Part shown: positions 1-64,000 of the stretch, one piece after another | Layout: the number at the start of each line of letters is the position of its first letter | Numbering within the stretch: position 1 is the stretch's first letter | From: Candidatus Omnitrophota bacterium | GTDB lineage: Bacteria > Omnitrophota > Gorgyraeia > JABMRG01 > JAFGKX01 | Direction of reading: 5' to 3' | NCBI GenBank assembly: GCA_043797125.1 | Contig: JAZDPX010000013.1 | Coordinates: forward strand, 9,180 to 73,179 | Length of the DNA stretch: 64,000 nucleotides | Notes under the pieces: model-generated | Seen by the model: the letters and a program-made list of their open reading frames with translations, nothing else | What the model was told of the DNA's origin: nothing | Database searches by the model: none | Translations under genes and position numbers: made by a program

Positions 1-393
1 TCGCAAAGCTGCAATTCCTTATCTATTGTCTCAAACGCTTTGCTTCTGTCAAAAAACGCGAGGTCCCAGTCATTGGAAAGCTTAATTCCTTCATGATCGG
101 CAATGCAGGCAGCTTCGCACTCGCCGCAGAATATGCACGTATCTGTATAATGTATCATCTGCCTTTTAGCTTGGCTTTCATTAACTATGTCTTTATTATC
201 AATAGCGCCTACAGGGCAGACCTCTTTACACGCTAAACACCCGACGCATTTTTCCTCATTGTATTTTGGCTGGCCCCTGAAATTAGGGTGCGCCACATGG
301 GGCTGTTTCGGGAACTTGGAGGTATACGGCCCGACTATCAACGCCTTAATCGCCTCTATTAGCTCTCTTATCTTAGGAAGTTTCATAATTCCA
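1..393 (-). CDS. NuoI/MbhN-like 2x[4Fe-4S] ferredoxin subunit of membrane-bound hydrogenase; start codon inside window, 3' end runs beyond window position 1
   Basis: Minus-strand ATG at 391-393 gives MKLPKIRELIEAIKAL... with two CxxCxxCxxxCP motifs (CVGCLACKEVCP, CIFCGECEAAC). Absent from the ORF track because there is no stop inside the window. Confidence 0.6.
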
Positions 394-427
394 CAATTTT
401 TAATTTTGCATTTTTAATTTTGAACTT

Positions 428-763
428 TTACTTCTCGCCTTCTTTATCCTCGGCGTACTTATCGACCACGCTCTTATCCCACAACTTGACACCTGCTTTA
501 TGCGCGCCGCGCGCTATCGCATGAGCCGCAACAGGGGATGTTAATATAATAAATATTATGCACAAAAACGCTTTTATGCCGGCAGCGGTAAACCCTACAA
601 TGATAAATGTTCCTAATAATATACCGCAGGTACCAAGAGTAACGCTCTTTGTGGAAGCCTGCAGGCGGTTATACACATCCGGAAGGCGCACAAGCCCCAG
701 GCATCCCAACAAATCAAATGCCAGCCCAATACTGATAAATATCAATCCAATAGTGCTATTCAT
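428..763 (-). CDS. Mrp/Mnh antiporter subunit G-like (MbhC-like)
   Basis: Matches the MrpG pattern (VRLPDVYNRLQASTK..TLG; TSPVAAHAIARGAH). Track ORF 428..793 starts at TTG. The ATG at 763 lies 5 nt after the MrpF stop and has a GGAAGAGGG SD, so it is the likelier start. Confidence 0.7.
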   Translation of the reverse strand: MNSTIGLIFISIGLAFDLLGCLGLVRLPDVYNRLQASTKSVTLGTCGILLGTFIIVGFTAAGIKAFLCIIFIILTSPVAAHAIARGAHKAGVKLWDKSVVDKYAEDKEGEK

Positions 764-1142
764 CAAACCCTCTTCCTTCCAAAAATTTAGCAAGCGCCAG
801 GGTACTGATAAAACTCTGTAAAGCCCAGGCTATTCCGATATCGATATACCATGACCTGCCGGTTGAAATAGTCAAGATGGCGCAAAGCCCTACAATCATA
901 ATGCCAAGTATGTCCATTGCTACAATCCTGTCAGCTCCGGTCGGACCTTTGGATATACGATAAAGGCATAAAAAGCAGGCAAGGATAATTATAAAAAGCG
1001 CCCTGCCTAAAAATCCCAGATGCGGCAAATCAGGATAAAATAAAAATGGAAGCGGCCGCACGATAATAAATGCCAGAATCGCCGTCAGCATAACCGCCCC
1101 CAGCAACCACCTAATAATTTTTATTCCTTTATTATTTTTCAT
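756..1142 (-). CDS. Mrp/Mnh antiporter subunit F-like
   Basis: Membrane protein with the MrpF pattern GPTGADRIVAMD...ALQSFISTLALAKF. Confidence 0.65.
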   Translation of the reverse strand: MKNNKGIKIIRWLLGAVMLTAILAFIIVRPLPFLFYPDLPHLGFLGRALFIIILACFLCLYRISKGPTGADRIVAMDILGIMIVGLCAILTISTGRSWYIDIGIAWALQSFISTLALAKFLEGRGFDE

Positions 1143-1636
1143 TCGAAAATTTTCTCCAGCACCCTCTCAAAGCGTCCGGCTATAATCTCGGAAGCATTAT
1201 CTATATCTTTATCTTTTACATCAATCCAGTGTATATACAAAATGCCTTTGTCTTTGTCAATGTCCACAGATAATGTGCCTGGCGTAAGCGTTATAGAGTT
1301 GGCTAAAAATGTAAGGCCAGTGTCTGTTTTTAATTTTGTTTTTATTTTAATTATGCCGGGATTTATCGGCAGATTAGGATGCAGAACGCGGTATGCAACA
1401 TCAATGTTTGCCTTCAAGCATTCCCATAAAAACAAAGGGATATAATATACAATAAAATACCAATATCGCAAAGGGTGCTTAAGGGCATACGGCCTTCTGA
1501 CAAACAAATCTCCTGTAATAAACGCAACAAAAGAAGCGACAAAGACGCCAACGATAACATGTTGTGAGTCTACAGGCCAGCTCAAAAACAGCCATACCAA
1601 AAGCGCCACAAAAAACAGAACTATCCTACTCTTCAT
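1139..1636 (-). CDS. Mrp/Mnh antiporter subunit E-like (MbhA-like)
   Basis: MrpE-like pattern (LTPGTLSVDID...LYIHWIDV) and 4-nt overlaps with both neighbours. Confidence 0.65.
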   Translation of the reverse strand: MKSRIVLFFVALLVWLFLSWPVDSQHVIVGVFVASFVAFITGDLFVRRPYALKHPLRYWYFIVYYIPLFLWECLKANIDVAYRVLHPNLPINPGIIKIKTKLKTDTGLTFLANSITLTPGTLSVDIDKDKGILYIHWIDVKDKDIDNASEIIAGRFERVLEKIFE

Positions 1637-1639
1637 TTG

Positions 1640-3142
1640 CTATATCCCCTTTAAGACCGTAACAGCGTGCGCCACGCCTTTTAAAACTGCGTCGGATGCC
1701 TGCTTAATAAAAATTTCGTTTAAACCCGGCACCAACAAAATGCCTCCTGCTAAACAGATAAGCGCCAATGCGCACATCGACAATTTCATAAAAACAGGCA
1801 CTTCTTTCAGGCCGGAAAATTTTTCTTTTAAACGGCCGAAGAACGCGTATTTCATAACCTTCATAAATGAGGCAAGGGTCATTATGCTCGCTAAAACAGC
1901 CCAAAAAGCATATCCATACCTGCCTGCTTCTACCGCAGCAATTATGATAATGAGCTTGCTCCAAAAACCATTAAAAGGCGGAATGCCCGCAATTGACATC
2001 GATGCTATCAGGCTTGTCGTTGAGGTAAAAGGCATCTTTGCGCTTAGCCCTCCCATTTCCTTCAAATCTCTTGTCCCTGTGGAATATTCGATAGCGCCTG
2101 AATTTAGAAACAACAAAGATTTAAATATAGAGTGATTAAAAAGATGAAAAAGCCCGCCTAACATCCCAAGAGGCGTGCCTAAACCAATACCAAGAAAAAC
2201 ATATCCTATCTGACTTATAGAGTGATATGCCAACAGCCTTTTAAAGTCCCACTGGCCTATGGCTAAAAATACGCCTATGACCATAGAAAGGGCCCCGAGC
2301 GCCATAAATATTAAAGATATATCGGAACTTATTCCAAAAATATTGTAGAATATCCTGCATAAGGTATAGATCCCAAGGGATTTTATCAGGACGCCTGAAA
2401 GCATAGCTGAAATAGGCGCCGGAGCAGAAGGATGCGCGTCAGGCAGCCAAGCATGAAACGGCACAAGCGCTGCCTTAAGCCCGAAACCCATAATAAACAA
2501 AATGCTCGTCAATAAAATAATATTGGCAGTTCCCTTTTCAGACAGAATCCTGGCCATGTCAGCCATATTCAGCGTGGATGTATAGCTGTATAAAAATCCT
2601 ATGCCCAGAAGCAAGAAAAGCGAGCCGACGGTGCTCATAATCGCGTATTTAAAAGCTGCCTCGAGTTCGTGTTTTTCCGTGCCGAAGGCAACCAGGGCAT
2701 AACTTGCAACCGAGGCTATTTCCAGAAACACAAAAAGATTAAATATGTCGCCTGTTATTACCACACCGTTCATTCCGCCAAGCATTAACAGAAATAAGGT
2801 GTAAAACTGCCATTTTGAAGTAAACCTCTCCATATAATCTATCGAATAAATTACAATAATAAATGCCACCAAATTTATAGTAACAAGCATAAATGATGTC
2901 AAGCCATCGAGTGTCACCTCTATTCCGAAGGGAGGCTGCCAAGCGCCTACGCTGTAAGAAAAAGCGCCGCCGGTATTAACCATCGCCACGGTCAAAAAAG
3001 ACAAGCTGCATAAAATAAAAGTGGTCAAAATACCTATGATATCCGGCAGCCGCTTTATCTTTTTCCCGAAAATAGAAATCAAAAATGCCCCTGCTAAAGA
3101 TATGGCAACAAAAAACGGTATTATGCCCGCTAACCGAATCAT
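1640..3142 (-). CDS. MrpD/NuoM/NuoN-family proton-pumping antiporter subunit
   Basis: 500-aa polytopic membrane protein carrying the conserved NuoL/M/N core (WLPDAHPSAPAPISAMLSG, GYVFLGIG). Confidence 0.8.
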   Translation of the reverse strand: MIRLAGIIPFFVAISLAGAFLISIFGKKIKRLPDIIGILTTFILCSLSFLTVAMVNTGGAFSYSVGAWQPPFGIEVTLDGLTSFMLVTINLVAFIIVIYSIDYMERFTSKWQFYTLFLLMLGGMNGVVITGDIFNLFVFLEIASVASYALVAFGTEKHELEAAFKYAIMSTVGSLFLLLGIGFLYSYTSTLNMADMARILSEKGTANIILLTSILFIMGFGLKAALVPFHAWLPDAHPSAPAPISAMLSGVLIKSLGIYTLCRIFYNIFGISSDISLIFMALGALSMVIGVFLAIGQWDFKRLLAYHSISQIGYVFLGIGLGTPLGMLGGLFHLFNHSIFKSLLFLNSGAIEYSTGTRDLKEMGGLSAKMPFTSTTSLIASMSIAGIPPFNGFWSKLIIIIAAVEAGRYGYAFWAVLASIMTLASFMKVMKYAFFGRLKEKFSGLKEVPVFMKLSMCALALICLAGGILLVPGLNEIFIKQASDAVLKGVAHAVTVLKGI

Positions 3143-3477
3143 CCTCTTAACTCCCTTATTTTCGTAATATCGAATGTGCCGTATTTCTCGTATATCTTCA
3201 TTGCAATGGCTACAAGCAGCGCTGTGGTCGCAAGCCCGATTACAATTGAGGTAAGCACCAATGCCTGGGGCAGGGGGTCAACCATGTTTTTTATTTCAGC
3301 TTCAGGAGAAAAAATCGGAGCGCGCCCGCCTATACGATATCCCGTCAATACAAGAAATAAGTTAACGGCATATTCTACCACCATGGCGCCTATAATAATC
3401 TTGATGATATTGCGTTTTCTTAAAATGCAATAAAGACCGGCGCAAAAAAGGATAAGGCAGAGTAAATATACAATCAT
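3139..3477 (-). CDS. MrpC/NuoK-like small membrane subunit
   Basis: 112 aa with three TM segments, in the position and size expected for MrpC/NuoK. Confidence 0.6.
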   Translation of the reverse strand: MIVYLLCLILFCAGLYCILRKRNIIKIIIGAMVVEYAVNLFLVLTGYRIGGRAPIFSPEAEIKNMVDPLPQALVLTSIVIGLATTALLVAIAMKIYEKYGTFDITKIRELRG

Positions 3478-3935
3478 TTTTTCTTCTCCGAATCAGTCGT
3501 TAAAACTACCAGCGCGACAAATATCATAAAAAGCCCGGCGCCCACCTTAAGGCTTATTGCGATATTGCACAGAGGGATAATCCCGGAGCTGAATAATTTA
3601 AACGGCTCGCCTTTGGGTATAAAATTCAAGAAAAACCAGCCGCCCGTGAAGCCTAAAAGCGCTATCGCTAAAAACATTATTGCGCCAAGGCTTTCAAAAA
3701 ATGACGCAGCCGCCTTAGGCAATCTTTTAAAAGCCTCTTCTTTGCCATATGCAAGCATAAGATGTATAAAAGAAAGCGCTATGATAACGCCGCCCGCAAA
3801 ACCTCCGCCCGGCGAAAGATGCCCGTGGGCGAGTATGTAAATCCCGTATAAAAGTATCAGCCCTACGGTAAGACGCGTAATGGTCTTTACAATCAGCGTC
3901 ATCCCTTTTTCTTGCTTTTTATTCACGGCTGTCAA
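3474..3935 (-). CDS. MnhB-domain membrane subunit (Mbh small subunit)
   Basis: 153-aa hydrophobic protein that is translationally coupled within the Mrp module. Confidence 0.55.
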   Translation of the reverse strand: MTAVNKKQEKGMTLIVKTITRLTVGLILLYGIYILAHGHLSPGGGFAGGVIIALSFIHLMLAYGKEEAFKRLPKAAASFFESLGAIMFLAIALLGFTGGWFFLNFIPKGEPFKLFSSGIIPLCNIAISLKVGAGLFMIFVALVVLTTDSEKKK

Positions 3936-4477
3936 TCCTCTTCCTTTATCTTCTCTCCGGGCTTCTTCCTGCCAATGCGCCGCACAACCGCTAAAATGCC
4001 TATAACTGCCGTAAACAATATTGTGGCCTCTCCTAAAGTATCGTATGCCCTATAATCAAGAATAATCGCCGCTACAATATTGGCAGCGCCTGTCTTTGAC
4101 AGCCCTTCCTGTAAATAGGTATTTGAAACCTTCATCAGCGGATAGCCGAATTCCGGCAAATCTTTAAGCGCCACAGCCGCGATAATCAGAAATGCCGCGA
4201 TAAATACTAATGTAATGAGAGTATTCAAAAACCATCTTCCTGTTGCTGAAAACGGCAAATCCTTCTTTAATGTTGCCCTTATTAATATGATAAGGCACAA
4301 TATCTCGACAACAAGTTGCGTAATAGCCAAATCTGGCGCTTTTAGCACCAGAAAAACTATTGACAGCCCCAGCCCTACAGCGCCTACCGCTATCACAGAA
4401 GAAAGCAAATCCTTTATCTCAATAGCCGCTATTGCGCCGATAATCATAAATATCAACAATGTATAAAGCTCTATCAT
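3932..4477 (-). CDS. MnhB/MbhE-like membrane subunit
   Basis: 181-aa hydrophobic protein inside the operon with a 4-nt overlap to its neighbour. Confidence 0.55.
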   Translation of the reverse strand: MIELYTLLIFMIIGAIAAIEIKDLLSSVIAVGAVGLGLSIVFLVLKAPDLAITQLVVEILCLIILIRATLKKDLPFSATGRWFLNTLITLVFIAAFLIIAAVALKDLPEFGYPLMKVSNTYLQEGLSKTGAANIVAAIILDYRAYDTLGEATILFTAVIGILAVVRRIGRKKPGEKIKEED

Positions 4478-4481
4478 ATAC

Positions 4482-6137
4482 CTACCTTAATAAAAAATAA
4501 AAAAGAATCAGCATTCCGAAGAGACACCACGCCATATATGTAGGCAAAATGCCGTTGTGCAGGTAACGCAACACGCCGTTAAACGCGAAAGTTGCACTAG
4601 CGCCCATTTCATAAATGTCAAATACCTTTTTTGCGGCTAACTTGTATATGAACGACAAAATCCCTATATCCTGGATTGTCTTGTAAAAATCAACTCCTGA
4701 AACACGCATCTCGGGGTATTCTTTTAATAGCTCGCCGCCTACAAACGCTTCAGTTTCTCTTGTCTTTGTTATTGTCCCAAGAAGATAAATTATAAAGCCA
4801 ACCATAATCCCTGCTATTATCAACATGGTTGCGATACTAGCGTTCCACACGCCGGAAAATTCCACTATCTTGCCTACGCTTGGAAGGATAAAAAGCTTTA
4901 ACGGCACTCTATTGGCAAACACGCCGAATATCACGCATAGCGCCGCGAGTATAACCATAGGAATTAGCATTGTTATAGATGTCTCTGCACCTTTGCTTTG
5001 GGCTGTGGGCTGTGGGCTTTGGGCTTTCTGCCCTAGAAACACCGCGTGAACGAGTTTCATAAAACTTGCCAGAGTAAGCGCTGAACCAAACATGGCGCAA
5101 ACAAGCCATATTATCCAAAGCATGGAACCGTTTTTACCCAAATCAATTATACCCTGGTAAATCATCCATTTCGAAACAAATCCGTTAAAAGGCGGGACGC
5201 CTGATATTGCAAATGACGCTATTAAAAATGTGATAAAAGTAACGGGCATAATCTTGGCAAGCCCGCCGAGCTTTTCCATGTCTGTTGTGTTGGCCTTCTT
5301 CTCGACCGCTCCGCCCGATAAAAACAGGCAGGCCTTATATATTGCATGATTAAGCATGTGGAATATGCCGCCTGCAATACCTACAGGATTACCTGTCCCT
5401 ATTCCTAATACCATATAACCAACCTGGCTAACAGCGTGATATCCGAGCAACCGTTTTAAATCATGCTGCACAAGCGCCATCATAACCGCGGCTACTATCG
5501 TAAAACTTCCGACGGTCATTAAGAAAATATTCATGCCTGTATCCATCCTAAACATATAAAGTGAAATCCTTGCAAGAAAATATATGCCCAACAGCTTATC
5601 CAAAGATGCAGGTAAAAATGCGGTTACAGGCGTTGGCGCATCTTCCGCTGTATCCGGCACCCATGTATGAAATGGCATTGCCCCTGCTTTTGCAAACGCG
5701 CCTGCCGCAAGGCAAAGATATGCCCATACAGCTGCTTTTGTATTCAGCGTTATGCTCATTGCATCCATTTTAAGAGAACCTGTAATCTTCAATATAAGCG
5801 CAAGGCCTAAAAGCATTAACGCGTCTGTGCCGCCTATTATTATAAACGCCTTTTTTGCGGTGTATGTTGTGTTTTCTTTTTCGCCGAAATCTATCAGAAG
5901 ATATAAAAGCAGCCCTAAGAATCCCCAGAACACCATAAGTAAAAGCAGGTTATTGGAAAATACAACACCCAGCGACGCAATTAATGTAAGGAGTATATAA
6001 AAATAGTACTTAATCAGGCCTTTTGTCTTTTTCATAAAGCCTATCGAGTATAACGCAATCAGCAGGGTGAATACTATAACAAATATCCCCACAAAATTTG
6101 CCAGGTTATCGAATTTAAAAAGCTGCTCAGGTATCAT
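4482..6137 (-). CDS. MrpA/NuoL/MbhH-like antiporter subunit
   Basis: 551 aa with the NuoL-family core (HTWVPDTAEDAPTPVTAFL, GYMVLGIGTG). A heptamer repeat at 4995-5032 encodes a KAQSPQPTAQSKG insertion. Confidence 0.8.
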   Translation of the reverse strand: MIPEQLFKFDNLANFVGIFVIVFTLLIALYSIGFMKKTKGLIKYYFYILLTLIASLGVVFSNNLLLLMVFWGFLGLLLYLLIDFGEKENTTYTAKKAFIIIGGTDALMLLGLALILKITGSLKMDAMSITLNTKAAVWAYLCLAAGAFAKAGAMPFHTWVPDTAEDAPTPVTAFLPASLDKLLGIYFLARISLYMFRMDTGMNIFLMTVGSFTIVAAVMMALVQHDLKRLLGYHAVSQVGYMVLGIGTGNPVGIAGGIFHMLNHAIYKACLFLSGGAVEKKANTTDMEKLGGLAKIMPVTFITFLIASFAISGVPPFNGFVSKWMIYQGIIDLGKNGSMLWIIWLVCAMFGSALTLASFMKLVHAVFLGQKAQSPQPTAQSKGAETSITMLIPMVILAALCVIFGVFANRVPLKLFILPSVGKIVEFSGVWNASIATMLIIAGIMVGFIIYLLGTITKTRETEAFVGGELLKEYPEMRVSGVDFYKTIQDIGILSFIYKLAAKKVFDIYEMGASATFAFNGVLRYLHNGILPTYMAWCLFGMLILFYFLLR

Positions 6138-7315
6138 TTCTTTTTAGTTCTTAGTTTTTCAGTCTTTTCCTGCGAAAGCCTTACTAAATCTTCGCCGCTG
6201 TAAAGTTTTTTTCCTTCAACATTGCGCACTGCCATTCTCTCTGTGCAGCAATAGCACGGGTCTATGGCAGCCAGAATTATTGTCGCATCAGATATGGTCT
6301 CGCCTACAACAGTTGCCTTGTATGTCGGCAGGTTCATAAACGTTGGCGCCCTTACTTTGTGGCGCGCCGGGCGGTTTGTGCCGTCACTTTTTACATAATG
6401 AAATGTCTCGCCTCTCGGGGCTTCTATGTGGCCTATGCCTTCACCGACAGGAATATTTTTTAGTTTCAGGTCTATTTCGCCCTCGGGCAAATTCTGCAGG
6501 CACCATTTCAAAATTTTTATAGACTCAAATGTCTCCAATATCCTTACAACTGCCTTATCAAACACATCCCCGTTTTCAGTAACAATCATATCCCATTCTA
6601 ATCTGTCGTAAACCCCGTACGGGCAATTCTTCCTTAAATCCCTGGCAACTCCCGATGCCCTTGCCGTAGGCCCGAGCGCGCTGAAATTTATAGCCTCTTC
6701 TTTAGTAAGAATCCCTATGCCTTTTGTCCTTGCGTGTAAAACAGGGTCGTCAATTACCGCCTTCTTAAGCATGACTAACGTAGGAATAATAGAATCTATT
6801 TTTTTTAATACCCCGGGTATGTCTATTGCTTTTATATCGCGCCTTACGCCGCCGGGCTTAAACATGGCGTAGTTATTTCTGTTGCCCGATAAAACTTCCA
6901 TTACGTCCAGTATTTCTTCTCTTAATTTCCACGCCCACATATAAACTGTATTATATCCCAAAAAGTGCCCTGCAAGCCCTAACCATAAAAGATGCGAATG
7001 CACCCTCTCGCCTTCGGCGATTATTGTCCTTATGAATTTAGCGCGCTCCGGGACTTCAACCGGTATTATATCCTCAACCGCCTTTGTATAAGCGTAGGGA
7101 TGGCTTGTCGAGCATATACCGCAGATTCTCTCCACTGCGAATGTTGACTGGTCAAATGTCTTGGATTCGGAGAGTTTCTCAATGCCGCGATGGTTATACC
7201 CAATGCGCACGTCTATGGCCACAACCTTCTCGCCTTCAACGGTAAGAGTGAAAAACTCCGGCTCTTCCTGCAATGGGTGATATGGGCCTATTGGCACTAT
7301 TGTTCTACTCATCAT
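6134..7315 (-). CDS. group 4 [NiFe]-hydrogenase large subunit (NuoD/MbhL/EchE-like)
   Basis: Both Ni-Fe ligand motifs are present: N-terminal RICGICSTSH and C-terminal DPCYCCTER. Confidence 0.85.
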   Translation of the reverse strand: MMSRTIVPIGPYHPLQEEPEFFTLTVEGEKVVAIDVRIGYNHRGIEKLSESKTFDQSTFAVERICGICSTSHPYAYTKAVEDIIPVEVPERAKFIRTIIAEGERVHSHLLWLGLAGHFLGYNTVYMWAWKLREEILDVMEVLSGNRNNYAMFKPGGVRRDIKAIDIPGVLKKIDSIIPTLVMLKKAVIDDPVLHARTKGIGILTKEEAINFSALGPTARASGVARDLRKNCPYGVYDRLEWDMIVTENGDVFDKAVVRILETFESIKILKWCLQNLPEGEIDLKLKNIPVGEGIGHIEAPRGETFHYVKSDGTNRPARHKVRAPTFMNLPTYKATVVGETISDATIILAAIDPCYCCTERMAVRNVEGKKLYSGEDLVRLSQEKTEKLRTKKK

Positions 7316-7788
7316 ACTCCTCTGTCTCTAATCGCGGACTTATCCCATTCTTTATAATCGCGGCGCAGCGGGTAAACGCCCTGCGGCCATTCATCAGGCA
7401 AAAGCAGCCTTCGTAAGTCAGGGTGGCCTTTGAAGTTTATGCCTAAAAGCTCGTGTATTTCTCTTTCCACCCAGTTTGCCGCTTCAAAGCTCGGGGCAAG
7501 CGAATCTATTTCCAATGTTTTAGATTTATCCAGCTTTACTCTTAATGAAATCACAAGATTAATCTGCTCTATTGTAAAATGGTAAAGTATCTCCATATGA
7601 TACCGCACATCCACGCCTGACGCTATATTAAATCTTGCGCCCAAGTCTTTAAAAATATAGTTGGCTATTTTAATTATAGATTCGGGCTTAATCTCGATAT
7701 ACACCCTTTTCGGAGTCTTATCAAAGACATCGATGATATCGCTCTTGAATTTTTCTTTTATGCTTTTTAATATTTCTTCTCTGTTCAT
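7312..7788 (-). CDS. NuoC/MbhK-like hydrogenase subunit
   Basis: 158 aa, NuoC-like (30 kDa subunit) by position and size, with 4-nt overlaps to both neighbours. Confidence 0.65.
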   Translation of the reverse strand: MNREEILKSIKEKFKSDIIDVFDKTPKRVYIEIKPESIIKIANYIFKDLGARFNIASGVDVRYHMEILYHFTIEQINLVISLRVKLDKSKTLEIDSLAPSFEAANWVEREIHELLGINFKGHPDLRRLLLPDEWPQGVYPLRRDYKEWDKSAIRDRGV

Positions 7789-8210
7789 TTTTTTCCGCCC
7801 ACTTTTTCTATCAGCTTCACCACGCCCGCGATAATCGCCTCAGGCTTGGGCGGGCATCCGGGAATATACGCGTCAACAGGAATAATCTTATCCAGCGGCA
7901 ACGGACAATTATAGCTGTGTATAAACATGCCTCGCGACATGGAACATTCGCCTATCGCGACAACAAGACATGGTTTTGGCACCTGCTCGTATAATCTCTT
8001 CAATATCGTAACCGACTTCCTGTTGCATGAACCTGTAATTAAAAGCACATCCGCGTGTTTTATGCTGCCTGCTAAAAGTATTCCAAAGCGCTCTATATCA
8101 AACCTCGGAGTAAGACAGTCCAGTATTTCAATATCGCAGTTGTTACAACTGCCTGTTGAAAGATGAAACACCCACGGAGATTTCAGTAATGCCTTTAGTT
8201 TTACGCTCAT
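7785..8210 (-). CDS. NuoB-like [NiFe]-hydrogenase small subunit
   Basis: Proximal-cluster cysteines are present (GSCNNCD, AIGECS, IPGCPP). Confidence 0.8.
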   Translation of the reverse strand: MSVKLKALLKSPWVFHLSTGSCNNCDIEILDCLTPRFDIERFGILLAGSIKHADVLLITGSCNRKSVTILKRLYEQVPKPCLVVAIGECSMSRGMFIHSYNCPLPLDKIIPVDAYIPGCPPKPEAIIAGVVKLIEKVGGKK

Positions 8211-8211
8211 A

Positions 8212-9135
8212 TTATCTTCCTGCCAATGCCAATATTACCGCCAATATTGCTATAATCGTCATCGGGCCCCAGAAAAACCTTACTGCATGGTCAATCCTGA
8301 CCCTGGGGTTTGTATTCCTTATGACCGTAATCAATGCCACAACGCCTACATATTTAAGCAAGCCATATAAAAGATGTATGCCGTCTAATCTTATGCCTCC
8401 CATAAACAAAATCACCAGAAAGAAAGGCAGGGTGAATAAAAGCATATTTTTCATGAGCTTGTATACTGCCAAGCCGGCGCCTGAATATTCTATCAGCGGG
8501 CCGCATACAATCTCGGTCTCTGCTTCAGGCATATCAAAGGGCACAAGAGCCAGTTTTGCCTGCACGCACATAAGCGCTACTATAAATGCCAAAACCCCGG
8601 AGAAGCTTCCTATAATAACACCGCTTTGCGCCTGATACTGCAATATATCCCCAATCCTTATGGAAAACCCTGATTTTGCGATAACTGCCGCTATCGCAAG
8701 TATAAATGGCAGCTCATAACCTAAAACTAATTTCATCTCGCGCGACGCGCCCAAGCTTGCGTACGGGTTTGCAGAAGCAAAACCGCCCATGATTATAGAT
8801 ATAGAAGGAATTACTAATAAATATACTATTACTATCAGGTCGCCTAAAAATGTATTCGCGGTATTAACATTATTCACCCATAATAAAGTAGAAACCAGCA
8901 TAACGCTCATGATGCCGATAACAGGCGCTGCTAAAAATACTGTTTTAGATACGCCATGCGGAATGAGCGTCTCTTTGCCTAAAAGCTTTACAATATCTAT
9001 CAGCGGCTGCAATAAAGGCGGGCCTACGCGATATTGCACCCTAGCTGTAACTTTTCTATCAACCCAGCTTGCAAAAAGCCCGATAACAGCTGTCAGCAGA
9101 AATCCGTAAAATAAAAGATAAACAATATAAATCAT
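8212..9135 (-). CDS. NuoH/HycD/MbhM-like membrane subunit
   Basis: 307-aa polytopic membrane protein placed between the ferredoxin gene and the small subunit. Confidence 0.7.
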   Translation of the reverse strand: MIYIVYLLFYGFLLTAVIGLFASWVDRKVTARVQYRVGPPLLQPLIDIVKLLGKETLIPHGVSKTVFLAAPVIGIMSVMLVSTLLWVNNVNTANTFLGDLIVIVYLLVIPSISIIMGGFASANPYASLGASREMKLVLGYELPFILAIAAVIAKSGFSIRIGDILQYQAQSGVIIGSFSGVLAFIVALMCVQAKLALVPFDMPEAETEIVCGPLIEYSGAGLAVYKLMKNMLLFTLPFFLVILFMGGIRLDGIHLLYGLLKYVGVVALITVIRNTNPRVRIDHAVRFFWGPMTIIAILAVILALAGR

Positions 9136-9139
9136 ATAT

Positions 9140-9640
9140 TTAAACCTTCTCCCTTGCCCAATGGGTAGAATGCGCTATTATATTATCTCCGACTAAAAAC
9201 ATATTCTCTTCCAATTTTATATCCGCATTTTTCAAACTCAACGCGCCATACGAACAGCTTTTTATGCACAGCGGCTCTTCCTTTTTATCTCTTCTATCTA
9301 AGCAAAAATCGCAGGCATTCGCCAGCATAGGAAGAAGCTCCGGGTAAATAGCGCCGTAAGGACATGCGTGCGAGCAGGACTTACAGCTTACGCAGCGCAT
9401 GTTGTGCCTTATTAATAATTTTTCCTTGTCCTTTTGCTGCTCGAGCGCTTCCACGGGGCATGCGTTTACGCAATGCGGCTCTTCACACCTCCTGCACACA
9501 AGCGCGTATGTAACTAGTTCAGCCACGGAAATAATACCGTTATTATCCGGATGATAAAAGTAACTGCACTTTAGCGCGCAAGCTTTGCATTGGCCGCTTG
9601 CGCAAATATCCAAGTCTATGAAGAGTTTTTCTTTTGCCAT
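9140..9640 (-). CDS. multi-[4Fe-4S] electron-transfer ferredoxin (HycB/HyfA-like)
   Basis: About 16 Cys arranged in four CxxCxxCxxxC(P)-type clusters. Confidence 0.75.
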   Translation of the reverse strand: MAKEKLFIDLDICASGQCKACALKCSYFYHPDNNGIISVAELVTYALVCRRCEEPHCVNACPVEALEQQKDKEKLLIRHNMRCVSCKSCSHACPYGAIYPELLPMLANACDFCLDRRDKKEEPLCIKSCSYGALSLKNADIKLEENMFLVGDNIIAHSTHWAREKV

Positions 9641-10465
9641 TTAGTCCCAAATCTCCGAGAACGTTTTTATCCTGCTGTATTGAAACACCGGGCCGTCTTT
9701 ACACGCGTAATATATGCCTATTCGGCAGTGCCCGCATTTTCCTATTCCGCATGACATGTTCTTTTCCATTGAAAGATATATATTTTCTTCCTTAAATCCC
9801 ATTTCAAGCGCTTTTTTGGTTGCAAACTTCATCATTATAGGCGGGCCGCAAATTATCGCGACGCCTTTTGAATAATCCATATCAACATCATCCAAAATAG
9901 AAGTTACAAGGCCTACGTTGCCCTTCCATGTTTCATCGCCGGAATCAACCGTGAGCTTAATATTCAAATCGCTTCTTGTGTGCCAGCTTTGGGTCTCGTC
10001 TTTATAAACCAGTTCCTTCGATGTCCTGCAGCCGCCTCTAAAAAACAGTTTCTTAAAATCCTTTGATCTGTCAAAAAGCGCGTACATAAGGCTTCTTAAA
10101 GGCGCGAAACCGCATCCTCCGCCGATAACCAATATCTCTTTGCCTTTAAAATCATCTAAAGGATAACCTTTTCCAAAAGGCCCTCTTAAACCAACCATGT
10201 CGCCTTTTTTAAGCTGATGTATCTTTTCAGTAACCTTACCCACTTTCATTATGCTTACTTCCATCGTGTCTTTAACAGCAGGCCTTGATGAGGGAGTAAA
10301 AGGCGCTTCCCCGACGCCGGGAATTGTCAATTCAATAAACTGGCCCGCGGCAAACGTTATCTGTTCTACGGGTTTAAGCTTCAGCGTTCTGATGGTCGGT
10401 GTTTCCGTTATAACATCAAGCACTTCTGTTTTAATAGGCCTGTATGGATTATTTATCTTATTCAT
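9641..10465 (-). CDS. HydG/AsrB/PyrK-like FAD/NAD(P)H oxidoreductase subunit with C-terminal [2Fe-2S]
   Basis: FNR-like fold (GGGCGFAPLRS) with a C-terminal CGIGKCGHCRIG motif. The ATG at 10465 forms an ATGA overlap with the upstream stop; the track start 10537 would overlap by 76 nt. Confidence 0.75.
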   Translation of the reverse strand: MNKINNPYRPIKTEVLDVITETPTIRTLKLKPVEQITFAAGQFIELTIPGVGEAPFTPSSRPAVKDTMEVSIMKVGKVTEKIHQLKKGDMVGLRGPFGKGYPLDDFKGKEILVIGGGCGFAPLRSLMYALFDRSKDFKKLFFRGGCRTSKELVYKDETQSWHTRSDLNIKLTVDSGDETWKGNVGLVTSILDDVDMDYSKGVAIICGPPIMMKFATKKALEMGFKEENIYLSMEKNMSCGIGKCGHCRIGIYYACKDGPVFQYSRIKTFSEIWD

Positions 10466-11484
10466 TTTGCTGTTAATCTTTTTAAGACTCTTCTTATATC
10501 TATTTTTGCCGGGCACGCTGTTATGCAGCGGCCGCATCCTGTGCAGGCATATACATCAGCGGCCTTCGGGAAAAAATCAAACTTTTTTTCAAACCTGTTC
10601 CTTAGCCTCATCCACAGGTGCGGCCTTGGATTAGCGCCTCCTGCAACTCTCGCAAAATACTTTACCATGCAGGAATCCCATATTCGCAAGCGCGCCATTT
10701 TACTTTCATCCTTCTGGTCATATAAAAGAAAACAATGGCAGGTGGGGCATATGGTATTGCACGCGCCGCATTCAACGCATGTCTTTGCCTCGTCCTCCCA
10801 TATACCGGACTCGTAATTTTTATCTATAATGTCTTTAAAAATATCCTGGTTGGGAACATTGTTTTCTTTTATGTTGGCCTCGACTTCCTTGGTTGTTTTT
10901 ACCCTTATGTTGTCCCGTTGAAGTAGAAAACCATTTTTTACTTCTTCAAATAAAGATGCGTGCTTGGAAATAATATTCTCGCCTTTTTTTGATCCTGTTT
11001 CTGCCAGAAAACCGCCATTAACTTGCGAAAGATTTATATCAAAATTCTCCTGCGCATACGGCTTTACGCCTAATGCCAGGCAGAAGCATGTCTTAATCGC
11101 GCAGGTGCAATCGCAGGATATGATAAGATTTTCTTCGCGGGCCTTTATATAAAACGGGTCCTGGTAATCGTGATTTTTAAATACAAAATCCTGGACCTTA
11201 AACCCTTTAAGATCGCATGCCTTAACCCCGACAACAGCAAATGGCTTGTTCTTGCTGGATGGTATATCCGCAGAAAAATCTTCCGCCACAATCTCTCTTG
11301 CCTTGCTGAAAAACGCTTTAACAGGCTCGAATGCCCTTACTTCACCTAGCACGATATCTTCACTCGGGCCTGTGTATTCTGCGTAAAAACGCTGCTGGTT
11401 CTTTTTTACAGGTGTAAAGACGCTGTAATCCTTTTTTAAGAAATCCAGCAGCCTAAATAGATTTTCCCGTGTAATATATTTCAT
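10462..11484 (-). CDS. HydB/AsrA-like iron-sulfur subunit (sulfhydrogenase beta-like)
   Basis: Cys clusters CDCTCAIKTCFC, CVECGACNTICPTCHC and CTGCGRCITACP. Translationally coupled (ATGA) to rex and to the HydG-like gene. Confidence 0.7.
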   Translation of the reverse strand: MKYITRENLFRLLDFLKKDYSVFTPVKKNQQRFYAEYTGPSEDIVLGEVRAFEPVKAFFSKAREIVAEDFSADIPSSKNKPFAVVGVKACDLKGFKVQDFVFKNHDYQDPFYIKAREENLIISCDCTCAIKTCFCLALGVKPYAQENFDINLSQVNGGFLAETGSKKGENIISKHASLFEEVKNGFLLQRDNIRVKTTKEVEANIKENNVPNQDIFKDIIDKNYESGIWEDEAKTCVECGACNTICPTCHCFLLYDQKDESKMARLRIWDSCMVKYFARVAGGANPRPHLWMRLRNRFEKKFDFFPKAADVYACTGCGRCITACPAKIDIRRVLKRLTAK

Positions 11485-12110
11485 TTTTTATTCGCCAGAA
11501 AGTACGAAAGCGTCGCGAGTTCTCTTGAAAGGTCAACGTCTTTCACCTTTACGTTCTCGGGCACTATCAATGCCGCTGGGGCAAAGTTTAATATGCACTC
11601 AACGCCTGAGGCGACTATCTTTTCCGCTACTTCCTGGGCCGCCTGCCCGGGAACAGCTATAATACCTATTGATATCTTTTTTTCCGCCATAACCTTCGGC
11701 ATTTTTTCAATAGGCTGTATAGCCACATCGCCGTGTTTTTTGCCGACTTTTCTCATATCAGAATCGAACGCAGCCACAATATTAAGCCCGCGTTCTTTAA
11801 AGCCCGGATATGCCAAAAGCGCGGTTCCTAAAGAACCAGCGCCTACGACAGCGACGTTCCAGGTCTTATTTTTTCCTAATATATTCTCAAGCGCCTGTTT
11901 TAGCTCATTTACATCGTAGCCGGAGCCGCTTACGCCGAACTGTCCGAAATGGCCCAGGTCTTTTCTTACCTGCGCGTCGCTTAAGTTTAACCTGTCGCCT
12001 AATTCAGCGGATGATATAGTGCGTATGTTTACCTTGGCTAATTCTGTAAGCTCTCTAAGATAAACAAACAGCCTTGAGATTGTGCTTTCGGGGATTTTCT
12101 TGGTATTCAT
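11481..12110 (-). CDS. rex: redox-sensing transcriptional repressor Rex
   Basis: N-terminal wHTH followed by a Rossmann domain (VAVVGAGSLG, AFDSD) with typical Rex length and layout. Confidence 0.85.
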   Translation of the reverse strand: MNTKKIPESTISRLFVYLRELTELAKVNIRTISSAELGDRLNLSDAQVRKDLGHFGQFGVSGSGYDVNELKQALENILGKNKTWNVAVVGAGSLGTALLAYPGFKERGLNIVAAFDSDMRKVGKKHGDVAIQPIEKMPKVMAEKKISIGIIAVPGQAAQEVAEKIVASGVECILNFAPAALIVPENVKVKDVDLSRELATLSYFLANKK

Positions 12111-12131
12111 ATTGTGTAAAAAATCACAGAC

Positions 12132-12149
12132 TTTGTGCTATTTTTCACA
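12132..12149 (-). promoter_or_regulatory. Rex operator (TTGTG-N8-CACAA)
   Basis: TTGTGCTATTTTTCACAA matches the Rex box TTGTGAANNNNTTCACAA at 16 of 18 positions. It lies immediately downstream of the -10 of the rex-hydrogenase promoter. Confidence 0.6.
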
Positions 12150-12178
12150 AAGTATATCAAAATAAAAAAATTTTGTCA
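12150..12178 (-). promoter_or_regulatory. sigma-70 promoter of the rex/hydrogenase operon
   Basis: The minus strand reads TTGACA, a 17-nt spacer, then TATACT. Confidence 0.55.
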
Positions 12179-13201
12179 AGTGGATTTTTTAAGGGGGGTT
12201 AATGCTATGCTTGCCAGGTTGACCAGTTCCTTTACCAATGCTATATCCCTGTCTGAAAAGTTGATATTCTTTCTCATGATGTTTAAATTTATAACCCCGT
12301 ACGCGCTTTCGCTGTTGGGCTTGCTAAAAGGCACGATCATGGAGGACGTTATGTCTTTTCTTTTCATCTTCCCGGAAATTGCCTTGTTGTCCTTGTCCTG
12401 AGGCAGAATAATGGGCTTTGATGTAGCTGCGGCAAGGCCTGCTATGCCCTCGCCCATCTTTACATTGGTATTATTAACTATTTCTTTATCGAGTTTCGAG
12501 GAAACTTTTATGTGCAGCATATTAGTAGATTCATTTAAAGTCATTACAGAGCCAGAATCCGCGTTAAGCGCCAGTGTGCATGAATTAAGCAAAGAATTCA
12601 GGATTTTATCTTCGTAATACCTTGAAAACCCGGGGTCAAGCTGCATTACCTCCGGCTTTATTTCGCCGAGGCGCTTTTTATGGTATCCTGCCTGCGCGAT
12701 ATGGGAAAACACCTCTGTCATAAGCTTGATAACTTCGTTTAACCTGTTATAAGTAAAAACAGGCATATCCAGGAGCGTGTCCATCAACTGCTCTAAATCT
12801 ATGCCAAACCTGCTTGCTTCTTTGGAATATGCGGAGGCATCTCCTCTTTTTGCCAACATTACAGGCCCGAGCGCTAAATAGGCGACAATTTCGTCTGCCA
12901 CCGCCATTATGGGGATAATAAAGGCATTAAGCCCGAACGGACAAATAATTTTTGTTTCTTTATCTATGCCCGATATGCTTTTTATTTTAGATTCCGCCAT
13001 GCAGACGTGTAAAACATCGGCATCTTTAGAAGCGTGCGGAAAAATAACCGCGCACAGGTGGTTAGGCCGGCTAGTCTTTGTCATGGCCTCACCGTCAAAT
13101 GAAAAGGTCCTTAAGCTCAGCTCAAGGACCTCTGAAAGAGAATCTTGTATTGCCTGCCAATCTTTAATATTTATAAGCTCTCTAAATAGCAGTTTTGTCA
13201 T
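12176..13201 (-). CDS. GAF-domain sensor protein with no output domain
   Basis: C-terminal GAF motif (MGEGIAGLAAATSKPIILPQD); the N-terminal domain is Cys-containing. The gene overlaps the downstream activator gene by 20 nt. Confidence 0.7.
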   Translation of the reverse strand: MTKLLFRELINIKDWQAIQDSLSEVLELSLRTFSFDGEAMTKTSRPNHLCAVIFPHASKDADVLHVCMAESKIKSISGIDKETKIICPFGLNAFIIPIMAVADEIVAYLALGPVMLAKRGDASAYSKEASRFGIDLEQLMDTLLDMPVFTYNRLNEVIKLMTEVFSHIAQAGYHKKRLGEIKPEVMQLDPGFSRYYEDKILNSLLNSCTLALNADSGSVMTLNESTNMLHIKVSSKLDKEIVNNTNVKMGEGIAGLAAATSKPIILPQDKDNKAISGKMKRKDITSSMIVPFSKPNSESAYGVINLNIMRKNINFSDRDIALVKELVNLASIALTPLKKST

Positions 13202-14609
13202 TTTCTATCTTATCAACAATCGTAATTTTATACTGGCGCAATTTGTTATAGAGAGTTGTCCTGTTCACCCCCAATTTTACAGCCGCCTTTTTCTTGTTCC
13301 ATCCGACTTCCTGTAAAATCTTCAATATATAAACCTTCTCCGGCTCTTTCATGGCGTCCTTAAGCGAAGAAAGTTTCTGGCGCTGCTGGATTGTAATGGC
13401 ATCGCTGACTTCTATTGCGCCGTTAAGTATCACATCGGGTAAATCATCGACATCTATCGCGCTGTCTGTATCAAGTATGACAGCTCTTTCAATAATATTC
13501 TCCAGCTCCCTTATGTTTCCGGGCCAATTGTAACTGGTGAGCGCATCCTGCGCCTGCTGCGAGATGCTATTTATTTTTTTATGGTTTTCTTCTGAATAAA
13601 GATTGACAAAATGCTCTATTAATAGAGGCAAGTCCTGCTTCCTGCTTCTTAAGGGAGGCAGGGTTATTGAAATTACATTAAGCCTGTAATATAAATCTTC
13701 CCGGAATTTTGCGTCTTTAATCGCCTTTTCAAGGTCCTGGTTGGTCGATGCGATAATGCGCACATCTGTTTTTAATGTTTTGTGGTCGCCGACACGCTCA
13801 TATTCCTTTTGCTGCAAAATCCTTAACAACTTGACCTGCAAATCCAGCGAGAAAGAATCTATATCATCTAAAAGCATCGTGCCGCCGTCTCCAAGCTCGA
13901 ATCTGCCTTTGCGGTCAGCTATGGCGCCTGTAAAAGCTCCCCTGGTATGCCCAAACAGCTCGCTCTCAATTATTTCTCTTGGCAGGGCGCCGCATGATAC
14001 TTCAATAAAAGGCTTATTGTGCCTTTTTTTATCGGCCTTATGTATTGCCTGCGCCAGCATTCTTTTTCCTGTGCCGCTTTCGCCGCGCAAAAGTATTGTT
14101 GCCTTTGTATTGGATATGCGGTTAATCAGGGAGTATATCTCTTTCATCTGGGGGCTGTTTCCCACAAGATTAAAGCATGCTCCTGCGTTCTTTGGGGGGT
14201 CTTTCGGGAATATTTGCTCTTTTACCGAGAGGGGAATATTGGCGAATGCCCTTTTTATAGCGCTTACAATCTTTTTATCTTCGACAGGCCTTACAAGATA
14301 ATCAAACGCGCCTATCTTTATGCTGTCAACCGCGGATTCTATGTTGCCGTACGAAGTAAGTATTATAATCTGGCAGGGGTAGTTTTGCTTCTTGATTATT
14401 TTAAGCAGCTCATTGCCGCTGCCGTTTACATCTGTTAATACTACGCGGCGGGGATTATTATCAAGGTGTTTTAAGGTTTCTTCTATTGAATCTGCGAGGT
14501 CAACTGCGTAGCCGTAGCGGCAAAGCATCTCGTAAATGGATTTCCTGGTGAGCTTATCATTGTTCACTACCAATACGTTTGGTTTGCCTGCCGGCTGTTG
14601 ATACTTCAC
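13182..14609 (-). CDS. sigma-54-dependent transcriptional activator (NtrC family) with atypical receiver
   Basis: AAA+ core (GESGTGK, ESELFGHTRGAFTGA) and a C-terminal Fis-type HTH. The receiver has NN in place of the acidic DD pair. Start codon is GTG. Confidence 0.85.
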   Translation of the reverse strand: MKYQQPAGKPNVLVVNNDKLTRKSIYEMLCRYGYAVDLADSIEETLKHLDNNPRRVVLTDVNGSGNELLKIIKKQNYPCQIIILTSYGNIESAVDSIKIGAFDYLVRPVEDKKIVSAIKRAFANIPLSVKEQIFPKDPPKNAGACFNLVGNSPQMKEIYSLINRISNTKATILLRGESGTGKRMLAQAIHKADKKRHNKPFIEVSCGALPREIIESELFGHTRGAFTGAIADRKGRFELGDGGTMLLDDIDSFSLDLQVKLLRILQQKEYERVGDHKTLKTDVRIIASTNQDLEKAIKDAKFREDLYYRLNVISITLPPLRSRKQDLPLLIEHFVNLYSEENHKKINSISQQAQDALTSYNWPGNIRELENIIERAVILDTDSAIDVDDLPDVILNGAIEVSDAITIQQRQKLSSLKDAMKEPEKVYILKILQEVGWNKKKAAVKLGVNRTTLYNKLRQYKITIVDKIENDKTAI

Positions 14610-14919
14610 TGATTTCTCTTTCTATTTTTACTGCGTAATTATTAAGCCTTTTCACTAGGGATGACGTCTTTCTTATGCCTTTTTTGGACTCAAGAAGGAA
14701 TTCTCTTCCCTGCGAATCTTCATCTATTGTTTGTAATGTCAAATTTATAAAACGATTTACCGTATCAATAGGGCTGCAAAGCTGATTTATTATATTCCTA
14801 GATACTTTACCCATTCGCATGAGCTTTTTGTATCGCTTGGATTTTCGGCCTGAGCTTTGCTGGCCATTTTGGCTGATTACGCCATTTTTAGGTAAGGTAG
14901 ATTGTACCATATTGTCCAT
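14557..14919 (-). CDS. hypothetical basic protein
   Basis: ORF only, with no clear RBS. It would fill a 380-nt gap that otherwise has no gene. Confidence 0.3.
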   Translation of the reverse strand: MDNMVQSTLPKNGVISQNGQQSSGRKSKRYKKLMRMGKVSRNIINQLCSPIDTVNRFINLTLQTIDEDSQGREFLLESKKGIRKTSSLVKRLNNYAVKIEREISEVSTAGRQTKRIGSEQ

Positions 14920-14966
14920 GACAGTGCAAGTAAAAAATACAATTTTTAAAAAGTATTAATAATGCC

Positions 14967-14991
14967 GTCATCCCCGCGAAAGCGGGGATCC
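14967..14991. repeat. repeat A: GTCATCCCCGCGAAAGCGGGGATCC (GC stem, GAAA loop)
   Basis: Exact copy that abuts the stop of the TPR gene. Confidence 0.85.
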
Positions 14992-14992
14992 A

Positions 14993-15865
14993 TTATGCAG
15001 GCAGTTCCTTCTTCAGCGCCTCTATCCTCTTTTCCAGAATAGCCTTAAATCTATTATCTACTGCCTTTTCTTTCATATCGCTATATATCTGTATCGCCTG
15101 CTGCGGCATTTTAAGTGTCTTCACATATATAAACTCCACGGCGGGAAGCTGTTGCTCAAAAGTAGACGGCGAAGGATAATTATTAATTATATCCTGCACC
15201 ATTTTGCCGGCATCCTCAAACTTTGTCAGGCCTACGTATGACTGCACAAGCAAGGTTGCTGCCATATATCCGAGCGCTGTTGCCTTGTTATCTTTTTCTG
15301 TTTTGCTGTAAAATGCCGCAGCTTCTGCATATGACTGCTCTGCGCGCACAGCATCACCTGCTTTTGAATAGTGATTTGCAATATAAAGCGCTGCCTGAAG
15401 TCCTAAAAATGTATTCGCGTATCTATCTTTTAGCGTGGTATATTCCTCTAACGCCTTGCTCCATTTGTCCTGCTTTTCATAGACGGTTGCCTTAAGAAAA
15501 TGCGCCTTGCTTAAAGTGGCAAGATCCCCGCCGGGCTTGCTGATGACAGTATCGATGCCGGTTATGGCTTTATCGTATTTATTTGTGGCTATGTAAAACT
15601 CTATCAGCACCATTTGCGCTGTCTTGGCAACATCTGTCTGCGAAAAGTTCTTTATTACCTTGTTTAAGTCGTTTTCAACCGAGGTAAACAGCTTTGGGGG
15701 TATTACATCCGGGTTTTGTGTTATCTTTTGGATATTTTTGGTTGCGCGGTAAAACAGCTTCTCCGCCTTGTACTCAGGGCTCTGCCCGTATATAGTGAGA
15801 AGTATATATACTATTATTAATATAAGCCCCAGGGAAAATATAATGCCTCTGATATTTAGCTTCAC
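14993..15865 (-). CDS. TPR-repeat protein with N-terminal TM anchor
   Basis: TPR-like helical repeats. A GTG start at 15865 with a GGAGG SD is preferred over track start 15907. Confidence 0.65.
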   Translation of the reverse strand: MKLNIRGIIFSLGLILIIVYILLTIYGQSPEYKAEKLFYRATKNIQKITQNPDVIPPKLFTSVENDLNKVIKNFSQTDVAKTAQMVLIEFYIATNKYDKAITGIDTVISKPGGDLATLSKAHFLKATVYEKQDKWSKALEEYTTLKDRYANTFLGLQAALYIANHYSKAGDAVRAEQSYAEAAAFYSKTEKDNKATALGYMAATLLVQSYVGLTKFEDAGKMVQDIINNYPSPSTFEQQLPAVEFIYVKTLKMPQQAIQIYSDMKEKAVDNRFKAILEKRIEALKKELPA

Positions 15866-15866
15866 T

Positions 15867-16715
15867 TTATTCCTCCGTATCCAGTAAAAACTGCGACGCG
15901 CACACAATTACAAAGCTGTCTATAAATATTGTAAGGACTATTCCTAATAATGTTATGGCAACGGTTATTTCAGGGAATGTCATCTGGGCCAGCTGTGTCG
16001 CGTTGCTTTTTAATAAAGCTATGGGTAAAAACAATAGCGACGGGACTAATATTAAAGCGAATAAACTGAAAAACCTGCGAAAGCCCAGGGAAATGCTTTT
16101 GCCCAATGCTTTTACCAGCGGGCTTTTTTGCATTACCATAATAGGCAGCGCAAGTATAAAAAATGTCTGCAATATGATGTTAGATGCAAATAAAAATAAT
16201 GACGCTCCTGAAAAATACGCCCTGCCTACAAAGCGCGGCGCTTGCTTCGCGGCGAGCCTTGCCAGTTTATTAAAAATAAACAAATCTGCCTTTTTTAATA
16301 AAAACAAAAGGATAATCATCAGAATACCAAAAGATAAAAACGCGCCGCATCTTTTTAAGGCGTTTTTTATAAAGGCGTTGGTCCTTAGCGGAAGGCCCTC
16401 TTTGACGTTCCTGAATATATTAATGGAAACGCCGGTTAAAAATACGGCTATAAAGATGTAAATCAGTATTTGAAGGTAATAAAATATATTAGGCAATATA
16501 ATGACATTGCCGGGATAGTGCAGGGAGGCTTCGCCGTAAAATTTTCTTATAACGGGCCCGGCTATTATTGATAGGGGCTTCCTTGATGAAAAATAAATTA
16601 GTTCAACTGCCAGGCACTCAAAAAAGGCAGTAATAATAAAAGGCAAAAGAATGATAGGCTTTGCCTTCAGCAAATCAAATGCCGATACCCAATTTTTCCT
16701 TAAGTTATAGTTCAT
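15867..16715 (-). CDS. polytopic membrane protein, function unknown
   Basis: 282 aa with at least six hydrophobic segments. Confidence 0.55.
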   Translation of the reverse strand: MNYNLRKNWVSAFDLLKAKPIILLPFIITAFFECLAVELIYFSSRKPLSIIAGPVIRKFYGEASLHYPGNVIILPNIFYYLQILIYIFIAVFLTGVSINIFRNVKEGLPLRTNAFIKNALKRCGAFLSFGILMIILLFLLKKADLFIFNKLARLAAKQAPRFVGRAYFSGASLFLFASNIILQTFFILALPIMVMQKSPLVKALGKSISLGFRRFFSLFALILVPSLLFLPIALLKSNATQLAQMTFPEITVAITLLGIVLTIFIDSFVIVCASQFLLDTEE

Positions 16716-16770
16716 ATTTTATATTATATCACAACTCTGAACTTTTTCTACTTTTTTTAGAAAGTGCTTA

Positions 16771-16849
16771 AAAAAAATGCCATCACTACGGCCTTTTATT
16801 ACAGTGGGAGAACACAAAACTTTTCTTGCAAGAGCCTTGTGCTCTCCCC
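16771..16849 (-). terminator. hairpin (GGGAGAGCACAA/TTGTGTTCTCCC) followed by T8 tract downstream of PEP-CTERM gene
   Basis: A 12-bp stem with one mismatch sits at 16806-16849, and a T8 run on the minus strand at 16771-16778. Confidence 0.4.
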
Positions 16850-16907
16850 CATAAGCATGCTTACTAGGTTCAAGCAAAAGCTCCCACCTTAATTAAAAGA
16901 TAAGGAG

Positions 16908-17480
16908 CTATTTGCTGAACTTATTTCTTACTGCTCCAACACCAATTCCTAAAAGGCCGAGGCCTAATAGAGCCATTGTTGCCGGTTCCGGTACTCCGGG
17001 CGCTTTTGACGTGCCTGTTGCATCTTCGTCGGTTTGATTCCACGCTGCTGCAGTTGTAAAATAAGGCATGTGAACGCTTTTTACTCTGAACTCACCTTGC
17101 GATTCACCTATATCCAGCTGATACCCATAATCTGCATCCCAACCAAAAGTCATAGGATATGGATTCCAATCCCATCCGGTCGGCGTATTTACTTCTATCA
17201 CGCTAACAACCGACGGTTTATCCAGCGCGAAATCTGTAAGATATGTGTCGTAACTAATATTCGTAAGCATATACTCATATCCCCAGTAACCTGTCCCGTA
17301 AACGAAATTGCCGGCTGAATTATCAGAAGGATCCCATATGCCTAAATCCAGCTGTGCATTTCCGTCCACGCAGGTTAGTATCGACGTAAACGTTGAAGTA
17401 AACGCCCATGCGCCTGAAGTAACGCTTAACATCATTGCTGCGAACATCATTATTGTTAATATTCTTTTCACTTGTTTCAC
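16908..17480 (-). CDS. PEP-CTERM sorting-domain secreted protein
   Basis: Signal peptide, and the C-terminus is VPEPATMALLGLGLLGIGVGAVRNKFSK (PEP motif, TM helix, basic tail). Confidence 0.85.
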   Translation of the reverse strand: MKQVKRILTIMMFAAMMLSVTSGAWAFTSTFTSILTCVDGNAQLDLGIWDPSDNSAGNFVYGTGYWGYEYMLTNISYDTYLTDFALDKPSVVSVIEVNTPTGWDWNPYPMTFGWDADYGYQLDIGESQGEFRVKSVHMPYFTTAAAWNQTDEDATGTSKAPGVPEPATMALLGLGLLGIGVGAVRNKFSK

Positions 17481-17600
17481 CTCCTTTTTTTAAAAAATAT
17501 TTATCACAGATGACCGCAGATTAAAGGATACAGATGATCACAGATATAATATCTGCGATCATCTTGCATTTTTTTATCTGTGCTAATCTGTGTCAATTTG

Positions 17601-18248
17601 TTATCTTTTCCTTCTGAATAAAAGCCCTGCCGCGCCTAATCCAACTAACGCCAATGTAATAGGCTCGGGATTTGCTTGCGCGTCATGCGACGGCGGAACA
17701 AATTTATTATTAGGATTGCCACTGTTTGAAAAATAATACCCGTATGCGTCTATATGTAAGCTGTTAAGGCCTGAAGATGTTACATTGAATTCTAAGATGG
17801 TTCCGTCGGCTGTGCCGCTGCCGGGCATATCCTGCACCGTTTCTGATCCCAAAGGAATATAGCCAAGCGAATGTTCCGCATAATAAGCCGGATATATCCC
17901 GTGAGGCGGCAGTGAGGATGTAAACGGCTCGCCATCTATGGTGTAAGTTTTGAAAGGCGTACCATGCGCAAACGTAGAATATGTATAATAATCATTCGTG
18001 CCATCAGGATTAACGGTTATTGAACCTGCATTGTCGTCACCGGTCGCAAATGTCAAATATACGCCGTATAAATCCTTGTTAGCCGCGATAAACCAAAGCT
18101 CAAAATTGGTTGACCCAAAATGCCAGCTCTGGTCAGCGTCTACATATGTGCCGCCGGGTATATATACCTGCATATCAGGAACAGCATACGCGTTCGCGGC
18201 GAATAACAACCCCAGCACCATTAGCGCCAATAATAATTTCGTTTTCAT
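17601..18248 (-). CDS. PEP-CTERM sorting-domain secreted protein
   Basis: Signal peptide MKTKLLLALMVLGLLFAANAYA, and the C-terminus is NPEPITLALVGLGAAGLLFRRKR. Confidence 0.85.
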   Translation of the reverse strand: MKTKLLLALMVLGLLFAANAYAVPDMQVYIPGGTYVDADQSWHFGSTNFELWFIAANKDLYGVYLTFATGDDNAGSITVNPDGTNDYYTYSTFAHGTPFKTYTIDGEPFTSSLPPHGIYPAYYAEHSLGYIPLGSETVQDMPGSGTADGTILEFNVTSSGLNSLHIDAYGYYFSNSGNPNNKFVPPSHDAQANPEPITLALVGLGAAGLLFRRKR

Positions 18249-18976
18249 ATTCTCCTCTTTCTGCGCAAAGCGCCGAAACCTAAAGCTCCCAAGCCAAGCA
18301 AAATAACCGACGCCGGCTCGGGCGTTACAGTATAAGAACCGCTCATATAATCATTTGCGCATGTGGCAGCTGCCCAATAAACATTCATGGGCCCGAGCTC
18401 TTCCATAAATAAATTATACGGCACTGAAACATCTCTACGGTTAAAATCATAGCCATTGCTTAGTGTGCCTACCTTAGTAAAGGTAACAGTTCCGTCATAA
18501 AGTTCGCTATCATAATTTGCCGCTGTTACATTATTGTTAAACATACTGCCCGAATACCCGTAATATGATTTCCATTGATACGACGTGTTCCACTGGGTAG
18601 TGCCGGAGTAAAGATTGCCTTCACTAAATTGCGGATTACCCGAAGCTGTTGGTGTGCCATGATCAGTCATGGCTATGGCAAAATCTTTCGTACCTGTATT
18701 TCCCGGCACGGTAATTTTTATATCACCACAGAAAAGTTGCCCAATTCCGCTTTCCGGAAAACCGCTGTATAATTGAAACGTAAGCATTGAGCCATTTTGT
18801 GCGATATCTATTCCATATCCTTCATAACGTGGATCGCCAAGGCGCTCATATGTGCTGCTTGTGCTATAGCTCCAATAATCCTCGATGGTAAATTCAGCAG
18901 GCGGCGTAACTACGCAAAACGCAGTTTTGGCAGCCAGCAAAATCATCATACAAACCAGTACAATTATCATCTTCAT
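18245..18976 (-). CDS. PEP-CTERM sorting-domain secreted protein
   Basis: C-terminus TPEPASVILLGLGALGFGALRRKRRI. The signal peptide begins at the internal MKMIIVLV (ATG 18976); the 16-aa N-terminal extension in the track is a translated heptamer repeat. Confidence 0.8.
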   Translation of the reverse strand: MKMIIVLVCMMILLAAKTAFCVVTPPAEFTIEDYWSYSTSSTYERLGDPRYEGYGIDIAQNGSMLTFQLYSGFPESGIGQLFCGDIKITVPGNTGTKDFAIAMTDHGTPTASGNPQFSEGNLYSGTTQWNTSYQWKSYYGYSGSMFNNNVTAANYDSELYDGTVTFTKVGTLSNGYDFNRRDVSVPYNLFMEELGPMNVYWAAATCANDYMSGSYTVTPEPASVILLGLGALGFGALRRKRRI

Positions 18977-19024
18977 ATTCTTTTTCCCCTGCCCACAGCT
19001 CAAGGCCCACAGCCCACAGCTCAA

Positions 19025-19798
19025 TTATCTTGCTCCTCTTCCCGCCGCTACAACAAAAACTGTCCTGAACAATATCCTCACATCCGTCATCAGGCACATT
19101 CTTTTTATATATAAAAGGTCATACTTTATTTTCTTCCTTACGTCCTGTATGGTCTCATCGTATTTGTGCCATACTTGCGCAAGACCGGTTATGCCCGGCT
19201 TTACCGCGTATCTTTTTCTGTAATCAGAAATTTCCTTGCTAAGCGTTTTTACAAAAACAGGGCGTTCGGGCCTTGGGCCTACAATACTCATCTCGCCGCT
19301 TAAAACATTAAAAAGCTGCGGTATCTCATCGATATGCGCTTTTCTTATTATCTTGCCGAATTTAATAAGGCGGGGGTCATTCTCTCTTGCCCAGATGGGG
19401 CCTGTTTCTTTTTCAGCGTCAAGTTTCATCGTGCGGAATTTGTATATATCAAAAAGCTTGCCACTTCTGCCCATTCTCTCTTGTTTATAAAAAACCGGAC
19501 CCGGCGAAACAATTTTAATCAGCATTGCCGTTAAAAGCATAATAGGCGCTGTAACAACTAAGCCTACAGATGCTACTGTTACATCAAAGCATCTTTTAAA
19601 TTCCTCGAAGCGCTTTCTGGCAAACCTGATCACCCAGCCAATAATGCCTGTTGATATCAAAGCAAGACTGCTTGGTTCAGGAGCTATTACGCGTCCGGTG
19701 CCGTTTTGGGCATAAACAAGCTCTATCATGTAGAACGCGAATAGGCCTAAAAATAAAAACAGAATTGCTAAATTAAGGTGGGCTTTAATTCTTTTCAT
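19025..19798 (-). CDS. polyprenyl-phosphate sugar phosphotransferase (bacterial sugar transferase, EpsB/WbaP C-domain type) with PEP-CTERM-like N-terminal anchor
   Basis: Catalytic-domain motifs (SPGPVFYKQERMGRSGKLFDIYKFRTM, IVGPRPERP). The N-terminal 63 aa are a signal-like helix followed by APEPSSLALISTGIIGWVIRFARKR. Confidence 0.8.
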   Translation of the reverse strand: MKRIKAHLNLAILFLFLGLFAFYMIELVYAQNGTGRVIAPEPSSLALISTGIIGWVIRFARKRFEEFKRCFDVTVASVGLVVTAPIMLLTAMLIKIVSPGPVFYKQERMGRSGKLFDIYKFRTMKLDAEKETGPIWARENDPRLIKFGKIIRKAHIDEIPQLFNVLSGEMSIVGPRPERPVFVKTLSKEISDYRKRYAVKPGITGLAQVWHKYDETIQDVRKKIKYDLLYIKRMCLMTDVRILFRTVFVVAAGRGAR

Positions 19799-19943
19799 AA
19801 ACTGCGCGTAATGATTTCTGACTTAGATCTCTTTGCTTTCGCGAATAACGCCTTGCTAAAAGATATATGCCGAATCCGTCTTTCACGTCCTCCAAAACTT
19901 CTTTTATTTTTTCTATCATTTCTTTCATTTTATTTCTCTATTT

Positions 19944-19968
19944 GTCATCCCCGCGAAAGCGGGGATCC
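19944..19968. repeat. repeat A
   Basis: Exact copy inside the sigma-54 leader. Confidence 0.85.
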
Positions 19969-19996
19969 AAATTATATTACATTACACTTACTATAT

Positions 19997-20013
19997 AAGC
20001 ATATTCCGTGCCA
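19997..20013 (-). promoter_or_regulatory. sigma-54 (-24/-12) promoter upstream of sugar-transferase/PEP-CTERM operon
   Basis: The minus strand reads TGGCACGGAATATGCTT, with GG and GC at the canonical 12-nt spacing. Confidence 0.6.
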
Positions 20014-20207
20014 GAATGCCTTTTTTGGCATAAAAAATCACATGTACAAAGTTTTCTATCTTATTGCAAATAAAGGAGTTACAACCTAAGATTTTCTGAT
20101 AATATCCAACAAACTATGACAATATAGGACTGTCATTGATAGGTGATTGGATTAGATTAGACACTATTTGGAGTGGGTGTTCACTTGCGTGGACATGAGA
20201 ATATTTT

Positions 20208-20232
20208 GTCATTCCCGCGCAAGCGGGAATCC
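20208..20232. repeat. repeat A variant (GTCATTCCCGCGCAAGCGGGAATCC)
   Basis: Immediately upstream of the abiEi -35 element. Confidence 0.85.
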
Positions 20233-20236
20233 CCCC

Positions 20237-20265
20237 TTGACATTCTTTAAAACATCGTGTATACT
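20237..20265 (+). promoter_or_regulatory. sigma-70 promoter of abiEi-abiEii
   Basis: TTGACA, a 17-nt spacer, then TATACT. The inverted repeat AATCATttATGATT at 20279-20292 lies between the -10 and the RBS. Confidence 0.55.
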
Positions 20266-20307
20266 TGTTTCTGGAATTAATCATTTATGATTAAATGAGG
20301 AAATAAC

Positions 20308-20949
20308 ATGAACTATAACGAATTCAAAAAAGAAACACAAAATCAGCCGCTTGTTTTAAGCAGCGATCTTTTAGCTCTTAAAGAAAGCAAACAGGCCATC
20401 CGCAACCAGCTCGAACGCTGGCGCAAGAAAAAGCTGCTTATCAGGCTTAAGCGCGGCGTATTCCTGCTTAATCAAAGCGATAGGAAACTAAACATTTCCA
20501 GGGCTTATATTGCCAATCAGTTATATAGTCCGTCATACGTAAGCGTGGAATATGCCCTTAATTATTACGGCTTGATTCCTGAGCGAACAAATGATTTAAC
20601 CAGTGTCAGCGCCAAAAAAACTTTGCGTATTGTAAACGAAACGGGAAACTTCATCTACCAGCATATTAAGCCGCAGGCTTTCAGGGGATTTAAAGCGCAA
20701 AAAGACGACGCCGGGCTTGCCTTTTTTATTGCTGTGCCTGAAAAGGCAATTGTTGATTTTATTTATTTAAACCTTAACAAGTTTAAGGTTCAGGATAAAA
20801 GTATCTTTGAAGAATCCTATCGTTTTCAAAATTTAGAGGTTTTAAAAACGAAAATCATTATGGAATTCGCCAAGGGTTTTAATAGTGATAAATTATTGCG
20901 CGTGTGTAAACTTTTTTGTGAATTCGCGAAGAAAGAAGGTGCAAAATGA
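20308..20949 (+). CDS. AbiEi-family antitoxin/transcriptional regulator (type IV TA)
   Basis: N-terminal wHTH region and AbiEi-like layout. The gene is paired with the downstream nucleotidyltransferase by a 4-nt overlap. Confidence 0.6.
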   Translation: MNYNEFKKETQNQPLVLSSDLLALKESKQAIRNQLERWRKKKLLIRLKRGVFLLNQSDRKLNISRAYIANQLYSPSYVSVEYALNYYGLIPERTNDLTSVSAKKTLRIVNETGNFIYQHIKPQAFRGFKAQKDDAGLAFFIAVPEKAIVDFIYLNLNKFKVQDKSIFEESYRFQNLEVLKTKIIMEFAKGFNSDKLLRVCKLFCEFAKKEGAK

Positions 20950-21755
20950 TAGAAGTTCTTAAGCAATATATTGCCGCGGAAGCGTCGAGTGAAAAAAAGG
21001 CTAACCTACTAAGAGAGCTGCTTCAGCTTTTATTCCTGAAAATATTGCATGATAAGGGGTATTTTGCAAAAATTGCTTTTGTCGGCGGTACAGCGCTTAG
21101 AGTATTGTATGATACGAGGCGCTTTTCAGAAGATTTGGATTTTTCACTTATTGATAAAAAGGGCTATAGCTTCTTAGCGATGATTTCCGCGTTAGAGCGC
21201 GAATTGGGCTTAAATGGTTTGAAAATAAGCGCGAAAACAAAAATCGCAAAAACTGTCCAGTCCGGTATGCTTAAATTTCCCGGGCTTTTACAGCAACTGG
21301 GCTTATCTGCTGTTAAAGAACAGAATCTGTCCATTAAAATTGAGCTTGATTCCAACCCGCCTTCCGGATGGCAGCTTGAAAATACGCTTATTAATAAAAC
21401 GTATGTATGCAATATCACGCATTTTGCTCTGCCGTCTCTATACGCCACTAAGCTTCATGCTTGTTTTTTTAGAAAGTACATCAAGGGACGGGACTTTTAT
21501 GACCTGATTTGGTATCTGGGTAAAAAAATCAAGCCTAATTATAAATTGCTTAATAACGCCATAAAACAAACGCACGGGGAATCCCCTGAATTAGGCGAAA
21601 ACAATATAAAAGATTTTCTTCTTAAGAAATTAGAAAAGATTGATTTTTGCGCGGTTAAAAAAGATGTGGAAAGGTTCCTTGAGGATGAAAACGAACTAAA
21701 GCTTCTGGAATTATCGATTATCTCAAAAAGCGTCAGGGATGTTTTCTCGTTATAA
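20946..21755 (+). CDS. AbiEii/AbiGii-family nucleotidyltransferase toxin (DUF1814)
   Basis: Conserved AbiEii motifs FVGGTALRVLY...RFSEDLDFSL. Confidence 0.7.
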   Translation: MIEVLKQYIAAEASSEKKANLLRELLQLLFLKILHDKGYFAKIAFVGGTALRVLYDTRRFSEDLDFSLIDKKGYSFLAMISALERELGLNGLKISAKTKIAKTVQSGMLKFPGLLQQLGLSAVKEQNLSIKIELDSNPPSGWQLENTLINKTYVCNITHFALPSLYATKLHACFFRKYIKGRDFYDLIWYLGKKIKPNYKLLNNAIKQTHGESPELGENNIKDFLLKKLEKIDFCAVKKDVERFLEDENELKLLELSIISKSVRDVFSL

Positions 21756-21785
21756 GGGTTCGATTTATCGAACCCTTTATTTGGG
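21756..21785 (+). terminator. rho-independent terminator after abiEii
   Basis: GGGTTCGAT-tt-ATCGAACCC stem followed by TTTATTT. A second hairpin, GGGCGCCATaaATGGCGCCC, lies at 21783-21802. Confidence 0.6.
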
Positions 21786-21812
21786 CGCCATAAATGGCGC
21801 CCCTACTTCATA

Positions 21813-21838
21813 GTAGCGGAGCCTTAAGGCTCCGCTAC
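21813..21838. repeat. repeat B: 26-nt perfect palindrome GTAGCGGAGCCTTAAGGCTCCGCTAC
   Basis: Exact copy located after the abiEii terminator. Confidence 0.9.
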
Positions 21839-21850
21839 TTTAATTTTCCT

Positions 21851-21924
21851 GTCATCCCCGCGCAAGCGGGGATCCATTCTTGTCATCCCCGCACCCTCTG
21901 TCATGCCCGCGAAAGCGGGAATCC
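21851..21924. repeat. repeat A tandem cluster (two full copies and one half copy)
   Basis: Copies at 21851-21875, 21882-21892 and 21900-21924. They contain the EpsI stop codon. Confidence 0.85.
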
Positions 21925-22542
21925 ATACTCCAGTTCTTCCACCACTCTCTTCATAAAATCCTTCAGCTCCACCAGCGTCGCTTCTTCGTTACTGCCCAGC
22001 GGCGCTGAAATCCTCACCGTCGCTCCACCGGCACGCCTGCCGAGCAGCTGATTAATCGCAAACAACGCCTGCTGCAGATAATAATTCTCCGTATAAAAAT
22101 TCCCAACCTTATAACAATAAAGCACTAACTCTTTTCCTGTATCATCCCCAATGTAAAGTTTATTGGTAAGGAATTTATATTTATCAAAACTCATCTCTTC
22201 GCTTTTTTTATCCAGTATCTTTAAGCCACTTCCTATCATGCACACTTCTGGCGGGTGAAACACCGAGCGGTTTGTCTCCGAATATATTATAAAGGCCCAT
22301 ATCTTTTCATTGGAAGGATTAATATATTCACGGAAGATTAAATTTCTCGTCTCTAAAATCTCGTAATCTCTTTCTTCTATCTTTATATCTTTCCCTTCCC
22401 ACTCGCCTAGTTTATATGGAAAGGTATGTATATCGAGTATGTCATGTGAGCTCTTCTGCTTGAAAAATAGATTAATAGAGAAAAAGCTGGCGACTACTAG
22501 CATGGTAATTATAATAATATAGCCGATTTTAGTTTTATTCAT
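21901..22542 (-). CDS. EpsI-family exosortase-associated protein
   Basis: Signal or anchor peptide (MNKTKIGYIIIITMLVVASFF) followed by a periplasmic domain, directly downstream of exosortase. ATG at 22542. The last 7 aa and the stop codon lie inside a repeat-A copy. Confidence 0.6.
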   Translation of the reverse strand: MNKTKIGYIIIITMLVVASFFSINLFFKQKSSHDILDIHTFPYKLGEWEGKDIKIEERDYEILETRNLIFREYINPSNEKIWAFIIYSETNRSVFHPPEVCMIGSGLKILDKKSEEMSFDKYKFLTNKLYIGDDTGKELVLYCYKVGNFYTENYYLQQALFAINQLLGRRAGGATVRISAPLGSNEEATLVELKDFMKRVVEELEYGFPLSRA

Positions 22543-23374
22543 GTTTATTCTCAAGCCCCTTCCCCACCCAAAACAACAACCCAAACGCCACCACGAATAC
22601 CATAAATCCCGCAAACCCATGAAAAAACCCGTTCGCCGCTTTTTCTCCATATAAATCATTTACTATGGAAACTGATGTTATTCGCAGGACATTAGAAAAT
22701 ATAGCTATTGGCACCGACGATAAAAGCAGCGTTGTCTTTTTAATATACGACGCCTTCATTGTAAAAGCAAAAACCAGGCCCAGCGTAAGCAAAGAAATCA
22801 AAGACCGCAAGCCACTGCAGGGATCTGCCACGAGAATAAAAGAATTTGGCATTCTTATGTAGCCGCCGTCTTTAATGGCCTGGAATCCAATCCTGTTAAG
22901 CAAAAACACCGAGCCATCCATAGCCAAAAGCTTAAGCCGCACAACCAAGTTTCCAATTAATACAAGTGGAAGCGGTATCATCGCCAATAAGAAAAATACA
23001 GGAAATATAAGGCATTTCGCTATTTCCTTTCCAAAGAAAAACAAAACCAACCCATACAGCGCGAATACAAATGAAAATCCCGATATAAAATAGACCTTAA
23101 GCGCCGCGCAGATAATATGTATCAACAAACTTGCGGCAATAATTATTACTCCCGACATCGAGCTTGACATTTTTGCTTTCTTAAGCAGCTCTTTCCTGCT
23201 CCACACAAAATACAGCGCCACTACCGGTATAAGCATCCCATGCCCGTAGTAGGACTCTTTGGCAAACCATCTGTCAATCATCCAATCCAGCATTGGAATA
23301 TAGGCGATTAGCAGCAATATCGCGCTTGAGGCAAATTGAATTATACGTTTAGTATTATCTTTCATTTTTGTCAC
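22535..23374 (-). CDS. exosortase (EpsH/XrtA family)
   Basis: Eight-TM protein with the catalytic motif LVADPCSGLRSL and conserved Arg (NVLRITS) and His (FHGFAG). Confidence 0.85.
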   Translation of the reverse strand: MTKMKDNTKRIIQFASSAILLLIAYIPMLDWMIDRWFAKESYYGHGMLIPVVALYFVWSRKELLKKAKMSSSMSGVIIIAASLLIHIICAALKVYFISGFSFVFALYGLVLFFFGKEIAKCLIFPVFFLLAMIPLPLVLIGNLVVRLKLLAMDGSVFLLNRIGFQAIKDGGYIRMPNSFILVADPCSGLRSLISLLTLGLVFAFTMKASYIKKTTLLLSSVPIAIFSNVLRITSVSIVNDLYGEKAANGFFHGFAGFMVFVVAFGLLFWVGKGLENKHE

Positions 23375-23868
23375 TCTGCCAATATTTCTTCTATTTTAAG
23401 TACAAAATCTTTCGCGTCTTCTATAATCCATTCAGCATCATCATTTGTAAGGATTTCGACGCCATACTGTTCTATAACCCTTTCCCCTTGCGCTTTATCA
23501 AGCGTTTCCGCGTATTTCTTCTCAAGCTGCTTTGCCTTTTTTATATAGTTGATATACTCTACTGCTACCTTTCCCCGCTCAACGTAGAATTTCTTAAAAG
23601 CAGCTATGGCGCAATAATGAGCTGTGGCACGAATGCCTATCTTATATAAAGCAGCTAAAACCGAATGATACATCGCATAATATCCGCAGATAACAGCCCA
23701 GTCAAATAAACCATTATCGAACATTATTTTCATAGCGCGCAAATTTTTATGCGCTTTATCGATATGCTGCCCTGCCCTTTCTGTGCTTACAGGCACCCTA
23801 TGAAGATTTGGCTTTCCCTCCCTGGGCTTAAAACATCCGCGTAAAGTCTTTTCTGTATCTTTAGGCAT
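23371..23868 (-). CDS. HEPN-domain protein (toxin of HEPN/MNT pair)
   Basis: Helical protein of 165 aa, overlapped 8 nt by the upstream nucleotidyltransferase gene. Confidence 0.55.
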   Translation of the reverse strand: MPKDTEKTLRGCFKPREGKPNLHRVPVSTERAGQHIDKAHKNLRAMKIMFDNGLFDWAVICGYYAMYHSVLAALYKIGIRATAHYCAIAAFKKFYVERGKVAVEYINYIKKAKQLEKKYAETLDKAQGERVIEQYGVEILTNDDAEWIIEDAKDFVLKIEEILAE

Positions 23869-24496
23869 ATGCCTTGCCTCCCTCTTTAATCAGTTGCCAA
23901 AATAAGAATTCATTATACAAAACAATCCTATCTTTCCACAAATCGGCGTAAAATTCGGTTTTTTTGCGGAAGCCCTCTGTAAATTTTTCAGTCGTAGTGC
24001 TTATCGGCCTTATTTCTAATAACGGGCCTACATCTGTTTTCGCCTCGTTCAACGCCGCTGTTATATCCTTCTCTTTGCCGGATACAACCGCCAGAATATC
24101 TATGTCGCTATCCTTAGACCACTCACCCCTTGCCACAGAACCAAAAAGAATTACCAGCTGGATTTTTTTGTTTGATAGTTTTATTATATCCTGAGCGTAT
24201 TTTTGCAATAACCGCGCTATTTTTTTATTGGAATCATAGAATTTCTTCTTTTTTTCTAGCTCTAAGTATTCAAATATCTTCAGAAGAGCCTCATTTTCAA
24301 GGTTAGGTTTAAAAAATACCATATTTGATACTTCCCGCCTTTGGAACATATCGTCTTTTACAAATAAACGCAAGGAGTTGTCTACGTTATTTAACGAGAC
24401 TTTCGATAGGCGGGCAATTTCCCTAAGATGTATCTCTTTAAACGGATTTTTTAGAAAAACCTCCAACACTTTCTTTCTCATGATTGGTATCAACAT
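23861..24496 (-). CDS. minimal nucleotidyltransferase (MNT) with N-terminal HTH (antitoxin of HEPN/MNT pair)
   Basis: GSVARGEWSKDSDIDIL nucleotidyltransferase motif together with an N-terminal HTH. Confidence 0.7.
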   Translation of the reverse strand: MLIPIMRKKVLEVFLKNPFKEIHLREIARLSKVSLNNVDNSLRLFVKDDMFQRREVSNMVFFKPNLENEALLKIFEYLELEKKKKFYDSNKKIARLLQKYAQDIIKLSNKKIQLVILFGSVARGEWSKDSDIDILAVVSGKEKDITAALNEAKTDVGPLLEIRPISTTTEKFTEGFRKKTEFYADLWKDRIVLYNEFLFWQLIKEGGKAYA

Positions 24497-24568
24497 AATT
24501 GCTCCTGTTCTATTATATGGTGCAACTGTACTATATTATAGGACAATAACCTTTGTTTTGTCAATCAT

Positions 24569-24594
24569 ATAGTTTCGACTGTATTCGAAACTAT
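24569..24594 (-). promoter_or_regulatory. palindromic operator upstream of MNT/HEPN operon
   Basis: ATAGTTTCGA-ctgtat-TCGAAACTAT has perfect 10-bp arms. A third AGTTTCGA copy sits at 24603-24611. Confidence 0.45.
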
Positions 24595-24733
24595 TTGGCT
24601 AAAGTTTCGATTTTGCTTGTAATAGGCAACTTCAGCTAAAATTGTATTTTTTGAGCTCACTTATATACCCCCATATGGTATCTAAATAGAATTAAAACAT
24701 ACAATTTACCCTTTGCCAAGCAGAAATATTCCT

Positions 24734-24777
24734 GTCATCCCCGCGCCTCACTGTCATGCCCGCGCAGGCGGGCATCC
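24734..24777. repeat. repeat A half copy plus variant copy
   Basis: They encode the C-terminus and stop of the GT4 gene. Confidence 0.8.
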
Positions 24778-25949
24778 ATAAATATCCCCTCCAACTTCGC
24801 CACCGAGCTTTCCCAGGAATAATTATTCTCTATAAATCTTCTTGCGTTTCTAGACACGCTATTTCTTAATTCAGCATTATTCAAAAGCTCGATAACACGT
24901 GCGGCAAAATCATCGGGCTTGTCTTCAACAAATATTTCCCTGCCTCTCTCAACCTGCAAGCTGTCGTAACCAATGCTCATAGTAACAACCGGCAAACCCA
25001 TAGCCATTGCCTCCAATATCTTATTCTGCTGTCCTGAACCAACCCTTAGGGGGCAAACAAACACTGAAGACTTATCAAGCAGAGGCCTTGTATCCTCCGC
25101 GTTGCTAATAACCTCAACACAAGCGTCATTTTTAACCCTATCAAGCTTTTTATTCCAATCAGCGCCTATAATGGTGAATGTAATGTCTGGTATGCTCTTT
25201 TTAATAATCGGCAAAATATTATCATAAAAATTTAAAATAGCGTCTATGTTATAAAATGTGCCGAGATATCCCAAGAATGACACATTCTTCCGCTTGCTGC
25301 TATTCGCGGTTACCGGTTTAAAATATTCATAATCAACGCCGTTATTTACTATGTTAACATCAGCGTTAACTCCGTTTTTGCCGAAAATATATTCTTTATC
25401 CGTGTTTGATATTAAAAGCACTCTATCAAAATCTTTCGCCGCTATTTTTTCGTATCTTTTAATCTTAAGCCATTCAAACAAATACACCGGCCAAAGAATG
25501 CTTCTGTTAAATTTTATCGTCCTTTTAAGATGCAAGGAAACAGCGTCACACAAATCAAGCGCCTTTGTCGCGCCATTTATATATTTCGCGTAATGCGCCA
25601 TTCTGAATAAATGCGCGTATACAGCGTCAAATTTGTTGTTTGCGTTAAGCTCCTGCAGCTTCTTTCGCATTTCGCCTGAATAATAATACGCCACCTGCAA
25701 GGGAGCAGGCGAAAAAACATTGATAAGGCAGTTTAAATATGACTGCCATTTCTTTAATAATACAACCTCGACGCTACTGCAATATTTCTTAAGCTCATCT
25801 ACAAGGCCGAGCTGATCTTCCGCTTCTATGAAAGATAGAAGCGTCACAGAGTGCTTTTTAGATAGGCCTTTTATAAGATTAAACACTCTTAGCTTATCCC
25901 CCCTGTTCGGCGGATACGGTAATCTTGATGTTAAAAATAGTATTTTCAT
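24735..25949 (-). CDS. GT4 glycosyltransferase, PEP-CTERM/EpsH1-system-associated type
   Basis: N-terminal RLPYPPNRGDKLRVFNLIKGLSKKHSVTLLSF and a GT4 C-terminal domain. Start MKILF at 25949 is preferred. The C-terminal MDARLRGHDSEARG and the stop codon are encoded by repeat-A copies. Confidence 0.75.
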   Translation of the reverse strand: MKILFLTSRLPYPPNRGDKLRVFNLIKGLSKKHSVTLLSFIEAEDQLGLVDELKKYCSSVEVVLLKKWQSYLNCLINVFSPAPLQVAYYYSGEMRKKLQELNANNKFDAVYAHLFRMAHYAKYINGATKALDLCDAVSLHLKRTIKFNRSILWPVYLFEWLKIKRYEKIAAKDFDRVLLISNTDKEYIFGKNGVNADVNIVNNGVDYEYFKPVTANSSKRKNVSFLGYLGTFYNIDAILNFYDNILPIIKKSIPDITFTIIGADWNKKLDRVKNDACVEVISNAEDTRPLLDKSSVFVCPLRVGSGQQNKILEAMAMGLPVVTMSIGYDSLQVERGREIFVEDKPDDFAARVIELLNNAELRNSVSRNARRFIENNYSWESSVAKLEGIFMDARLRGHDSEARG

Positions 25950-25955
25950 ATTCTT

Positions 25956-26050
25956 GTCATCCCAACGCAAGCCAGCGGCCTTGCTGCTTCAAAGTAGCGG
26001 AGCCTTAAGGCTCCGCTACTTTGTTGTCATTCCCGCGCAAGCGGGAATCC
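25956..26050. repeat. composite: degenerate repeat A, repeat B, repeat A
   Basis: 25956-25980, 25994-26019 and 26026-26050. Confidence 0.8.
25994..26019. repeat. repeat B palindrome
   Basis: Exact copy, flanked by repeat-A copies. Confidence 0.9.
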
Positions 26051-28134
26051 ATTCCTTCAATCATCTCCGCTATTCTTTCCCTCTCCTTCAGCAACAACTC
26101 CCCGTCCTTCGTATAATCATACACCGTCTTCACTATACTTTCATCCACAGCCAGCAGGCGCTCTGCCTCTTTAATCAGCGCATTATCAGGATCCTGCGCC
26201 TTAAGCTGTTGTGTTAAATCATTCAATATATACATATATTCATAATCTTCTATGCCGTCTCTGATTGCTTCTATCCTTATTGTATCAACAGGGCCTCTAT
26301 CCCCGGGGTAAAGCAAACAGCCGTTTCCGTTTTGATTCGGCCAGGTTTGCGCTGTTTCCCATGGGTTTTTCTGCCAGTAATTTATGCACCAGTAAAGAAC
26401 GCCTGTTACTTTATACTTCCAGTTCATCCAGAATAAAATCCTGTGATCAATAGCCGGCTGGTCTATATTAAAAGCTGGGGTGCCTGTACGCAAGCCTGAA
26501 ACATACCACCAAACATCTTTTCCTTTTAATCTTTCCTTTTCAGCGACGTCTTCTCTAAAATTTATCAGTTGCGGGCACCAGATGTCTATATCATCGCCCC
26601 ATAGCTCACCGGGGCCGACAGTAACGAGTGTCTTTAAATCCGGGTGCACACTATGTATTAATTTAGTTATATGGCGTATCTTTTCCGCGTTCTCCTGGCC
26701 TGGTTCATCAAACACATAAATATACGCCATATCAAAAAGCTTTCGCATTTTTAAATAGTCAGCGTATGATAATAACACCCCGCGCACTTCTTCATCCTGT
26801 CCCCATTTGTTGTCGTTTTCGCCGCCCCATTCGCGCACTATTGAAAAAGCGCTTAGGCCTTTTTCCAGGCAAAACATCATACTTTCATCGTATTCATCAA
26901 AATTCAAATACAACGACCCCGTATTATCTACCTGTTGAGGTAATTCACCATATATATAAATAGGGCTTATATGATGGCGCAGCATATCGTCGTAATATAC
27001 GCGCTCCATTTGCCTGTTATATTCATTTTTACTGCTGTAAAACTTTTTTATATATATATCATATAAGTCAAAAGCTGTTTTCAGGTGCGGGCGCGTAGGC
27101 AAAGTGAAATTATACACTTTTAGTTTTAGCGCTATTTTGGTCGGCTGGGCGCCTTCGGGCTTTAATTCTATGGAGCCTTCGTAGTCGCCCGGCTGAGTAT
27201 CTTCCGGGATATATAAAGTAAACCATAAAGGCTGAACCTCGCCAACCGCCACGTTCACTGCTTTTGAGTCTAACAAAGGGTCCGGCCACCATCCGACATG
27301 CTCAACAGGATAATCCGCGACGTTTTCTGTTTTTACATATCCTACGGGATTAACATGCAGATTTTCAGCTCCTATTATGCCGTTGCCGTTAATCTGGCGC
27401 AGGGGCAAATTCATCACAGAAACGTTTTTAAGGTCTGCTTTAACAGGCATCAAAACAAGCTGAAAAGATTCATATTCATTTCTCGCGGCTTGAATGCTTA
27501 CCTCGCTTTGCATATCCGATGAAAAATTTGTTATCTCGCGGAATATTTTATTAATTGGCTTCTCAACGCTGACATAATAATCCCTGTCTCCCTGTTTTTG
27601 CATAGCCAGAGCATAGATTTCCTTCATCTTGTCTTCGATTGATACTTTTTTGCCCTTTAAAACTTTTATCGTGCCGACAGAGTGCGCGTTTTTATTTGTA
27701 TAGGGTAAGCGCGCGTATCCTTCGCTACCGTCGGATTTCTTTTTTTCATAGAACAGCCCCATCTCTATTGAATACATTCCCAAGGGAGCGTCTTCATCAA
27801 CAAATATCTGCATCGGCCCTATCTTTGTTATTTCCCCGGGCTTCCATTCGCTTGAAGCCGGTAATGGAAATCTGTCCGCATTTATCCACCCCTTGCCTAT
27901 GCCTGTATACAGGTGCACAAACAGTTTATAATTACGGTCTATCCGGCGCTGCGGCTTAAAATACGCATTCATCAAGAAAAATTCGCCTTGCTTTGCAGTC
28001 TTTGGCGCTTCCAATTTTACAAATTCAATATACGGCTCTTCTTCCAGCACATCGCTGGTTAAGTCCTCATATCTTCCCTTTAACATACTAAACACAATGG
28101 TTTTAACTCTATCAATAAAATCCCGTCCCAGCAT
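26005..28134 (-). CDS. large glycoside-hydrolase-like protein (DUF4091/GH123-like, tentative)
   Basis: 709 aa containing WWYVSG...LYWCINYW...GDRGP. The family call rests on memory only. The C-terminal MDSRLRGNDNK tail is encoded by repeat A. Confidence 0.45.
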   Translation of the reverse strand: MLGRDFIDRVKTIVFSMLKGRYEDLTSDVLEEEPYIEFVKLEAPKTAKQGEFFLMNAYFKPQRRIDRNYKLFVHLYTGIGKGWINADRFPLPASSEWKPGEITKIGPMQIFVDEDAPLGMYSIEMGLFYEKKKSDGSEGYARLPYTNKNAHSVGTIKVLKGKKVSIEDKMKEIYALAMQKQGDRDYYVSVEKPINKIFREITNFSSDMQSEVSIQAARNEYESFQLVLMPVKADLKNVSVMNLPLRQINGNGIIGAENLHVNPVGYVKTENVADYPVEHVGWWPDPLLDSKAVNVAVGEVQPLWFTLYIPEDTQPGDYEGSIELKPEGAQPTKIALKLKVYNFTLPTRPHLKTAFDLYDIYIKKFYSSKNEYNRQMERVYYDDMLRHHISPIYIYGELPQQVDNTGSLYLNFDEYDESMMFCLEKGLSAFSIVREWGGENDNKWGQDEEVRGVLLSYADYLKMRKLFDMAYIYVFDEPGQENAEKIRHITKLIHSVHPDLKTLVTVGPGELWGDDIDIWCPQLINFREDVAEKERLKGKDVWWYVSGLRTGTPAFNIDQPAIDHRILFWMNWKYKVTGVLYWCINYWQKNPWETAQTWPNQNGNGCLLYPGDRGPVDTIRIEAIRDGIEDYEYMYILNDLTQQLKAQDPDNALIKEAERLLAVDESIVKTVYDYTKDGELLLKERERIAEMIEGMDSRLRGNDNKVAEP

Positions 28135-28208
28135 TAATCCGGTGATAAAAATAGCTATTATGACTATTATTATAATAATTTTTTTCTTTTACATATCTTA
28201 GACTCGTC

Positions 28209-28327
28209 TGTCATCCCAGCAAAAACCCGCCTCTCCGTCATTGCAAGTAGCGGAGCCTTAAGGCTCCGCTACTACTACCTGTCATTCCCGCGAAACTTGT
28301 CCCCGTGAAAACGGGGAGCGGGGATCC
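28209..28327. repeat. composite: degenerate repeat A copies, repeat B, repeat A with 20-nt nested hairpin insertion
   Basis: The copy at 28281-28327 is GTCATTCCCGCGAAA[CTTGTCCCCGTGAAAACGGGGAG]CGGGGATCC. Confidence 0.8.
28247..28272. repeat. repeat B palindrome
   Basis: Exact copy, flanked by repeat-A copies. Confidence 0.9.
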
Positions 28328-31266
28328 AATAACTTTATATACAAATCCTGCGTCTTATTAATCATATTCCCCAATGAAAATATTGTCCTTACGCGCTCAT
28401 AAGCAGAATCTGCCACCACCTGGCACAATTCTGGAGATTTTATAAACTTCTCTATTGCTTTTGCCAGAGATACACTATCAGCGACAGGGACAAATGATTC
28501 TTCGGTGTCAATAAGTTCTCTATTCCCGCCTATATTAGTAACTATCACAGGCCTTTTCCTTGCCATAGCTTCCAAAATAACTATAGGAATACCCTCATAC
28601 AAAGAAGGCACTGCTATTATATTGCTAGCATCCATAATATCCGCAATATCTTTCCTAAATCCAGTAAATATAACTTTATCTTTTAGCTCTAGACCATCGA
28701 CCATTGACCATAGACTTTCTTTTATCGGCCCATCCCCGACTACTAGCAATTTAATATTATAATTTCCGTTTAAATGGCTAATAGCCTCGAACAAATACTT
28801 ATGCCCCTTCTGCTCAACTAATCTGCCTATAATCGCCAACACAATTTCATCATCCTTAATTCCCAACCCTCTTTTTACTGATGACTGATAACTGATGACT
28901 GATAACTTTTTTATTTCTATACCATTATATATAACGTCTATTTTATCTGCAGCAACCTTTGCGTTTTCTATATAGGCATTTTTAACTTCCTCACCTACTG
29001 CTATAATGCGGTTTGGTAATTTGGCTAAGAATTTTTCAAAGAATACTTCTAATTTATTATCCGCGAACTCTGTATTATGTATGGTTGTAATGCATTTTAT
29101 TCCCGCAATCTTAGCAGCTATAGTTCCCCACAAATTCGCTCCCCAAAGATGGGTATGCACAATATCAATATCGTAACTTTTCATAACCCTTACAAGCTTC
29201 CTGATTATAAATAAGTCGATCTTGCCCTTTTTGTGAAGTTCTAAAACCGGTATGCCTTCTTTTTCTAAGTTTTCCGCAAACACGCCTTTTTGATTAAGGC
29301 AGCATACAGCGACATTGAATCTGCTCTTATCCAGCCCTTTTGCCAGGTTGATTACAACTTGCTCCGCTCCTCCAAGCCCTAGGGACCAAATTACATACAT
29401 AACGTTTAATTTGCTGTGGGCTATGGGCTGTGAGCTGTGGGCTTTTTGTACCCAGCGATGCAATAAGTCGTACGAGCCAGCGAGCTTCTTCCTAAAATCA
29501 AACATACTATCAAACCCGCTGACTTCAGTCCTTTTCAGCTCGAACTGATCCTGCCCGGGTAAATTTGCTCCGGGCTTAATCGAACACGCTACTTTAAAAC
29601 CTGCTTTAGCTGTCAGGAATTTTACTTCCGCGTTAAAATCGCCTTTTGGATAACAGAAGAAGTCGCACTTTAATCCGTAGGACTCTATTATTTTTTTAGA
29701 ACCCTCAATTTCTAATTTAGCTTCTTCTATTGCCGCACCGGCTAACTTAACATGATTTAAAGTGTGCGCTCCAAACTCTATGGCATTTCGCGACATCTGT
29801 TGTATCTGGTCCCAGCTTAGAAATCCCTCTTTGCCCACTGATTCAGTAGCAACAAACACTGTTGCCGGCAAATTATATTCCTTTAATATCGGAAACGCAT
29901 TCGTATAATTATCTTCATACCCGTCATCAAACGTTATTACCACCTTCTTGGCCCACGAACTTACTTCTTTCAATCCTACAACCTCAAAATGCTCCTTTAA
30001 CCACTCCATCTGCTTCCTAAACTCACCCACCTTAACGCACAACCTGTCGTACGGACGATTATCGCTAACTCGATGATACATCAAAATTCTTACGCCGTCT
30101 TTCTGTCTAGACAAAACATAGGATAAATTGCTTGATATAGCTCTTATCTGTTTTTTCGGAGCTACAGCATTAGTTTCTTTAACAAAATATTGCATAATAT
30201 GCTCATTAGCATTAATCCAATATTTTTCATCAAATAAACTCTCTGCTCGCTTCCTTCCTGCTTCAGCCATAGAGTGCATCTTGGCCTTATCCTTTAGCAA
30301 CCCAATTATTGCTGATGTCAAAGCACCTGCATTGCCGGGCTTAATTAAAATACCGGTTACGCCATCTCTGACAACTTCCGGGCAACCTCCTATATTCGTA
30401 GCTATAACAGGCTTTCCCATTGCCATCGCTTCTCTTGCTGATTGAGGAAAAGACTCCCTTGTTGAGGACAATACAAATAAATCCATAATAGATAAAAATC
30501 TTGGAATGTCTTTTTGCAATCCAACAAATACAACCTTATCTTTTAATCCCAGACCATCGACCATAGACCATAGACTATCTTTCAATGGCCCATCGCCAAC
30601 AAAAATAAATCTTGCCCGTGGGAATTCCCTTAATACAACAGGCATTGCTTCTATAATATATTCCTGGCCCTTTTCCGGTGAAAGCCTTGCGACTGTTCCA
30701 ATTATAATATCATCTGGGGAAAACCCGAGTTCCCGCAAAAGCTCTTTATCTTTTTCTCGTGGAGAGAATCTATTCAAATCAATTCCGCTATGCACAACTA
30801 TTGTCTTATTTTGACTTAATCCCCACCTAATTAATCTGTTTCTTTCATATTCAGATTCGAATATCACCAATCTGCTGGCTAAATTTAAAATTATTCCGGA
30901 TATAAATAAGCTAAATTTTGAATGTATATTATGTATGGTGGTAATTACCGGCTTTTTTGCGCTATTAGCAAACAAAACCGCCAAAGTTGTGCGTATAGAT
31001 TGGGGCGCGATAATATCTATTTTTTCTTTTTCTATTATATTCTTAAGGGAGTTTGCTGATTCACGCAATTTTTTAAGCGAATTAAAATGAAAGTCTACGC
31101 TATAGTATTTCCCTCCTAAAGAAGTTATGTTTTGCGCAAATTTTCTATCCCTGCATGTCACAACAACATTGTGTCCGCGCTTTACAAGCTCCTTGGTAAA
31201 GGCAAAAATATCCTTCTGCGCCCCGCCAACTTCTAAGGAATGCGTTAAAAGATATAAGATATTCAT
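28282..31266 (-). CDS. tri-domain GT4 glycosyltransferase / NodB-type polysaccharide deacetylase / GT4 glycosyltransferase
   Basis: GT4 N-terminal domain, NodB motifs (ITFDDGYEDNYTNAFPILKEYNLPATVF; AHTLNH), then a second GT4 domain (EGIPIVILEAMA). Heptamer repeats are embedded at 28691, 28871, 29413 and 30551. The stop codon lies inside repeat A. Confidence 0.8.
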   Translation of the reverse strand: MNILYLLTHSLEVGGAQKDIFAFTKELVKRGHNVVVTCRDRKFAQNITSLGGKYYSVDFHFNSLKKLRESANSLKNIIEKEKIDIIAPQSIRTTLAVLFANSAKKPVITTIHNIHSKFSLFISGIILNLASRLVIFESEYERNRLIRWGLSQNKTIVVHSGIDLNRFSPREKDKELLRELGFSPDDIIIGTVARLSPEKGQEYIIEAMPVVLREFPRARFIFVGDGPLKDSLWSMVDGLGLKDKVVFVGLQKDIPRFLSIMDLFVLSSTRESFPQSAREAMAMGKPVIATNIGGCPEVVRDGVTGILIKPGNAGALTSAIIGLLKDKAKMHSMAEAGRKRAESLFDEKYWINANEHIMQYFVKETNAVAPKKQIRAISSNLSYVLSRQKDGVRILMYHRVSDNRPYDRLCVKVGEFRKQMEWLKEHFEVVGLKEVSSWAKKVVITFDDGYEDNYTNAFPILKEYNLPATVFVATESVGKEGFLSWDQIQQMSRNAIEFGAHTLNHVKLAGAAIEEAKLEIEGSKKIIESYGLKCDFFCYPKGDFNAEVKFLTAKAGFKVACSIKPGANLPGQDQFELKRTEVSGFDSMFDFRKKLAGSYDLLHRWVQKAHSSQPIAHSKLNVMYVIWSLGLGGAEQVVINLAKGLDKSRFNVAVCCLNQKGVFAENLEKEGIPVLELHKKGKIDLFIIRKLVRVMKSYDIDIVHTHLWGANLWGTIAAKIAGIKCITTIHNTEFADNKLEVFFEKFLAKLPNRIIAVGEEVKNAYIENAKVAADKIDVIYNGIEIKKLSVISYQSSVKRGLGIKDDEIVLAIIGRLVEQKGHKYLFEAISHLNGNYNIKLLVVGDGPIKESLWSMVDGLELKDKVIFTGFRKDIADIMDASNIIAVPSLYEGIPIVILEAMARKRPVIVTNIGGNRELIDTEESFVPVADSVSLAKAIEKFIKSPELCQVVADSAYERVRTIFSLGNMINKTQDLYIKLLDPRSPFSRGQVSRE

Positions 31267-31267
31267 A

Positions 31268-32428
31268 TTAGTTTATGGTTGGTAAATATGACCAGAACTT
31301 GTTGTTCAGCTTGCAGCATTTGGCGCAAGCCGGCAACAGTTTATGTTTTCTCAAGGTATTTCTAAAATTCCTGTATTTCTTGCTATTCCAGATTGTTTTT
31401 AGGGATTCGTTACGTATATTACCCATTGCTACATCAATTGAGCAGGGATAGATGTTCCCATAAGGATCCAGCCTTGTCTCAAACCAGGGGTAAAAACACT
31501 TATCGCAATATGACATATTCGGGTTAATAAACCTATCCTGCATCTCTTCTTCTTTTAGCGGCGGCCTAAAATTCAAGACAACGTTCTTCTTCTTAGCCTT
31601 TTCTTTGGCCCTTCTCACAGAATCTCTAAAAGCTTGAGGGTCAATATCCTTTACTTCATCGGATATATTCTGATTTTCTGGCTTTAATCGGTTCATATCA
31701 AGCATATTTGAAGTTTTATCCATGGCTTCATCAGATGTATAAAATAAATAAAGCATATTCACCAGGTTTACTTTTAATTCGGAAGCAATATCAACCACAT
31801 CATCAATATTGTGCTGGTTTAAGGCCGACATGGTAAAATTAAGGTTAATTTTAGGGTTTTCGTTTCCATTCTTTGCTTTTTGTATTGTTTGGATGGTTGA
31901 GTAAATCTTGGAAAATGAATCTCCGCAACCTCTTATATTGTTGTGTATATCCTTAGGCCCGTCTAAAGAAAAGCTAATAACCTCATTGCCTATATTAGCT
32001 AACTCTTTAGCCATTGATTCATTAATCAAAGTGCCGTTTGTGATAACAGAACAGTAGATGCCTGTCTCTTTTACATATCTTAGTATATCGAGCATATCTT
32101 TTCTCAAAAATGGCTCGCCGCCTGTTATCATAAGAGCTTTTGTTTTAAATGATTTCAGCTCATCAACAAAACTTTTTATTGTATTTGTATCCAGTTCCTT
32201 TGCGGTAAGCTGCTGGATTTCCTTTTTGCCCTCATCGCCTTTGAAATTCGCCAAAGGGCACATTCTACAAAGCAAGTTACATCTGAAAGTAATCTCAAAA
32301 ACCACCCTTAGCGGATTTAAGGCATTGCCGCCAAAAAAATTATATGGGATAAGGTAATATGGCGTAAGAGCCGCATCAGCGCTAATGCCTAATTTTTTCA
32401 TTATTTTTTTAATTGCAGTAATATCCAT
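31268..32428 (-). CDS. radical SAM protein with C-terminal SPASM-like Cys-rich domain
   Basis: CNLLCRMCPL (Cx3Cx2C) and C-terminal cysteines CDKCFYPW...PCS...CAKCCKL. Confidence 0.75.
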   Translation of the reverse strand: MDITAIKKIMKKLGISADAALTPYYLIPYNFFGGNALNPLRVVFEITFRCNLLCRMCPLANFKGDEGKKEIQQLTAKELDTNTIKSFVDELKSFKTKALMITGGEPFLRKDMLDILRYVKETGIYCSVITNGTLINESMAKELANIGNEVISFSLDGPKDIHNNIRGCGDSFSKIYSTIQTIQKAKNGNENPKINLNFTMSALNQHNIDDVVDIASELKVNLVNMLYLFYTSDEAMDKTSNMLDMNRLKPENQNISDEVKDIDPQAFRDSVRRAKEKAKKKNVVLNFRPPLKEEEMQDRFINPNMSYCDKCFYPWFETRLDPYGNIYPCSIDVAMGNIRNESLKTIWNSKKYRNFRNTLRKHKLLPACAKCCKLNNKFWSYLPTIN

Positions 32429-33557
32429 AACTTTTCTCAGACAATAAACCTGTATAAGCGTTTTCTAAGCCGCTAATCATAGCATTTAAACTAAAATTTT
32501 GTTCTACGATTTTTTTTGCGTTTTCTGCTATCTGCTGAGCAGCGCTCCTATTTTTTAGTAAATAAACTATTTTGTCTTTCATAACCAATGCATCCCCAAC
32601 GCCAACCAAAAACCCGGTTTCGCTATCTTTTATTAACTCTTTATTGCCACCTACGCTTGTCGCAACCACAGGTGTGCCAAGCGCCATCGATTCCAAAATT
32701 GCATTAGACATTCCCTCTGAAAAAGAAGCATTCACTGAAACATCCATCAAGCCATATAAATCTTTTACATCTGTACGTATGCCTAAAAAAATAATTTTAT
32801 CTTTTATACACAAAGAATCTGCTTGCTGCATTAATTGATCTTTTAGGGGACCATTTCCTACAATCAAAAATTTTACATTGGGCATTTCTTCTAAAACTAA
32901 TCTCGCTGCTTCTATAAACAGCTTGTGGCCTTTTACCCAGGTTAAACTAGCCACAATCCCAACCACAAAAGCTTCTTCTATTCCTAGTTTTTTTCTTAAT
33001 TGCACCTTATCCATTATGCCTTTTAAATTCTTTATATCTATACCATTACAAATAGTTAAAATCTTCTTATATTCAACGCCTTCGTATTTATGCACTATCT
33101 CTTGTACATCATCGCTTACTGCAAAAACCATATCTGCTAATTTATGAGCGAACCTATAAGCTATGCGATGTTGCCATCTACCTTCACGATGAATACCTAC
33201 GTCCCTGCGACCGGATATAATAAGTGGCGCTTTCGCCAGCTTAGCAGCAATATTACCAGCAATATTTGCACTAAAAAGAAGCGTATGTACAATATCAAAT
33301 TGATTTTCTTTTATATATGAAATTAATTTAACAATACCCTTAATGCCGCTTATTCCGTATATTCTTTTTATATTAAACGCTTTATAACTAATTTTCAGCT
33401 TTTTTAATTCGGGCTCCAATGCACCTATACGCACAAGGCAGCATAAAGAAACTTCAAATGTGTCTCTATTTATATTTTGCAATATTTCTAAAAGATGGCG
33501 CTGCGTGCCTCCTATATCCATCTTATCTATTACGTATAGTATTTTTATTTTTTTCAT
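32409..33557 (-). CDS. GT4 glycosyltransferase
   Basis: MKKIKILYVIDKMDIGGTQRH N-terminus and a GT4 C-terminal domain (EGMSNAILESMALGTPVVAT). Confidence 0.8.
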   Translation of the reverse strand: MKKIKILYVIDKMDIGGTQRHLLEILQNINRDTFEVSLCCLVRIGALEPELKKLKISYKAFNIKRIYGISGIKGIVKLISYIKENQFDIVHTLLFSANIAGNIAAKLAKAPLIISGRRDVGIHREGRWQHRIAYRFAHKLADMVFAVSDDVQEIVHKYEGVEYKKILTICNGIDIKNLKGIMDKVQLRKKLGIEEAFVVGIVASLTWVKGHKLFIEAARLVLEEMPNVKFLIVGNGPLKDQLMQQADSLCIKDKIIFLGIRTDVKDLYGLMDVSVNASFSEGMSNAILESMALGTPVVATSVGGNKELIKDSETGFLVGVGDALVMKDKIVYLLKNRSAAQQIAENAKKIVEQNFSLNAMISGLENAYTGLLSEKSYGYYCN

Positions 33558-35004
33558 TTTTCTTACTTTTTTGCTCTTCTATAATTATCTGTTTTGACTT
33601 AAAAATACATGCAGTCAATATCCAGAAAAGACCGGTTACTTCCTGACTATCTAAGCGCGTACCAAACATATTACACACTAATAATCCTACGGTACCGGCT
33701 AAAAAACCCAAAGCAAATGACTTTATAAACGTATCTTTAGTTCTGCGGTAAACAAACCATGCATTTTTTAGTATAAGCAGCATAATCCACAAGAAAACCA
33801 TTAACCCCACTAAACCCAATTCAGCCGCCAGGGTAATATAGGTATTGTGAGAATCTACCTTATGTATAGACGCATAACTGGATATAGTTGATGGAAAAAG
33901 ACCGTAACCTATACCAAAGAGAGGGTGCTCTTCAATCATCAAGATTGCACCCTCCCATATCGTTATTCTTCTCTGCGCGCTCGGCTCAAGGCTATCTTTA
34001 ACATCACCTTGCGCTGCTTGACCTTCTTCTAAAAAGGTGGAAGAAAACCTCTCGTAAAGAGCAGAGGGCATCAGTTTAGGGTTTAATACAACAAAAACAA
34101 GAGAGAAAATAAGTAAAATAAAAATTATTTTATTCCTGATAAACGTCATAAATAAAATCGCAAATAAGAAAGCTGCAATTGCTCCTCGGGAAAATGTATA
34201 CATCAATGCGCGCGCCTGAACTAAAATAGGAAATATTAAGAACCAATGTTTAAATGAACGCAGATTATTTAAGAAAATAGCGAATAGAATGAGTCCATAA
34301 TAGACAAAAAAAGCGCCGGCACGGTTTGGTTGGCCAAAGATTCCGGAGACGCGCATTTTATCAAAGTCTTCCGCTCCCCTCACTCTCAAATATTCAAAAA
34401 CCAAGAGAAAAGAAATACAAACCGTAATCAATACTACTAAGCTTACGATACGCCTGATCTCATCCTTATCTTTTACAGATATTAAAAATACATAAAACAA
34501 TAGCATCGGGCTAAGCCATTGTTTTAAAGAGGTAAAGAATTCCTCAAGATATACGTAACCTATGTTTTGGTAGGATACAAAGAATGAAATAATATTGATA
34601 ACGCAGAAAATTGCAATTGGAATACTAAGTGAGGATTTGGGGATTATGTTGATATTTGCCTTCATCTTTTCCATCAGAATAGCAATAATCATTAGTACAA
34701 AAAAGATATTCGTTAAATTCAAAGCCCATGTACCTGTGCCAAAATCCCCAGGTAAAAGCCTGCTGAAAGGCAAATATATTACGAATAATAAACTAAGTTT
34801 CCCAATATCTACTAAAGCCAGTAAAAATACAGCTGCTATGGTAATTATACCCAAACCCACAATTACCGGCTTGCTAAGGACAATGGTATTTAGAGAAACA
34901 AGCCCTAAGAAAATTAACCCTACAACAAACACAAAATATAAGAAATAATCATTAGAGCTATTTGCCCTGGCGATGCTTTTCTCTTTCATAGTTAATGTTT
35001 TCAT
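33523..35004 (-). CDS. O-antigen ligase/Wzy-like polymerase (exosortase-system-associated O-glycosylation ligase type)
   Basis: At least ten TM helices and a Wzy_C-like loop (FSRGAIAAF). Confidence 0.6.
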   Translation of the reverse strand: MKTLTMKEKSIARANSSNDYFLYFVFVVGLIFLGLVSLNTIVLSKPVIVGLGIITIAAVFLLALVDIGKLSLLFVIYLPFSRLLPGDFGTGTWALNLTNIFFVLMIIAILMEKMKANINIIPKSSLSIPIAIFCVINIISFFVSYQNIGYVYLEEFFTSLKQWLSPMLLFYVFLISVKDKDEIRRIVSLVVLITVCISFLLVFEYLRVRGAEDFDKMRVSGIFGQPNRAGAFFVYYGLILFAIFLNNLRSFKHWFLIFPILVQARALMYTFSRGAIAAFLFAILFMTFIRNKIIFILLIFSLVFVVLNPKLMPSALYERFSSTFLEEGQAAQGDVKDSLEPSAQRRITIWEGAILMIEEHPLFGIGYGLFPSTISSYASIHKVDSHNTYITLAAELGLVGLMVFLWIMLLILKNAWFVYRRTKDTFIKSFALGFLAGTVGLLVCNMFGTRLDSQEVTGLFWILTACIFKSKQIIIEEQKSKKNEKNKNTIRNR

Positions 35005-36170
35005 TGATAGAAAACCTTATTGATGCTTGCCTTAATCTTTGCCGGCAATAATAATTTAGTGAATCGAAAAAGGCAAATCTTTAATCGTAAACATTCAATC
35101 AATATGATTCCCTTGATATTTGTTGAAGCAACTATATTCTGCTTTATTCTTACATCATTAGACCAGCGCATTTTATGCAATTCCTCACCCCTTAGCATAT
35201 CACATACTTTAATTCCATTATTTATTGCATATTCTAATATATAACCCATAAGCAATTGCCCAACGCCATATTTAACAAATTTCGGGTTAAGCCCTGATTG
35301 ATAGAAATAATAAATATCTTTATAGCTAAAACCGCATTTCGCAGCTACATCATTTCCGTCGAGATTTAAAAAAAATAGGTACATCCATTTCTTCTCACCG
35401 AATAAAGCACGTATCTGTTTATAGAACTCTTTATATTTATTATCGCTGAAGCGGCTGAAAGTATTCTTTTGCACCCTTCTTAGTGAATGTAGCTTTATAA
35501 ATTTCTCAAATTCAGCATCAGAAATAAAAGCATCATTGGATTTACGAATATTTAATTCCTTAAAATGCTTCTCTATCTTTCTCCTCCCTCTTTTTATATT
35601 TATCTGCATATTTTTCGGTAATGACTTTATATACTTATCCCAACTGCTCGGCAGCTGCACAATAGGACAAAATGGCTTTTTCTCTGTAATAAGATATGTG
35701 GTTTTAGTGTTATTAAATATATCAATTAAGCAGGAAATGTTAAGTGATGGCTTCGCCAAATCAAAGATTGCTAGCATATGCCATTTTCTTTCTCTATAAA
35801 CTAAAAAATCCCAAAAAGCCTGCATAACCTGCCTCTCTTCTCCTTTTGCACAAATAAAATCTAAGTATTCAGAAGTGACGCCCCCTCCACAACCTAACAT
35901 TTTTAATTCTGCCATATATATAATACCGAGAATTTTTGTACTCTTTATATACAAAGGTGCTATCCCCTGGAGTAATCCATTTTCATTTCTTAGGGCAAGG
36001 GTATAAAGTTCTTTATTACCGCCATAGACTTGCCACCACGCATAAAGCCATTCCCATGTAAGAAAAACGGTATCGCTATGGCTATTGTCCAATAATGCGC
36101 CCCATCCCCCCCTTAATGCCTGGAACTTTTCTGGTGTATCTATGATTTCTATGTTATAATTCTCATTCAT
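35001..36170 (-). CDS. FemAB-like/GNAT acyltransferase (PEP-CTERM-locus FemAB-related type)
   Basis: Acetyltransf_6/FemAB-like architecture of 389 aa, in the locus position typical of this family. Confidence 0.5.
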   Translation of the reverse strand: MNENYNIEIIDTPEKFQALRGGWGALLDNSHSDTVFLTWEWLYAWWQVYGGNKELYTLALRNENGLLQGIAPLYIKSTKILGIIYMAELKMLGCGGGVTSEYLDFICAKGEERQVMQAFWDFLVYRERKWHMLAIFDLAKPSLNISCLIDIFNNTKTTYLITEKKPFCPIVQLPSSWDKYIKSLPKNMQINIKRGRRKIEKHFKELNIRKSNDAFISDAEFEKFIKLHSLRRVQKNTFSRFSDNKYKEFYKQIRALFGEKKWMYLFFLNLDGNDVAAKCGFSYKDIYYFYQSGLNPKFVKYGVGQLLMGYILEYAINNGIKVCDMLRGEELHKMRWSNDVRIKQNIVASTNIKGIILIECLRLKICLFRFTKLLLPAKIKASINKVFYQ

Positions 36171-38323
36171 TTCATCAACTCAAATAAAACTTTAGCCGCG
36201 AATAAAGGCATTCTCGTTTCATAGGTAGGGAGTCTTTTTATCTCAAATAAATCTGTATCATTGGTATTTAAACAACCGCCTATTGCAGTTACGGCACATT
36301 GATAACCCGCCCTTTTTAATAAGTCTTTGATTTCCGGGTTAAAATCTTCCTTCATGCCATTAGGATAGCAAAATGCAATTACGGGCTTATTAGCATGTTT
36401 TTCTATCTCTTCTTTTGATTCTTTAATTTCCTTCCAGGCCTCTTCTAGGGGAATATTAGTCAAAATAGGATGGTTTACTGTATGCCCACCAAAATCTATA
36501 GCCTCTTTAGCCATTTCTCCAATTTCTTGCCCGTTAAGCATTCCCTGACTATCAGATATGCCTTTAGGGTCAACACTTACTTCTCTTTCAATCTCAGCTA
36601 AAACCTCTTTCTTTATTATCTCGTTTGTTCTCTTTAACGACTCTTTTATACGTTCTATAGCTTTCTTCCTATCTTTATCGGTCAAAAGTGCAAACTTCTC
36701 ACTATACCCGTCAATTTTAACTGTTAGAGTTGGTTTATTAGTTTTTTGTACTAAATAACTAATCTTATCAGTCCAGATTAATCTACCATTACCTAATAAG
36801 CCGGTCGCAAGAAAAATCGTTGCCGGCAAACCATATCTTTTTAAAATGGGAAATGCGCAGTCGTAAGTATTCTTATACCCATCGTCAAAAGTAATTACTG
36901 CCCTATTGGCCTTTATGTAATTTTTGTGTGCTAGTAATTCTGGGAAGCCTACCACATTAAAATATCTTCTTATGAAGTCGACCTGTTTTTCAAATACCTG
37001 AACTGGTAATCCGCTAAAAACCGATTTTCCCTCAAGCACTTTATGGTACATAAAAATAACGGTCTTTTTATTCTTTATAAATAATTTTAGAGCTAATTGC
37101 GTTAGGCCGCAATAATAAAGGATATAACAGATAAAATGTTTTATAATGTCGTACAAAAAATTCTTTTTATTGCATTCTTGGATCAGCGTATTATAAAATT
37201 TCTCAATATTTCTTACTGTCTTATTGATATTAAAATTCTCTTCTACTCTTAACCTACCGGCCCTTCCCATTTGTTGTGATAATTCATTATCCTCTAATAA
37301 AATATTGATATAACGTGCTAAAGCCTTATAATCTCCGGGAGGAGATAAAAATCCAGTTTTCCCTTCTTGAATAATCTCTGGAGGCGCTCCTATGTTTGTT
37401 GCAATAATTGGTTTACCTGCAGCCATCGCCTCAATTATGACCAAGCCAAACGGTTCGGGGTCAGTGGAAGCGTGAACAACAACATCCAACCCCTTTAAAA
37501 CGCTATTGATATCCTTCTGCCAACCTGTAAAAATAACGCTGTTATCCAGTTGTAAATCGGAGCGTAATTTTTTTAATTCTTTTAAATAAGCCTTCTTGCT
37601 TGTTAGGTCGTCACCAATAATGTAGAATTTTGCGTAAGGAAATTTCTCTAAGGTCAACTTGGCTGCTCTAATAAAAACATCCTGACCTTTCCAGTCATCA
37701 ATCCTGCCTAAGATGCCGACTTTTTTAAAATTCCCGCTATTTAATATCGCTTTATTTACGGATCTGTCAAATTCCTTCAAATCAATTCCATTATAAATTG
37801 TTACTAATTTATCCCAGCCAATCTGACGCGCATATCCTTCGGCACCAGCTTCAGAAACCATAATAAACCTGTATATGAACCTCCCAAATACTCTTTCTAT
37901 AAATGTTAGCCTCTCTATACCATGGGGCTGACAGATAACCTTCCTGCCAGTAATCATACCAGCTATGATTGCCGGAATGTGCGCATATATTTCGTTATTA
38001 AGATGGATATAATTGATTTTCTTTCTCAAAATCAAGCCTACAAGCCAAAAAGCATAAGGAATTTCGCTAAATAAAAAAAACTGCGTTCTGCATAAATATC
38101 TTATTATTGCTGAGTTTTTTTCACTATAGCCAAAATCACGTGGCCCCTTTACAATAACTTCCTTCCCGCAGCGCATCAATTCTTTTATCCTCTCACCGCA
38201 ACTATACGCAATAACCACGGGGTAGAATTTTTCCTCATTAAGGTGTGTAAGGAGCATACTTAATATCTTAGCTGAACCACCACTACCACTCCCTGCTTCA
38301 ATAAATAAAATTCTTGTCTGCAT
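36167..38323 (-). CDS. GT4 glycosyltransferase fused to NodB-type polysaccharide deacetylase
   Basis: GT4 N-terminal half (GLVIIEAMAAGKPIIAT) and a C-terminal CE4 domain (VITFDDGYKNTYDCAFPILKRYGLPATIF; GHTVNHP). Confidence 0.8.
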   Translation of the reverse strand: MQTRILFIEAGSGSGGSAKILSMLLTHLNEEKFYPVVIAYSCGERIKELMRCGKEVIVKGPRDFGYSEKNSAIIRYLCRTQFFLFSEIPYAFWLVGLILRKKINYIHLNNEIYAHIPAIIAGMITGRKVICQPHGIERLTFIERVFGRFIYRFIMVSEAGAEGYARQIGWDKLVTIYNGIDLKEFDRSVNKAILNSGNFKKVGILGRIDDWKGQDVFIRAAKLTLEKFPYAKFYIIGDDLTSKKAYLKELKKLRSDLQLDNSVIFTGWQKDINSVLKGLDVVVHASTDPEPFGLVIIEAMAAGKPIIATNIGAPPEIIQEGKTGFLSPPGDYKALARYINILLEDNELSQQMGRAGRLRVEENFNINKTVRNIEKFYNTLIQECNKKNFLYDIIKHFICYILYYCGLTQLALKLFIKNKKTVIFMYHKVLEGKSVFSGLPVQVFEKQVDFIRRYFNVVGFPELLAHKNYIKANRAVITFDDGYKNTYDCAFPILKRYGLPATIFLATGLLGNGRLIWTDKISYLVQKTNKPTLTVKIDGYSEKFALLTDKDRKKAIERIKESLKRTNEIIKKEVLAEIEREVSVDPKGISDSQGMLNGQEIGEMAKEAIDFGGHTVNHPILTNIPLEEAWKEIKESKEEIEKHANKPVIAFCYPNGMKEDFNPEIKDLLKRAGYQCAVTAIGGCLNTNDTDLFEIKRLPTYETRMPLFAAKVLFELMK

Positions 38324-38334
38324 TTATAGTACCT

Positions 38335-39555
38335 TTAATTTAACGCCGGTTTACTATTGCGCATCAGCGAACAGTAAGCATTTTGAATTTCCTTGGAAAT
38401 TACATCCCAATTGAATCTCTTGCTTACAAATTCATAACCATTTTTCCCTAAAGTTAAACACCACTTATCATCTGCAATCAATCTTTCTATATTCTTAGCG
38501 AGTGCTTCTATGTCTTCGACGTCAGAAACAACTAACCCATTCTCACCGTGCCTCACAGTTTCTAATAATCCCCCATTAGCAGATGCTAAAACTGGTATGC
38601 CAGTGGCCATTGCCTCTATGGCTATATTACCCAAGCCCTCTTTCACTATTGATGGTATAACTAAAATGTCACCTAAGAGATAATATCTATCAATTTGTTC
38701 ATAAGGTATTTTATCGGTAAACATAACTTTATCGTTTGCGCTTTTGCGTGCTAATCTTTTAATATATGAAAAGTACTGTCTGCATTCCGCATCCTCGGGG
38801 CTTGCACCACCCACGATTACTAATCTTACCTTTCCGTTTTTTTCAATTATTCTAGTGAGTGCCTCTATTAATAGATGTATGCCCTTATTTTGAGCAATCC
38901 TGCCGACATATAAAATCACCTTCTCATCTCTGGTTATTTTAAACTTTTCTCTAATCACTTCTCTTTCTTTATTCCTTAACCAATGAGGCATGAATCTATT
39001 TTGGTCATATCCGTTGTATATATGAACTATATTTTGATAGCCAGGAAGTTTCTTTTTCGTTTCTTTGGCTAAAAACATGCTGCATCCAATTAGCAAATCT
39101 ATCTTTCTTAAAATCTTACTATTCCATACCCGCTTAATATCTAGAATGGCTAATTGATGAATATGTAAAATAATTTTAGATTTAGGATTGAGAAATTTTA
39201 TTACAGGCACAAATTGTATGCGGTTATGTATGTGAATTATATCGGGTTTTAACCTACGTATTTTCCATGCACACCAGAACGAATAAGGGAGCCAATAAAG
39301 ATAAGAATTACTCCTTTTAAAAGGCAGTTTATAAGTCAAAGTAAAAAGCTTAGAAATTACCCCGGGTTTAAAACGATAGTAAGTTATGTTTTCCTTCTTT
39401 TCGTATTTAGAAAGTTTCTTCTCGTATATAGATAAACAGTAAATCTTGAATGACTTGGGCAAACGAATCATTATTTCAAAAATCCAAGCTTCAACAGCGC
39501 CTCCCCTTGTGGGGGGTACAGGTAATGTCTCCGGAGAAATAAATATTATTTTCAT
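38335..39555 (-). CDS. GT4 glycosyltransferase
   Basis: GT4 C-terminal motif (GLGNIAIEAMATGIPVLAS). Confidence 0.75.
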   Translation of the reverse strand: MKIIFISPETLPVPPTRGGAVEAWIFEIMIRLPKSFKIYCLSIYEKKLSKYEKKENITYYRFKPGVISKLFTLTYKLPFKRSNSYLYWLPYSFWCAWKIRRLKPDIIHIHNRIQFVPVIKFLNPKSKIILHIHQLAILDIKRVWNSKILRKIDLLIGCSMFLAKETKKKLPGYQNIVHIYNGYDQNRFMPHWLRNKEREVIREKFKITRDEKVILYVGRIAQNKGIHLLIEALTRIIEKNGKVRLVIVGGASPEDAECRQYFSYIKRLARKSANDKVMFTDKIPYEQIDRYYLLGDILVIPSIVKEGLGNIAIEAMATGIPVLASANGGLLETVRHGENGLVVSDVEDIEALAKNIERLIADDKWCLTLGKNGYEFVSKRFNWDVISKEIQNAYCSLMRNSKPALN

Positions 39556-40412
39556 AACTTAAATTTAACTAATCTCCTATAAGCATATCCTAAGAAAAAG
39601 GATATTTTACAAGTATGGGCTATCCTTTCTTCTGAATTAAAAAAATTGAATGTTAAATTTACAATATTAGATAGAGTCTTTCTTATTCTCCACTTCTGAA
39701 AATTTTGGTTATTATCAATATCAAAGCGCGCCATATCGTTTCCGCTCAGATAATACCATTTAATGAAATAAGATTTTGTGGCTCTCTGTTTTGTAATCAT
39801 ATGATATACAATTAAAGCGGGGTTATAAACAATACATTCTTTGTCTCGAATTATTTTACTAAATGCCGAATCTTCTCGGCAATACGGTAAAAATAGCGTT
39901 TTTTCAAATACTTTTCTTCTACAGGCCATATTGCAACCTATGGCATATCTAATTTCTTTTGTCTCGTTCCCATTATTAATATCAACTATTGGCTCTTTTA
40001 CTTTAGATGAATACCATCGCGGGATTTCACAAGGCCAGATCGGAATAACTCTGCCACTTATTACATTTACACTATCGTCTAGGAAGGTTCCCCATATAGT
40101 TTGCAGCCAATCAGAAGGCAAAGTGATATCATCATCCGTAAAAGCAATGATGTCTCCCATCGCTTCTTTTATACCTCTATTTAAAGCGTAAGACTTTCCT
40201 TGCTGGGGTTCAAATAAATACTTTAATCTACGGTTAGATTTTCTAATATAGGATTCGATTAAATCCTTTGTTCCATCATTTGAATTATTATCTATAATAA
40301 TTATCTCGTAATCAAAATAATCCTTAAACTCCTGCTTAAGAAGAGATTGTAATAAATTATTTAGACTATAATGGCGATTATATGTACTAATTATAACGCT
40401 TACGCTTAGCAT
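39552..40412 (-). CDS. GT2 glycosyltransferase
   Basis: VSVIISTYNRHYSL...IIIDNNSNDGT N-terminal GT2 motif. Confidence 0.8.
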   Translation of the reverse strand: MLSVSVIISTYNRHYSLNNLLQSLLKQEFKDYFDYEIIIIDNNSNDGTKDLIESYIRKSNRRLKYLFEPQQGKSYALNRGIKEAMGDIIAFTDDDITLPSDWLQTIWGTFLDDSVNVISGRVIPIWPCEIPRWYSSKVKEPIVDINNGNETKEIRYAIGCNMACRRKVFEKTLFLPYCREDSAFSKIIRDKECIVYNPALIVYHMITKQRATKSYFIKWYYLSGNDMARFDIDNNQNFQKWRIRKTLSNIVNLTFNFFNSEERIAHTCKISFFLGYAYRRLVKFKL

Positions 40413-41373
40413 ATCTTACCCCTATCTTTAATATTAAACCCACAAAGCTTTTCCAATATTTTAATTCCAATGGGTTTAATTGTATAATTTCTTTGTAAAA
40501 AGATAATCTGTTCCTTGGATCTTCTAGTTGCCACGTCTTCTCCCAAAATTTTTCTGCAAGATACCTTTTCCCTAAAATATACCTATAGTTAGTGAAAAGA
40601 TTTTCAGTTAACTTATTTAAACATTTTAGCTGATACGTTTCTATTACTTTTATGCTCTCTTTATTCCAACCTGCAAGATAAAATCTATATATACTTAACG
40701 GCTTATTAATATATCCTACGTTCTTAATCTTAGGGTGCAAAATACATCGCCACCACATATCATTATCTTCGTAATACTTTAGCGAACAATCAAATAATTC
40801 ATTTAATTCGTTCAATAAAAACTGCCTGTTAAGAAAAATTGTGTAAGTAGTACAACCTAAAATTTTAAGAGCAATTTTTAAAAAACTTTTTTGTTTTATA
40901 ACGTATTTATTTGCACAATTACAAATACTATTATTTTCTAAAGGGAAAAAACTTGTGTAGTTACTTATCTTTAGCCGCGGTGATAGCATATCTAAATTAT
41001 GTAGTTCTTGCTCAGAGTGAACTTCGTAAAAATCCGAAAATGTAATTATTAAACTATTTTGTTCTGAAAATCTTACGAGTTCATCTAGCCTATCTGGTAG
41101 CATTAAGTCGTCGGCATCTAAAAATGCTATGTATTCTCCTGTGGCCTGCCGAATTCCTAAATTCCGCGCTGAAGAAACACCTTTATTTTCTTGATAAAAA
41201 TACCTAATTTTATTATTATATTTGGATAGGATTTCTTTTGTATTGTCAGTTGAACCGTCGTCAATTACAACAATTTCATAATCAGTGTAAGTTTGAGCTA
41301 AAACGCTATCGACGGCTTCAGATATAAAGCTGGCATTATTATAAGTTGGTATTATGACACTAACTAGTGACAT
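40387..41373 (-). CDS. GT2 glycosyltransferase
   Basis: VSVIIPTYNNASFI...VVIDDGSTDNT and a DAD motif (FLDADDL). Confidence 0.8.
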   Translation of the reverse strand: MSLVSVIIPTYNNASFISEAVDSVLAQTYTDYEIVVIDDGSTDNTKEILSKYNNKIRYFYQENKGVSSARNLGIRQATGEYIAFLDADDLMLPDRLDELVRFSEQNSLIITFSDFYEVHSEQELHNLDMLSPRLKISNYTSFFPLENNSICNCANKYVIKQKSFLKIALKILGCTTYTIFLNRQFLLNELNELFDCSLKYYEDNDMWWRCILHPKIKNVGYINKPLSIYRFYLAGWNKESIKVIETYQLKCLNKLTENLFTNYRYILGKRYLAEKFWEKTWQLEDPRNRLSFYKEIIQLNPLELKYWKSFVGLILKIGVRYAKRKRYN

Positions 41374-42577
41374 CTTGAAAGACTTCCTCTATCAGTTTCT
41401 CCACTATCTTTATATCATATCTAGACTGAATATATTTATAGCCTTCTTGACTTAATCGCAGCCCCAATTCAAAGTTGTTCATTAAATTCACACAACTTTT
41501 TGCAAAACTGTTCACGTCATCCGCTAAAATGCCATGCACACCGGAGGTTATTCCTAAGCCTTCCGCTCCAATAGAAGTAGAAACTACGGGCCTCCTACAG
41601 GCTAAGGCTTCTAAAATTTTAATCCGTGTTCCTCCCGCAATTCTTAGCGGTACCACCACAAGCGAACTGTTCTCATAATATGGGGCTACATCGGGAACGG
41701 AAGGAAAAAGAAAGACTGATTTATCGTCTGCAAGTTTTAAAACTTCTTCCTTTGGAGCCATCCCGACTATATGAAATTTTACCTGAGGTTCCTTTTGTTT
41801 TATCAATGGCAGTACATCTTTCACAAACCATCTTACTGCATCTACATTTGGACCGTATGAAAGAAGCCCACAGAATAAAATTATCTTTTTACTGTAAGTT
41901 GCCTTATTAAAATCAACTATATTATCGTAGGTAGAGATATTAACAGAATTCGGAATAACGCTAATATTCTTAAGTAGCCTTTCTTTTCTAAGATAATGGC
42001 TGTCTTTATCTGAGCAAACCAAAACACTTTGGAAAAACTTGAGTCTCTTATAGTAGCTTCTCAATAACCAATTATTGTATTTTCTTCGTAATTTATCATA
42101 TAAATTTTTACTTTTAGTTAAGCTTATTTTACGACTAACCTTTATAAATTCAATATCATCTAAATCTACTATTGCCTTGCTCTTAATTTTATGTCTATTT
42201 TTAATGAAATATTGCGCTAAATCTATATGGCGAGTAAAAACTATATCGAAATTATGCGTGCTAATGATTTCTAGGAATTTACGATTTACTCCCTCAGAGT
42301 ATCTTTCATAAATTTCCCAAGGAATTCCCTTAAGTAAGTTCTGTGTTCTTTGCCATTTATTTATCTGTTCTAGTTTTAATCGATCGCTAACGGCAGGATA
42401 AAACCACATATTTTTAAAATATTGTACGTTTTTCTGATGATCGTCATTGTTAGATGCTAAATAAAACATGCTTAATTCATGTTCACGATAAAGACTCCTC
42501 ACAAAGTTCCAAATCCTTATTCTACTACCACAATTTAGGGGAAATGGTGGCTGGTTTTCTAGAATCAGAATCCTCAT
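41360..42577 (-). CDS. GT4 glycosyltransferase
   Basis: GT4 C-terminal domain (RIKILEALACRRPVVSTSIGAEG). Confidence 0.7.
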   Translation of the reverse strand: MRILILENQPPFPLNCGSRIRIWNFVRSLYREHELSMFYLASNNDDHQKNVQYFKNMWFYPAVSDRLKLEQINKWQRTQNLLKGIPWEIYERYSEGVNRKFLEIISTHNFDIVFTRHIDLAQYFIKNRHKIKSKAIVDLDDIEFIKVSRKISLTKSKNLYDKLRRKYNNWLLRSYYKRLKFFQSVLVCSDKDSHYLRKERLLKNISVIPNSVNISTYDNIVDFNKATYSKKIILFCGLLSYGPNVDAVRWFVKDVLPLIKQKEPQVKFHIVGMAPKEEVLKLADDKSVFLFPSVPDVAPYYENSSLVVVPLRIAGGTRIKILEALACRRPVVSTSIGAEGLGITSGVHGILADDVNSFAKSCVNLMNNFELGLRLSQEGYKYIQSRYDIKIVEKLIEEVFQDVTS

Positions 42578-42578
42578 A

Positions 42579-43826
42579 TTATTCCTTCTTTGACCATATC
42601 GCTGGCATACTAATCACAGCATTGCCTTTTATGCTCATTTCCGCAGGATTCTGAATTTTAAATATAGCCTTATCGCTTGAGGCATAAGGATGGATCAAAT
42701 CTTTATCCCAAATACCTGTTTTTGCTATATACACACCTGGGGCTAAACTTATTTTTCCTAATTCAACTCTGACTTTTCCTTTATTTTGTATATTCGGCAT
42801 TGAAAATCCATTATCCGCAGTATTTGATGAGCAACAGAGCACGCCATCAGCGCGGATTATATCCAAGGAGAATATGGGATTTTCTATCTTTCCTTTCGAT
42901 TCATACTCTATTTCTAAAGATATCGATTCACCAATTTGAAAGTTTTCTTTACTGTTATATTGCCCGTCAAAAAGAGAAACGTTTAAAATTTTAACTAGGG
43001 TCTCCGCATTAGGTTTTACTTCATAGCTAGTAGAGATAAACTTTCTTTTTAATTCCTCCTCACTTTTTCTATAAACAATATTTTGATAGTATGGAATTAC
43101 TCCATCGGGAGAGCCTTCTTTGACGGTTTCGCCTTTATCAAGCAAAATAACCCTTTTACACATATTCTGAATTAATGAAAGATTGTGGGAAACCAATACT
43201 ATTGTGGCTCCTGTATTAAGCAACTCCCGCATCTTCTGGGCGCATTTTGCCTGAAAAGCCATATCTCCTACAGCTAAAACTTCGTCCACTATTAACACAT
43301 CGGGATCCATATGAGCGGCAACTGAAAAACCTAATCTCGCATGCATGCCTGATGAGTATCTTTTTACCGGCGTATCAATAAATTCCCTAATCCCTGAGAA
43401 TTCTACTATCTCCTCAAATTTTGTATCGATTTCTTTTTTCCTCATCCCAAGGATAGTGCCATTAAGATAAATATTTTCCTTCCCTGTTAAGTCATCGTGA
43501 AAACCGGCGCCTACTTCAATTAGGGCTGAAAGGCGGCCTCTAATTTCAATTTTGCCTTTGGTTGGTTCCATAATTTTGGAAAGCAGTTTCAAAATCGTGC
43601 TTTTACCTGCACCGTTTGGACCTATAACACCTAATACTTCGTTTCTTTTAACTTCAAAATTTACATCCCGTAATGCCCAGAAGTCTTTATTATTCTTTAA
43701 GTTGCCGTTAATTCCATTCTTGTTTTTAAAATTACTAAAGAAATTGGGAATAGCATCTCTTAAAGAGTTAAATTTTTCTCCTTTTCTAAATTTTTTCCAC
43801 ACATGATTAAATTCTATTACATTCAT
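42579..43826 (-). CDS. ABC transporter ATP-binding protein, Wzt-type polysaccharide exporter with C-terminal extension
   Basis: Walker A GPNGAGKST, signature YSSGMHARL, Walker B LIVDEVLAVGD, plus an extra C-terminal domain of about 170 aa. Confidence 0.85.
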   Translation of the reverse strand: MNVIEFNHVWKKFRKGEKFNSLRDAIPNFFSNFKNKNGINGNLKNNKDFWALRDVNFEVKRNEVLGVIGPNGAGKSTILKLLSKIMEPTKGKIEIRGRLSALIEVGAGFHDDLTGKENIYLNGTILGMRKKEIDTKFEEIVEFSGIREFIDTPVKRYSSGMHARLGFSVAAHMDPDVLIVDEVLAVGDMAFQAKCAQKMRELLNTGATIVLVSHNLSLIQNMCKRVILLDKGETVKEGSPDGVIPYYQNIVYRKSEEELKRKFISTSYEVKPNAETLVKILNVSLFDGQYNSKENFQIGESISLEIEYESKGKIENPIFSLDIIRADGVLCCSSNTADNGFSMPNIQNKGKVRVELGKISLAPGVYIAKTGIWDKDLIHPYASSDKAIFKIQNPAEMSIKGNAVISMPAIWSKKE

Positions 43827-43834
43827 TTTCGCTC

Positions 43835-44611
43835 CTAAATATTCTCTGCAAATAGCGGTTCTGCCTTATGAAATATACTCATGCCTATGAAAAATATAGC
43901 TGTTGAAACAATTCCCGTATAAGTAAACCAGAACATATCCGGCGCCTGATGCAAAACTATCACGCTGTTCATTGCTTCAAGCAGGCTTCCAATAGGATTT
44001 GCCAGCAAGACAGGCGCCCATTTCCCGAACATGCTGGCATCATAAAAAACAGGGGTAAAAAATATCCCGAACATAAGTATTATCTCAACCACATATTTAA
44101 TATCCCTATAGAAAAGATTTGCCGCTGCCATAAGAAGCCCCAAGCCTGCTGTAAAAAGAACCAGAAATATTATAAGCACAGGAAGCCATAAAATATAAAC
44201 GCTTATCCCTATCTTTGCTACCGCAAGAATAATTGCTAAAGTAATGCTTGCAATTGCAAAATCAAATAAGCAGGCTAGTATCGATGAAAGGGTAAGTACT
44301 TCTCTTGGAAAATATATTTTTGTAACCAGGTTTTTATTTCCGACAAGGCTTTGCACTGCAAATTTTATTGCATTGATAAAAAACGTCCACGGCAATACTT
44401 TAATTGAAATAGAAACCACGCCTTTTAAATCCATAGGCTCCCCAGAAACTACTGACATTGCCTTTTTCACTATAAGGCCGGCTAAAACCGCCACTATAGG
44501 CATAAATATAGCCCATACAAATCCCATGACTGCCTGTTTATAGCGGATTCTTATATCTCTTAGTGTAAGCATAAGTAAAAGGTCGCGGTATTTTATTATT
44601 TCTTTAAACAC
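43835..44611 (-). CDS. ABC-2 type permease (Wzm-like)
   Basis: 258 aa with six TM helices, adjacent to the Wzt-type ATPase. Confidence 0.8.
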   Translation of the reverse strand: MFKEIIKYRDLLLMLTLRDIRIRYKQAVMGFVWAIFMPIVAVLAGLIVKKAMSVVSGEPMDLKGVVSISIKVLPWTFFINAIKFAVQSLVGNKNLVTKIYFPREVLTLSSILACLFDFAIASITLAIILAVAKIGISVYILWLPVLIIFLVLFTAGLGLLMAAANLFYRDIKYVVEIILMFGIFFTPVFYDASMFGKWAPVLLANPIGSLLEAMNSVIVLHQAPDMFWFTYTGIVSTAIFFIGMSIFHKAEPLFAENI

Positions 44612-44639
44612 TGATATCTCCTTCTTCTCTAGCTAAAAT

Positions 44640-46547
44640 TTACAAAACTGGCACTTTAATTTCTGTGTTACAAATATACTCCCTATGCCACATCTCAAAC
44701 ATAAACCATGCCCAGATGAGGCGCCAGTTTTGCAGGTATTTCCCGCTGTAAAATTGTTCAATTGTCTTTTTTACAAATTCTATATCAAAGTAGGTATGTA
44801 TGCTGCTGTCAGATGACAAAACATGATCTAAAATCATATCTTTAAACTCATTTCTCATCCATTTTCTGTAAGGAGGCTCAAAACCTGTCTTGCGGTTTGT
44901 TAAAACATAATCCGGCAGGTGCTTCCCAAAAGTCTTTTTCAGTATGTACTTTTTTATTGGGTTAAATACACCTTTAATCTTATACTCAAGCGGAATAGTA
45001 GAAATAAAATCCATAACCTCAATATCCAAAAATGGCGTTCTGAATTCCATTGAGCTGGCGCTAAGCATACGGTCTACTTTAACAAGCAAATCATCCTGAA
45101 GGAAAAACAAAACATCTTTATAGAGAAGTTGATCTATAAAATCGCTTCTGTTTGATTCAGAGAACCATTTGCTGTTTATTGCTAAAGAAATATCGCCGTT
45201 TATCTGTTTTTTAAAATCATCATTGTAAATCTTTTCCTTTTTTGAATAAGGCAGAATATCTTTTCTGGTTGAGAAGCGTTCATAAAGCGACAGGCATTCA
45301 ATTTTGGTGTTCCTGATTATTTTTTCGCAAAGGACATTATTCGTTTCCATGGTACATATTGGCTTTAAAAGCGGGCTTAAAACTCTGCATCTTAAGACCT
45401 CCGGCAATAAGCGCAGCTGCTTTTTCCATTCCGCATAAACTATACTGCCGCCTAAAAGCTGATCTGAACCGTCTCCTGTGAATACCACATCAGAATTTTT
45501 ACTGGCAACTAATCCGCCATAATAAGTAGGGATTGCCGAGGAATCATAAAACGGCAAATCAGTATGCCTAATTATTTTGGGCAGGGTATCTTTTGCCATT
45601 TCTGCATCCACTACTACATCGTGCATCTGGACATCTAAAAAGTTTGCGGTTTTTTTGGCATACGGGAGCTCGTCATACTCTTGGTCATCAAAACCAACTG
45701 AGAAAACATTAAATTTTTTATTTAACACCTGTTTCATAAGAAAGGTAACTACGCTTGAATCTATGCCGCTGCTTAAAAATGCGCCTGCGTTGCTTTCTCC
45801 TTCAAGACGTTTTTTTACTGATTTTGCTAATAAACTGTATAAACTTTCAGAGCACTCTTTCTCATTAAGTTTTATATCTACGGACTTACTATTGTATTTC
45901 CAATAGGGTATAATTTTGGTTTCATCATTACTACAAATAAGAAAAGAGCCTGCCGGCACCTGTTTAACTCCTTTGAAAAGCGTGTCAGGGCAAGGCACAT
46001 CATGAAGCGTAAAATAGGCATCAATGCTTATTGGGTCAATCTCTCTTTCAATGCTTGGATCTGCCAAAATTGCCTTTATTTCCGAACCAAAGATTATGGA
46101 GTCTTGCTTCTGGTAGTAATATAGGGGTTTATTGCCTGAATGATTCCTGGCTAAAATAAGCTTACGGCTAATCCCATCCCAAAGACAAAAAGCAAACTCG
46201 CCATCTATCAATTTAATAAAATCTTCTCCGCGTAAATCGTAAAGCATTGTTAAGATCTCTGATTCCGCTTTCTTAGAAAGCGATCCGTTTTCACCAGGGA
46301 TTAAAGAGCATAGTTCTTTCTTATTAAAGATTTTACCGTCTAACACACACCAAAGATTTTTTCTGCCATCATGCCCTGATTGGACATCGCGCCTGGAATA
46401 TTGTACTGCCAGGCCTATATTATTATTAATATAGGCCTCTCTAAAATGCGGGCCTCTATGCTTAATCGTGCTCGACATTTTGTTGAGTAAATCGGGGCTT
46501 ATCAGGTCCTTTGAGTTATAATTATATATCCCGCAAATTCCGCTCAT
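44640..46547 (-). CDS. asparagine synthetase (glutamine-hydrolysing) family amidotransferase, EPS-locus type
   Basis: N-terminal nucleophile region (SGICGIY) and the PP-loop SGGIDSS. The Cys is residue 5 of the called start, not residue 2. Confidence 0.8.
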   Translation of the reverse strand: MSGICGIYNYNSKDLISPDLLNKMSSTIKHRGPHFREAYINNNIGLAVQYSRRDVQSGHDGRKNLWCVLDGKIFNKKELCSLIPGENGSLSKKAESEILTMLYDLRGEDFIKLIDGEFAFCLWDGISRKLILARNHSGNKPLYYYQKQDSIIFGSEIKAILADPSIEREIDPISIDAYFTLHDVPCPDTLFKGVKQVPAGSFLICSNDETKIIPYWKYNSKSVDIKLNEKECSESLYSLLAKSVKKRLEGESNAGAFLSSGIDSSVVTFLMKQVLNKKFNVFSVGFDDQEYDELPYAKKTANFLDVQMHDVVVDAEMAKDTLPKIIRHTDLPFYDSSAIPTYYGGLVASKNSDVVFTGDGSDQLLGGSIVYAEWKKQLRLLPEVLRCRVLSPLLKPICTMETNNVLCEKIIRNTKIECLSLYERFSTRKDILPYSKKEKIYNDDFKKQINGDISLAINSKWFSESNRSDFIDQLLYKDVLFFLQDDLLVKVDRMLSASSMEFRTPFLDIEVMDFISTIPLEYKIKGVFNPIKKYILKKTFGKHLPDYVLTNRKTGFEPPYRKWMRNEFKDMILDHVLSSDSSIHTYFDIEFVKKTIEQFYSGKYLQNWRLIWAWFMFEMWHREYICNTEIKVPVL

Positions 46548-46939
46548 TTGTGCTCTCTTCCATAATCATCCTCGAGCCTCTCGATATCGTCTTCCTCCAA
46601 ATACTTACCGCACTGGACTTCGATGATGCGAAGGGGCTTGTTAAGCTTGTTTTCAAGGCGGTGAAGCTCGCCCTTCGCGATGTAGGCGCTTTGGTTGGGC
46701 TTTAGGGTGTGGGCTTTTTTGTCTTCAACAATCTTTGCCTCGCCTTCGACTACTACCCAATGCTCGCTGCGCTTGTGGTGTTTCTGAAGGCTTAGTTTTT
46801 TGTTGGGGGATACTTCCACAAGCTTGACTTTGTAGCCATTGCCTTCGATTAGGACTGTGTATGAGCCCCAGGGACGTGTTACTGCTTTAGTCTTTATATT
46901 ATATTTAGTATTATTCATTCTGGGTCCTTTCGTCTTCAT
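46544..46939 (-). CDS. cupin-domain protein (type II mannose-6-phosphate isomerase-like cupin)
   Basis: Cupin motifs (QKHHKRSEHWVVVEGEA; GELHRLEN). Confidence 0.65.
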   Translation of the reverse strand: MKTKGPRMNNTKYNIKTKAVTRPWGSYTVLIEGNGYKVKLVEVSPNKKLSLQKHHKRSEHWVVVEGEAKIVEDKKAHTLKPNQSAYIAKGELHRLENKLNKPLRIIEVQCGKYLEEDDIERLEDDYGREHK

Positions 46940-46943
46940 TGGG

Positions 46944-47948
46944 TTAGGGTTTTTTGGAAAACCAATCGACGGTTTTACGGAGGCCGTCTTCGAAATTGAC
47001 CTGCGGTTTGAAGTTTAGGATTTTGCTGATTTTGGTGATGTCAGCACAGGTGCGCTTGACATCTCCGGCTCGCGGAGGGGTGTGGGTTGGCTTTATTTTT
47101 TTGCCCATTATTTTGTTGAGGGTGTCTACGAGTTCTAGGATACTGTGGTCATCGCCGGCGGCGACGTTGAAAACTTCGCAGAAGGTTTTGCAGGCTATGA
47201 GCTGTGGGCTATGAGCTGTGGGCTTTGAGCTTTGAGCTGGCACAGTTGCAGCTAGAATATTTGCGTTTACGACGTTGTCGATGTAGGTGAAGTCCCGGGA
47301 CTGAAGCCCATCGCCGTGAATTGGGGGATGCTCATTATTTAGCATGCAGTGTATAAATTTTGGGATTACTACAGCGTACTCGTCGTCTAAAGACTGTCTG
47401 GGCCCGAAGACATTGAAATATCTTAAGTTTACTGTTTCAAGGCCGTAGTTTTCGCTGAATACTCTGCTGTAATACTCTGCCGCGAGTTTTGTTAAAGCGT
47501 AAGGTGATATAAGAAGCGGCATATCTGTTTCTGATTGCGGAAACTTGCTGACATCGCCGTAAACTGAACTGGATGAAGCTATAACTACGCGCTTTACTTT
47601 TGCTTTCAGGGCCGCTTCGAGTATGTTAAGGGTGCCGTCTATGTTAACCGCGTTGTATTCGTGCGGCATTGTCATTGATTTCGGCACACTTCGCAGGGCT
47701 GCCTGGTGCAGGATGTAGTCGATGTTTTTGCAGGCGCGGGTGCAGGTGGCGGAGTCGCGGATGTCGCCTTTGATTAGTCTATAGTCAATGGTCGATGGTC
47801 GATGGCCTGAAACAAAAGATAGATTCTCTTCTTTACCGCTTGAGAAATTATCCAGCACGCGAACACTGTGGCCTTCTTTTAATAATCTTTCTGTTATATG
47901 GGAACCGATGAATCCAGCTCCGCCGGTCACAAGAAATTTCATATACAT
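46944..47948 (-). CDS. NAD-dependent sugar epimerase/dehydratase (extended SDR)
   Basis: Rossmann motif VTGGAGFIGSH and YALTKLAAE (YxxxK). It carries two heptamer-repeat-encoded insertions (HRPSTIDYR; PAQSSKPTAHSPQLIA). Confidence 0.85.
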   Translation of the reverse strand: MYMKFLVTGGAGFIGSHITERLLKEGHSVRVLDNFSSGKEENLSFVSGHRPSTIDYRLIKGDIRDSATCTRACKNIDYILHQAALRSVPKSMTMPHEYNAVNIDGTLNILEAALKAKVKRVVIASSSSVYGDVSKFPQSETDMPLLISPYALTKLAAEYYSRVFSENYGLETVNLRYFNVFGPRQSLDDEYAVVIPKFIHCMLNNEHPPIHGDGLQSRDFTYIDNVVNANILAATVPAQSSKPTAHSPQLIACKTFCEVFNVAAGDDHSILELVDTLNKIMGKKIKPTHTPPRAGDVKRTCADITKISKILNFKPQVNFEDGLRKTVDWFSKKP

Positions 47949-47958
47949 CTCCTTGTAT

Positions 47959-47983
47959 GGATCCCCGCTTTCGCGGGGATGAC
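47959..47983. repeat. repeat A (reverse orientation)
   Basis: GGATCCCCGCTTTCGCGGGGATGAC, upstream of the epimerase start. Confidence 0.85.
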
Positions 47984-47988
47984 ATATT

Positions 47989-48261
47989 CTATTTTCGTTT
48001 TCTAAGCTTGAACATTCCCAACCCTGCTAAACCTACGCCGACTAGCGCAAGAGTTGCCGGCTCGGGATTGTGCGGCGCTCTGCTTGAGCCGCTGCCAGAG
48101 TCGTATGAGCTGCTGCTTGAGTTTTCGGCAAACATAGTGCCTTGCGCTCCCGATGATGATCCGTCGGAAAAGCCGGCGACTTCACTTGCCTTCTCGTTGC
48201 AGCCAGTTAGCGCCAGAGTCGCTGCTATGCAGCAGGCTAGCACTACTAATTTATATCCCAT
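47989..48261 (-). CDS. small PEP-CTERM lipoprotein
   Basis: Lipobox LALTGC, a Ser/Gly-rich middle, C-terminus NPEPATLALVGVGLAGLGMFKLRKRK, and a GAGGAGG SD. Confidence 0.75.
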   Translation of the reverse strand: MGYKLVVLACCIAATLALTGCNEKASEVAGFSDGSSSGAQGTMFAENSSSSSYDSGSGSSRAPHNPEPATLALVGVGLAGLGMFKLRKRK

Positions 48262-48275
48262 GTTACTCCTCCTCT

Positions 48276-49070
48276 TTATTTATACTCACTATATTCCTGA
48301 ATGTATCTATATAAATACTGCGGCAGGTGATATTCCACATTCGTCATTACGATACCGAGAATTTTTGCTCCTGCCTGATGTAACCTGCTCTGTGCGTGCT
48401 GTATTGTGCCATGCTGGGTCCTTGCTGCCTGGATAACTAAAATTGCTCCGTCAACCATAGGCGCAAGTATACACGCGTCTGTTAAAGGCACAACAGGCGG
48501 TGAATCTATAAAAATATAATCAAACCTGCTTTCAAGCGAATTAAGGAGCGTTTGCATTCTCTTTGAGCCTAAGAGCTCCGACGGCTTATTTGATACGCTG
48601 CCTGAAACCATTATTGTAAGATTATCAATCCCCGGGGTGACAAATGCGGAATCTTCATTTATTTTGCCTTCCAAGACTTCAGAAAGCCCTGGGGCAGGAT
48701 CAAGACCTAAATATTTCGCTACTCTTCCCTTTCGCATATCAGCGTCTATTAAAAGTATGGATTTATTATTTAAGTCCTGCGCCATTGCTATTGCAAGGTT
48801 TATGGATGTTATGGTCTTGCCTTCCGAGTTTACCGAGCTTGTGATAAGAAACTTTTTATAGCCCCTTTTGCTTTTAAGCGATTGAATGTTGGTGCGCAAT
48901 ATTTTATATTGCTCGCCGACAGGAGATGTGGGGTCATGAAAAGATACCACGTGCTCGTCGATTTTTGTATCTTCGACGCGCTTTACCACATACTGGATCT
49001 CGGGTTTCTTCAGTATTCTTGTAATGCGCTCATCGCTTACTTTCTTTAATGCTTCGGTGATTCGACCCAT
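48276..49070 (-). CDS. BY-kinase-like P-loop ATPase (EpsG / chain-length-determinant tyrosine autokinase type)
   Basis: MinD/ParA-like fold (SSVNSEGKT; LLIDADMRKG) and a Tyr-rich C-tail (YHLPQYLYRYIQEYSEY). Confidence 0.7.
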   Translation of the reverse strand: MGRITEALKKVSDERITRILKKPEIQYVVKRVEDTKIDEHVVSFHDPTSPVGEQYKILRTNIQSLKSKRGYKKFLITSSVNSEGKTITSINLAIAMAQDLNNKSILLIDADMRKGRVAKYLGLDPAPGLSEVLEGKINEDSAFVTPGIDNLTIMVSGSVSNKPSELLGSKRMQTLLNSLESRFDYIFIDSPPVVPLTDACILAPMVDGAILVIQAARTQHGTIQHAQSRLHQAGAKILGIVMTNVEYHLPQYLYRYIQEYSEYK

Positions 49071-49105
49071 TTTAGCTCCTTTGGATTCCAGCTTATCTAG
49101 CCGGT

Positions 49106-49159
49106 CCGTAGCGGAGCCTTAAGGCTCCGCTACGGTTATGGATATACTGTTGTGGATAA
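49106..49159. repeat. repeat B palindrome (CCG-extended) plus TGTGGATAAC tail
   Basis: Palindrome at 49108-49133 and TGTGGATAA at 49151-49159, in the spacer between two genes of the export operon. Confidence 0.9.
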
Positions 49160-49160
49160 C

Positions 49161-50024
49161 TTAATTTACTCCCACTACGATTACTTTTTCGCTTGGTTTA
49201 TGAAGAGGCATGTATGTGGTCCTGTGCATTAGGTCTTCTATTGCCTCAACTGCTATTTCCCTTGTTATTTGTTTTACTTCATACAAAAGCCCGCTTATTA
49301 ATGTGATATGGCAGGCAAGGTTTATAAGCCGGGGAATACCGCCTGAATATCTGTATATTTCATCGATTGCTTCTTTTGTGAATATGTCGACGTTTTCATT
49401 GCCTGCGGTCTTTAGCCTGTGTTGTATGTAGCGCTCTGTTTCGCTCTCGTTTAACGACGATAAATGATAATAGAAAACAATCCTCTGGCTGAATTGCGCG
49501 AGTTTATGATGCGCCAGCTTAGCGCGTAATTCCGGCTGGCCTATCAATATAATCTGGATAAGCTTTTCTGTCTCTGTCTCCATGTTAGAGAGCATCCTTA
49601 TCTCTTCAAGCACAGACGCGGTAAGATTCTGCGCTTCATCTATGATGAGCACGACATTTACCTCTTTTGCCGCCTGCTCTAATAAAAATTTGTTGAGCGC
49701 TGATAAAAGGCGCGGCTTTGAGGTTGCGTGGTATTCCACCCCAAAATCATCGAGTATAGTCTCGAGCAGCTCCTTTTTGCTTAAATGCGTATTAAGAATT
49801 AAAGCAATTTTTGTTGACGGATCCAAGCGGCTTAGCAGGGCTCTTGAGGTTGTTGTTTTTCCAGAGCCGATGTCGCCTGTAATAACAGCGAAGCCGTTTC
49901 TTTCGCTTATAGCGAGTAGGAGCCGATTAAGCGCTTCCTCGTGTTTTGAGCTTGCGAAGAAAAATTTTGAATCCGGTGTCAGGTTAAAAGGCCTGTCGGT
50001 AAAACCGTAGAATTTCTCGTACAT
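49161..50024 (-). CDS. ExeA/GspA-like AAA ATPase (PEP-CTERM-locus secretion ATPase type)
   Basis: Walker A GDIGSGKTT and Walker B VLIIDEAQ. Confidence 0.7.
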   Translation of the reverse strand: MYEKFYGFTDRPFNLTPDSKFFFASSKHEEALNRLLLAISERNGFAVITGDIGSGKTTTSRALLSRLDPSTKIALILNTHLSKKELLETILDDFGVEYHATSKPRLLSALNKFLLEQAAKEVNVVLIIDEAQNLTASVLEEIRMLSNMETETEKLIQIILIGQPELRAKLAHHKLAQFSQRIVFYYHLSSLNESETERYIQHRLKTAGNENVDIFTKEAIDEIYRYSGGIPRLINLACHITLISGLLYEVKQITREIAVEAIEDLMHRTTYMPLHKPSEKVIVVGVN

Positions 50025-50063
50025 GTTATTGTCTCCTTATTAAAATATTAAATTCTGCCAGCC

Positions 50064-50097
50064 AACCGTAGCGGAGCCTTAAGGCTCCGCTACGGTT
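50064..50097. repeat. repeat B palindrome extended to 34 bp (AACCG...CGGTT)
   Basis: Core at 50068-50093. The tail is degenerate (GTTGTAGACAAC). Confidence 0.9.
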
Positions 50098-50118
50098 GTA
50101 GACAACTCGTAATTATAT

Positions 50119-51423
50119 TTACCCCAATACAATATTGAATATTATAACAACCAACAAAACCACGCCTGTTATAATAGACAGGCCTGTTATTTTCATCCTG
50201 CGCATTCTTTGGGCGTTTAAGTCGGCGACTGTGATTATCTTCGGTATCGCGCCTAATATCGGCAAATCAAGCGTTTGCTTTGCCTGGTCAATTCCTAAAA
50301 ATGAATGGTCTAATAATTCAGCTATAAACACCATGCCCGCGCCTGCGCATATGCCCAGGAATATTGACATAAATAAAACAAGCGGCTTATTCGGCTTTAC
50401 AGGTTTTAACGGCAGTCTTGCAGGATCAAGAATTGTATATTTTGTGCCTTCTTTTGATGATTCAAGCCGCTGGGTGATTTTTGCTGTTTCTAAACGCTGA
50501 AGCAGGGTATCGTATAATCTTTGGTTTACGTTTGCGTCCCTGGCCGCGACATTGTCAATTCTTTCAAGAAGCAGGAGTTTGTATAGCTTGTCGTTTGTAG
50601 CTTCGGAGAACATTGTCCTGTTTGCGCCGGTGCTTGAGCCGTCAAGGCCGGTCGCGGTGAGCTCTTCCTTCATTTTTCCTAAATCATCCCTTAGGCCTGA
50701 TAATTCGCTGTCTGAACTTGCTATGGTTGATGTATTAATATTGTATATACCTTTTTCTAATTCGCCTTTAGCCTGCTCTATTTTCTTTTTTAGCTCCACA
50801 ACCACAGGATGTTTCTCTGTAGAATCAACGCGCAGTTTTTCAAGCTGGTCCTGCATTGCCGATATTTCGGATTGCTTAAGTTTTTTCTGATAAAGTTCGA
50901 GTTGGTCATTTATAAAATTAATGGCGTTGTCGGTTTCCTGCGTCTGCTGGCGCAGGTTTTCAGCGATGAATATGTCTGTTATTGTCTTTACTATATTCTG
51001 CGATTCCAGCGCGTCCTTGCCGTCGTAGGAAATAGTTACGAGGCTATCGCCGCGTAGTTTCACTATGATATTCTGGCGCAAGTTCTTAACTAAATTTTCA
51101 AACTGCTCCTGGCTTCTTACGTCCTTTGCAAGGTTAAGCTTTGTTATAAGCTGATTTATCCTGTCCCAGCCAAGTATCTGCTCGCGCAATACAGCCAATC
51201 GCTGAGCTGTGCTGGTTGATACTGCCAAACCCTGCACAAGCGGATTTATTATCCTGCCTTCTTCAACAAGAATAAGTGTCGATGCCCTGTATGCCTTAGG
51301 AAGGGCGTTGGCAGCTATTACGCCGAGCGCAATTGCTATCACTGTCGGGATAATAACAAGCCATTTCCTTCTGAAGAAGATTTTCAGATAATCTAAAGGT
51401 TTTTTCTCTGATCCTGTATACAT
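50119..51423 (-). CDS. polysaccharide chain-length determinant (Wzz/GumC-like)
   Basis: N- and C-terminal TM helices flank a long coiled-coil periplasmic domain. Confidence 0.7.
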   Translation of the reverse strand: MYTGSEKKPLDYLKIFFRRKWLVIIPTVIAIALGVIAANALPKAYRASTLILVEEGRIINPLVQGLAVSTSTAQRLAVLREQILGWDRINQLITKLNLAKDVRSQEQFENLVKNLRQNIIVKLRGDSLVTISYDGKDALESQNIVKTITDIFIAENLRQQTQETDNAINFINDQLELYQKKLKQSEISAMQDQLEKLRVDSTEKHPVVVELKKKIEQAKGELEKGIYNINTSTIASSDSELSGLRDDLGKMKEELTATGLDGSSTGANRTMFSEATNDKLYKLLLLERIDNVAARDANVNQRLYDTLLQRLETAKITQRLESSKEGTKYTILDPARLPLKPVKPNKPLVLFMSIFLGICAGAGMVFIAELLDHSFLGIDQAKQTLDLPILGAIPKIITVADLNAQRMRRMKITGLSIITGVVLLVVIIFNIVLG

Positions 51424-51452
51424 TTGAAGCTCCTTTAACCCTTCCGTATTCT

Positions 51453-51490
51453 GTAGCGGAGCCTTAAGGCTCCGCTACGGTTGTGGATAA
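51453..51490. repeat. repeat B palindrome plus TGTGGATAA tail
   Basis: Core at 51453-51478 and TGTGGATAA at 51482-51490, which abuts the Wza-like gene stop. Confidence 0.9.
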
Positions 51491-52501
51491 CTACATCGCT
51501 AATGCTGCGCCGCTTGCTGCAGCGCCCGCTGCTTCGCTTGTGGCATTGGTCACCGGAGATATTACGCGGATTATCTTTGCCATTGCTGTTGCCGGTATAT
51601 ACAGCACATCGCCCGGCTTCATATCGATATTTTCTTTAAGGTCGCCTTCGTATAGTAATTTATACACGTTTACGTAAGTGTAATTATTCCTGCCGGTGTT
51701 ATTAGGCGTAATCAGTCGGCATTTTCTCATGGCTGCGGAATATGTGGGAAGCCCTGACTGCACAAGGGCCTCTCTTATAGTAATAGTATTTCCTCTCATA
51801 TAATATTTGCCCGGGTTTGCTGCCTCGCCTACTACGTAGAAAACCTTGCTTAGATAGGCAACTATTGTTACATCGACTTCCGGCGCGATAAGAAAATCCG
51901 AGAGGATTTCAGTCAGCCTTTTATTAAGCTGCAATTTTGTAAGGCCACTAACGGCAATATCCCCTACAAACTTGTATTCAATCTTTCCCTCTGAATTAAC
52001 TGTATACTGGCCGCTGAATTCGGGATGCCTTCTTACCTCAATTGAAACCACGTCATTGGGCCCGAGGGTGTATTTGACCTCTTCCATAATATCTACGACT
52101 GTTGGCGGTGTGCCTGCAACAGGAAGAGCGCTAAGGTTTATATCGACAGATTTCGGGGTCTCAACCACGCCTTGAGTCTTGGCAAAATTTGTCTGGGCGA
52201 AAGATGTACCAGCGCATAAGAAATACGCTGCAAGCGCAACAGACAACGCAAAGATGATGATAGATAAAGTCTTGGCGTAATTTGCTGCTGCAGCTACGGT
52301 TTCCTCATATTCATAGGAGCTTTCGTAGAATTTCCTGATTTCTTCTACCTCATCCTTTTGATAAAACCTCCAGCCGCGCCAGTCTCTTTTTGATTTCTTT
52401 ATTTTGCCGGCCTTCTCCCACCTCATAATGGTGCGGGGAGTCACGCCAATGTATTTTGCCGCATCTGTGATGCTTAATCTATTGCTTATTGCCATAGCCA
52501 T
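51491..52501 (-). CDS. Wza-like polysaccharide export protein with in-frame N-terminal MerR/excisionase-type HTH
   Basis: Poly_export/SLBB-like body (PGDVLYIPA) after a signal or anchor helix. The first 60 aa are an HTH (LSITDAAKYIGVTPRTIMRWEKAG). Confidence 0.7.
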   Translation of the reverse strand: MAMAISNRLSITDAAKYIGVTPRTIMRWEKAGKIKKSKRDWRGWRFYQKDEVEEIRKFYESSYEYEETVAAAANYAKTLSIIIFALSVALAAYFLCAGTSFAQTNFAKTQGVVETPKSVDINLSALPVAGTPPTVVDIMEEVKYTLGPNDVVSIEVRRHPEFSGQYTVNSEGKIEYKFVGDIAVSGLTKLQLNKRLTEILSDFLIAPEVDVTIVAYLSKVFYVVGEAANPGKYYMRGNTITIREALVQSGLPTYSAAMRKCRLITPNNTGRNNYTYVNVYKLLYEGDLKENIDMKPGDVLYIPATAMAKIIRVISPVTNATSEAAGAAASGAALAM

Positions 52502-52581
52502 TTTCCATTCCTCCTGTATTATTATGGGTTATTATGGTTGCTGTCTATGAAATACCATGACAGGTATGCACTTACATATAT

Positions 52582-52598
52582 AAGCATTATCCGTGCCA
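52582..52598 (-). promoter_or_regulatory. sigma-54 (-24/-12) promoter upstream of the Wza/Wzz/kinase export operon
   Basis: The minus strand reads TGGCACGGATAATGCTT. It shares the core TATATAAGCAT-T-ATCCGTGCCA with the copy at 19997. Confidence 0.6.
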
Positions 52599-52662
52599 AA
52601 CTTAAGTTTTTGCGAAAAAATTATATAGTGATGTAACTTGTTGTAGATAAAAGAGTTGTAAG

Positions 52663-52698
52663 CACACGTAGCGGAGGCTTAAGCCTCCGCTACGTGTG
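52663..52698. repeat. repeat B variant, 36-bp perfect palindrome (centre GGCTTAAGCC)
   Basis: CACACGTAGCGGAGGCTTAAGCCTCCGCTACGTGTG. Confidence 0.9.
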
Positions 52699-52764
52699 CT
52701 CTTGCGTTTCCTATGTTGAATTATATAGACACGTGTATCTAAAACTGCTAAAATATATCCCCTT

Positions 52765-54051
52765 ATGCAACACAAACTAGCACACCACCATAAAATGCTT
52801 CAGAAAATGGCTCTTACGCCTCAAATGAAGCAATCTATCCAGCTTTTGGGTATGTCTACAAAGGACTTAAATGAATATGTTGATGCTGCGTTAGAAAAAA
52901 ATCCATTTTTAAAAAAAGAGATTACAGCGCCAAGGACTGCCAAGGCTTCGGATGATGACTACGATTACACTGCAAACATACGCCAGGAAGAAAATCCCCG
53001 CATGAACTTTATTTCCCAGCTTGAAATAATGGATATTGAAACAGGCTTGTTGGACATTGCTAAATACCTTATATATGAAATGGATGATAATGGTTATATT
53101 AATATTGATTTAGAAGATGCTGCGCAGGAACTTGCTGCTGATACGACTGATATTGAGGCAGCGCTTGCCATTGTGCAGTCAATGGAGCCGGCAGGCATTG
53201 GCGCAAGAAATATTCAGGAGTGTTTGAGCCTGCAGCTTAAAAGAAGGGGCAAGGAAGATTCTGTTGAGTACAGGATAGTGAATGGGTTCTTAAATGAGCT
53301 TACTAGAAATGATGCTGAAAAAATAGCGAAACAACTAAAAATAAGCAGCCAACAGGCTGAAACCGCGATTAAGACTATAAAGCTGCTTAACCCTCGGCCA
53401 ACGAGCACTCTTTTTAGTAAGGAAGCTCATGCTGTAACGCCTGATTTAATTGCAGAGGTTGGGGGCAAGAAATTGCGCCTGTGGCTGAACAGGCAATGGC
53501 TGCCTAATATTACATTCTACAATCCTTATGAGGACGAACCTGAAATAACCGAGGATGCAACAGCAAAAAAATTCATTACGGAGAATAAGCAGGCTGCCAA
53601 AGGCCTGATAGACGGCTTAAAGAGGCGCGAGGAGACTTTGCTTAAGGTAGCGCAATATCTGCTGGGTTTTCAGCTGGATAGCTTCATAGACGAGAGCCGG
53701 CACATAAAAAGCCTCGCGATAAAAGATGTGGCTTCTGCCTTAAAAATGCATACTACCACAATAAGCAGGACCGTTTCCCACAAATATGTGCAGATAAATA
53801 ATCAGACCATGCCGTTAAAGGGCCTGCTAAGCGGGGAAATCAAGAATAAAGACGGGCAAGTTACATCAAAGGCATCTATCAAAACTAAAATTAACGCGCT
53901 TGTTAAAGCTGAGGACAAAACGCATCCTTTAAGCGATAAACAAATAAAAGAATCTCTCGAGAAAGAAGGCATCTCCATTAACCGGCGCACCGTAGCAAAA
54001 TACCGCGACTCGCTGCGCCTTTTGCCTGCGCATTTAAGAAGAAAATCGTAG
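52765..54051 (+). CDS. rpoN: RNA polymerase sigma-54 factor
   Basis: Region I (MALTPQMKQSIQLLGMSTKDL) and a C-terminal RpoN box (NRRTVAKYRDSL). Confidence 0.9.
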   Translation: MQHKLAHHHKMLQKMALTPQMKQSIQLLGMSTKDLNEYVDAALEKNPFLKKEITAPRTAKASDDDYDYTANIRQEENPRMNFISQLEIMDIETGLLDIAKYLIYEMDDNGYINIDLEDAAQELAADTTDIEAALAIVQSMEPAGIGARNIQECLSLQLKRRGKEDSVEYRIVNGFLNELTRNDAEKIAKQLKISSQQAETAIKTIKLLNPRPTSTLFSKEAHAVTPDLIAEVGGKKLRLWLNRQWLPNITFYNPYEDEPEITEDATAKKFITENKQAAKGLIDGLKRREETLLKVAQYLLGFQLDSFIDESRHIKSLAIKDVASALKMHTTTISRTVSHKYVQINNQTMPLKGLLSGEIKNKDGQVTSKASIKTKINALVKAEDKTHPLSDKQIKESLEKEGISINRRTVAKYRDSLRLLPAHLRRKS

Positions 54052-54073
54052 CGGAGCCTTAAGGCTCCGCTAC
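54048..54073. repeat. repeat B palindrome overlapping rpoN stop codon
   Basis: The TAG stop of rpoN is the GTAG at the start of the palindrome. Confidence 0.9.
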
Positions 54074-54122
54074 GTCCGAGTCTAGGGGGCAGGTTGCCGA
54101 ACGATTGCGTAAACGGTACTGG

Positions 54123-54758
54123 TTATTTGAAGATAAACCCGGTTTGGGAGCTCCAGAAAAGAAGATCCAGGCAACCTAAGGGGATGTTGACTTTTTTGGC
54201 GAAGCGCTGCATCTTCTTTTCGATTTCAAGGTATGCCTTTTTGGTGATTGAGGGCGGGATTGTATCTATTACGCCGTATTTTTTTAAATTCCGCAAGATA
54301 TGCACATCAAGTATCGCTAAATTCTCGCCCATTCCGATATTTCGCAGGAAATGGCTTGCTTCTTTATAGCCTAAACCCTTTACGTTTTTAACCAGCCAGC
54401 CCCTTGTCGCTTGAGGGTCTTTGGGATTTAGCTTTGTCTTTATATCGATTTGTTTTGCGCTGTTTTGAAAAAATTTCCTGGCGCCTGCTAAGTACTTGGC
54501 TTTATTATTGGGAAATCTTACGCGCTGTAAGTATTTTCGAATTCTTCTGTTGCAGCCCCAGAAAAGTACTTTTGTGTTTTTTAGGGTTTTCACCGCTTCA
54601 TCGCAGTAAACTGCTTTTGATTGCGGTGTTAAAAGGCAAAAACAAAGCTCAGAGAATATGTCTTTATCGCCGGCTTTACCCAGCCGGCTAAACTCCTTAA
54701 GCCTGTTATTTATTTCTCTCTTTTTCTTGTTATAATCCCGGACTAAGGCCTTCGTCAT
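54123..54758 (-). CDS. HhH-GPD N-glycosylase/DNA lyase (Ogg2-type 8-oxoguanine glycosylase-like)
   Basis: HhH-GPD signature (VKGLGYKEASHFLRNIG...LDVH), about 210 aa. Confidence 0.65.
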   Translation of the reverse strand: MTKALVRDYNKKKREINNRLKEFSRLGKAGDKDIFSELCFCLLTPQSKAVYCDEAVKTLKNTKVLFWGCNRRIRKYLQRVRFPNNKAKYLAGARKFFQNSAKQIDIKTKLNPKDPQATRGWLVKNVKGLGYKEASHFLRNIGMGENLAILDVHILRNLKKYGVIDTIPPSITKKAYLEIEKKMQRFAKKVNIPLGCLDLLFWSSQTGFIFK

Positions 54759-55672
54759 TTCTGCTGGCCTAAATACCGAAAAGCGCTAAGAAGGGCCTTC
54801 GCGCCTTCTCCTGCCGCGATTACAATTTGTTTTTCCGGCACGTTTGTAACATCACCTGCTGCAAATACGCCGGGAATGTTTGTGCTGTTACGGCAATCTA
54901 TTTCTATTTCTCCGCGCGTGTTTCTCTTTAAGTCTAAACCTTTGGCAAATTCCGTATTAGGCACAAGCCCTATCTCAACAAAGACCCCCTGTAAAGAAAT
55001 GGTTTTTTCTCCGTCATTAGTCTCTATCTTTATAGCGTTAACCATTTTATCGCCAAGGACCTGTTTTGCTTTTGCGTTCAGCAAAAGCGTGACCTTTTCG
55101 CTCTTTTTAATTTTCTCCTGCATAATAGAATCGCCGTTTAGCTTGGGGCCGACTTCGATAAGGTAAATATGCTTTGCTATGTTCATTAACTGCAGCACGG
55201 CTTCTAAGCCCGCGTTACCTGCGCCCACAACAGCGACATCCTTGCCTGCAAAAAGCGGGCCATCGCAGGTAGCGCAATATGTTAAGCCTTTGTTTTTGAA
55301 TTCCTTTTCACCCGGGATGTTAAGCTCTCTTGATTTTCCGCCGGTCGCGATTATCACCGCCTTTGCCTGATATTGTGTCTTATCTGTCTTTATGTTTATT
55401 ATATTATCCTGCTTCTTAAGTTCTATTATCTGCTCGTTCTGTTTCAGCTTTACATTATATTTCTTCATGTGCTCCTGAAATTTCGCTGTCAAATCCATGC
55501 CGCTGATAAACTGATACCCTGTATAATTTTCTATATCGCCTGTCCATGCGGTCTGTCCGCCTACATCCTTGCTTATCACAAGAAAGTTCATTCTTTTTCT
55601 GGCAGCATACACGCTTGCCGTAATGCCGGCAGGCCCTGCGCCTATAATTATCAAATCATACGCATCTGCCAT
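54755..55672 (-). CDS. trxB: thioredoxin-disulfide reductase
   Basis: FAD motif GAGPAG, redox-active CATCDG, NAD(P) motif GAGNAG. Confidence 0.85.
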   Translation of the reverse strand: MADAYDLIIIGAGPAGITASVYAARKRMNFLVISKDVGGQTAWTGDIENYTGYQFISGMDLTAKFQEHMKKYNVKLKQNEQIIELKKQDNIINIKTDKTQYQAKAVIIATGGKSRELNIPGEKEFKNKGLTYCATCDGPLFAGKDVAVVGAGNAGLEAVLQLMNIAKHIYLIEVGPKLNGDSIMQEKIKKSEKVTLLLNAKAKQVLGDKMVNAIKIETNDGEKTISLQGVFVEIGLVPNTEFAKGLDLKRNTRGEIEIDCRNSTNIPGVFAAGDVTNVPEKQIVIAAGEGAKALLSAFRYLGQQK

Positions 55673-55676
55673 AATA

Positions 55677-56411
55677 TCATCCTAACATTTTAAGCAGCGC
55701 CATAAAAACAATACCCAAAACGAAAGTCACAAAAGCAATGTTTGCCCTTTTTGCGTCTTTCTGCTTATGAAGTTCCGGTATTAAATCAGAGGCCGCAATA
55801 TATATAAAGCCTCCGGCAGTAATGGCTAACAAATAGAATGTAACGCCTTCTATAACGCTGGAGAGCAGGTATCCGATAACAGCGCCTAAAACAGCTGTAA
55901 GCGCGCATATAAAGTTTGCCAGCAAGGCCTTCTGTTTGCTAAAGCCTCCATAAACCAATATCCCAAAATCGCCCATCTCTTGGGGAATTTCATGGAATAC
56001 AACAGCCAAAGTAGTAGCAATACCTAATTTAAAGTCAGTCATAAAGCTTGCTGCTATAACAAGCCCGTCCATAAAATTATGAAAGCCGTCGCCTATAAGG
56101 CTTAAATATGTAAAGGCGTGAATCTCACAAACGCCTTCATGGCAATGCCTCCAGTGAAAATATCTTTCCAGCATAAAAAATAAGCAAAAGCCGATTATTG
56201 TGTATAAAAAAGCCGTGCTGCTGCCGCATTCTTCTATAGCCTCCGGCAAAAGATGCAAAAACGCGCCGCCAATTAAACCCCCTGCCGCGAAACCTATAAG
56301 CAGCACAAGTATCTTTTCCATGGAATTTTTCTTCATCCCAAAGGTAAAAATACCTATCAGTGAAATAGCGCTAACTATTATGGTCGCTGTTAAAATCCAT
56401 ATTAATGTCAT
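55677..56411 (-). CDS. ZIP-family divalent metal transporter (ZupT-like)
   Basis: HEIPQEMGDFGIL signature and eight TM helices. Confidence 0.8.
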   Translation of the reverse strand: MTLIWILTATIIVSAISLIGIFTFGMKKNSMEKILVLLIGFAAGGLIGGAFLHLLPEAIEECGSSTAFLYTIIGFCLFFMLERYFHWRHCHEGVCEIHAFTYLSLIGDGFHNFMDGLVIAASFMTDFKLGIATTLAVVFHEIPQEMGDFGILVYGGFSKQKALLANFICALTAVLGAVIGYLLSSVIEGVTFYLLAITAGGFIYIAASDLIPELHKQKDAKRANIAFVTFVLGIVFMALLKMLG

Positions 56412-56420
56412 ATAAGCCTT

Positions 56421-56657
56421 TTAAATATCGAGCGCGCTGCTTATTGCCTGGGGGTCGAAACCTACGATTGCCTCATCATCAATAAGCACCACAGGCACAC
56501 CCATCTGGCCGGTCTTGTTTATCATCTCTTCCACTTTCGCGGGATCTGCCGAAACATCTATCTCTTCAAAAACAACGTTGTTTTCCTTTAAAAATTGCTT
56601 GACCTTGATGCAGTACGGGCAGGTCGGGGTGCTGTATACTGTTACTTTTTTGCTCAT
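56421..56657 (-). CDS. glutaredoxin-like protein (NrdH/YruB-type)
   Basis: 78 aa with a CPYC active site. Confidence 0.8.
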   Translation of the reverse strand: MSKKVTVYSTPTCPYCIKVKQFLKENNVVFEEIDVSADPAKVEEMINKTGQMGVPVVLIDDEAIVGFDPQAISSALDI

Positions 56658-56674
56658 GCTCAGCTCTCTTGTTT

Positions 56675-57118
56675 TTACAGGATTGTCTCGTTAATCCACG
56701 CGCCGTGCAGGTTACATAACGCTATCGCGGTAAGCTTGCCGCTATTTGCCTTAAGGTGAAGGCTAGCTGCGGGATTAAGCTTGCCCGGTGTTAATATAAC
56801 CCTGGCAATGAATTCTTTATCAACATAGAAGTCGATATGAATAATATAATGTTCAGCCAGCATCGGGTGCCCAACTTCGCCAAGCCTTACATGCACATCT
56901 GTGCAGCCATCCGGAATAAGGCCGCATTTTTTCACAACATTAATAACAGGCACATGTTTTTTCTCAAGGTCAGTTTTATTTTTCGGATCTTGCGGCGTTT
57001 TAACAGCGTCGTCTTTTTCCTGAAAAGCAGACTTTGGCGCGTGGCACACAGGACAAAACTCAGGCGCGCTCCCGTTAATCGCAATATATCCACAAATTTT
57101 GCATACAATCCCTTTCAT
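56675..57118 (-). CDS. superoxide reductase (desulfoferrodoxin-like) with rubredoxin-type N-terminal domain
   Basis: N-terminal CKICGY...CPVCH and the SOR centre motif EKKHVPV. ATG at 57118 is preceded by a GGGAGG SD. The track start 57151 falls inside the intergenic nested inverted repeat. Confidence 0.75.
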   Translation of the reverse strand: MKGIVCKICGYIAINGSAPEFCPVCHAPKSAFQEKDDAVKTPQDPKNKTDLEKKHVPVINVVKKCGLIPDGCTDVHVRLGEVGHPMLAEHYIIHIDFYVDKEFIARVILTPGKLNPAASLHLKANSGKLTAIALCNLHGAWINETIL

Positions 57119-57132
57119 GAAACCTCCCTCAT

Positions 57133-57227
57133 GGGGACGGTTCTCACCCAAGATTGAGAAGTGTCCCCGCTATACTGTTTCTCTTCGGTTAGGGGACATT
57201 TCTCACGCTTGGGCGAGAACCGTCCCC
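57133..57227. repeat. nested inverted-repeat element between rubrerythrin and SOR genes
   Basis: Outer arms GGGGACGGTTCTCACCCAAG (57133-57152) and CTTGGGCGAGAACCGTCCCC (57208-57227), with 1 mismatch. Inner arms GAGAAGTGTCCCC (57156-57168) and GGGGACATTTCTC (57192-57204). Confidence 0.7.
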
Positions 57228-57233
57228 TTTCTT

Positions 57234-57824
57234 TTAGTAGTTCTCGCACAGCACTTCGTAATACGCCTGCGGGTGCTTGCACGCCGGGCACTCATCCGGA
57301 GCAACTTTACTTTCATGCACGTATCCGCAATTTCTGCAATGCCATTTTACAATTGCGTCTTTCTTAAATACCTTATTCCCTTTTACATTTGCCAAAAGCT
57401 TCTTGTATCTTTTCTCATGCTCTTCCTCAACTTCCGCTATCTCTTTGAATTGGACCGCTATTTCCTCAAAGCCTTCTTTGCGCGCCGTATCTTCTGCCTC
57501 TTTATACAGCTTTGTCCATTCAAGATTCTCGCCTGCCGCGGCAGCTGCAAGATTCTGCGCAGTATCAGCTATTACGCCGGCAGGATAAGACGCTGTAATT
57601 TTTACCTCGCCGCCCTGTAAATATTTGAAGAATCTCTTGGCATGTTCCTTTTCGTTTTCAGCGGTCTCTAAAAATATCGCTGATATTTGTTCATACCCTG
57701 CCTTTTTTGCGACGCTCGCAAAATAGGTGTAGCGGTTTCTTGCCTGAGATTCGCCTGCAAATGAGGCAAGCAGGTTCTGCTCCGTCTTTGTGCCTTTTAG
57801 GCTTTTTTGTTTTGTCGCTTCCAT
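57234..57824 (-). CDS. rbr: rubrerythrin
   Basis: Ferritin-like di-iron domain (E..EKEHA, EEEHEKR) with a C-terminal rubredoxin domain (CRNCGY...CPACKHP). The internal ATG at 57824 has an AGGGAGGAG SD. Confidence 0.85.
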   Translation of the reverse strand: MEATKQKSLKGTKTEQNLLASFAGESQARNRYTYFASVAKKAGYEQISAIFLETAENEKEHAKRFFKYLQGGEVKITASYPAGVIADTAQNLAAAAAGENLEWTKLYKEAEDTARKEGFEEIAVQFKEIAEVEEEHEKRYKKLLANVKGNKVFKKDAIVKWHCRNCGYVHESKVAPDECPACKHPQAYYEVLCENY

Positions 57825-57859
57825 AATTTTCTCCTCCCTCATACTGTTACGTCACCCAA

Positions 57860-57897
57860 GTAGCGCAGGCTTAAGCCTGCGCTACTGCTGTGGATAA
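57860..57897. repeat. repeat B variant (GTAGCGCAGGCTTAAGCCTGCGCTAC) plus TGTGGATAA tail
   Basis: The central TTAA provides the stop codon of the PNPOx-like gene. Tail at 57889-57897. Confidence 0.9.
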
Positions 57898-58359
57898 CCT
57901 ATGCGGCGTTAAATCGACTATCTCGTAGACTTCCACGTCTATCAGGTACTCCGGCTCTGGCAGAAATATCTCCGGGTGCGCCTTGTGGCCTTTTTCGCCT
58001 TTTATGTTGCGCAGGATTCTTTGAGTAATCCTGCTTGTTATCCTTTCATCCCATGCCTTTTTTACGCTTGATTTAAGTTTTTTATTTTCCGCTATAGTCG
58101 CTTTTCCCTTCAGGCAGCAGCCTCTGAATTTATGCTCATCAACGGCTGTGAGGCTTATGTTCGGGTTTTGCCTTAGGTTCTGGCTTGTCCTTGCCTTGTA
58201 AAGATCCAGTAAATACACGTGGCCGTTCTTGTCAATTTCAACTATGCCCTTACAGGAAGCGTGCGGCGTACCGTTTTCATCTATGGTTGAAACAATGACA
58301 AAACCCTGCCGAAGCAGAAACAGGACTGTCGCCTCAGGTATAGGAATGGGGGTTGGCAT
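57871..58359 (-). CDS. pyridoxamine 5'-phosphate oxidase-like FMN-binding protein
   Basis: PNPOx-like split-barrel protein of 162 aa. The last 6 codons and the TAA stop are supplied by palindrome repeat B. Confidence 0.55.
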   Translation of the reverse strand: MPTPIPIPEATVLFLLRQGFVIVSTIDENGTPHASCKGIVEIDKNGHVYLLDLYKARTSQNLRQNPNISLTAVDEHKFRGCCLKGKATIAENKKLKSSVKKAWDERITSRITQRILRNIKGEKGHKAHPEIFLPEPEYLIDVEVYEIVDLTPHRLSTAVAQA

Positions 58360-58362
58360 AAA

Positions 58363-58488
58363 TTAACCCGATATCTTCTCCATGGGCTGCTCGCAGCAGA
58401 CAAGCTCGCCGCCGCCTGCCTTTGTTACAACAACTTCATTGCCGCAGATATTGCACAGATATTTTTCATTCACCTTTTCTACCGCCAT
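58363..58488 (-). CDS. desulforedoxin (small Cys4 iron protein)
   Basis: 41-aa ORF MAVEKVNEKYLCNICGNEVVVTKAGGGELVCCEQPMEKISG with the Dx signature CxxCG...GGG.LVCC and an AAGGAGG SD. It is missing from the ORF track because it is under 60 aa. Confidence 0.75.
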   Translation of the reverse strand: MAVEKVNEKYLCNICGNEVVVTKAGGGELVCCEQPMEKISG

Positions 58489-58542
58489 TTATGCCTCCTT
58501 GCCCTCGGCTCCGCCGAGAGGCGAGCCTCGCCGTCAGGCAGG

Positions 58543-58959
58543 CTATCTAAAAAAATCGAAATATACAGCCGCAATTATAGCAAGCGCCGATAAAAAGAAT
58601 ATAAAAAAGTAATTAATTGTATCCTTTTTTGAACTTAAAGCGCAAAGTATTGCGCCTATAACGTTGAAATCTTCTTTTGTTAAAGGCTTTTGGCCTCTAA
58701 TCTTATCTACCAGGTCAGCCTTGTTTATCAGTTTAGCCCTGGCGCGGTTGATATTAAATTTGTATACAAAAAACGCAAAAAAACCAATCACGCCCACATA
58801 CCAGGCAATTTTTCCGTAAATAGGGTTTATATCAATTAAAATAGTAACAATGCGAAGAGCCGCGGTCGCGATAATGCCTATTATAAAAAATATCCACGAG
58901 GCAAAACTATCCTCGCATCTTTTATTCTCCGAACAATTCAGGCATTTGTCTGTTTGCAT
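58543..58959 (-). CDS. small membrane protein with N-terminal Cys cluster
   Basis: CLNCSENKRCE followed by three TM helices. Confidence 0.5.
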   Translation of the reverse strand: MQTDKCLNCSENKRCEDSFASWIFFIIGIIATAALRIVTILIDINPIYGKIAWYVGVIGFFAFFVYKFNINRARAKLINKADLVDKIRGQKPLTKEDFNVIGAILCALSSKKDTINYFFIFFLSALAIIAAVYFDFFR

Positions 58960-58960
58960 A

Positions 58961-59605
58961 TTAATTTATTATGTTTTTTAGTTTAATTATGTCGTCTATT
59001 ACAAAATCCGGTTTTGCCTTGATTATGTCTTGCCTTTTGCCGATTCCGTAAGTAACGCCGCATGTGGCGATGCCGGCTTCTTTGCCTGCCTGTATATCCA
59101 CCGGCATATCGCCTACTATAATCGTCTTTTCCTTATTCACGTTTAGCTTGAGCATTGTTTTATTCAATGGGCAGGAAGAGGGCTTCATGCAGGCTGAATC
59201 ATCCCCGCCTAAAATATCTTCAAAATAACTTGATATCCCAAGGGCCTTTAGCGCAATTTTTGCGAATTTTGATTTTCTGTTTGTCACAACGGCTTTTCTT
59301 TTGTCGCTGAAATACTTTAACGTCTCTTTGGTGTTAGGATAGAGGGCGCTGTTGTCAGTGGAATGCTTTGTAAAATATTCCTCAAACACAAGCACCGCTT
59401 TATCCATAAGAACTGGCGCTTTTTTACCTAAAGATTTCCTGATCAGGTCATTTACGCCTGTGCCGATAAAAGCCGCTATCTGGCCTTCGCTTTTTTCGCG
59501 CAGCCCGAGGCTTTTCAGCGTAAAATTAACAGCGCTAACTATGTCCTTTTTTGAATCGACAAGCGTGCCGTCTAAGTCAAATATTATGAGGTCCACGGAT
59601 TTCAT
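58961..59605 (-). CDS. HAD-superfamily phosphatase (phosphoglycolate phosphatase-like)
   Basis: Motif I IIFDLDGTLVDS and motif IV GDMPVDIQAG. Confidence 0.8.
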   Translation of the reverse strand: MKSVDLIIFDLDGTLVDSKKDIVSAVNFTLKSLGLREKSEGQIAAFIGTGVNDLIRKSLGKKAPVLMDKAVLVFEEYFTKHSTDNSALYPNTKETLKYFSDKRKAVVTNRKSKFAKIALKALGISSYFEDILGGDDSACMKPSSCPLNKTMLKLNVNKEKTIIVGDMPVDIQAGKEAGIATCGVTYGIGKRQDIIKAKPDFVIDDIIKLKNIIN

Positions 59606-59606
59606 T

Positions 59607-60326
59607 TTAATATCCCGCGAAATTCTCCGTTACTATGCTGGTTGGTTTAAGCGATAATTTATTTCTTAAAATATCGGTCAGGGCTGCCACCATAACAGGG
59701 GGACCGCACAAGTAAAAAATTCTTTCCATATAATCCGGGATTTCCAGGGTTATCATTTTATCGTCGATATACCCAATCCTGCCCGTCCATTTGCTTTTAT
59801 CAATATCCGGGGCGGTCAGGGTATAGACGGCTCGGATATTTTTGTTGGCAGCTGCCATGTTATCAAAATCTGCCTTAAATATAATATCTTCTTCTTTATT
59901 GTTGCCGTATAAAAGTACAATATCAGCGCCCAGTTTCTTATCTGCAATAAACTTACATATGCTTCTTATCGGCGTTATACCGATTCCTCCGGAGAGAAAA
60001 GCTATTTTTTTATATTCGGGCTTGTATGTAAAAGAGCCGTAGGGCATCCTTAGCCGCGCCAAGTCGCCGAGTTTTAGTCCATCCAGCGCCTTTGAATATT
60101 CGCTTGATGTTATTCTTTTGGTGAATTCTATATGTTGACTCTCTGTAGGAGAACTTGAAAACGAGAAATGCTTGCTTTTTTCGATGCCCGCGACATTAAT
60201 TTTAACAAAAAAATACTGCCCTGCCTGAAAATCAGCGCCTTGCCTTGTCTTAAACCTGAAACTTTTTACTCCCGGGGCTCTTTTTATTACGTCTGTTACT
60301 TCGGTGTCAAATTCCACGACGCCCAT
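59607..60326 (-). CDS. FNR-family FAD/NAD(P)H oxidoreductase
   Basis: FAD (HFSFSS) and NAD (GGIGITPIRS) motifs; no Fe-S domain. Confidence 0.7.
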   Translation of the reverse strand: MGVVEFDTEVTDVIKRAPGVKSFRFKTRQGADFQAGQYFFVKINVAGIEKSKHFSFSSSPTESQHIEFTKRITSSEYSKALDGLKLGDLARLRMPYGSFTYKPEYKKIAFLSGGIGITPIRSICKFIADKKLGADIVLLYGNNKEEDIIFKADFDNMAAANKNIRAVYTLTAPDIDKSKWTGRIGYIDDKMITLEIPDYMERIFYLCGPPVMVAALTDILRNKLSLKPTSIVTENFAGY

Positions 60327-60327
60327 A

Positions 60328-60549
60328 TCAGACCGCGATTACTTTTTTTACCTGGGGGACTTCTTTTCTTATGGTCTGCTCAACGCCTGCTTTTAAAGTC
60401 ATCTGGCTCATCGGGCAATGGCTGCACGCGCCTGTCAGCTTCACCTTCACTACGCCGTCGGCTGACACGTCCACAAGTTTTACGTCGCCGCCGTCTGCCT
60501 GAAGCGACGGCCTTATTTTATTTAAAGCAGCTTCCACCTTATCTTTCAT
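60328..60549 (-). CDS. NifU C-terminal-domain (Nfu-type) Fe-S assembly protein
   Basis: 73 aa with a CxxC motif (LTGACSHCP). Confidence 0.75.
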   Translation of the reverse strand: MKDKVEAALNKIRPSLQADGGDVKLVDVSADGVVKVKLTGACSHCPMSQMTLKAGVEQTIRKEVPQVKKVIAV

Positions 60550-60587
60550 ATTTTATTTCCTCCTATCTAATGCTCATATATCATCAA

Positions 60588-60625
60588 GTAGCGGAGCCTT
60601 AAGGCTCCGCTACAGCTGTGGATAA
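60588..60625. repeat. repeat B palindrome plus TGTGGATAA tail
   Basis: Core at 60588-60613 and tail at 60617-60625, which abuts the ferritin stop. Confidence 0.9.
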
Positions 60626-61126
60626 CTATTTCCTCTCTGTCAATTCCAAGTCTATCTTTGCAAGGCCTTCTTTAGCTGTCCCAACGGATTTAATCTTTTC
60701 CAAAATTCCCGCAGGAGCTGCCTCCTCTTCCATCTGTTCCTTTACAAACCACTGCAGATATTCAGCTGTCTTTTCATCCTTTTCCGCCTTTGCCAGGCTA
60801 ACAAGGCCGTTTATTAAGCCTGTCACCTTTTTTTCGTGCTCTAATGTCCTTTTAAACAGTTCCGGAGCGGATGTAAAATCCTGAGGCGGCGTCTCGATAT
60901 CTTCCAGGATAACTTTATTCCCTTGAGAAATTATATAGTCAAACAGCTTATCCGCGTGAAAAAGCTCTTCCTTAAACTGTATCTTAAACCAGTTCGCGAA
61001 GCCCTTCAGGCCTAAAGATGCGGCATAGGCAGCCATGCCTAAATAGAAATAGCCAGAATAAATTTCCCTGTTAACCTGATAATTAAGCGCCTTTGCCAAA
61101 TTTTTGCTTAGCATTTTTGACTCCAA
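60626..61126 (-). CDS. ferritin (non-haem, bacterial type)
   Basis: Ferritin-like di-iron ligands (EELFHADKLFDYI; E..HEK). Confidence 0.8.
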   Translation of the reverse strand: MESKMLSKNLAKALNYQVNREIYSGYFYLGMAAYAASLGLKGFANWFKIQFKEELFHADKLFDYIISQGNKVILEDIETPPQDFTSAPELFKRTLEHEKKVTGLINGLVSLAKAEKDEKTAEYLQWFVKEQMEEEAAPAGILEKIKSVGTAKEGLAKIDLELTERK

Positions 61127-61139
61127 TAAACTACCTTGG

Positions 61140-61177
61140 GTAGCGCAGGCTTAAGCCTGCGCTACGGTTGTGGATAA
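61140..61177. repeat. repeat B variant plus TGTGGATAA tail
   Basis: Core at 61140-61165 and tail at 61169-61177. Confidence 0.9.
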
Positions 61178-61230
61178 CTTTTTTGTTATTGCCTAAATAT
61201 ACAATACATCAACCGGTTTGTAAAGAATTA

Positions 61231-61527
61231 TTATAAATCGTAACGACCTTTTTGCCTGTCTGCCAGCTCTCCTACCTTGCTTTTGTTCCAGTTCTCTATT
61301 TTTGAATAATAGCCCACAACGCGCGTGACATGCTGCACGTCCTTTCCTTGAATTATCTGCCTGTGCAGAGCCGGCCAATCGTTATTTTCTATAGCATCTT
61401 CGGAAAAATGAGCTTTTGTATCGAGCTTCTCAGAACGCACAAAATATCCTTTATTGCCGTCATGTTCGCCCTCTGCCCACTCATAGCCGTAATCTACGCA
61501 TTTGTTTATAAACTCATTTGTCTTCAT
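61231..61527 (-). CDS. small protein with anaerobic-RNR (NrdD) C-terminal-like glycyl-radical motif (tentative)
   Basis: 98 aa containing VTRVVGYYSKIENWNKSKVGELADRQ, which resembles the RVxGY glycyl-radical loop and the following W-N-x-GK segment of class III RNR. Confidence 0.4.
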   Translation of the reverse strand: MKTNEFINKCVDYGYEWAEGEHDGNKGYFVRSEKLDTKAHFSEDAIENNDWPALHRQIIQGKDVQHVTRVVGYYSKIENWNKSKVGELADRQKGRYDL

Positions 61528-61537
61528 ATTGCCCCCT

Positions 61538-62260
61538 CTATTTTTTTATATCGCCCTGGATGCCTATTGTTATTTCCTTTATGGGAATATTTTTGCCGGA
61601 TATGCCTAATGCCTCTTTAGCGATATTAATCAGTCCGAAACAGCAAGGCACTTCCATGTGCACGCATGTTATGGATTTTATATTATTATGCTTGAAAATA
61701 TCAGCAACCTTTTCTTTGTAATACTCTGCGTCATCAAGCTTCGGGCAACCCACCAAAAGAACCTTGCCTTTTAACAGCTCCTCATGAAAATCAGCATAAG
61801 CAAAAGGCACGCAGTCTCCGACTATGAGCAAATCAGCATCTTGTAAATATGGCGCGTGCGCAGGCACAAGTTTAATCTGCACCGGCCATTGATTTAGCTG
61901 GCTTTGGGCTGCCTGCTTTGGGCTGCCTGCCCCGTACCCGAGCGAAGCGAGTGGTACGGGGTGGGCTTTCTTAAACTGCATTACTTTTGTACCCGGACAG
62001 CCACATTCAAGCGGCTTGGAAGCTGCCAGATGGTCTTTAACCTTCTTCTCGTCAAATGCCTTGGCTTCTCTTTCCTCTATAGTAATAGCGCCCTGCGGGC
62101 AATGCCCTAAACACGCGCCCAGACCATCGCAGAATACCTCGCTTACAAGCCGGGCCTTACCGTTAACAATCTTGAGCGCCCCTTCCTGGCAATTAGGGAC
62201 GCATAAGCCGCAGCCGTTACATTTTGACTCATCTATATTGATTATTTTTCTCTTTGCCAT
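61538..62260 (-). CDS. 2x[4Fe-4S] ferredoxin fused to MvhD/FlpD-like Cys domain (tentative)
   Basis: CNGCGLCVPNC and CDGLGACLGHCP, plus C-terminal cysteines (GDC...GCP...PCC). The linker GSPKQAAQSQ is encoded by a heptamer repeat at 61901-61935. Confidence 0.6.
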   Translation of the reverse strand: MAKRKIINIDESKCNGCGLCVPNCQEGALKIVNGKARLVSEVFCDGLGACLGHCPQGAITIEEREAKAFDEKKVKDHLAASKPLECGCPGTKVMQFKKAHPVPLASLGYGAGSPKQAAQSQLNQWPVQIKLVPAHAPYLQDADLLIVGDCVPFAYADFHEELLKGKVLLVGCPKLDDAEYYKEKVADIFKHNNIKSITCVHMEVPCCFGLINIAKEALGISGKNIPIKEITIGIQGDIKK

Positions 62261-62275
62261 ATGTTTTAACCTTTT

Positions 62276-62674
62276 TTATTTTATAAAAGATGCGATATTA
62301 ATAGCATTCAATTCGGATATAACGTACTTCTCTATGCAATCTATTTTTTCTTTTATGTTACAGCATTTTACATTCGGGCATTTCTTTTTCTTAAAAGTAT
62401 GGTCATTAAACATAACCGGCCCCTGGAAAATCGCTACTATGCCAGCCAAAGAAATTTTCTCAGGGCCCACAAGCAGGGCAAAGCCGCCGCCTTTACCTTT
62501 ATACGAACGTATCAAGTCCTTTTTGCTTAGGATCTGGAGTATCTTTCTTAAAAACGGCCTTGGTATCTTTAATGCTTTCACCAGCTCGCTTACAGAAACT
62601 ATTTTTTCTTTCTGTTTTGCGATACAGCAAAGCGCCCTAACAGCATAATCAGTATCTCTCGTAATTAATTTCAC
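62276..62674 (-). CDS. Rrf2-family transcriptional regulator (IscR-like, Cys-ligand type)
   Basis: N-terminal wHTH and a C..CC..C cluster (CPNVKCCNIKEKIDC). Start codon is GTG. Confidence 0.8.
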   Translation of the reverse strand: MKLITRDTDYAVRALCCIAKQKEKIVSVSELVKALKIPRPFLRKILQILSKKDLIRSYKGKGGGFALLVGPEKISLAGIVAIFQGPVMFNDHTFKKKKCPNVKCCNIKEKIDCIEKYVISELNAINIASFIK

Positions 62675-62849
62675 TCTTTATCCTTTATCCTTTATCCTTT
62701 AACCTTTAACCTTTTAAAAAAGAGGCCTTTTAAAGTCATGCCCAGGACACTATACTGCAGCCCTCTTTACAATGAGCTACAGGCCTTAGTTTAAACCTAT
62801 CTGTCCACATATTTGCCTCCTCTTCTAAAATACCTTTTAGCTTTATTAT

Positions 62850-62879
62850 AATGATACCATATTAGTATCATTTTGTCAA
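62850..62879 (-). promoter_or_regulatory. sigma-70 promoter with embedded palindromic operator upstream of Rrf2 gene
   Basis: The minus strand reads TTGACA, 17 nt, TATCAT, TATAAT. The palindrome AATGATAC-catatta-GTATCATT (62850-62872) spans the spacer and the -10. Confidence 0.5.
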
Positions 62880-62892
62880 GAGAAAAAAATTA

Positions 62893-63504
62893 TTATTCTT
62901 TGAAATGCTTTTTTATGTAGTCCTGCAAAAGGCGCGCCGCCTCATCCTTGCACTGGCCGCACACCGTGCCTATCTTTGTCTTTTCCTGCAGCTGATAGAG
63001 AGTCCTCGCGCCCTCAAGTACAGCGTCTTCTATCTCTTTATCCGTAACGTTCATACATTTACACACCACGCGCGCTTGCTGCTTTTCGATTTTGCCGGTT
63101 ATGCCGTTTCTTTTATAATAATCCTCTATCGCGGCGCGCAACGCCTTGTCTCCGAGAACAGAGCAGTGTATTTTGTGTTCAGGCAGGCCGTCAAGTTTTT
63201 TGGCAATATCTTTCGGGGAAAGTTTATACGCTTCTTCCAAAGGCATGCCCTTTACCATTTCAGACATTGCAGAAGTGCTGGCAATAGCGCTTGCGCAGCC
63301 GTAGGTCTTCCACTTGCAATCCGTTATTATGCCTTTGGTTTTATCGACTTTTATAGCGACCATCATCTCGTCGCCGCACTTTATGTTTCCCACAACGCCT
63401 TTGCCGTCATCCTTGTAAGCCTCTTCGTCCTCAAGGATGTTTCTCGGATGCATAAAGTGGTCTTTTACCTTTTCCGTATATATCCAATTATTCTTTTCTT
63501 CCAT
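62893..63504 (-). CDS. nifU: NifU-type Fe-S scaffold (IscU domain + BFD-like [2Fe-2S] domain)
   Basis: IscU motifs (GNIKCGDEM; CKWKTYGCASAIAS) and BFD-like CKCMNVT...CGQCK. Confidence 0.85.
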   Translation of the reverse strand: MEEKNNWIYTEKVKDHFMHPRNILEDEEAYKDDGKGVVGNIKCGDEMMVAIKVDKTKGIITDCKWKTYGCASAIASTSAMSEMVKGMPLEEAYKLSPKDIAKKLDGLPEHKIHCSVLGDKALRAAIEDYYKRNGITGKIEKQQARVVCKCMNVTDKEIEDAVLEGARTLYQLQEKTKIGTVCGQCKDEAARLLQDYIKKHFKE

Positions 63505-64000
63505 TATCCGCTTCCTTTATATATACGCTGGACATATTCCTTATCTTATCTATCACTTCCACTAAGGCATCTATAACATACAAAATTTCTTCTTTGGTGG
63601 TATCTCTTCCCATGCTTATGCGTATTGAGCTATTAATGCGTTCCGGCGGAATGCCTGTTGCCACTAATACATGAGACGGGTCAAGCGAACCTGATGCGCA
63701 AGCAGAGCCTGTTGAAACCGCAATGCCTTTTTGATCCAGGTATAACAATATAGATTCTCCTACGGCGCCGTCAAACGATACATTCAAAGTATTTGCAAGG
63801 CAGTCGGTTGGGTGGCCATTAAACCATACGGCCGGAATTTTCTCTTCAATGCCTTTTTTAAGAATTGCCTTTAAAGTTTTAAGCCTTTTTTCTTCATCCT
63901 TCATTTCCTTGACGCGCATCTGGACTGCTTTTCCAAGCGCGATTATCCCGAGTGTGTTTTCCGTACCTGCGCGCCTTCCTCTTTCCTGATGCCCACCCCT
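63488..64000 (-). CDS. cysteine desulfurase NifS/IscS, C-terminal part (5' end beyond window)
   Basis: Active-site loop STGSACASGS. The reading frame stays open upstream of the track's Met to position 64000. Confidence 0.8.
   Translation of the reverse strand, partial: RGGHQERGRRAGTENTLGIIALGKAVQMRVKEMKDEEKRLKTLKAILKKGIEEKIPAVWFNGHPTDCLANTLNVSFDGAVGESILLYLDQKGIAVSTGSACASGSLDPSHVLVATGIPPERINSSIRISMGRDTTKEEILYVIDALVEVIDKIRNMSSVYIKEADNGRKE

What the first reader, a model, noticed from the sequence alone, without database searches (positions are those of the whole stretch)
14993..54051. Complete PEP-CTERM/exosortase exopolysaccharide locus next to rpoN
The locus holds an exosortase (DPCSG motif) with EpsI, four PEP-CTERM proteins, an EpsB-type phosphoglycosyl transferase, and about ten glycosyltransferases. 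It also has the locus-specific FemAB-like, AsnB-like and deacetylase genes, a Wzy/ligase-like protein, and the Wzm/Wzt, Wza, Wzz, BY-kinase and ExeA-ATPase export set. Two sigma-54 promoters and the sigma-54 gene itself sit within it. This matches the known PEP-CTERM/EpsH gene neighbourhood of Haft et al. but in a very compact form, with rpoN and an NtrC-type activator inside the same 40 kb.
Basis: partly seen in the sequence, partly recalled or inferred. Interest (0 to 1): 0.55.

Follow-up and report, generated by a model that had tools for sequence, protein, structure and literature searches.

The report
Omnitrophota exosortase sugar-coat locus, unusual fusions
This is a real, sigma-54-controlled gene cluster for a sugar coat and surface-protein sorting in a Candidatus Omnitrophota bacterium; it belongs to an unnamed lineage-specific type in which the enzyme that starts sugar-chain synthesis carries the tag normally read by the protein-sorting enzyme.

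Summary
The gene inventory is confirmed almost item by item. It includes an exosortase (DPCSG), EpsI, four PEP-CTERM proteins, a priming phosphoglycosyl transferase (PGT) and 8 glycosyltransferase genes (9 domains). Also present are AsnB-like, GNAT/FemAB-like and deacetylase functions, Wzy_C, Wzm/Wzt, OPX/PCP/BY-kinase/ATPase, two sigma-54 promoters, rpoN and an NtrC-type activator.

The window is from a Candidatus Omnitrophota MAG. Every XrtA-specific model is the best hit yet scores below its cut-off, or gives no hit. The exosortase passes only the generic models.

Three conserved departures stand out.
- The 257-aa PGT is a signal peptide, about 10 residues, a PEP-CTERM module that passes TIGR02595 (P-E invariant in 87 homologues), then a complete PglC-like core. 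Relatives carry a full passenger domain before the same module.
- The OPX (Wza-like) protein carries a highly conserved N-terminal MerR-type HTH and a membrane helix.
- rpoN lies beside the export operon or the regulators in 5/5 loci, and the promoter motif (TGGCAY-N5-WTGCTTA) recurs at 9/9 sites.

The core extends left to 12176. This is a new variant of a known kind. Physical coupling of PGT and exosortase is inferred, not shown.

The parts
12176..13201 (-). PocR-GAF sensor-type protein; left end of the conserved core
   Evidence: Pfam PocR scores 79 and GAF_2 scores 46.8. The same gene follows the activator in L002, L004 and L092 and precedes it in L001.
13182..14609 (-). NtrC-type sigma-54 activator (REC-AAA+-HTH)
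   Evidence: Best matches are AtoC/NtrC. PrsR (TIGR02915) scores 351.7, below its cut-off of 502.6. The position is conserved in L001, L002, L004 and L092.
14557..14919 (-). Stand-alone DHp-like protein without the histidine (remnant of a histidine kinase)
   Evidence: 30% identity over 76 aa (E 3e-14) to the HisKA region of the GAF-HisKA-HATPase kinase at the same position in L092. The H-box reads VVHEINNPL in L092 and IINQLCSPI here. Homologues are present in L002 and L004.
14993..15907 (-). Short TPR protein (about 290-300 aa)
   Evidence: Only weak TPR, YbgF and BamD matches, and no PrsT hit. It is conserved next to the membrane protein in L001, L002, L004, L085, L087 and L092.
15867..16715 (-). 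Conserved polytopic membrane protein with no family model
   Evidence: No Pfam or NCBIfam family. Identity is 45-51% to the neighbours in L001, L002 and L004, 29% (E 2e-36) in L085 and 25% (E 2e-22) in the Elusimicrobiota locus L087.
16908..17480 (-). PEP-CTERM protein (tail VPEP-TM-RNK)
   Evidence: TIGR02595 scores 22.1 against a cut-off of 16. The sequence is shown.
17601..18248 (-). Choice-of-anchor N PEP-CTERM protein
   Evidence: NF038141 scores 101.4 against 40, and TIGR02595 scores 21.5 against 16.
18245..19024 (-). PEP-CTERM protein (likely start at 18976)
   Evidence: TIGR02595 scores 26.9 against 16. One search gives the likely start.
19025..19798 (-). PEP::PGT: signal peptide (cleavage site VYA|Q), 8-10-residue linker, APEP, membrane helix, RFARKRF, then a complete PglC-like phosphoglycosyl transferase
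   Evidence: TIGR03025 scores 297 against 295.6. Residues 1-69 score 20.6 on TIGR02595 against a cut-off of 16. Residues 67-251 align to the whole of PglC 8e37 (E 1.3e-33). P40 and E41 are invariant in 87 homologues. The AF2 model gives the matching helix layout.
19998..20013 (-). Sigma-54-type promoter of the PGT/PEP-CTERM operon (TGGCACGGAATATGCT)
   Evidence: The same motif lies upstream of the PEP::PGT gene in L001, L002, L004 and L088.
20308..21755 (+). AbiEi/AbiEii toxin-antitoxin insert between EpsI and the PGT promoter
   Evidence: AbiEi and AbiEii, Pfam 93.9. Relatives carry other small mobile-type genes at this position.
21901..22542 (-). EpsI
   Evidence: TIGR02914 scores 79.5 against 42.8. 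The start overlaps the exosortase stop by 8 nt.
22535..23374 (-). Exosortase of an unnamed Omnitrophota clade
   Evidence: The generic models pass and all 16 subtype models fail. At least 120 homologues share 57-68% identity, and all named ones are Omnitrophota. PCSGLRS (C183), R228 and H249 are invariant.
23371..24496 (-). HEPN / MntA-like nucleotidyltransferase toxin-antitoxin pair (insert)
   Evidence: HEPN scores 44.3; MntA-like match.
24735..25970 (-). GT4 glycosyltransferase (stp1-like)
   Evidence: TIGR03087 scores 287.5, below its cut-off of 316.7.
26005..28134 (-). GH123-like glycoside hydrolase
   Evidence: Pfam GH123_cat scores 84.2 and GH123_N scores 53. A homologue lies near the exosortase in L002.
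28282..33557 (-). Double GT4 (994 aa), radical SAM/SPASM protein, GT4
   Evidence: A double GT4 is also present in L002.
33523..36170 (-). Wzy_C (polymerase/ligase-like) protein and Acetyltransf_6/FemAB-like acyltransferase
   Evidence: Wzy_C scores 73.8. Acetyltransf_6 scores 78.4. FemAB_like scores 19.2, below its cut-off of 27. TIGR03019 and TIGR03097 give no hit.
36167..42577 (-). GT4+polysaccharide deacetylase fusion, GT4, two GT2, GT4 (stp1-like)
42579..44611 (-). Wzt (ABC ATPase with Wzt_C domain) and Wzm (ABC-2 permease)
44640..47948 (-). AsnB-like amidotransferase, mannose-6-P isomerase cupin domain, TviC-like NAD epimerase
   Evidence: TIGR01536 scores 328.7 against 267. TIGR03108 scores 343.7, below its cut-off of 816.9. 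Searches cover the other two genes.
47989..48261 (-). 90-aa lipoprotein (lipobox LTGC) with a Ser/Gly-rich linker and PEP-CTERM; last gene of the export operon
   Evidence: TIGR02595 scores 23.7 against 16. A small ORF follows the kinase in L089, L090 and L091; the L089 and L090 proteins pass TIGR02595.
48276..51423 (-). BY-kinase, AAA_22 (ExeA-like) ATPase, PCP/Wzz
   Evidence: TIGR01007 scores 172 against 108. TIGR03015 scores 306.5 against 324.5. TIGR03007 scores 264 against 278.9.
51491..52501 (-). HTH::OPX: MerR-type HTH (aa 9-57), membrane helix with an AxA-like site, then Poly_export and SLBB
   Evidence: Pfam MerR scores 36.2, MerR_1 36.4, Poly_export 71.6 and SLBB_2 33. The same architecture appears in 115 of the 120 best homologues. 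The HTH is the best-conserved segment. A strong Shine-Dalgarno sequence precedes the ATG at 52501.
52542..52598 (-). Sigma-54-type promoter (52598-52583, TGGCACGGATAATGCT) and conserved 5'-UTR element (52562-52542)
   Evidence: Both elements are conserved upstream of HTH::OPX in L089, L090 and L091.
52765..54051 (+). rpoN (sigma-54), divergent from the export operon
   Evidence: TIGR02395 scores 351.6 against 277.4. rpoN lies upstream of the export operon on the opposite strand in L089, L090 (one gene between) and L091, and next to the regulators in L092.

Best explanation
The region is the exosortase/PEP-CTERM plus exopolysaccharide system of a Candidatus Omnitrophota bacterium. It belongs to a lineage-specific type that is related to the XrtA system but distinct from it.

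Proposed working, with each step marked as shown or inferred.

1. Regulation. Sigma-54 is encoded next door. Together with an NtrC-type activator it fires two conserved promoters. The activator is partnered by a PocR-GAF protein and a histidine-less DHp remnant instead of PrsK. One promoter drives the operon HTH::OPX, PCP, ATPase, BY-kinase and mini PEP-CTERM lipoprotein. The other drives the operon PEP::PGT, three PEP-CTERM proteins, membrane protein and TPR protein. The motifs and their conservation are shown. Their activity is inferred.

2. Glycan assembly. The PGT primes undecaprenyl phosphate. GT4 and GT2 enzymes extend the glycan, and amidotransferase, deacetylase, acyltransferase and radical SAM enzymes modify it. 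Wzm/Wzt flips or exports it, since no Wzx is present in this strain. A Wzy_C enzyme acts in the periplasm. PCP, kinase and OPX move the glycan outward. All of this is inferred from family membership.

3. Protein sorting. The exosortase (Cys183, Arg228, His249) together with EpsI processes the PEP-CTERM proteins. This is inferred.

4. The distinctive step. The PGT is anchored by a genuine PEP-CTERM sorting module. A signal peptide places its PE(P) motif at the periplasmic face. I propose that this module docks the priming enzyme to the exosortase, or is cleaved by it. In the long-passenger relatives, cleavage would release a sorted protein and leave the PGT as the retained 'leaving group'. Either way, glycan initiation would be coupled to protein sorting.
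For: Composition and HMM membership:
- establish the gene content.

Taxon and clade:
- One search finds a 100% identical NCBI Omnitrophota protein on a 143-kb contig.
- It also finds at least 120 homologues at 57-68% identity, all with generic names.

Conserved core order:
- The order is exosortase, EpsI, PEP::PGT, PEP-CTERM genes, membrane protein, TPR, regulators.
- It is seen in L001, L002, L004, L085, L088, L092 and L093.
- The exosortases in these loci are only 33-68% identical to the window's.

PEP module in the PGT:
- The N-termini of four PGTs reach the TIGR02595 cut-off, scoring 20.6, 18.1, 18.3 and 16.2 against 16.
- Of the 120 best homologues, 100 match a strict PEP-helix-basic pattern; nearly all the others shown carry PE[AV] variants or a Tyr in the helix.
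- Conservation by segment is the pattern of a sorting signal. The values are: signal-peptide core 0.46, SPase site 0.82, linker 0.29, xPEP 0.90, basic cluster 0.86 and catalytic domain 0.83.
- P40 and E41 are invariant.
- 0 of 80 PGTs from other phyla have such a module.
- P0251 consists of choice-of-anchor N (53.8 against 40), PEP-CTERM (21.8 against 16) and PGT. Its passenger is homologous to the window's separate choice-of-anchor N protein (E 1e-9).
- P0274, from Elusimicrobiota, has a 170-aa passenger, then PEP, then PGT.
- The AF2 topology is consistent with this layout.
- The module lies outside the complete PglC core.

Promoters:
- The motif is found at 9 of 9 sites across loci.

rpoN linkage:
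- It is seen in the window and in 4 of 4 relatives checked.

Precedent:
- RpoN dependence of PEP-CTERM genes is established in Aquincola (PMC9850573) and was predicted by Haft 2006 (PMC1569441).
Against: - No biochemical data exist for any exosortase substrate here. No expression data were available.
- Cleavage or docking of the PGT by the exosortase is pure inference. In the short form a cleavage would remove only about 10 residues, which has no obvious purpose.
- A few relatives have lost the PEP motif (P0250, P0252, P0255, P0260, P0265, P0273). The module is therefore not obligatory for this PGT clade.
- The helix of the PGT module (ALISTGxxGW) has diverged from the tails of the neighbouring PEP-CTERM proteins (LLGLGL).
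- The signal peptide was judged by eye, without a predictor.
- Only a dozen loci were examined. Both large contig scans under-delivered.
- The Elusimicrobiota locus has no exosortase within 10 kb.
Confidence: 0.72

Rival explanations
1. It is simply a canonical XrtA/PEP-CTERM system (Haft 2006) in a new host. The sub-threshold scores reflect only phylogenetic distance and carry no functional difference.
For: For most components the best-scoring specific model is the XrtA-system model (TIGR03109, 03013, 03087/03088, 03108, 03015, 03007, 03018, 03027). Several miss only narrowly: 03015 scores 306.5 against 324.5, and 03007 scores 264 against 278.9. Sigma-54 control and an NtrC-type activator are shared with XrtA systems.
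Against: - The exosortase scores equally on XrtA, XrtW and XrtD (178, 178 and 176) and below all three cut-offs.
- PrsK and PrsT are absent, and PrsR is far below its cut-off.
- TIGR03019, 03006 and 03097 give no hit.
- The PGT is a small monotopic enzyme with a PEP module, not the polytopic EpsB_2 type.
- The OPX protein carries an HTH.
- PEP-CTERM genes are operonic behind one promoter rather than single-gene units each with its own sigma-54 site (PMC1569441).
Confidence: 0.15
2. The PEP-like segment of the PGT is only a topogenic or membrane-anchor element that happens to resemble PEP-CTERM. It has no interaction with the exosortase.
For: - TIGR02595 is a short 24-position model and the scores are close to the cut-off (16.2-20.6).
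- Some clade members lack PEP.
- Small PGTs need only their re-entrant helix for membrane association (PglC). An added helix could therefore serve oligomerisation or localisation.
Against: - A plain anchor does not explain invariant P-E next to a fully variable linker.
- It does not explain the conserved signal-peptidase site that is needed to put PE(P) on the periplasmic side.
- It does not explain constant adjacency to exosortase/EpsI and PEP-CTERM genes across exosortases of 33-100% identity.
- It does not explain relatives in which a bona fide PEP-CTERM passenger (choice-of-anchor N) sits in front of the same module.
- In L085 the module is nearly identical to the neighbouring PEP-CTERM tails. 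It reads PEPGTLLLFGTGLLG against PEPGSMLLFGTGLIG.
Confidence: 0.2
3. The locus is a mosaic of two independent systems placed side by side by chance. One would be a capsule or O-antigen-type ABC-transporter cluster (low-GC island, 31-46 kb). The other would be a separate exosortase cassette.
For: - GC content drops from 42-45% to 33-37% between about 31 and 46 kb.
- The central cassette differs between relatives: Wzx and a pyruvyl transferase in L090 and L091, against Wzm/Wzt here.
- REP-like elements and TA modules mark junctions.
Against: - The flanking modules keep their position around the variable cassette: the export operon with rpoN on one side, and exosortase, EpsI, PGT, PEP-CTERM genes and regulators on the other.
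- Exosortase, PGT and OPX homologues share contigs in many metagenomes. Eighteen 'longest contig' lengths above 5 kb are shared between the exosortase and PGT hit lists, by my own comparison of the tables.
- The export operon itself ends with a PEP-CTERM lipoprotein.
- Both modules use the same extended sigma-54 promoter consensus.
- A variable central cassette between conserved flanks is the normal organisation of one polysaccharide locus.
Confidence: 0.08

Closest known systems
XrtA (exosortase A)/PEP-CTERM system with PrsK-PrsR-PrsT (Haft et al. 2006, PMC1569441; NCBIfam TIGR03109 and associated models)
   Same: - An exosortase with Cys/Arg/His, plus EpsI.
- Several PEP-CTERM proteins embedded in about 40 kb of EPS genes: sugar transferase, GT4s, deacetylase, AsnB-like amidotransferase, chain-length determinant, tyrosine kinase, ExeA-like ATPase and a short OPX protein.
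- Sigma-54 promoters and an NtrC-type activator.
   Different: - All XrtA-specific models score below cut-off or give no hit.
- There is no PrsK or PrsT. Instead there is a PocR-GAF protein, a His-less DHp remnant and a short TPR protein.
- PEP-CTERM genes are operonic.
- The PGT is a small monotopic enzyme carrying a PEP-CTERM module.
- The OPX protein carries a MerR-type HTH.
- rpoN is syntenic with the locus.
- A conserved 280-290-aa membrane protein without any family model is part of the core.
RpoN-dependent PEP-CTERM/floc-formation systems of Zoogloea and Aquincola (PMC9850573, PMC9012009)
   Same: PEP-CTERM genes are under sigma-54 control and are linked to bound exopolysaccharide. A TPR protein is required.
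   Different: Those are betaproteobacterial XrtA systems with PrsT and a long EpsB_2-type PGT. No PGT-PEP fusion is known there; the Zoogloea, Thauera and Rhodocyclaceae PGTs in the control set lack the module.
Small monotopic phosphoglycosyl transferases (PglC, PDB 8e37/8g1n; PF02397)
   Same: Residues 67-251 align to the whole of PglC (E 1.3e-33). This includes the re-entrant helix region and the Asp-Glu dyad (IDEIPQL).
   Different: A 66-residue N-terminal extension, made of a signal peptide, a PEP-CTERM motif, a transmembrane helix and a basic cluster. It is not mentioned in the 2024 proteome-wide monoPGT survey (PMC11626204).
Canonical PEP-CTERM sorting domain (TIGR02595/PF07589)
   Same: The PEP motif, a hydrophobic helix of about 15 residues, a basic cluster and an N-terminal signal peptide.
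   Different: Haft 2006 states that the domain is 'virtually without exception' at the C-terminus and regarded long tails as probably non-functional. Here about 195 residues of a conserved enzyme follow it, in hundreds of sequences.
ToxR/CadC-type membrane-bound one-component regulators (resemblance recalled from knowledge, not tested)
   Same: The HTH::OPX protein has a cytoplasmic DNA-binding domain, one membrane helix and a periplasmic domain.
   Different: The HTH is MerR-type and the periplasmic part is a polysaccharide-export (Poly_export/SLBB) module. An AxA-like site after the helix could instead separate the two parts.

Membership tests
Exosortase family (TIGR02602 / TIGR04178 / PF09721) | HMM score at or above the curated cut-off | tested here: met
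   TIGR02602 scores 168.1 against 105.55, and TIGR04178 scores 70.2 against 23. PF09721 is recorded for all homologues.
Exosortase family (TIGR02602 / TIGR04178 / PF09721) | Conserved Cys, Arg and His proposed as the catalytic residues | tested here: met
   The ADPCSGLRS motif is present. C183, R228 and H249 are invariant in 120 clade members.
Exosortase family (TIGR02602 / TIGR04178 / PF09721) | Multiple PEP-CTERM substrates in the same genome | tested here: met
   Four PEP-CTERM proteins and one internal module lie in the locus itself, all at or above the TIGR02595 cut-off.
Exosortase family (TIGR02602 / TIGR04178 / PF09721) | Cleavage or transpeptidation of PEP-CTERM proteins | not testable with these tools
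   This needs biochemistry or genetics. No exosortase structure was found in the PDB by sequence.
XrtA system sensu NCBIfam/TIGRFAMs | Exosortase A model TIGR03109 at or above 208 bits | tested here: not met
   The score is 177.9. XrtW scores 178 against 425, XrtD 176 against 400, XrtV 140.8 against 313 and XrtB 126.3 against 275. The L085 relative scores 171.3.
XrtA system sensu NCBIfam/TIGRFAMs | Locus-specific partners above cut-off (TIGR03013, 03087, 03088, 04063, 03108, 03015, 03007, 03018, 03027) | tested here: not met
   All score below their cut-offs. TIGR03013 scores 272.9 against 393.4. TIGR03087 scores 287.5 against 316.7. TIGR03088 scores 354.6 against 409. TIGR03108 scores 343.7 against 816.9. 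TIGR03015 scores 306.5 against 324.5. TIGR03007 scores 264 against 278.9. TIGR03018 scores 156.2 against 230.7. TIGR03027 scores 96.6 against 180.
XrtA system sensu NCBIfam/TIGRFAMs | FemAB-like (TIGR03019), deacetylase (TIGR03006) and O-antigen-ligase-like (TIGR03097) members | tested here: not met
   No hit at E<=1. Only the generic Pfam families match: Acetyltransf_6, Polysacc_deac_1 and Wzy_C.
XrtA system sensu NCBIfam/TIGRFAMs | PrsK/PrsR/PrsT regulatory trio | tested here: not met
   PrsR scores 351.7 against 502.6. No PrsT hit was found for the TPR protein. No histidine kinase was found among the ORFs scanned across the window, only a His-less DHp remnant.
XrtA system sensu NCBIfam/TIGRFAMs | EpsI present | tested here: met
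   TIGR02914 scores 79.5 against 42.8. The type-specific EpsI models (V-type and B-type) score below cut-off.
PEP-CTERM sorting domain (TIGR02595) | HMM score at or above 16 bits | tested here: met
   The four proteins score 22.1, 21.5, 26.9 and 23.7. The PGT module scores 20.6, and 18.1, 18.3 and 16.2 in three relatives.
PEP-CTERM sorting domain (TIGR02595) | Position at the extreme C-terminus | tested here: not met
   This is met for the four PEP-CTERM proteins. It is not met for the PGT module, which occupies residues 39-64 of 257 and is followed by the catalytic domain.
PEP-CTERM sorting domain (TIGR02595) | N-terminal signal peptide | tested here: inconclusive
   All five have a basic n-region, a hydrophobic core and an AxA-like or lipobox site by inspection. 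Y29 and A30 are at least 90% conserved in the PGT family. No signal-peptide predictor was available.
Small monotopic PGT (PglC-like, PF02397) | Bac_transf domain; alignment to the whole PglC core including the Asp-Glu dyad | tested here: met
   TIGR03025 scores 297 against 295.6. PglC 8e37 residues 10-185 align with query residues 67-251, E 1.3e-33. D157 and E158 are invariant.
OPX (Wza-type) polysaccharide export proteins | Poly_export plus SLBB domains | tested here: met
   PF02563 scores 71.6 and PF22461 scores 33. The XrtA-specific TIGR03027 model scores 96.6 against 180 and is not met.
OPX (Wza-type) polysaccharide export proteins | Lipoprotein or secreted N-terminus with no cytoplasmic domain | tested here: not met
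   A MerR-type HTH (aa 9-57) precedes the hydrophobic segment. This is conserved in about 115 of 120 homologues.
Sigma-54 (RpoN) | TIGR02395 at or above cut-off; AID, CBD and DBD domains | tested here: met
   The score is 351.6 against 277.35. The three Pfam domains are recorded for the syntenic relatives.

The most novel reading that the evidence does not exclude
The priming phosphoglycosyl transferase is itself a client of the exosortase. Its PEP-CTERM module is bound or cleaved at the periplasmic face. The enzyme that starts the glycan would then be the retained 'leaving group' of the sorting reaction. In the long forms, one translation product would yield both a sorted surface protein and a membrane-held PGT. 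This would physically tie exosortase transpeptidation to lipid-linked glycan synthesis. It would point to the nascent glycan or its carrier as the long-sought acceptor of exosortases. A second unexplored element is an OPX export protein with a cytoplasmic MerR-type DNA-binding domain. Such a protein could report export status directly to the promoter.
Probability: 0.35. Interest if true: 0.8.

Novelty: new variant of a known kind. Interest (0 to 1): 0.6.

Why it matters
Exosortases were predicted in 2006, and as far as I know (general knowledge, not checked here) their acceptor substrate and their mechanistic link to exopolysaccharide are still unknown. A conserved PEP-CTERM sorting signal placed in front of the glycan-priming enzyme is a natural 'fusion experiment'. 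It occurs in hundreds of Omnitrophota sequences and, with full passenger domains, in relatives including an Elusimicrobiota bacterium. It links the two processes and gives a simple testable substrate with one tagged protein and one Cys mutant.

The work also defines an unnamed exosortase type with its own accessory set: the membrane protein, the short TPR protein, HTH::OPX, the mini PEP-CTERM lipoprotein and the rpoN synteny. Current annotation leaves these generic.

No paper in the searched library links Omnitrophota with exosortase or PEP-CTERM.

Tried and rejected
- Exact-sequence look-ups of the window's exosortase (GTG start) and of RpoN found nothing. The ATG-start exosortase was then found by homology search.
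I used the 80 loci only as a negative control for the PEP module (0/80).
- The metagenome scan with the single exosortase used over-specific patterns and gave one locus, L088.
- A third sigma-54-like site at 48142-48127 was dropped. It lies inside the newly recognised 90-aa PEP-CTERM gene.
- A possible exosortase-EpsI frameshift fusion was considered, because the XrtD and XrtW profiles cover both ORFs. It was rejected: EpsI has its own ATG overlapping the exosortase stop, and it is a separate gene in all relatives.
- Literature searches for a PEP-CTERM/PGT fusion, and for exosortases in Omnitrophota, found nothing. The 2021 monoPGT network paper was not available.
- No exosortase structure exists in the PDB by sequence.
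- The motif TGTCATRG as a shared operator is only suggestive. It occurs 4 times in the window, 3 of them in regulatory gaps of this locus.

Full report
**What is there**

Almost all genes are on the minus strand.

- The exosortase (22535-23374) carries ADPCSGLRS. It passes the generic exosortase models: TIGR02602 scores 168.1 against 105.6, and TIGR04178 scores 70.2 against 23.
- EpsI passes TIGR02914 (79.5 against 42.8). Its real start, at 22542, overlaps the exosortase stop by 8 nt.
- Three PEP-CTERM proteins follow the PGT: 16908-17480, 17601-18248 (also choice-of-anchor N, 101.4 against 40) and 18245-19024.
- A fourth PEP-CTERM protein is a 90-aa lipoprotein with a Ser/Gly-rich linker at 47989-48261, found only after lowering the ORF size filter.
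- There are eight GT genes with nine GT domains. One is a double GT4 and one is a GT4-deacetylase fusion.
- An AsnB-like amidotransferase, an Acetyltransf_6/FemAB-like protein, a Wzy_C protein and Wzm/Wzt (with Wzt_C) are present.
- So are a short OPX protein, a PCP, an AAA_22 ATPase, a BY-kinase and rpoN (TIGR02395 scores 351.6 against 277).
- The flanks are unrelated. On the left are an Mbh/Mrp-type hydrogenase complex, oxidoreductases and Rex. On the right are Ogg, TrxB, ZupT and rubrerythrin.

**Origin and classification**

The exosortase is 100% identical to an NCBI protein from a Candidatus Omnitrophota MAG, on a 143-kb contig. At least 120 cluster representatives share 57-68% identity with it. 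Every one that carries a taxon name is Omnitrophota/Omnitrophica, and NCBI names them only 'exosortase/archaeosortase family protein'.

This agrees with the scores. XrtA, XrtW and XrtD tie at about 177 bits, all below their cut-offs. Every XrtA-locus-specific model is the best specific hit but scores sub-threshold. TIGR03019, TIGR03006, TIGR03097 and PrsT give nothing even at E<=1.

The broader claim, 'PEP-CTERM/exosortase EPS locus', stands. The clade keeps PCSGLRS (C183), R228 and H249 invariant.

**Conserved core in relatives**

The contigs carrying relatives show a conserved order: GTs, exosortase, EpsI, a variable insert, a short PGT, 2-5 PEP-CTERM genes, a 280-290-aa membrane protein with no family model, a TPR protein of about 290 aa, and then the regulators. 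The regulators are a small protein or a GAF-HisKA kinase, a sigma-54 activator and a PocR-GAF protein. This order is seen in L001, L002, L004, L088 and L092, with a rearranged version in L085.

The window's 120-aa protein (14557-14919) is homologous to the HisKA helix pair of the L092 kinase (E 3e-14) but has lost the histidine. There is no PrsK equivalent here.

**The PGT carries a PEP-CTERM module**

The 257-aa PGT aligns over residues 67-251 to the whole of PglC (E 1.3e-33). The extra 66 residues consist of:
- a basic n-region and a hydrophobic core ending in VYA|Q;
- a variable linker of 8-10 residues;
- APEP;
- a hydrophobic helix;
- RFARKRF.

This segment reaches the TIGR02595 cut-off in the window (20.6) and in three relatives (18.1, 18.3 and 16.2, against 16). 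These scores are in the same range as the genuine PEP-CTERM proteins next door.

Of the 120 best homologues (62-78% identity), 100 match a strict PEP-helix-basic pattern. Nearly all the rest have PE[AV] or a Tyr in the helix. Several already carry precomputed Pfam PF07589+PF02397.

In an 87-sequence alignment P40 and E41 are invariant. Conservation by segment is what a sorting signal predicts rather than a mere anchor. The values are: signal-peptide core 0.46, SPase site 0.82, linker 0.29, xPEP 0.90, helix 0.63, basic cluster 0.86 and catalytic domain 0.83.

AlphaFold2 (pLDDT 77.7) gives helix 2-28, coil 29-41, helix 42-62, a long helix 64-97 and then the catalytic fold. As a control, none of 80 PGTs from other phyla has such a module in front of the core.

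An exhaustive HMMER search of 1.84 billion representatives found about ten further 50%-identity clusters with the same junction.
- P0251 consists of a signal peptide, a choice-of-anchor N domain (53.8 against 40), PEP-CTERM (21.8 against 16) and the PGT.
- Its passenger is homologous to the window's separate choice-of-anchor N protein (E 1e-9).
- Its locus has an exosortase, EpsI, two PEP-CTERM genes with almost the same tail, the membrane protein and the TPR protein.
- P0274, from an Elusimicrobiota bacterium, has a 170-aa passenger, then PEP, then the PGT. It sits next to a PEP-CTERM gene, the membrane protein, a TPR protein and OPX/PCP genes.
- P0242 and P0256 sit 2-6 kb downstream of exosortase/EpsI pairs that are only 48% and 33% identical to the window's.

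Haft et al. wrote that PEP-CTERM is 'virtually without exception' C-terminal and that long tails are probably non-functional (PMC1569441). I found no paper describing a PEP-CTERM/PGT fusion, and none on exosortases in Omnitrophota.

**Interpretation of the module**

The signal peptide is needed to put the PE(P) motif on the periplasmic side, where the exosortase active site is thought to lie. The basic cluster and the PGT stay cytoplasmic.

I infer that the module is recognised by the exosortase. It could act as a docking element, which is most plausible for the short form. It could also be a cleavage site, which in the long forms would release a sorted passenger and leave the PGT in the membrane. 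Neither possibility has been shown.

**The export operon and rpoN**

The OPX protein (51491-52501) starts with a MerR-type HTH (aa 9-57; MerR 36.2 against 28.2), followed by a hydrophobic segment ending in SFA|Q, then Poly_export and SLBB. A strong AGGAGG precedes its ATG.

The same architecture appears in 115 of the 120 best homologues, nearly all named ones Omnitrophota. The HTH is the most conserved part (TPRTIMRWEKaGKI..RDWRGWRFY, at least 90%).

In L089, L090 and L091 the operon is HTH::OPX, PCP, AAA_22 ATPase, BY-kinase and a small ORF, shown to be a PEP-CTERM lipoprotein in L089 and L090. rpoN lies upstream of it on the opposite strand, with one gene between in L090. In L092 rpoN abuts the regulators.

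**Promoters**

The two sigma-54-type sites (20013-19998 and 52598-52583) are the only intergenic matches with at most one mismatch inside the locus. About 2.2 such matches are expected in the whole 64 kb.

The same extended motif, TGGCAY-N5-WTGCTTA, precedes the PEP::PGT gene in L001, L002, L004 and L088. It precedes HTH::OPX in L089, L090 and L091. Including the window, that is 9 of 9 sites.

A conserved element, TGTCATGGTATTTCATAGACA, follows the OPX promoter. Related half-sites lie about 100 nt upstream of the PGT promoter. This may be an operator or an enhancer, but that is speculative.

Unlike proteobacterial XrtA systems, the individual PEP-CTERM genes have no promoter of their own here.

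**Variable parts**

GC content falls to 33-37% between 31 and 46 kb. The central GT cassette differs among relatives: Wzx and a pyruvyl transferase in L090 and L091, against Wzm/Wzt and no Wzx here. This is as expected for a serotype-like variable region between conserved flanks.

**Verdict**

The locus is a new variant of a known kind: an Omnitrophota-type exosortase system whose priming PGT carries a PEP-CTERM signal and whose OPX protein carries an HTH. Functional coupling between the PGT and the exosortase is the most interesting reading. It remains an inference (probability about 0.35).

Noticed in passing
window 51491-52501 (-): The Wza-like OPX protein has an N-terminal MerR-type HTH and a membrane helix in front of Poly_export/SLBB. 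The fusion is conserved in about 115 of the 120 best homologues, nearly all named ones Omnitrophota. The HTH is the most conserved segment. It may be a membrane-tethered regulator, or the two parts may be separated at the AxA-like site.
   Followed up: partly
window 14967-47983 (8 copies: 14967, 19944, 20208, 21851, 21900, 24753, 26026, 47963): A short palindromic REP-like element, YCCCGC-N4-GCGGGR-ATGAC, occurs eight times (9 matches, two of them overlapping; 0.04 expected). All copies lie inside the EPS locus at gene ends or in intergenic gaps, and none lies elsewhere in the 64 kb. It also explains odd ORF tails such as ...SRLRGNDN at the end of the GH123-like gene.
   Followed up: partly
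window 20308-21755 (+) and 23371-24496 (-); L001 9170-9991; L002 11509-13068; L085 1820-2173; L092 8275-9270: The gaps around exosortase-EpsI are a recurrent landing site for small selfish or defence-type genes. Examples are AbiEi/AbiEii and HEPN/MntA-like pairs here, and AbiEii, 23S-rRNA-IVP and ORF6N genes in relatives.
   Followed up: partly
window 14557-14919 (-): A stand-alone DHp (HisKA-like) protein that has lost the phospho-accepting histidine. It sits where a relative (L092) has a full GAF-HisKA-HATPase kinase. The adjacent response regulator may therefore be controlled without phosphotransfer.
   Followed up: partly
window 52662-52699: A perfect 38-bp palindrome (GCACACGTAGCGGAGGCTTAAGCCTCCGCTACGTGTGC) lies between the divergent rpoN and OPX genes, about 65 nt upstream of the sigma-54 promoter. 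L089 has a different 26-bp palindrome at the same place.
   Followed up: no
window 52542-52562, 20114-20136, 14916-14923: The motif TGTCATRG occurs only 4 times in the window. Three of these are on the coding strand in regulatory gaps of this locus: the OPX 5'-UTR, about 100 nt upstream of the PGT promoter, and at the start of the DHp gene. It is a candidate operator or enhancer half-site.
   Followed up: partly
window 47989-48261 (-): A 90-aa protein with a lipobox (LTGC), a Ser/Gly-rich low-complexity linker and PEP-CTERM, so it would be anchored at both ends. It is conserved as the last gene of the export operon. It could be a small glycosylation or sorting substrate.
   Followed up: partly
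window 31000-46000: A low-GC island (33-37% against 42-45%) covers the GT/Wzy_C/Wzm-Wzt cassette. This strain has an ABC transporter and no Wzx, whereas relatives L090 and L091 have Wzx and a pyruvyl transferase.
   Followed up: partly
window 26005-28134 (-) and 31268-32428 (-); L001 8120-8860, L002 9256-9999: A GH123-like glycoside hydrolase and a radical SAM/SPASM enzyme sit inside the locus. Relatives have a papain-like C1 peptidase immediately upstream of the exosortase, which this window lacks.
   Followed up: no
L091 8411-9686: rpoN is split into two ORFs (AID+CBD, and DBD) in this relative. This could be a frameshift, a pseudogene or an assembly error.
   Followed up: no
window 1-12110: The left flank encodes an Mbh/Mrp-type membrane-bound hydrogenase-like complex (Proton_antipo_M, Complex1_49kDa/NiFeSe, NADHdh, MbhD/E), FeS/FAD oxidoreductases and a Rex-type repressor. 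These are unrelated to the finding.
   Followed up: no

Follow-up and report, generated by a model that had tools for sequence, protein, structure and literature searches.

The window, a stretch of 64,000 nucleotides, holds an exosortase/exopolysaccharide (EPS) gene cluster in which a small phosphoglycosyl transferase (PGT), termed PEP-PGT here, is encoded 2-3.5 kb downstream of genes for an exosortase and EpsI. No other PGT turned up in the 64 kb window, and the PEP-PGT protein is identical to P0001, an NCBI protein from a metagenome-assembled genome of Candidatus Omnitrophota. The relevant features of the cluster are the following:

13182..14609, minus strand: sigma-54-dependent response regulator, PrsR-like (TIGR02915 PEP_resp_reg 351.7 bits, under the cut-off of 502.6)
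16908..17480, minus strand: PEP-CTERM cargo gene 3 (TIGR02595 22.1 bits)
17601..18248, minus strand: PEP-CTERM cargo gene 2, with a choice-of-anchor N domain (NF038141 101.4 bits; TIGR02595 21.5 bits)
18245..19024, minus strand: PEP-CTERM cargo gene 1, beginning at the PGT stop codon (TIGR02595 26.9 bits; tail TPEPASVILLGLGALGFGALRRKRRI)
19025..19798, minus strand: PEP-PGT gene, 257 aa (from the open reading frame list, with Pfam and NCBIfam matches)
19785..19928, minus strand: conserved upstream open reading frame of 47 aa, overlapping the PGT start by 14 nt
19998..20013, minus strand: sigma-54 promoter TGGCACGGAATATGCT (matched exactly in the window), 70 nt ahead of the 47-aa reading frame
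20116..20145, minus strand: conserved block CACCTATCAATGACAGTC..TGTCAT with the palindrome ATGACA-N9-TGTCAT
21901..22659, minus strand: exosortase-associated EpsI (TIGR02914 79.5 bits, cut-off 42.8; PF11984 90.7 bits)
22535..23374, minus strand: exosortase, XrtA-like, 279 aa (TIGR02602 168 bits, cut-off 105.6)
52765..54051, plus strand: rpoN (sigma-54; Sigma54_AID, Sigma54_CBD and Sigma54_DBD), at the distal end of this EPS/exosortase cluster

The exosortase also matched TIGR04178 with 70 bits and reached 178 bits with the XrtA model, under the cut-off of 208 for that model. Glycosyltransferases, a FemAB-like acyltransferase, an amidotransferase and a deacetylase are encoded in the cluster as well, and a mini PEP-CTERM reading frame of 90 aa is present at positions 47989-48261 of the window. 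The arrangement recurs elsewhere: in the window and at L001, L003, L004, L005, L006, L091 and L092, exosortase and EpsI are encoded 1-9 kb upstream of the PGT and PEP-CTERM genes adjoin it. The response regulator occupies the same position at L001, L003, L004, L005, L091 and L092.

In six aligned loci the GG/GC elements of the sigma-54 promoter are invariant, and the palindromic block upstream of it is kept in five of the six. When up to three mismatches were allowed, the palindrome was found twice in the window (the exact copy and one with three mismatches at 42439-42456), against an expectation of 0.05. The block is a probable site for an enhancer-binding protein, and the PrsR-like response regulator is the probable activator of the promoter, from which PEP-PGT is apparently co-transcribed with the three PEP-CTERM cargo genes. 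PEP-CTERM genes have been described with the same layout, in which a sigma-54 promoter with its upstream site precedes the first reading frame by about 70 nt (Haft 2006, PMC1569441). The 47-aa peptide encoded between promoter and PGT matched no Pfam family. It is conserved at L001 and L004, is fused in frame to the PGT in L003/P0102 and six other homologues, and in L106 and P0151, PGT relatives that lack both N-terminal membrane helices (TM1, TM2) and the PEP motif, its helix leads straight into the PGT core. It probably represents the detached N-terminal cytoplasmic helix of an ancestral PGT.

The catalytic part of PEP-PGT is of the PglC/WbaP type, with these elements:

19028..19603, minus strand: residues 66-257, monotopic PGT catalytic domain (Bac_transf, PF02397)
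19508..19597, minus strand: residues 68-97, PglC-type re-entrant membrane helix (KRCFD...TAP85...LIKIV), aligning with residues 10-40 of PglC 8E37
19325..19330, minus strand: codons of the catalytic dyad Asp157-Glu158 (HIDEIPQL), aligned to LDELPQ of PglC

Residues 68-250 scored 225.8 bits with PF02397 (gathering score 27), and PglC and WbaP structures aligned with PEP-PGT at E = 1e-33 to 1e-29. The stretch FKRCFD...TAP85 corresponds to LKRVID...TSP of PglC 8E37, and residues 68-97 are predicted to be re-entrant. In an alignment of 96 family sequences K68, D72 and P85 are invariant, as are D157, E158 and the PRP motif (P175, R176, P177). With an intact dyad, P85, the PRP motif and the alignment to PglC and WbaP, PEP-PGT is predicted to be catalytically competent. 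The NCBI protein name derives from TIGR03025 (EPS_sugtrans), a marginal match of 297 bits against a cut-off of 295.55 that covers only positions 257-445 of the 445 in the model. TIGR03013 (EpsB_2) gave 272.9 bits, under its cut-off of 393.35, over model positions 253-443 only.

The residues ahead of the PglC fold form an additional unit:

19709..19798, minus strand: residues 1-30, signal-peptide-like helix or TM1 (MKRIK, 21 hydrophobic residues, then VYA/Q, the slash marking the candidate cleavage site)
19685..19708, minus strand: residues 31-38, variable periplasmic linker, the position where cargo would sit
19607..19684, minus strand: residues 39-64, PEP-CTERM-type module (APEPSS, helix LALISTGIIGWVI, basic cluster RFARKRF)
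19673..19681, minus strand: codons CCT GAA CCA for Pro-Glu-Pro, read directly from the sequence

Residues 39-63 (APEPSSLALISTGIIGWVIRFARKR) contain, in the order of an exosortase sorting signal, APEP, a hydrophobic helix of about 15 residues (SSLALISTGIIGWVI) and RFARKR. About four residues past the basic cluster, from residue 67, the PglC fold begins. As a consequence, some 195 residues (64-257) lie C-terminal to the module, which is not at the extreme C-terminus of the protein, and PEP-PGT was therefore not classed as an ordinary PEP-CTERM protein. The first helix, described as signal-like in the earlier note, is conserved: Y29 is found in 91% and A30 in 99% of the 96 sequences (x-Y-A/Q), with C, S, A or V at position -3. 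Its hydrophobic core of 21 residues exceeds the usual length in cleavable signal peptides, and some homologues have a cytoplasmic helix ahead of it; the n-h-c pattern with x-Y-A/Q is kept, and the protein may be cleaved after A30.

An AlphaFold2 model of the full protein comprised a helix at residues 2-29 and a confident catalytic core. Across residues 30-60 its pLDDT was 43-62, falling below 50 at 30-41, and it drew one continuous helix from 52 to 97, which is implausible for a membrane hairpin. As the model is uninformative for residues 30-60, the topology was not taken from it. We infer instead that the N-terminus is cytoplasmic, that helix 1 runs outward, that PEP lies at the periplasmic face and that helix 2 runs inward, which puts RFARKRF on the cytoplasmic side together with the catalytic domain. 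Such a topology would be exactly what both a PEP-CTERM signal and a PGT require. The suggestion that the motif had been reused as a re-entrant anchor found no support, since the re-entrant helix is a separate segment at 68-97 and the PEP helix an additional membrane-spanning one.

As a single-sequence result the PEP-CTERM match is modest: residues 39-62 scored 17.7 bits with TIGR02595 (PEP_CTERM; curated cut-off 16; E = 0.005), and PF07589 gave 19.9 bits, slightly below its gathering score of 20.7. Precomputed PF07589 matches exist for several homologues, and TIGR02595 matched 49 of the 96 family members independently at E <= 0.01. P40, E41, G54 and R61 are invariant in the 96 sequences, and column 42 holds P in 91 (95%) and A in five. 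All 120 of the nearest homologues, which come from Omnitrophota and are 63-78% identical, have PE[P/A] at the same position. Of the 116 relatives of a long form, 103 carry PEP, PEA or PEV at the corresponding offset, and PE[P/A/V] occupies a fixed offset in 223 of 236 relatives overall. The spacing from PEP to Asp72 of the re-entrant helix is 36 aa in 109 of 125 sequences and 37 aa in the other 16. The linker columns vary strongly, with entropies of 1.5-3.4 bits in the same 96-sequence alignment and 2.5-3.4 bits in columns 32-38. Owing to this comparative conservation, the match appears to lie far beyond chance despite its modest score. A small PglC/WbaP-type PGT with an extra N-terminal PEP-CTERM-type anchor, as the earlier note had read it, is borne out. 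That note had also considered that homologues might carry an ordinary hydrophobic anchor; in fact both PEP and the basic tail are conserved in them. It had also proposed a comparison with EpsB/TIGR03013-type homologues, and in this the PEP segment proved absent from the large PGTs of about 460 aa, including L047 and L088 in exosortase loci.

A search of a set of 5.8 billion proteins with a profile of the 42-aa module yielded 81 scored candidates, all short PEP-CTERM proteins (bona fide PF07589), a result that speaks to the identity of the module and gives no count of the family or of other enzyme fusions. Genome contigs were also scanned with two alignments of the junction, of which one was too diverse and the other was dominated by the generic PGT pattern. 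The 600 matches listed for the latter were ordinary PGTs of other phyla and lacked PEP, so that the scan is no taxonomic survey.

PEP-PGT belongs to a large family of small monotopic PGTs that had not been described before; its members come from exosortase loci, for the most part in Omnitrophota, and it has relatives in Elusimicrobiota. Judged from these sequences, a complete and correctly oriented PEP-CTERM cassette appears to have been inserted between the original N-terminus and the PglC-like core. Long-form relatives carry exported domains of 35-250 aa in the linker position; P0130 consists of choice_anch_N (53.8 bits), PEP_CTERM (21.8 bits) and PGT, internal TIGR02595 matches of at least 17 bits are present in P0128, P0129, P0154 and P0164, and all five proteins have signal peptides. 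Cargo domains before the same junction, as in P0130, and relatives devoid of TM1, PEP and TM2 support an earlier proposal of fusion with a PEP-CTERM gene as the evolutionary origin. At L006 the fused module (IPEPGTLLLFGTGLLGMIG..ARKRF) closely resembles the tails of two neighbouring cargo genes (PEPGSMLLFGTGLIGLIG..RRRFF). The short forms have a family-specific helix signature, STGxxGW/RFARKRF, as against GLGLLG/RRKR in local cargo tails. This signature could have a role inside the PGT, e.g. in packing or dimerisation.

A sister clade has lost PEP and keeps both helices. In four of its loci (L096, L098, L101, L103) exosortase and EpsI are nevertheless encoded 3-4 kb downstream, so the motif is not needed for the enzyme to function in such a locus. 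We rejected the simple rule that PEP loss tracks the absence of an exosortase, which L008 fits and these four do not. Wherever the motif was lost, the loop diverged freely, so that retention of PEP appears to be under selection, and the pattern points to purifying selection on the motif itself. PEA/PEP covariation between PGT and neighbouring cargo was not seen at L092 (PEA in the PGT, PEP in the cargo), and three PEP-bearing loci (L007, L090, L105) have no exosortase within 6-10 kb. Among loci with at least 5 kb on both sides, an exosortase is nearby for 7 of 10 PEP-bearing PGTs vs 6 of 66 generic PGTs.

We lean towards the interpretation that the PEP cassette built into these PGTs is recognised by the adjacent exosortase and that glycan initiation is thereby coupled to sorting. 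The exosortase would recognise the PEP-helix-basic module just as it does that of its cargo, and the enzyme that initiates the glycan would in this way be docked at the sorting machinery. Cleavage at PEP would probably occur as well, in which case the leaving group would be a membrane-anchored PGT and not a stub of 20 residues. By docking or cleavage, initiation of the undecaprenyl-phosphate-linked glycan could be coupled to PEP-CTERM sorting in space and possibly in stoichiometry. The biochemistry of exosortase cleavage is poorly characterised. An exosortase-processed enzyme is plausible and, among the three readings given in the earlier note, the one we prefer. A more tentative extension, possible without being the outcome we would expect, is that the exosortase cleaves the module, that each event licenses, relocates or tunes the PGT at the sorting site and that the primed glycan becomes the acceptor for PEP-CTERM proteins. 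The primed lipid-linked glycan would then be extended by the glycosyltransferases, FemAB-like acyltransferase, amidotransferase and deacetylase of the cluster.

The most serious competitor holds that the module is an exapted anchor only: after a past PEP-CTERM fusion the helices would now act as a stable membrane hairpin holding the re-entrant helix in place, the module would no longer be recognised by the exosortase, and PEP would be structural, through helix capping or loop geometry. Extra N-terminal helices are indeed common among PGTs, e.g. in large WbaP-type forms; the PEP-lost sister clade retains helix 1, loop, helix 2, basic cluster and exosortase neighbourhood; relatives without the extra helices adjoin exosortases too (L106); and the STGxxGW/RFARKRF signature is not only family-specific but more conserved than typical cargo tails. 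Loop geometry, however, hardly explains why P-E-(P) is invariant beside a hypervariable linker in more than 200 sequences down to below 50% identity, or why the loop sequence drifts completely once PEP is lost. Moreover, the exported domains of the long forms, of kinds otherwise anchored by PEP-CTERM, would without processing be stuck on the inner membrane. We consider a purely structural role rather unlikely. Far less probable still is that the module acts on the exosortase, either with its periplasmic tail as a pseudo-substrate or regulator in the active site or with the new N-terminal amine as the acceptor for cargo. Reduction of the "cargo" of short forms to about nine variable residues with the recognition element kept, conservation of the x-Y-A/Q site and co-transcription of the PGT gene with cargo genes would fit such a role, but the idea is purely speculative, with Gln conserved at +1 the amine would tend to be blocked by cyclisation, and long forms with large domains do not suit an acceptor tail. 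We know of no precedent for a pseudo-substrate or acceptor module among exosortases.

The possibility that a sequencing frameshift, a concern raised before, or a misassigned start has joined a mini PEP-CTERM reading frame to a PGT gene can practically be dismissed. Mini PEP-CTERM reading frames do exist, as the 90-aa example in the window attests, and a separate small reading frame lies just upstream of the PGT. The latter, however, encodes a different, cytoplasmic-helix peptide and not a split-off PEP segment, the spacing at the junction is fixed, and the PEP-PGT reading frame is uninterrupted in over 200 independent assemblies (NCBI, JGI, ENA, Logan), on which ground we rejected the artefact.

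To our knowledge, the link of exosortases and PEP-CTERM proteins to EPS loci has since 2006 consisted of gene neighbourhood alone. The internal PEP-CTERM cassette suggests a direct physical link of protein sorting to sugar-polymer synthesis, and an exosortase signal covalently joined to the starter enzyme of a lipid-linked glycan would be the first physical hint of how sorting and EPS synthesis meet. It would also mean that C-terminal placement, by which this sorting signal is defined, is not essential, and that selection can at least maintain the signal as an internal module, if not keep it functional there. For the monotopic PGT superfamily, two helices plus a re-entrant helix constitute a new membrane architecture. 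The system is also small enough to be readily testable, with a single protein of some 260 aa, one invariant tripeptide and an easily measured enzyme activity.

In the literature we found no description of a fusion between PEP-CTERM and a phosphoglycosyl transferase or glycosylphosphotransferase. Small PGTs of the PglC type (PF02397; PDB 8E37/8G1N) resemble PEP-PGT in the whole fold, in a re-entrant helix that begins with basic residues and is broken by a Pro, and in the DE dyad and PRP. In PglC, however, about nine residues precede the re-entrant helix, as compared with 66 in PEP-PGT, which form the signal-like helix, the PEP loop and a second full membrane helix. With this extra helix pair PEP-PGT is no longer purely monotopic. 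The large WbaP-like PGTs of TIGR03013 (EpsB_2) and TIGR03025 have the catalytic domain and the initiating role in an exosortase-linked EPS cluster in common with PEP-PGT, which matches only the C-terminal 190 or so of the 443-445 model positions, lacks their four-helix bundle and cytoplasmic nucleotide-binding-like domain and has the PEP cassette instead. Genuine PEP-CTERM proteins (XrtA substrates) have a signal peptide, which the signal-like helix of PEP-PGT resembles, and likewise PEP, a helix of about 15 residues and a basic cluster, co-location with exosortase and EpsI and a sigma-54 promoter with an upstream site. Their PEP-CTERM domain is near the C-terminus "virtually without exception" (Haft 2006, PMC1569441), whereas the module of PEP-PGT is internal and the exported "cargo" of its short forms amounts to about nine residues. 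Sortase/LPXTG and archaeosortase/PGF-CTERM systems are analogous in that a tripartite signal is cut at the outer membrane face and a helix with a basic stub is left behind (Haft 2023, 10.1101/2023.06.07.544157). In these systems the leftover is a short peptide, while that of PEP-PGT would be a complete enzyme priming lipid-linked sugars. In streptococci, the leftover stub has been reported to have signalling roles.

The phosphoglycosyl transferase (PGT) gene is a single ORF at 19025-19798 on the reverse strand, and its 257-aa product is identical to a Candidatus Omnitrophota MAG protein at NCBI annotated as exopolysaccharide polyprenyl glycosylphosphotransferase. Pfam Bac_transf (PF02397) matches residues 68-250 with 225.8 bits. 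The PglC structures 8E37/8G1N align with residues 67-251 from PglC residue 10 onward (E = 1e-33), so the whole PglC fold is present from residue 67; the WbaP structure also aligns. In 96 aligned sequences the protein's re-entrant helix (FKRCFD...TAP85...), Asp157-Glu158 dyad and PRP motif never vary, and every testable membership feature of monotopic PGTs was found in the protein. Residues 1-66 are extra sequence ahead of this fold and consist of the following parts, all encoded on the reverse strand:

Residues 1-30: helix 1, MKRIK and then a hydrophobic stretch of 21 residues that closes with VYA; Q comes next
Eight residues after helix 1: linker, preceding APEPSS
PEP module: APEPSS, then helix 2 (LALISTGIIGWVI), then RFARKRF

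The NCBIfam PEP-CTERM model TIGR02595 matches residues 39-62 with 17.7 bits (cut-off 16). PF07589 of Pfam scores 19.9 bits, its gathering score being 20.7. The earlier note described a signal-like helix, a PEP tripeptide, a hydrophobic helix and a basic cluster, and this description is accurate.

The best 120 homologues (63-78% identity, about 258 aa, all Omnitrophota where named) carry PEP in 112 cases and PEA or PEV in eight at the homologous position. Column entropy is zero for P40 and E41 and 0.3 bits for P42, as against 2.5-3.4 bits in the preceding linker (96-sequence alignment), and the signal-like x-Y-A followed by Q of helix 1 is conserved in 91-99%. PEP lies 36 residues from the Asp opening the re-entrant helix in 109 of 125 sequences and 37 residues in the other 16. 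Half of the PGT family members matched TIGR02595 independently, and a profile of the module only retrieved PF07589 proteins exclusively. The PEP module in the PGT is more than chance or artefact, and purifying selection acts strongly on the motif in this family. A frameshift separating a tiny upstream ORF from the PGT, which had been named as a possible refutation, was ruled out, as the ORF runs unbroken in >200 assemblies drawn from four sources.

The family survey combined a profile search run exhaustively over 1.84 billion cluster representatives with a second search that started from one long form. Together these showed the PEP-helix-basic-PGT junction, with the same spacing, also behind real exported domains. 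In the 458-aa homologue P0130 the order is choice-of-anchor N domain (53.8 bits), PEP_CTERM (21.8 bits) and PGT; internal TIGR02595 matches also occur in a ~480-aa group, in P0154 from Elusimicrobiota and in several other forms, and an intermediate group of ~282 aa has a linker of ~35 aa. Comparison with EpsB-type homologues, as the earlier note had proposed, revealed that 223 of 236 relatives examined share PE[P/A/V], whereas the PEP segment is absent from the ~460-aa WbaP/EpsB-type enzymes compared. In a rough NJ tree, PEP-bearing forms and PEP-lost two-helix forms fall together inside one small-PGT clade, apart from the ~460-aa enzymes. At locus L006 (8322-11377), the long-form PGT comes after two cargo genes whose tails are nearly identical to its own module (IPEPGTLLLFGTGLLGMIG), pointing to recent exchange between the PEP-CTERM segments of one genome or to a constraint that they share. 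Precomputed Pfam annotations already place PF07589 and PF02397 on some family members; the co-occurrence is visible in databases, uninterpreted, and full-text literature searches found no description of the internal PEP-CTERM plus PGT architecture.

About 12 to 54 kb of the window constitutes a complete XrtA-type PEP-CTERM/EPS cluster. It includes rpoN, Poly_export, Wzz/GNVR, an AAA_22 ATPase, sugar-nucleotide enzymes, an XrtA-system-like amidotransferase, Wzm/Wzt, stp1/stp2-type glycosyltransferases, a FemAB-like GNAT and Wzy_C and, with the PGT, three PEP-CTERM cargo genes, TPR proteins, a sigma-54 response regulator and a PocR/GAF protein. The PEP-PGT is the only PGT within the 64 kb. Further features are:

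19785-19928, reverse: conserved 47-aa ORF, overlapping the PGT start by 14 nt
19998-20013, reverse: sigma-54 promoter TGGCACGGAATATGCT upstream of the PGT, conserved across loci
20116-20145, reverse: palindromic block ATGACA-N9-TGTCAT upstream of the PGT operon
20308-21755, forward: AbiEi/AbiEii toxin-antitoxin pair, an insert in the opposite orientation that separates epsI from the PGT
21901-22659: EpsI
22535-23374: exosortase
23371-24496, reverse: HEPN/nucleotidyltransferase pair just upstream of the exosortase
35001-36170 and 44640-46547, reverse: FemAB-like GNAT acyltransferase and asparagine-synthase-type amidotransferase
47989-48261, reverse: mini PEP-CTERM ORF, 90 aa (PF07589, 26.8 bits)
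14973, 19950, 20214, 21857, 21906, 24759, 26032 and 47964: 14-nt hairpin sites

The order exosortase, EpsI, variable insert, PGT, PEP-CTERM genes is repeated in L001, L003, L004, L005, L091 and L092. In other genomes the epsI-PGT slot holds differing small mobile or defence-type genes (23S_rRNA_IVP, ORF6N, AbiEii, a methyltransferase). The GC-rich hairpin CCCGC-N4-GCGGG (mostly CCCGCG[AC]A[AG]GCGGG), a putative REP-like or terminator-like repeat, has eight intergenic copies in the window versus 0.04 expected, and sites 20214 and 21857/21906 flank the AbiE insert. The mini PEP-CTERM ORF has nearly no cargo domain and lies between sugar-nucleotide genes and a tyrosine-kinase-like ATPase. In analogy to the FemABX cross-bridge that sortase uses, the FemAB-like acyltransferase and the amidotransferase may add a group carrying an amine to the glycan, which could hint at what serves as the exosortase acceptor.

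The peptide of the small ORF (..EIKKDIxIYLAIxRYxR..), which has no Pfam match, is conserved in other loci at 38-61 aa, with counterparts that adjoin the PGT start on its upstream side or overlap it (L001 9880-9996; L004 9810-9995). Seven homologues (P0058, P0087, P0096, P0102, P0106, P0111, P0120) carry it as an in-frame fusion in front of helix 1. In L106, where the PGT directly follows exosortase-EpsI, and in P0151-type PGTs, its helix is joined straight to the catalytic core without the extra helices. The small ORF looks like a detached original N-terminal helix of the PGT. The simplest history would be that a signal-peptide/PEP-CTERM cassette was inserted between the cytoplasmic and re-entrant helices of an exosortase-locus PGT, and that the window's lineage has kept the former N-terminus as a small ORF of its own. 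The presence of real cargo ahead of the junction in P0130 likewise supports an origin by fusion with a PEP-CTERM gene, one of three readings offered in the earlier note; reuse of the motif as a re-entrant anchor falls away, the PglC re-entrant helix being separately present, and exosortase processing, the third, is plausible.

We infer that recognition by an exosortase, as docking and probably cleavage, best explains the PEP module, and we lean slightly towards it, since to our knowledge a PEP/helix/basic module serves no other purpose, purifying selection on the motif is strong here and the cargo of long forms would need release. The proposed topology is self-consistent: the cytoplasm would contain RFARKRF and the positive N-terminus, and the PEP loop would face the outside, where the Cys/Arg/His site of exosortase is thought to act. 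PEP would then stand at the level of that site and the catalytic domain with the UDP-sugars. The exosortase would recognise the module, docking the PGT, and would probably cleave it, leaving helix 2 and the PGT in the membrane and thereby coupling lipid-linked glycan initiation to protein sorting. Alternatively, the helices may be a membrane anchor in which exosortase has no part. We consider this unlikely, yet it keeps appreciable weight because exosortase proximity did not follow a simple rule and because in L092 the PGT has PEA and its cargo PEP. Scanning metagenomes from a PEP-lost relative as seed, with local HMMs for exosortase and EpsI, led us to reject the prediction that PEP loss goes with exosortase absence: in the PEP-lost loci L096, L098, L101 and L103 the PGT is followed, at 3-4 kb downstream, by exosortase and EpsI rather than preceded by them, and the PEP-bearing loci L007, L090 and L105 had no exosortase within 6-10 kb by these HMMs. 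The four PEP-lost loci form a sister clade with both helices kept and the small-ORF helix fused. Among loci with adequate flanks, an exosortase was nearby in 7/10 with a PEP-bearing PGT versus 6/66 with a generic one.

With 272.9 bits against a cut-off of 393.35, the PGT is not a member of TIGR03013. Its sigma-54 promoter is conserved in six aligned Omnitrophota loci and the palindromic block in five of them; a second exact TGGCAC-N5-ATGCT, promoter-like, lies at 52583-52598 (reverse) upstream of the Poly_export gene. The same layout, the promoter standing about 70 nt before the first start codon, was described at PEP-CTERM genes, with the 'boxes' reported in Proteobacteria only (Haft et al., 2006; PMC1569441). 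Given this promoter arrangement, the leader and the sorting module, the PGT gene therefore looks like a PEP-CTERM gene, from which it differs by the enzyme behind the signal. The PEP-CTERM domain is C-terminal 'virtually without exception' (Haft et al., 2006; PMC1569441). The PGT shares motif, context and promoter with ordinary PEP-CTERM proteins but departs from this defining position, and is best described as a variant in which a cytoplasmic enzyme carries the PEP-CTERM module internally.
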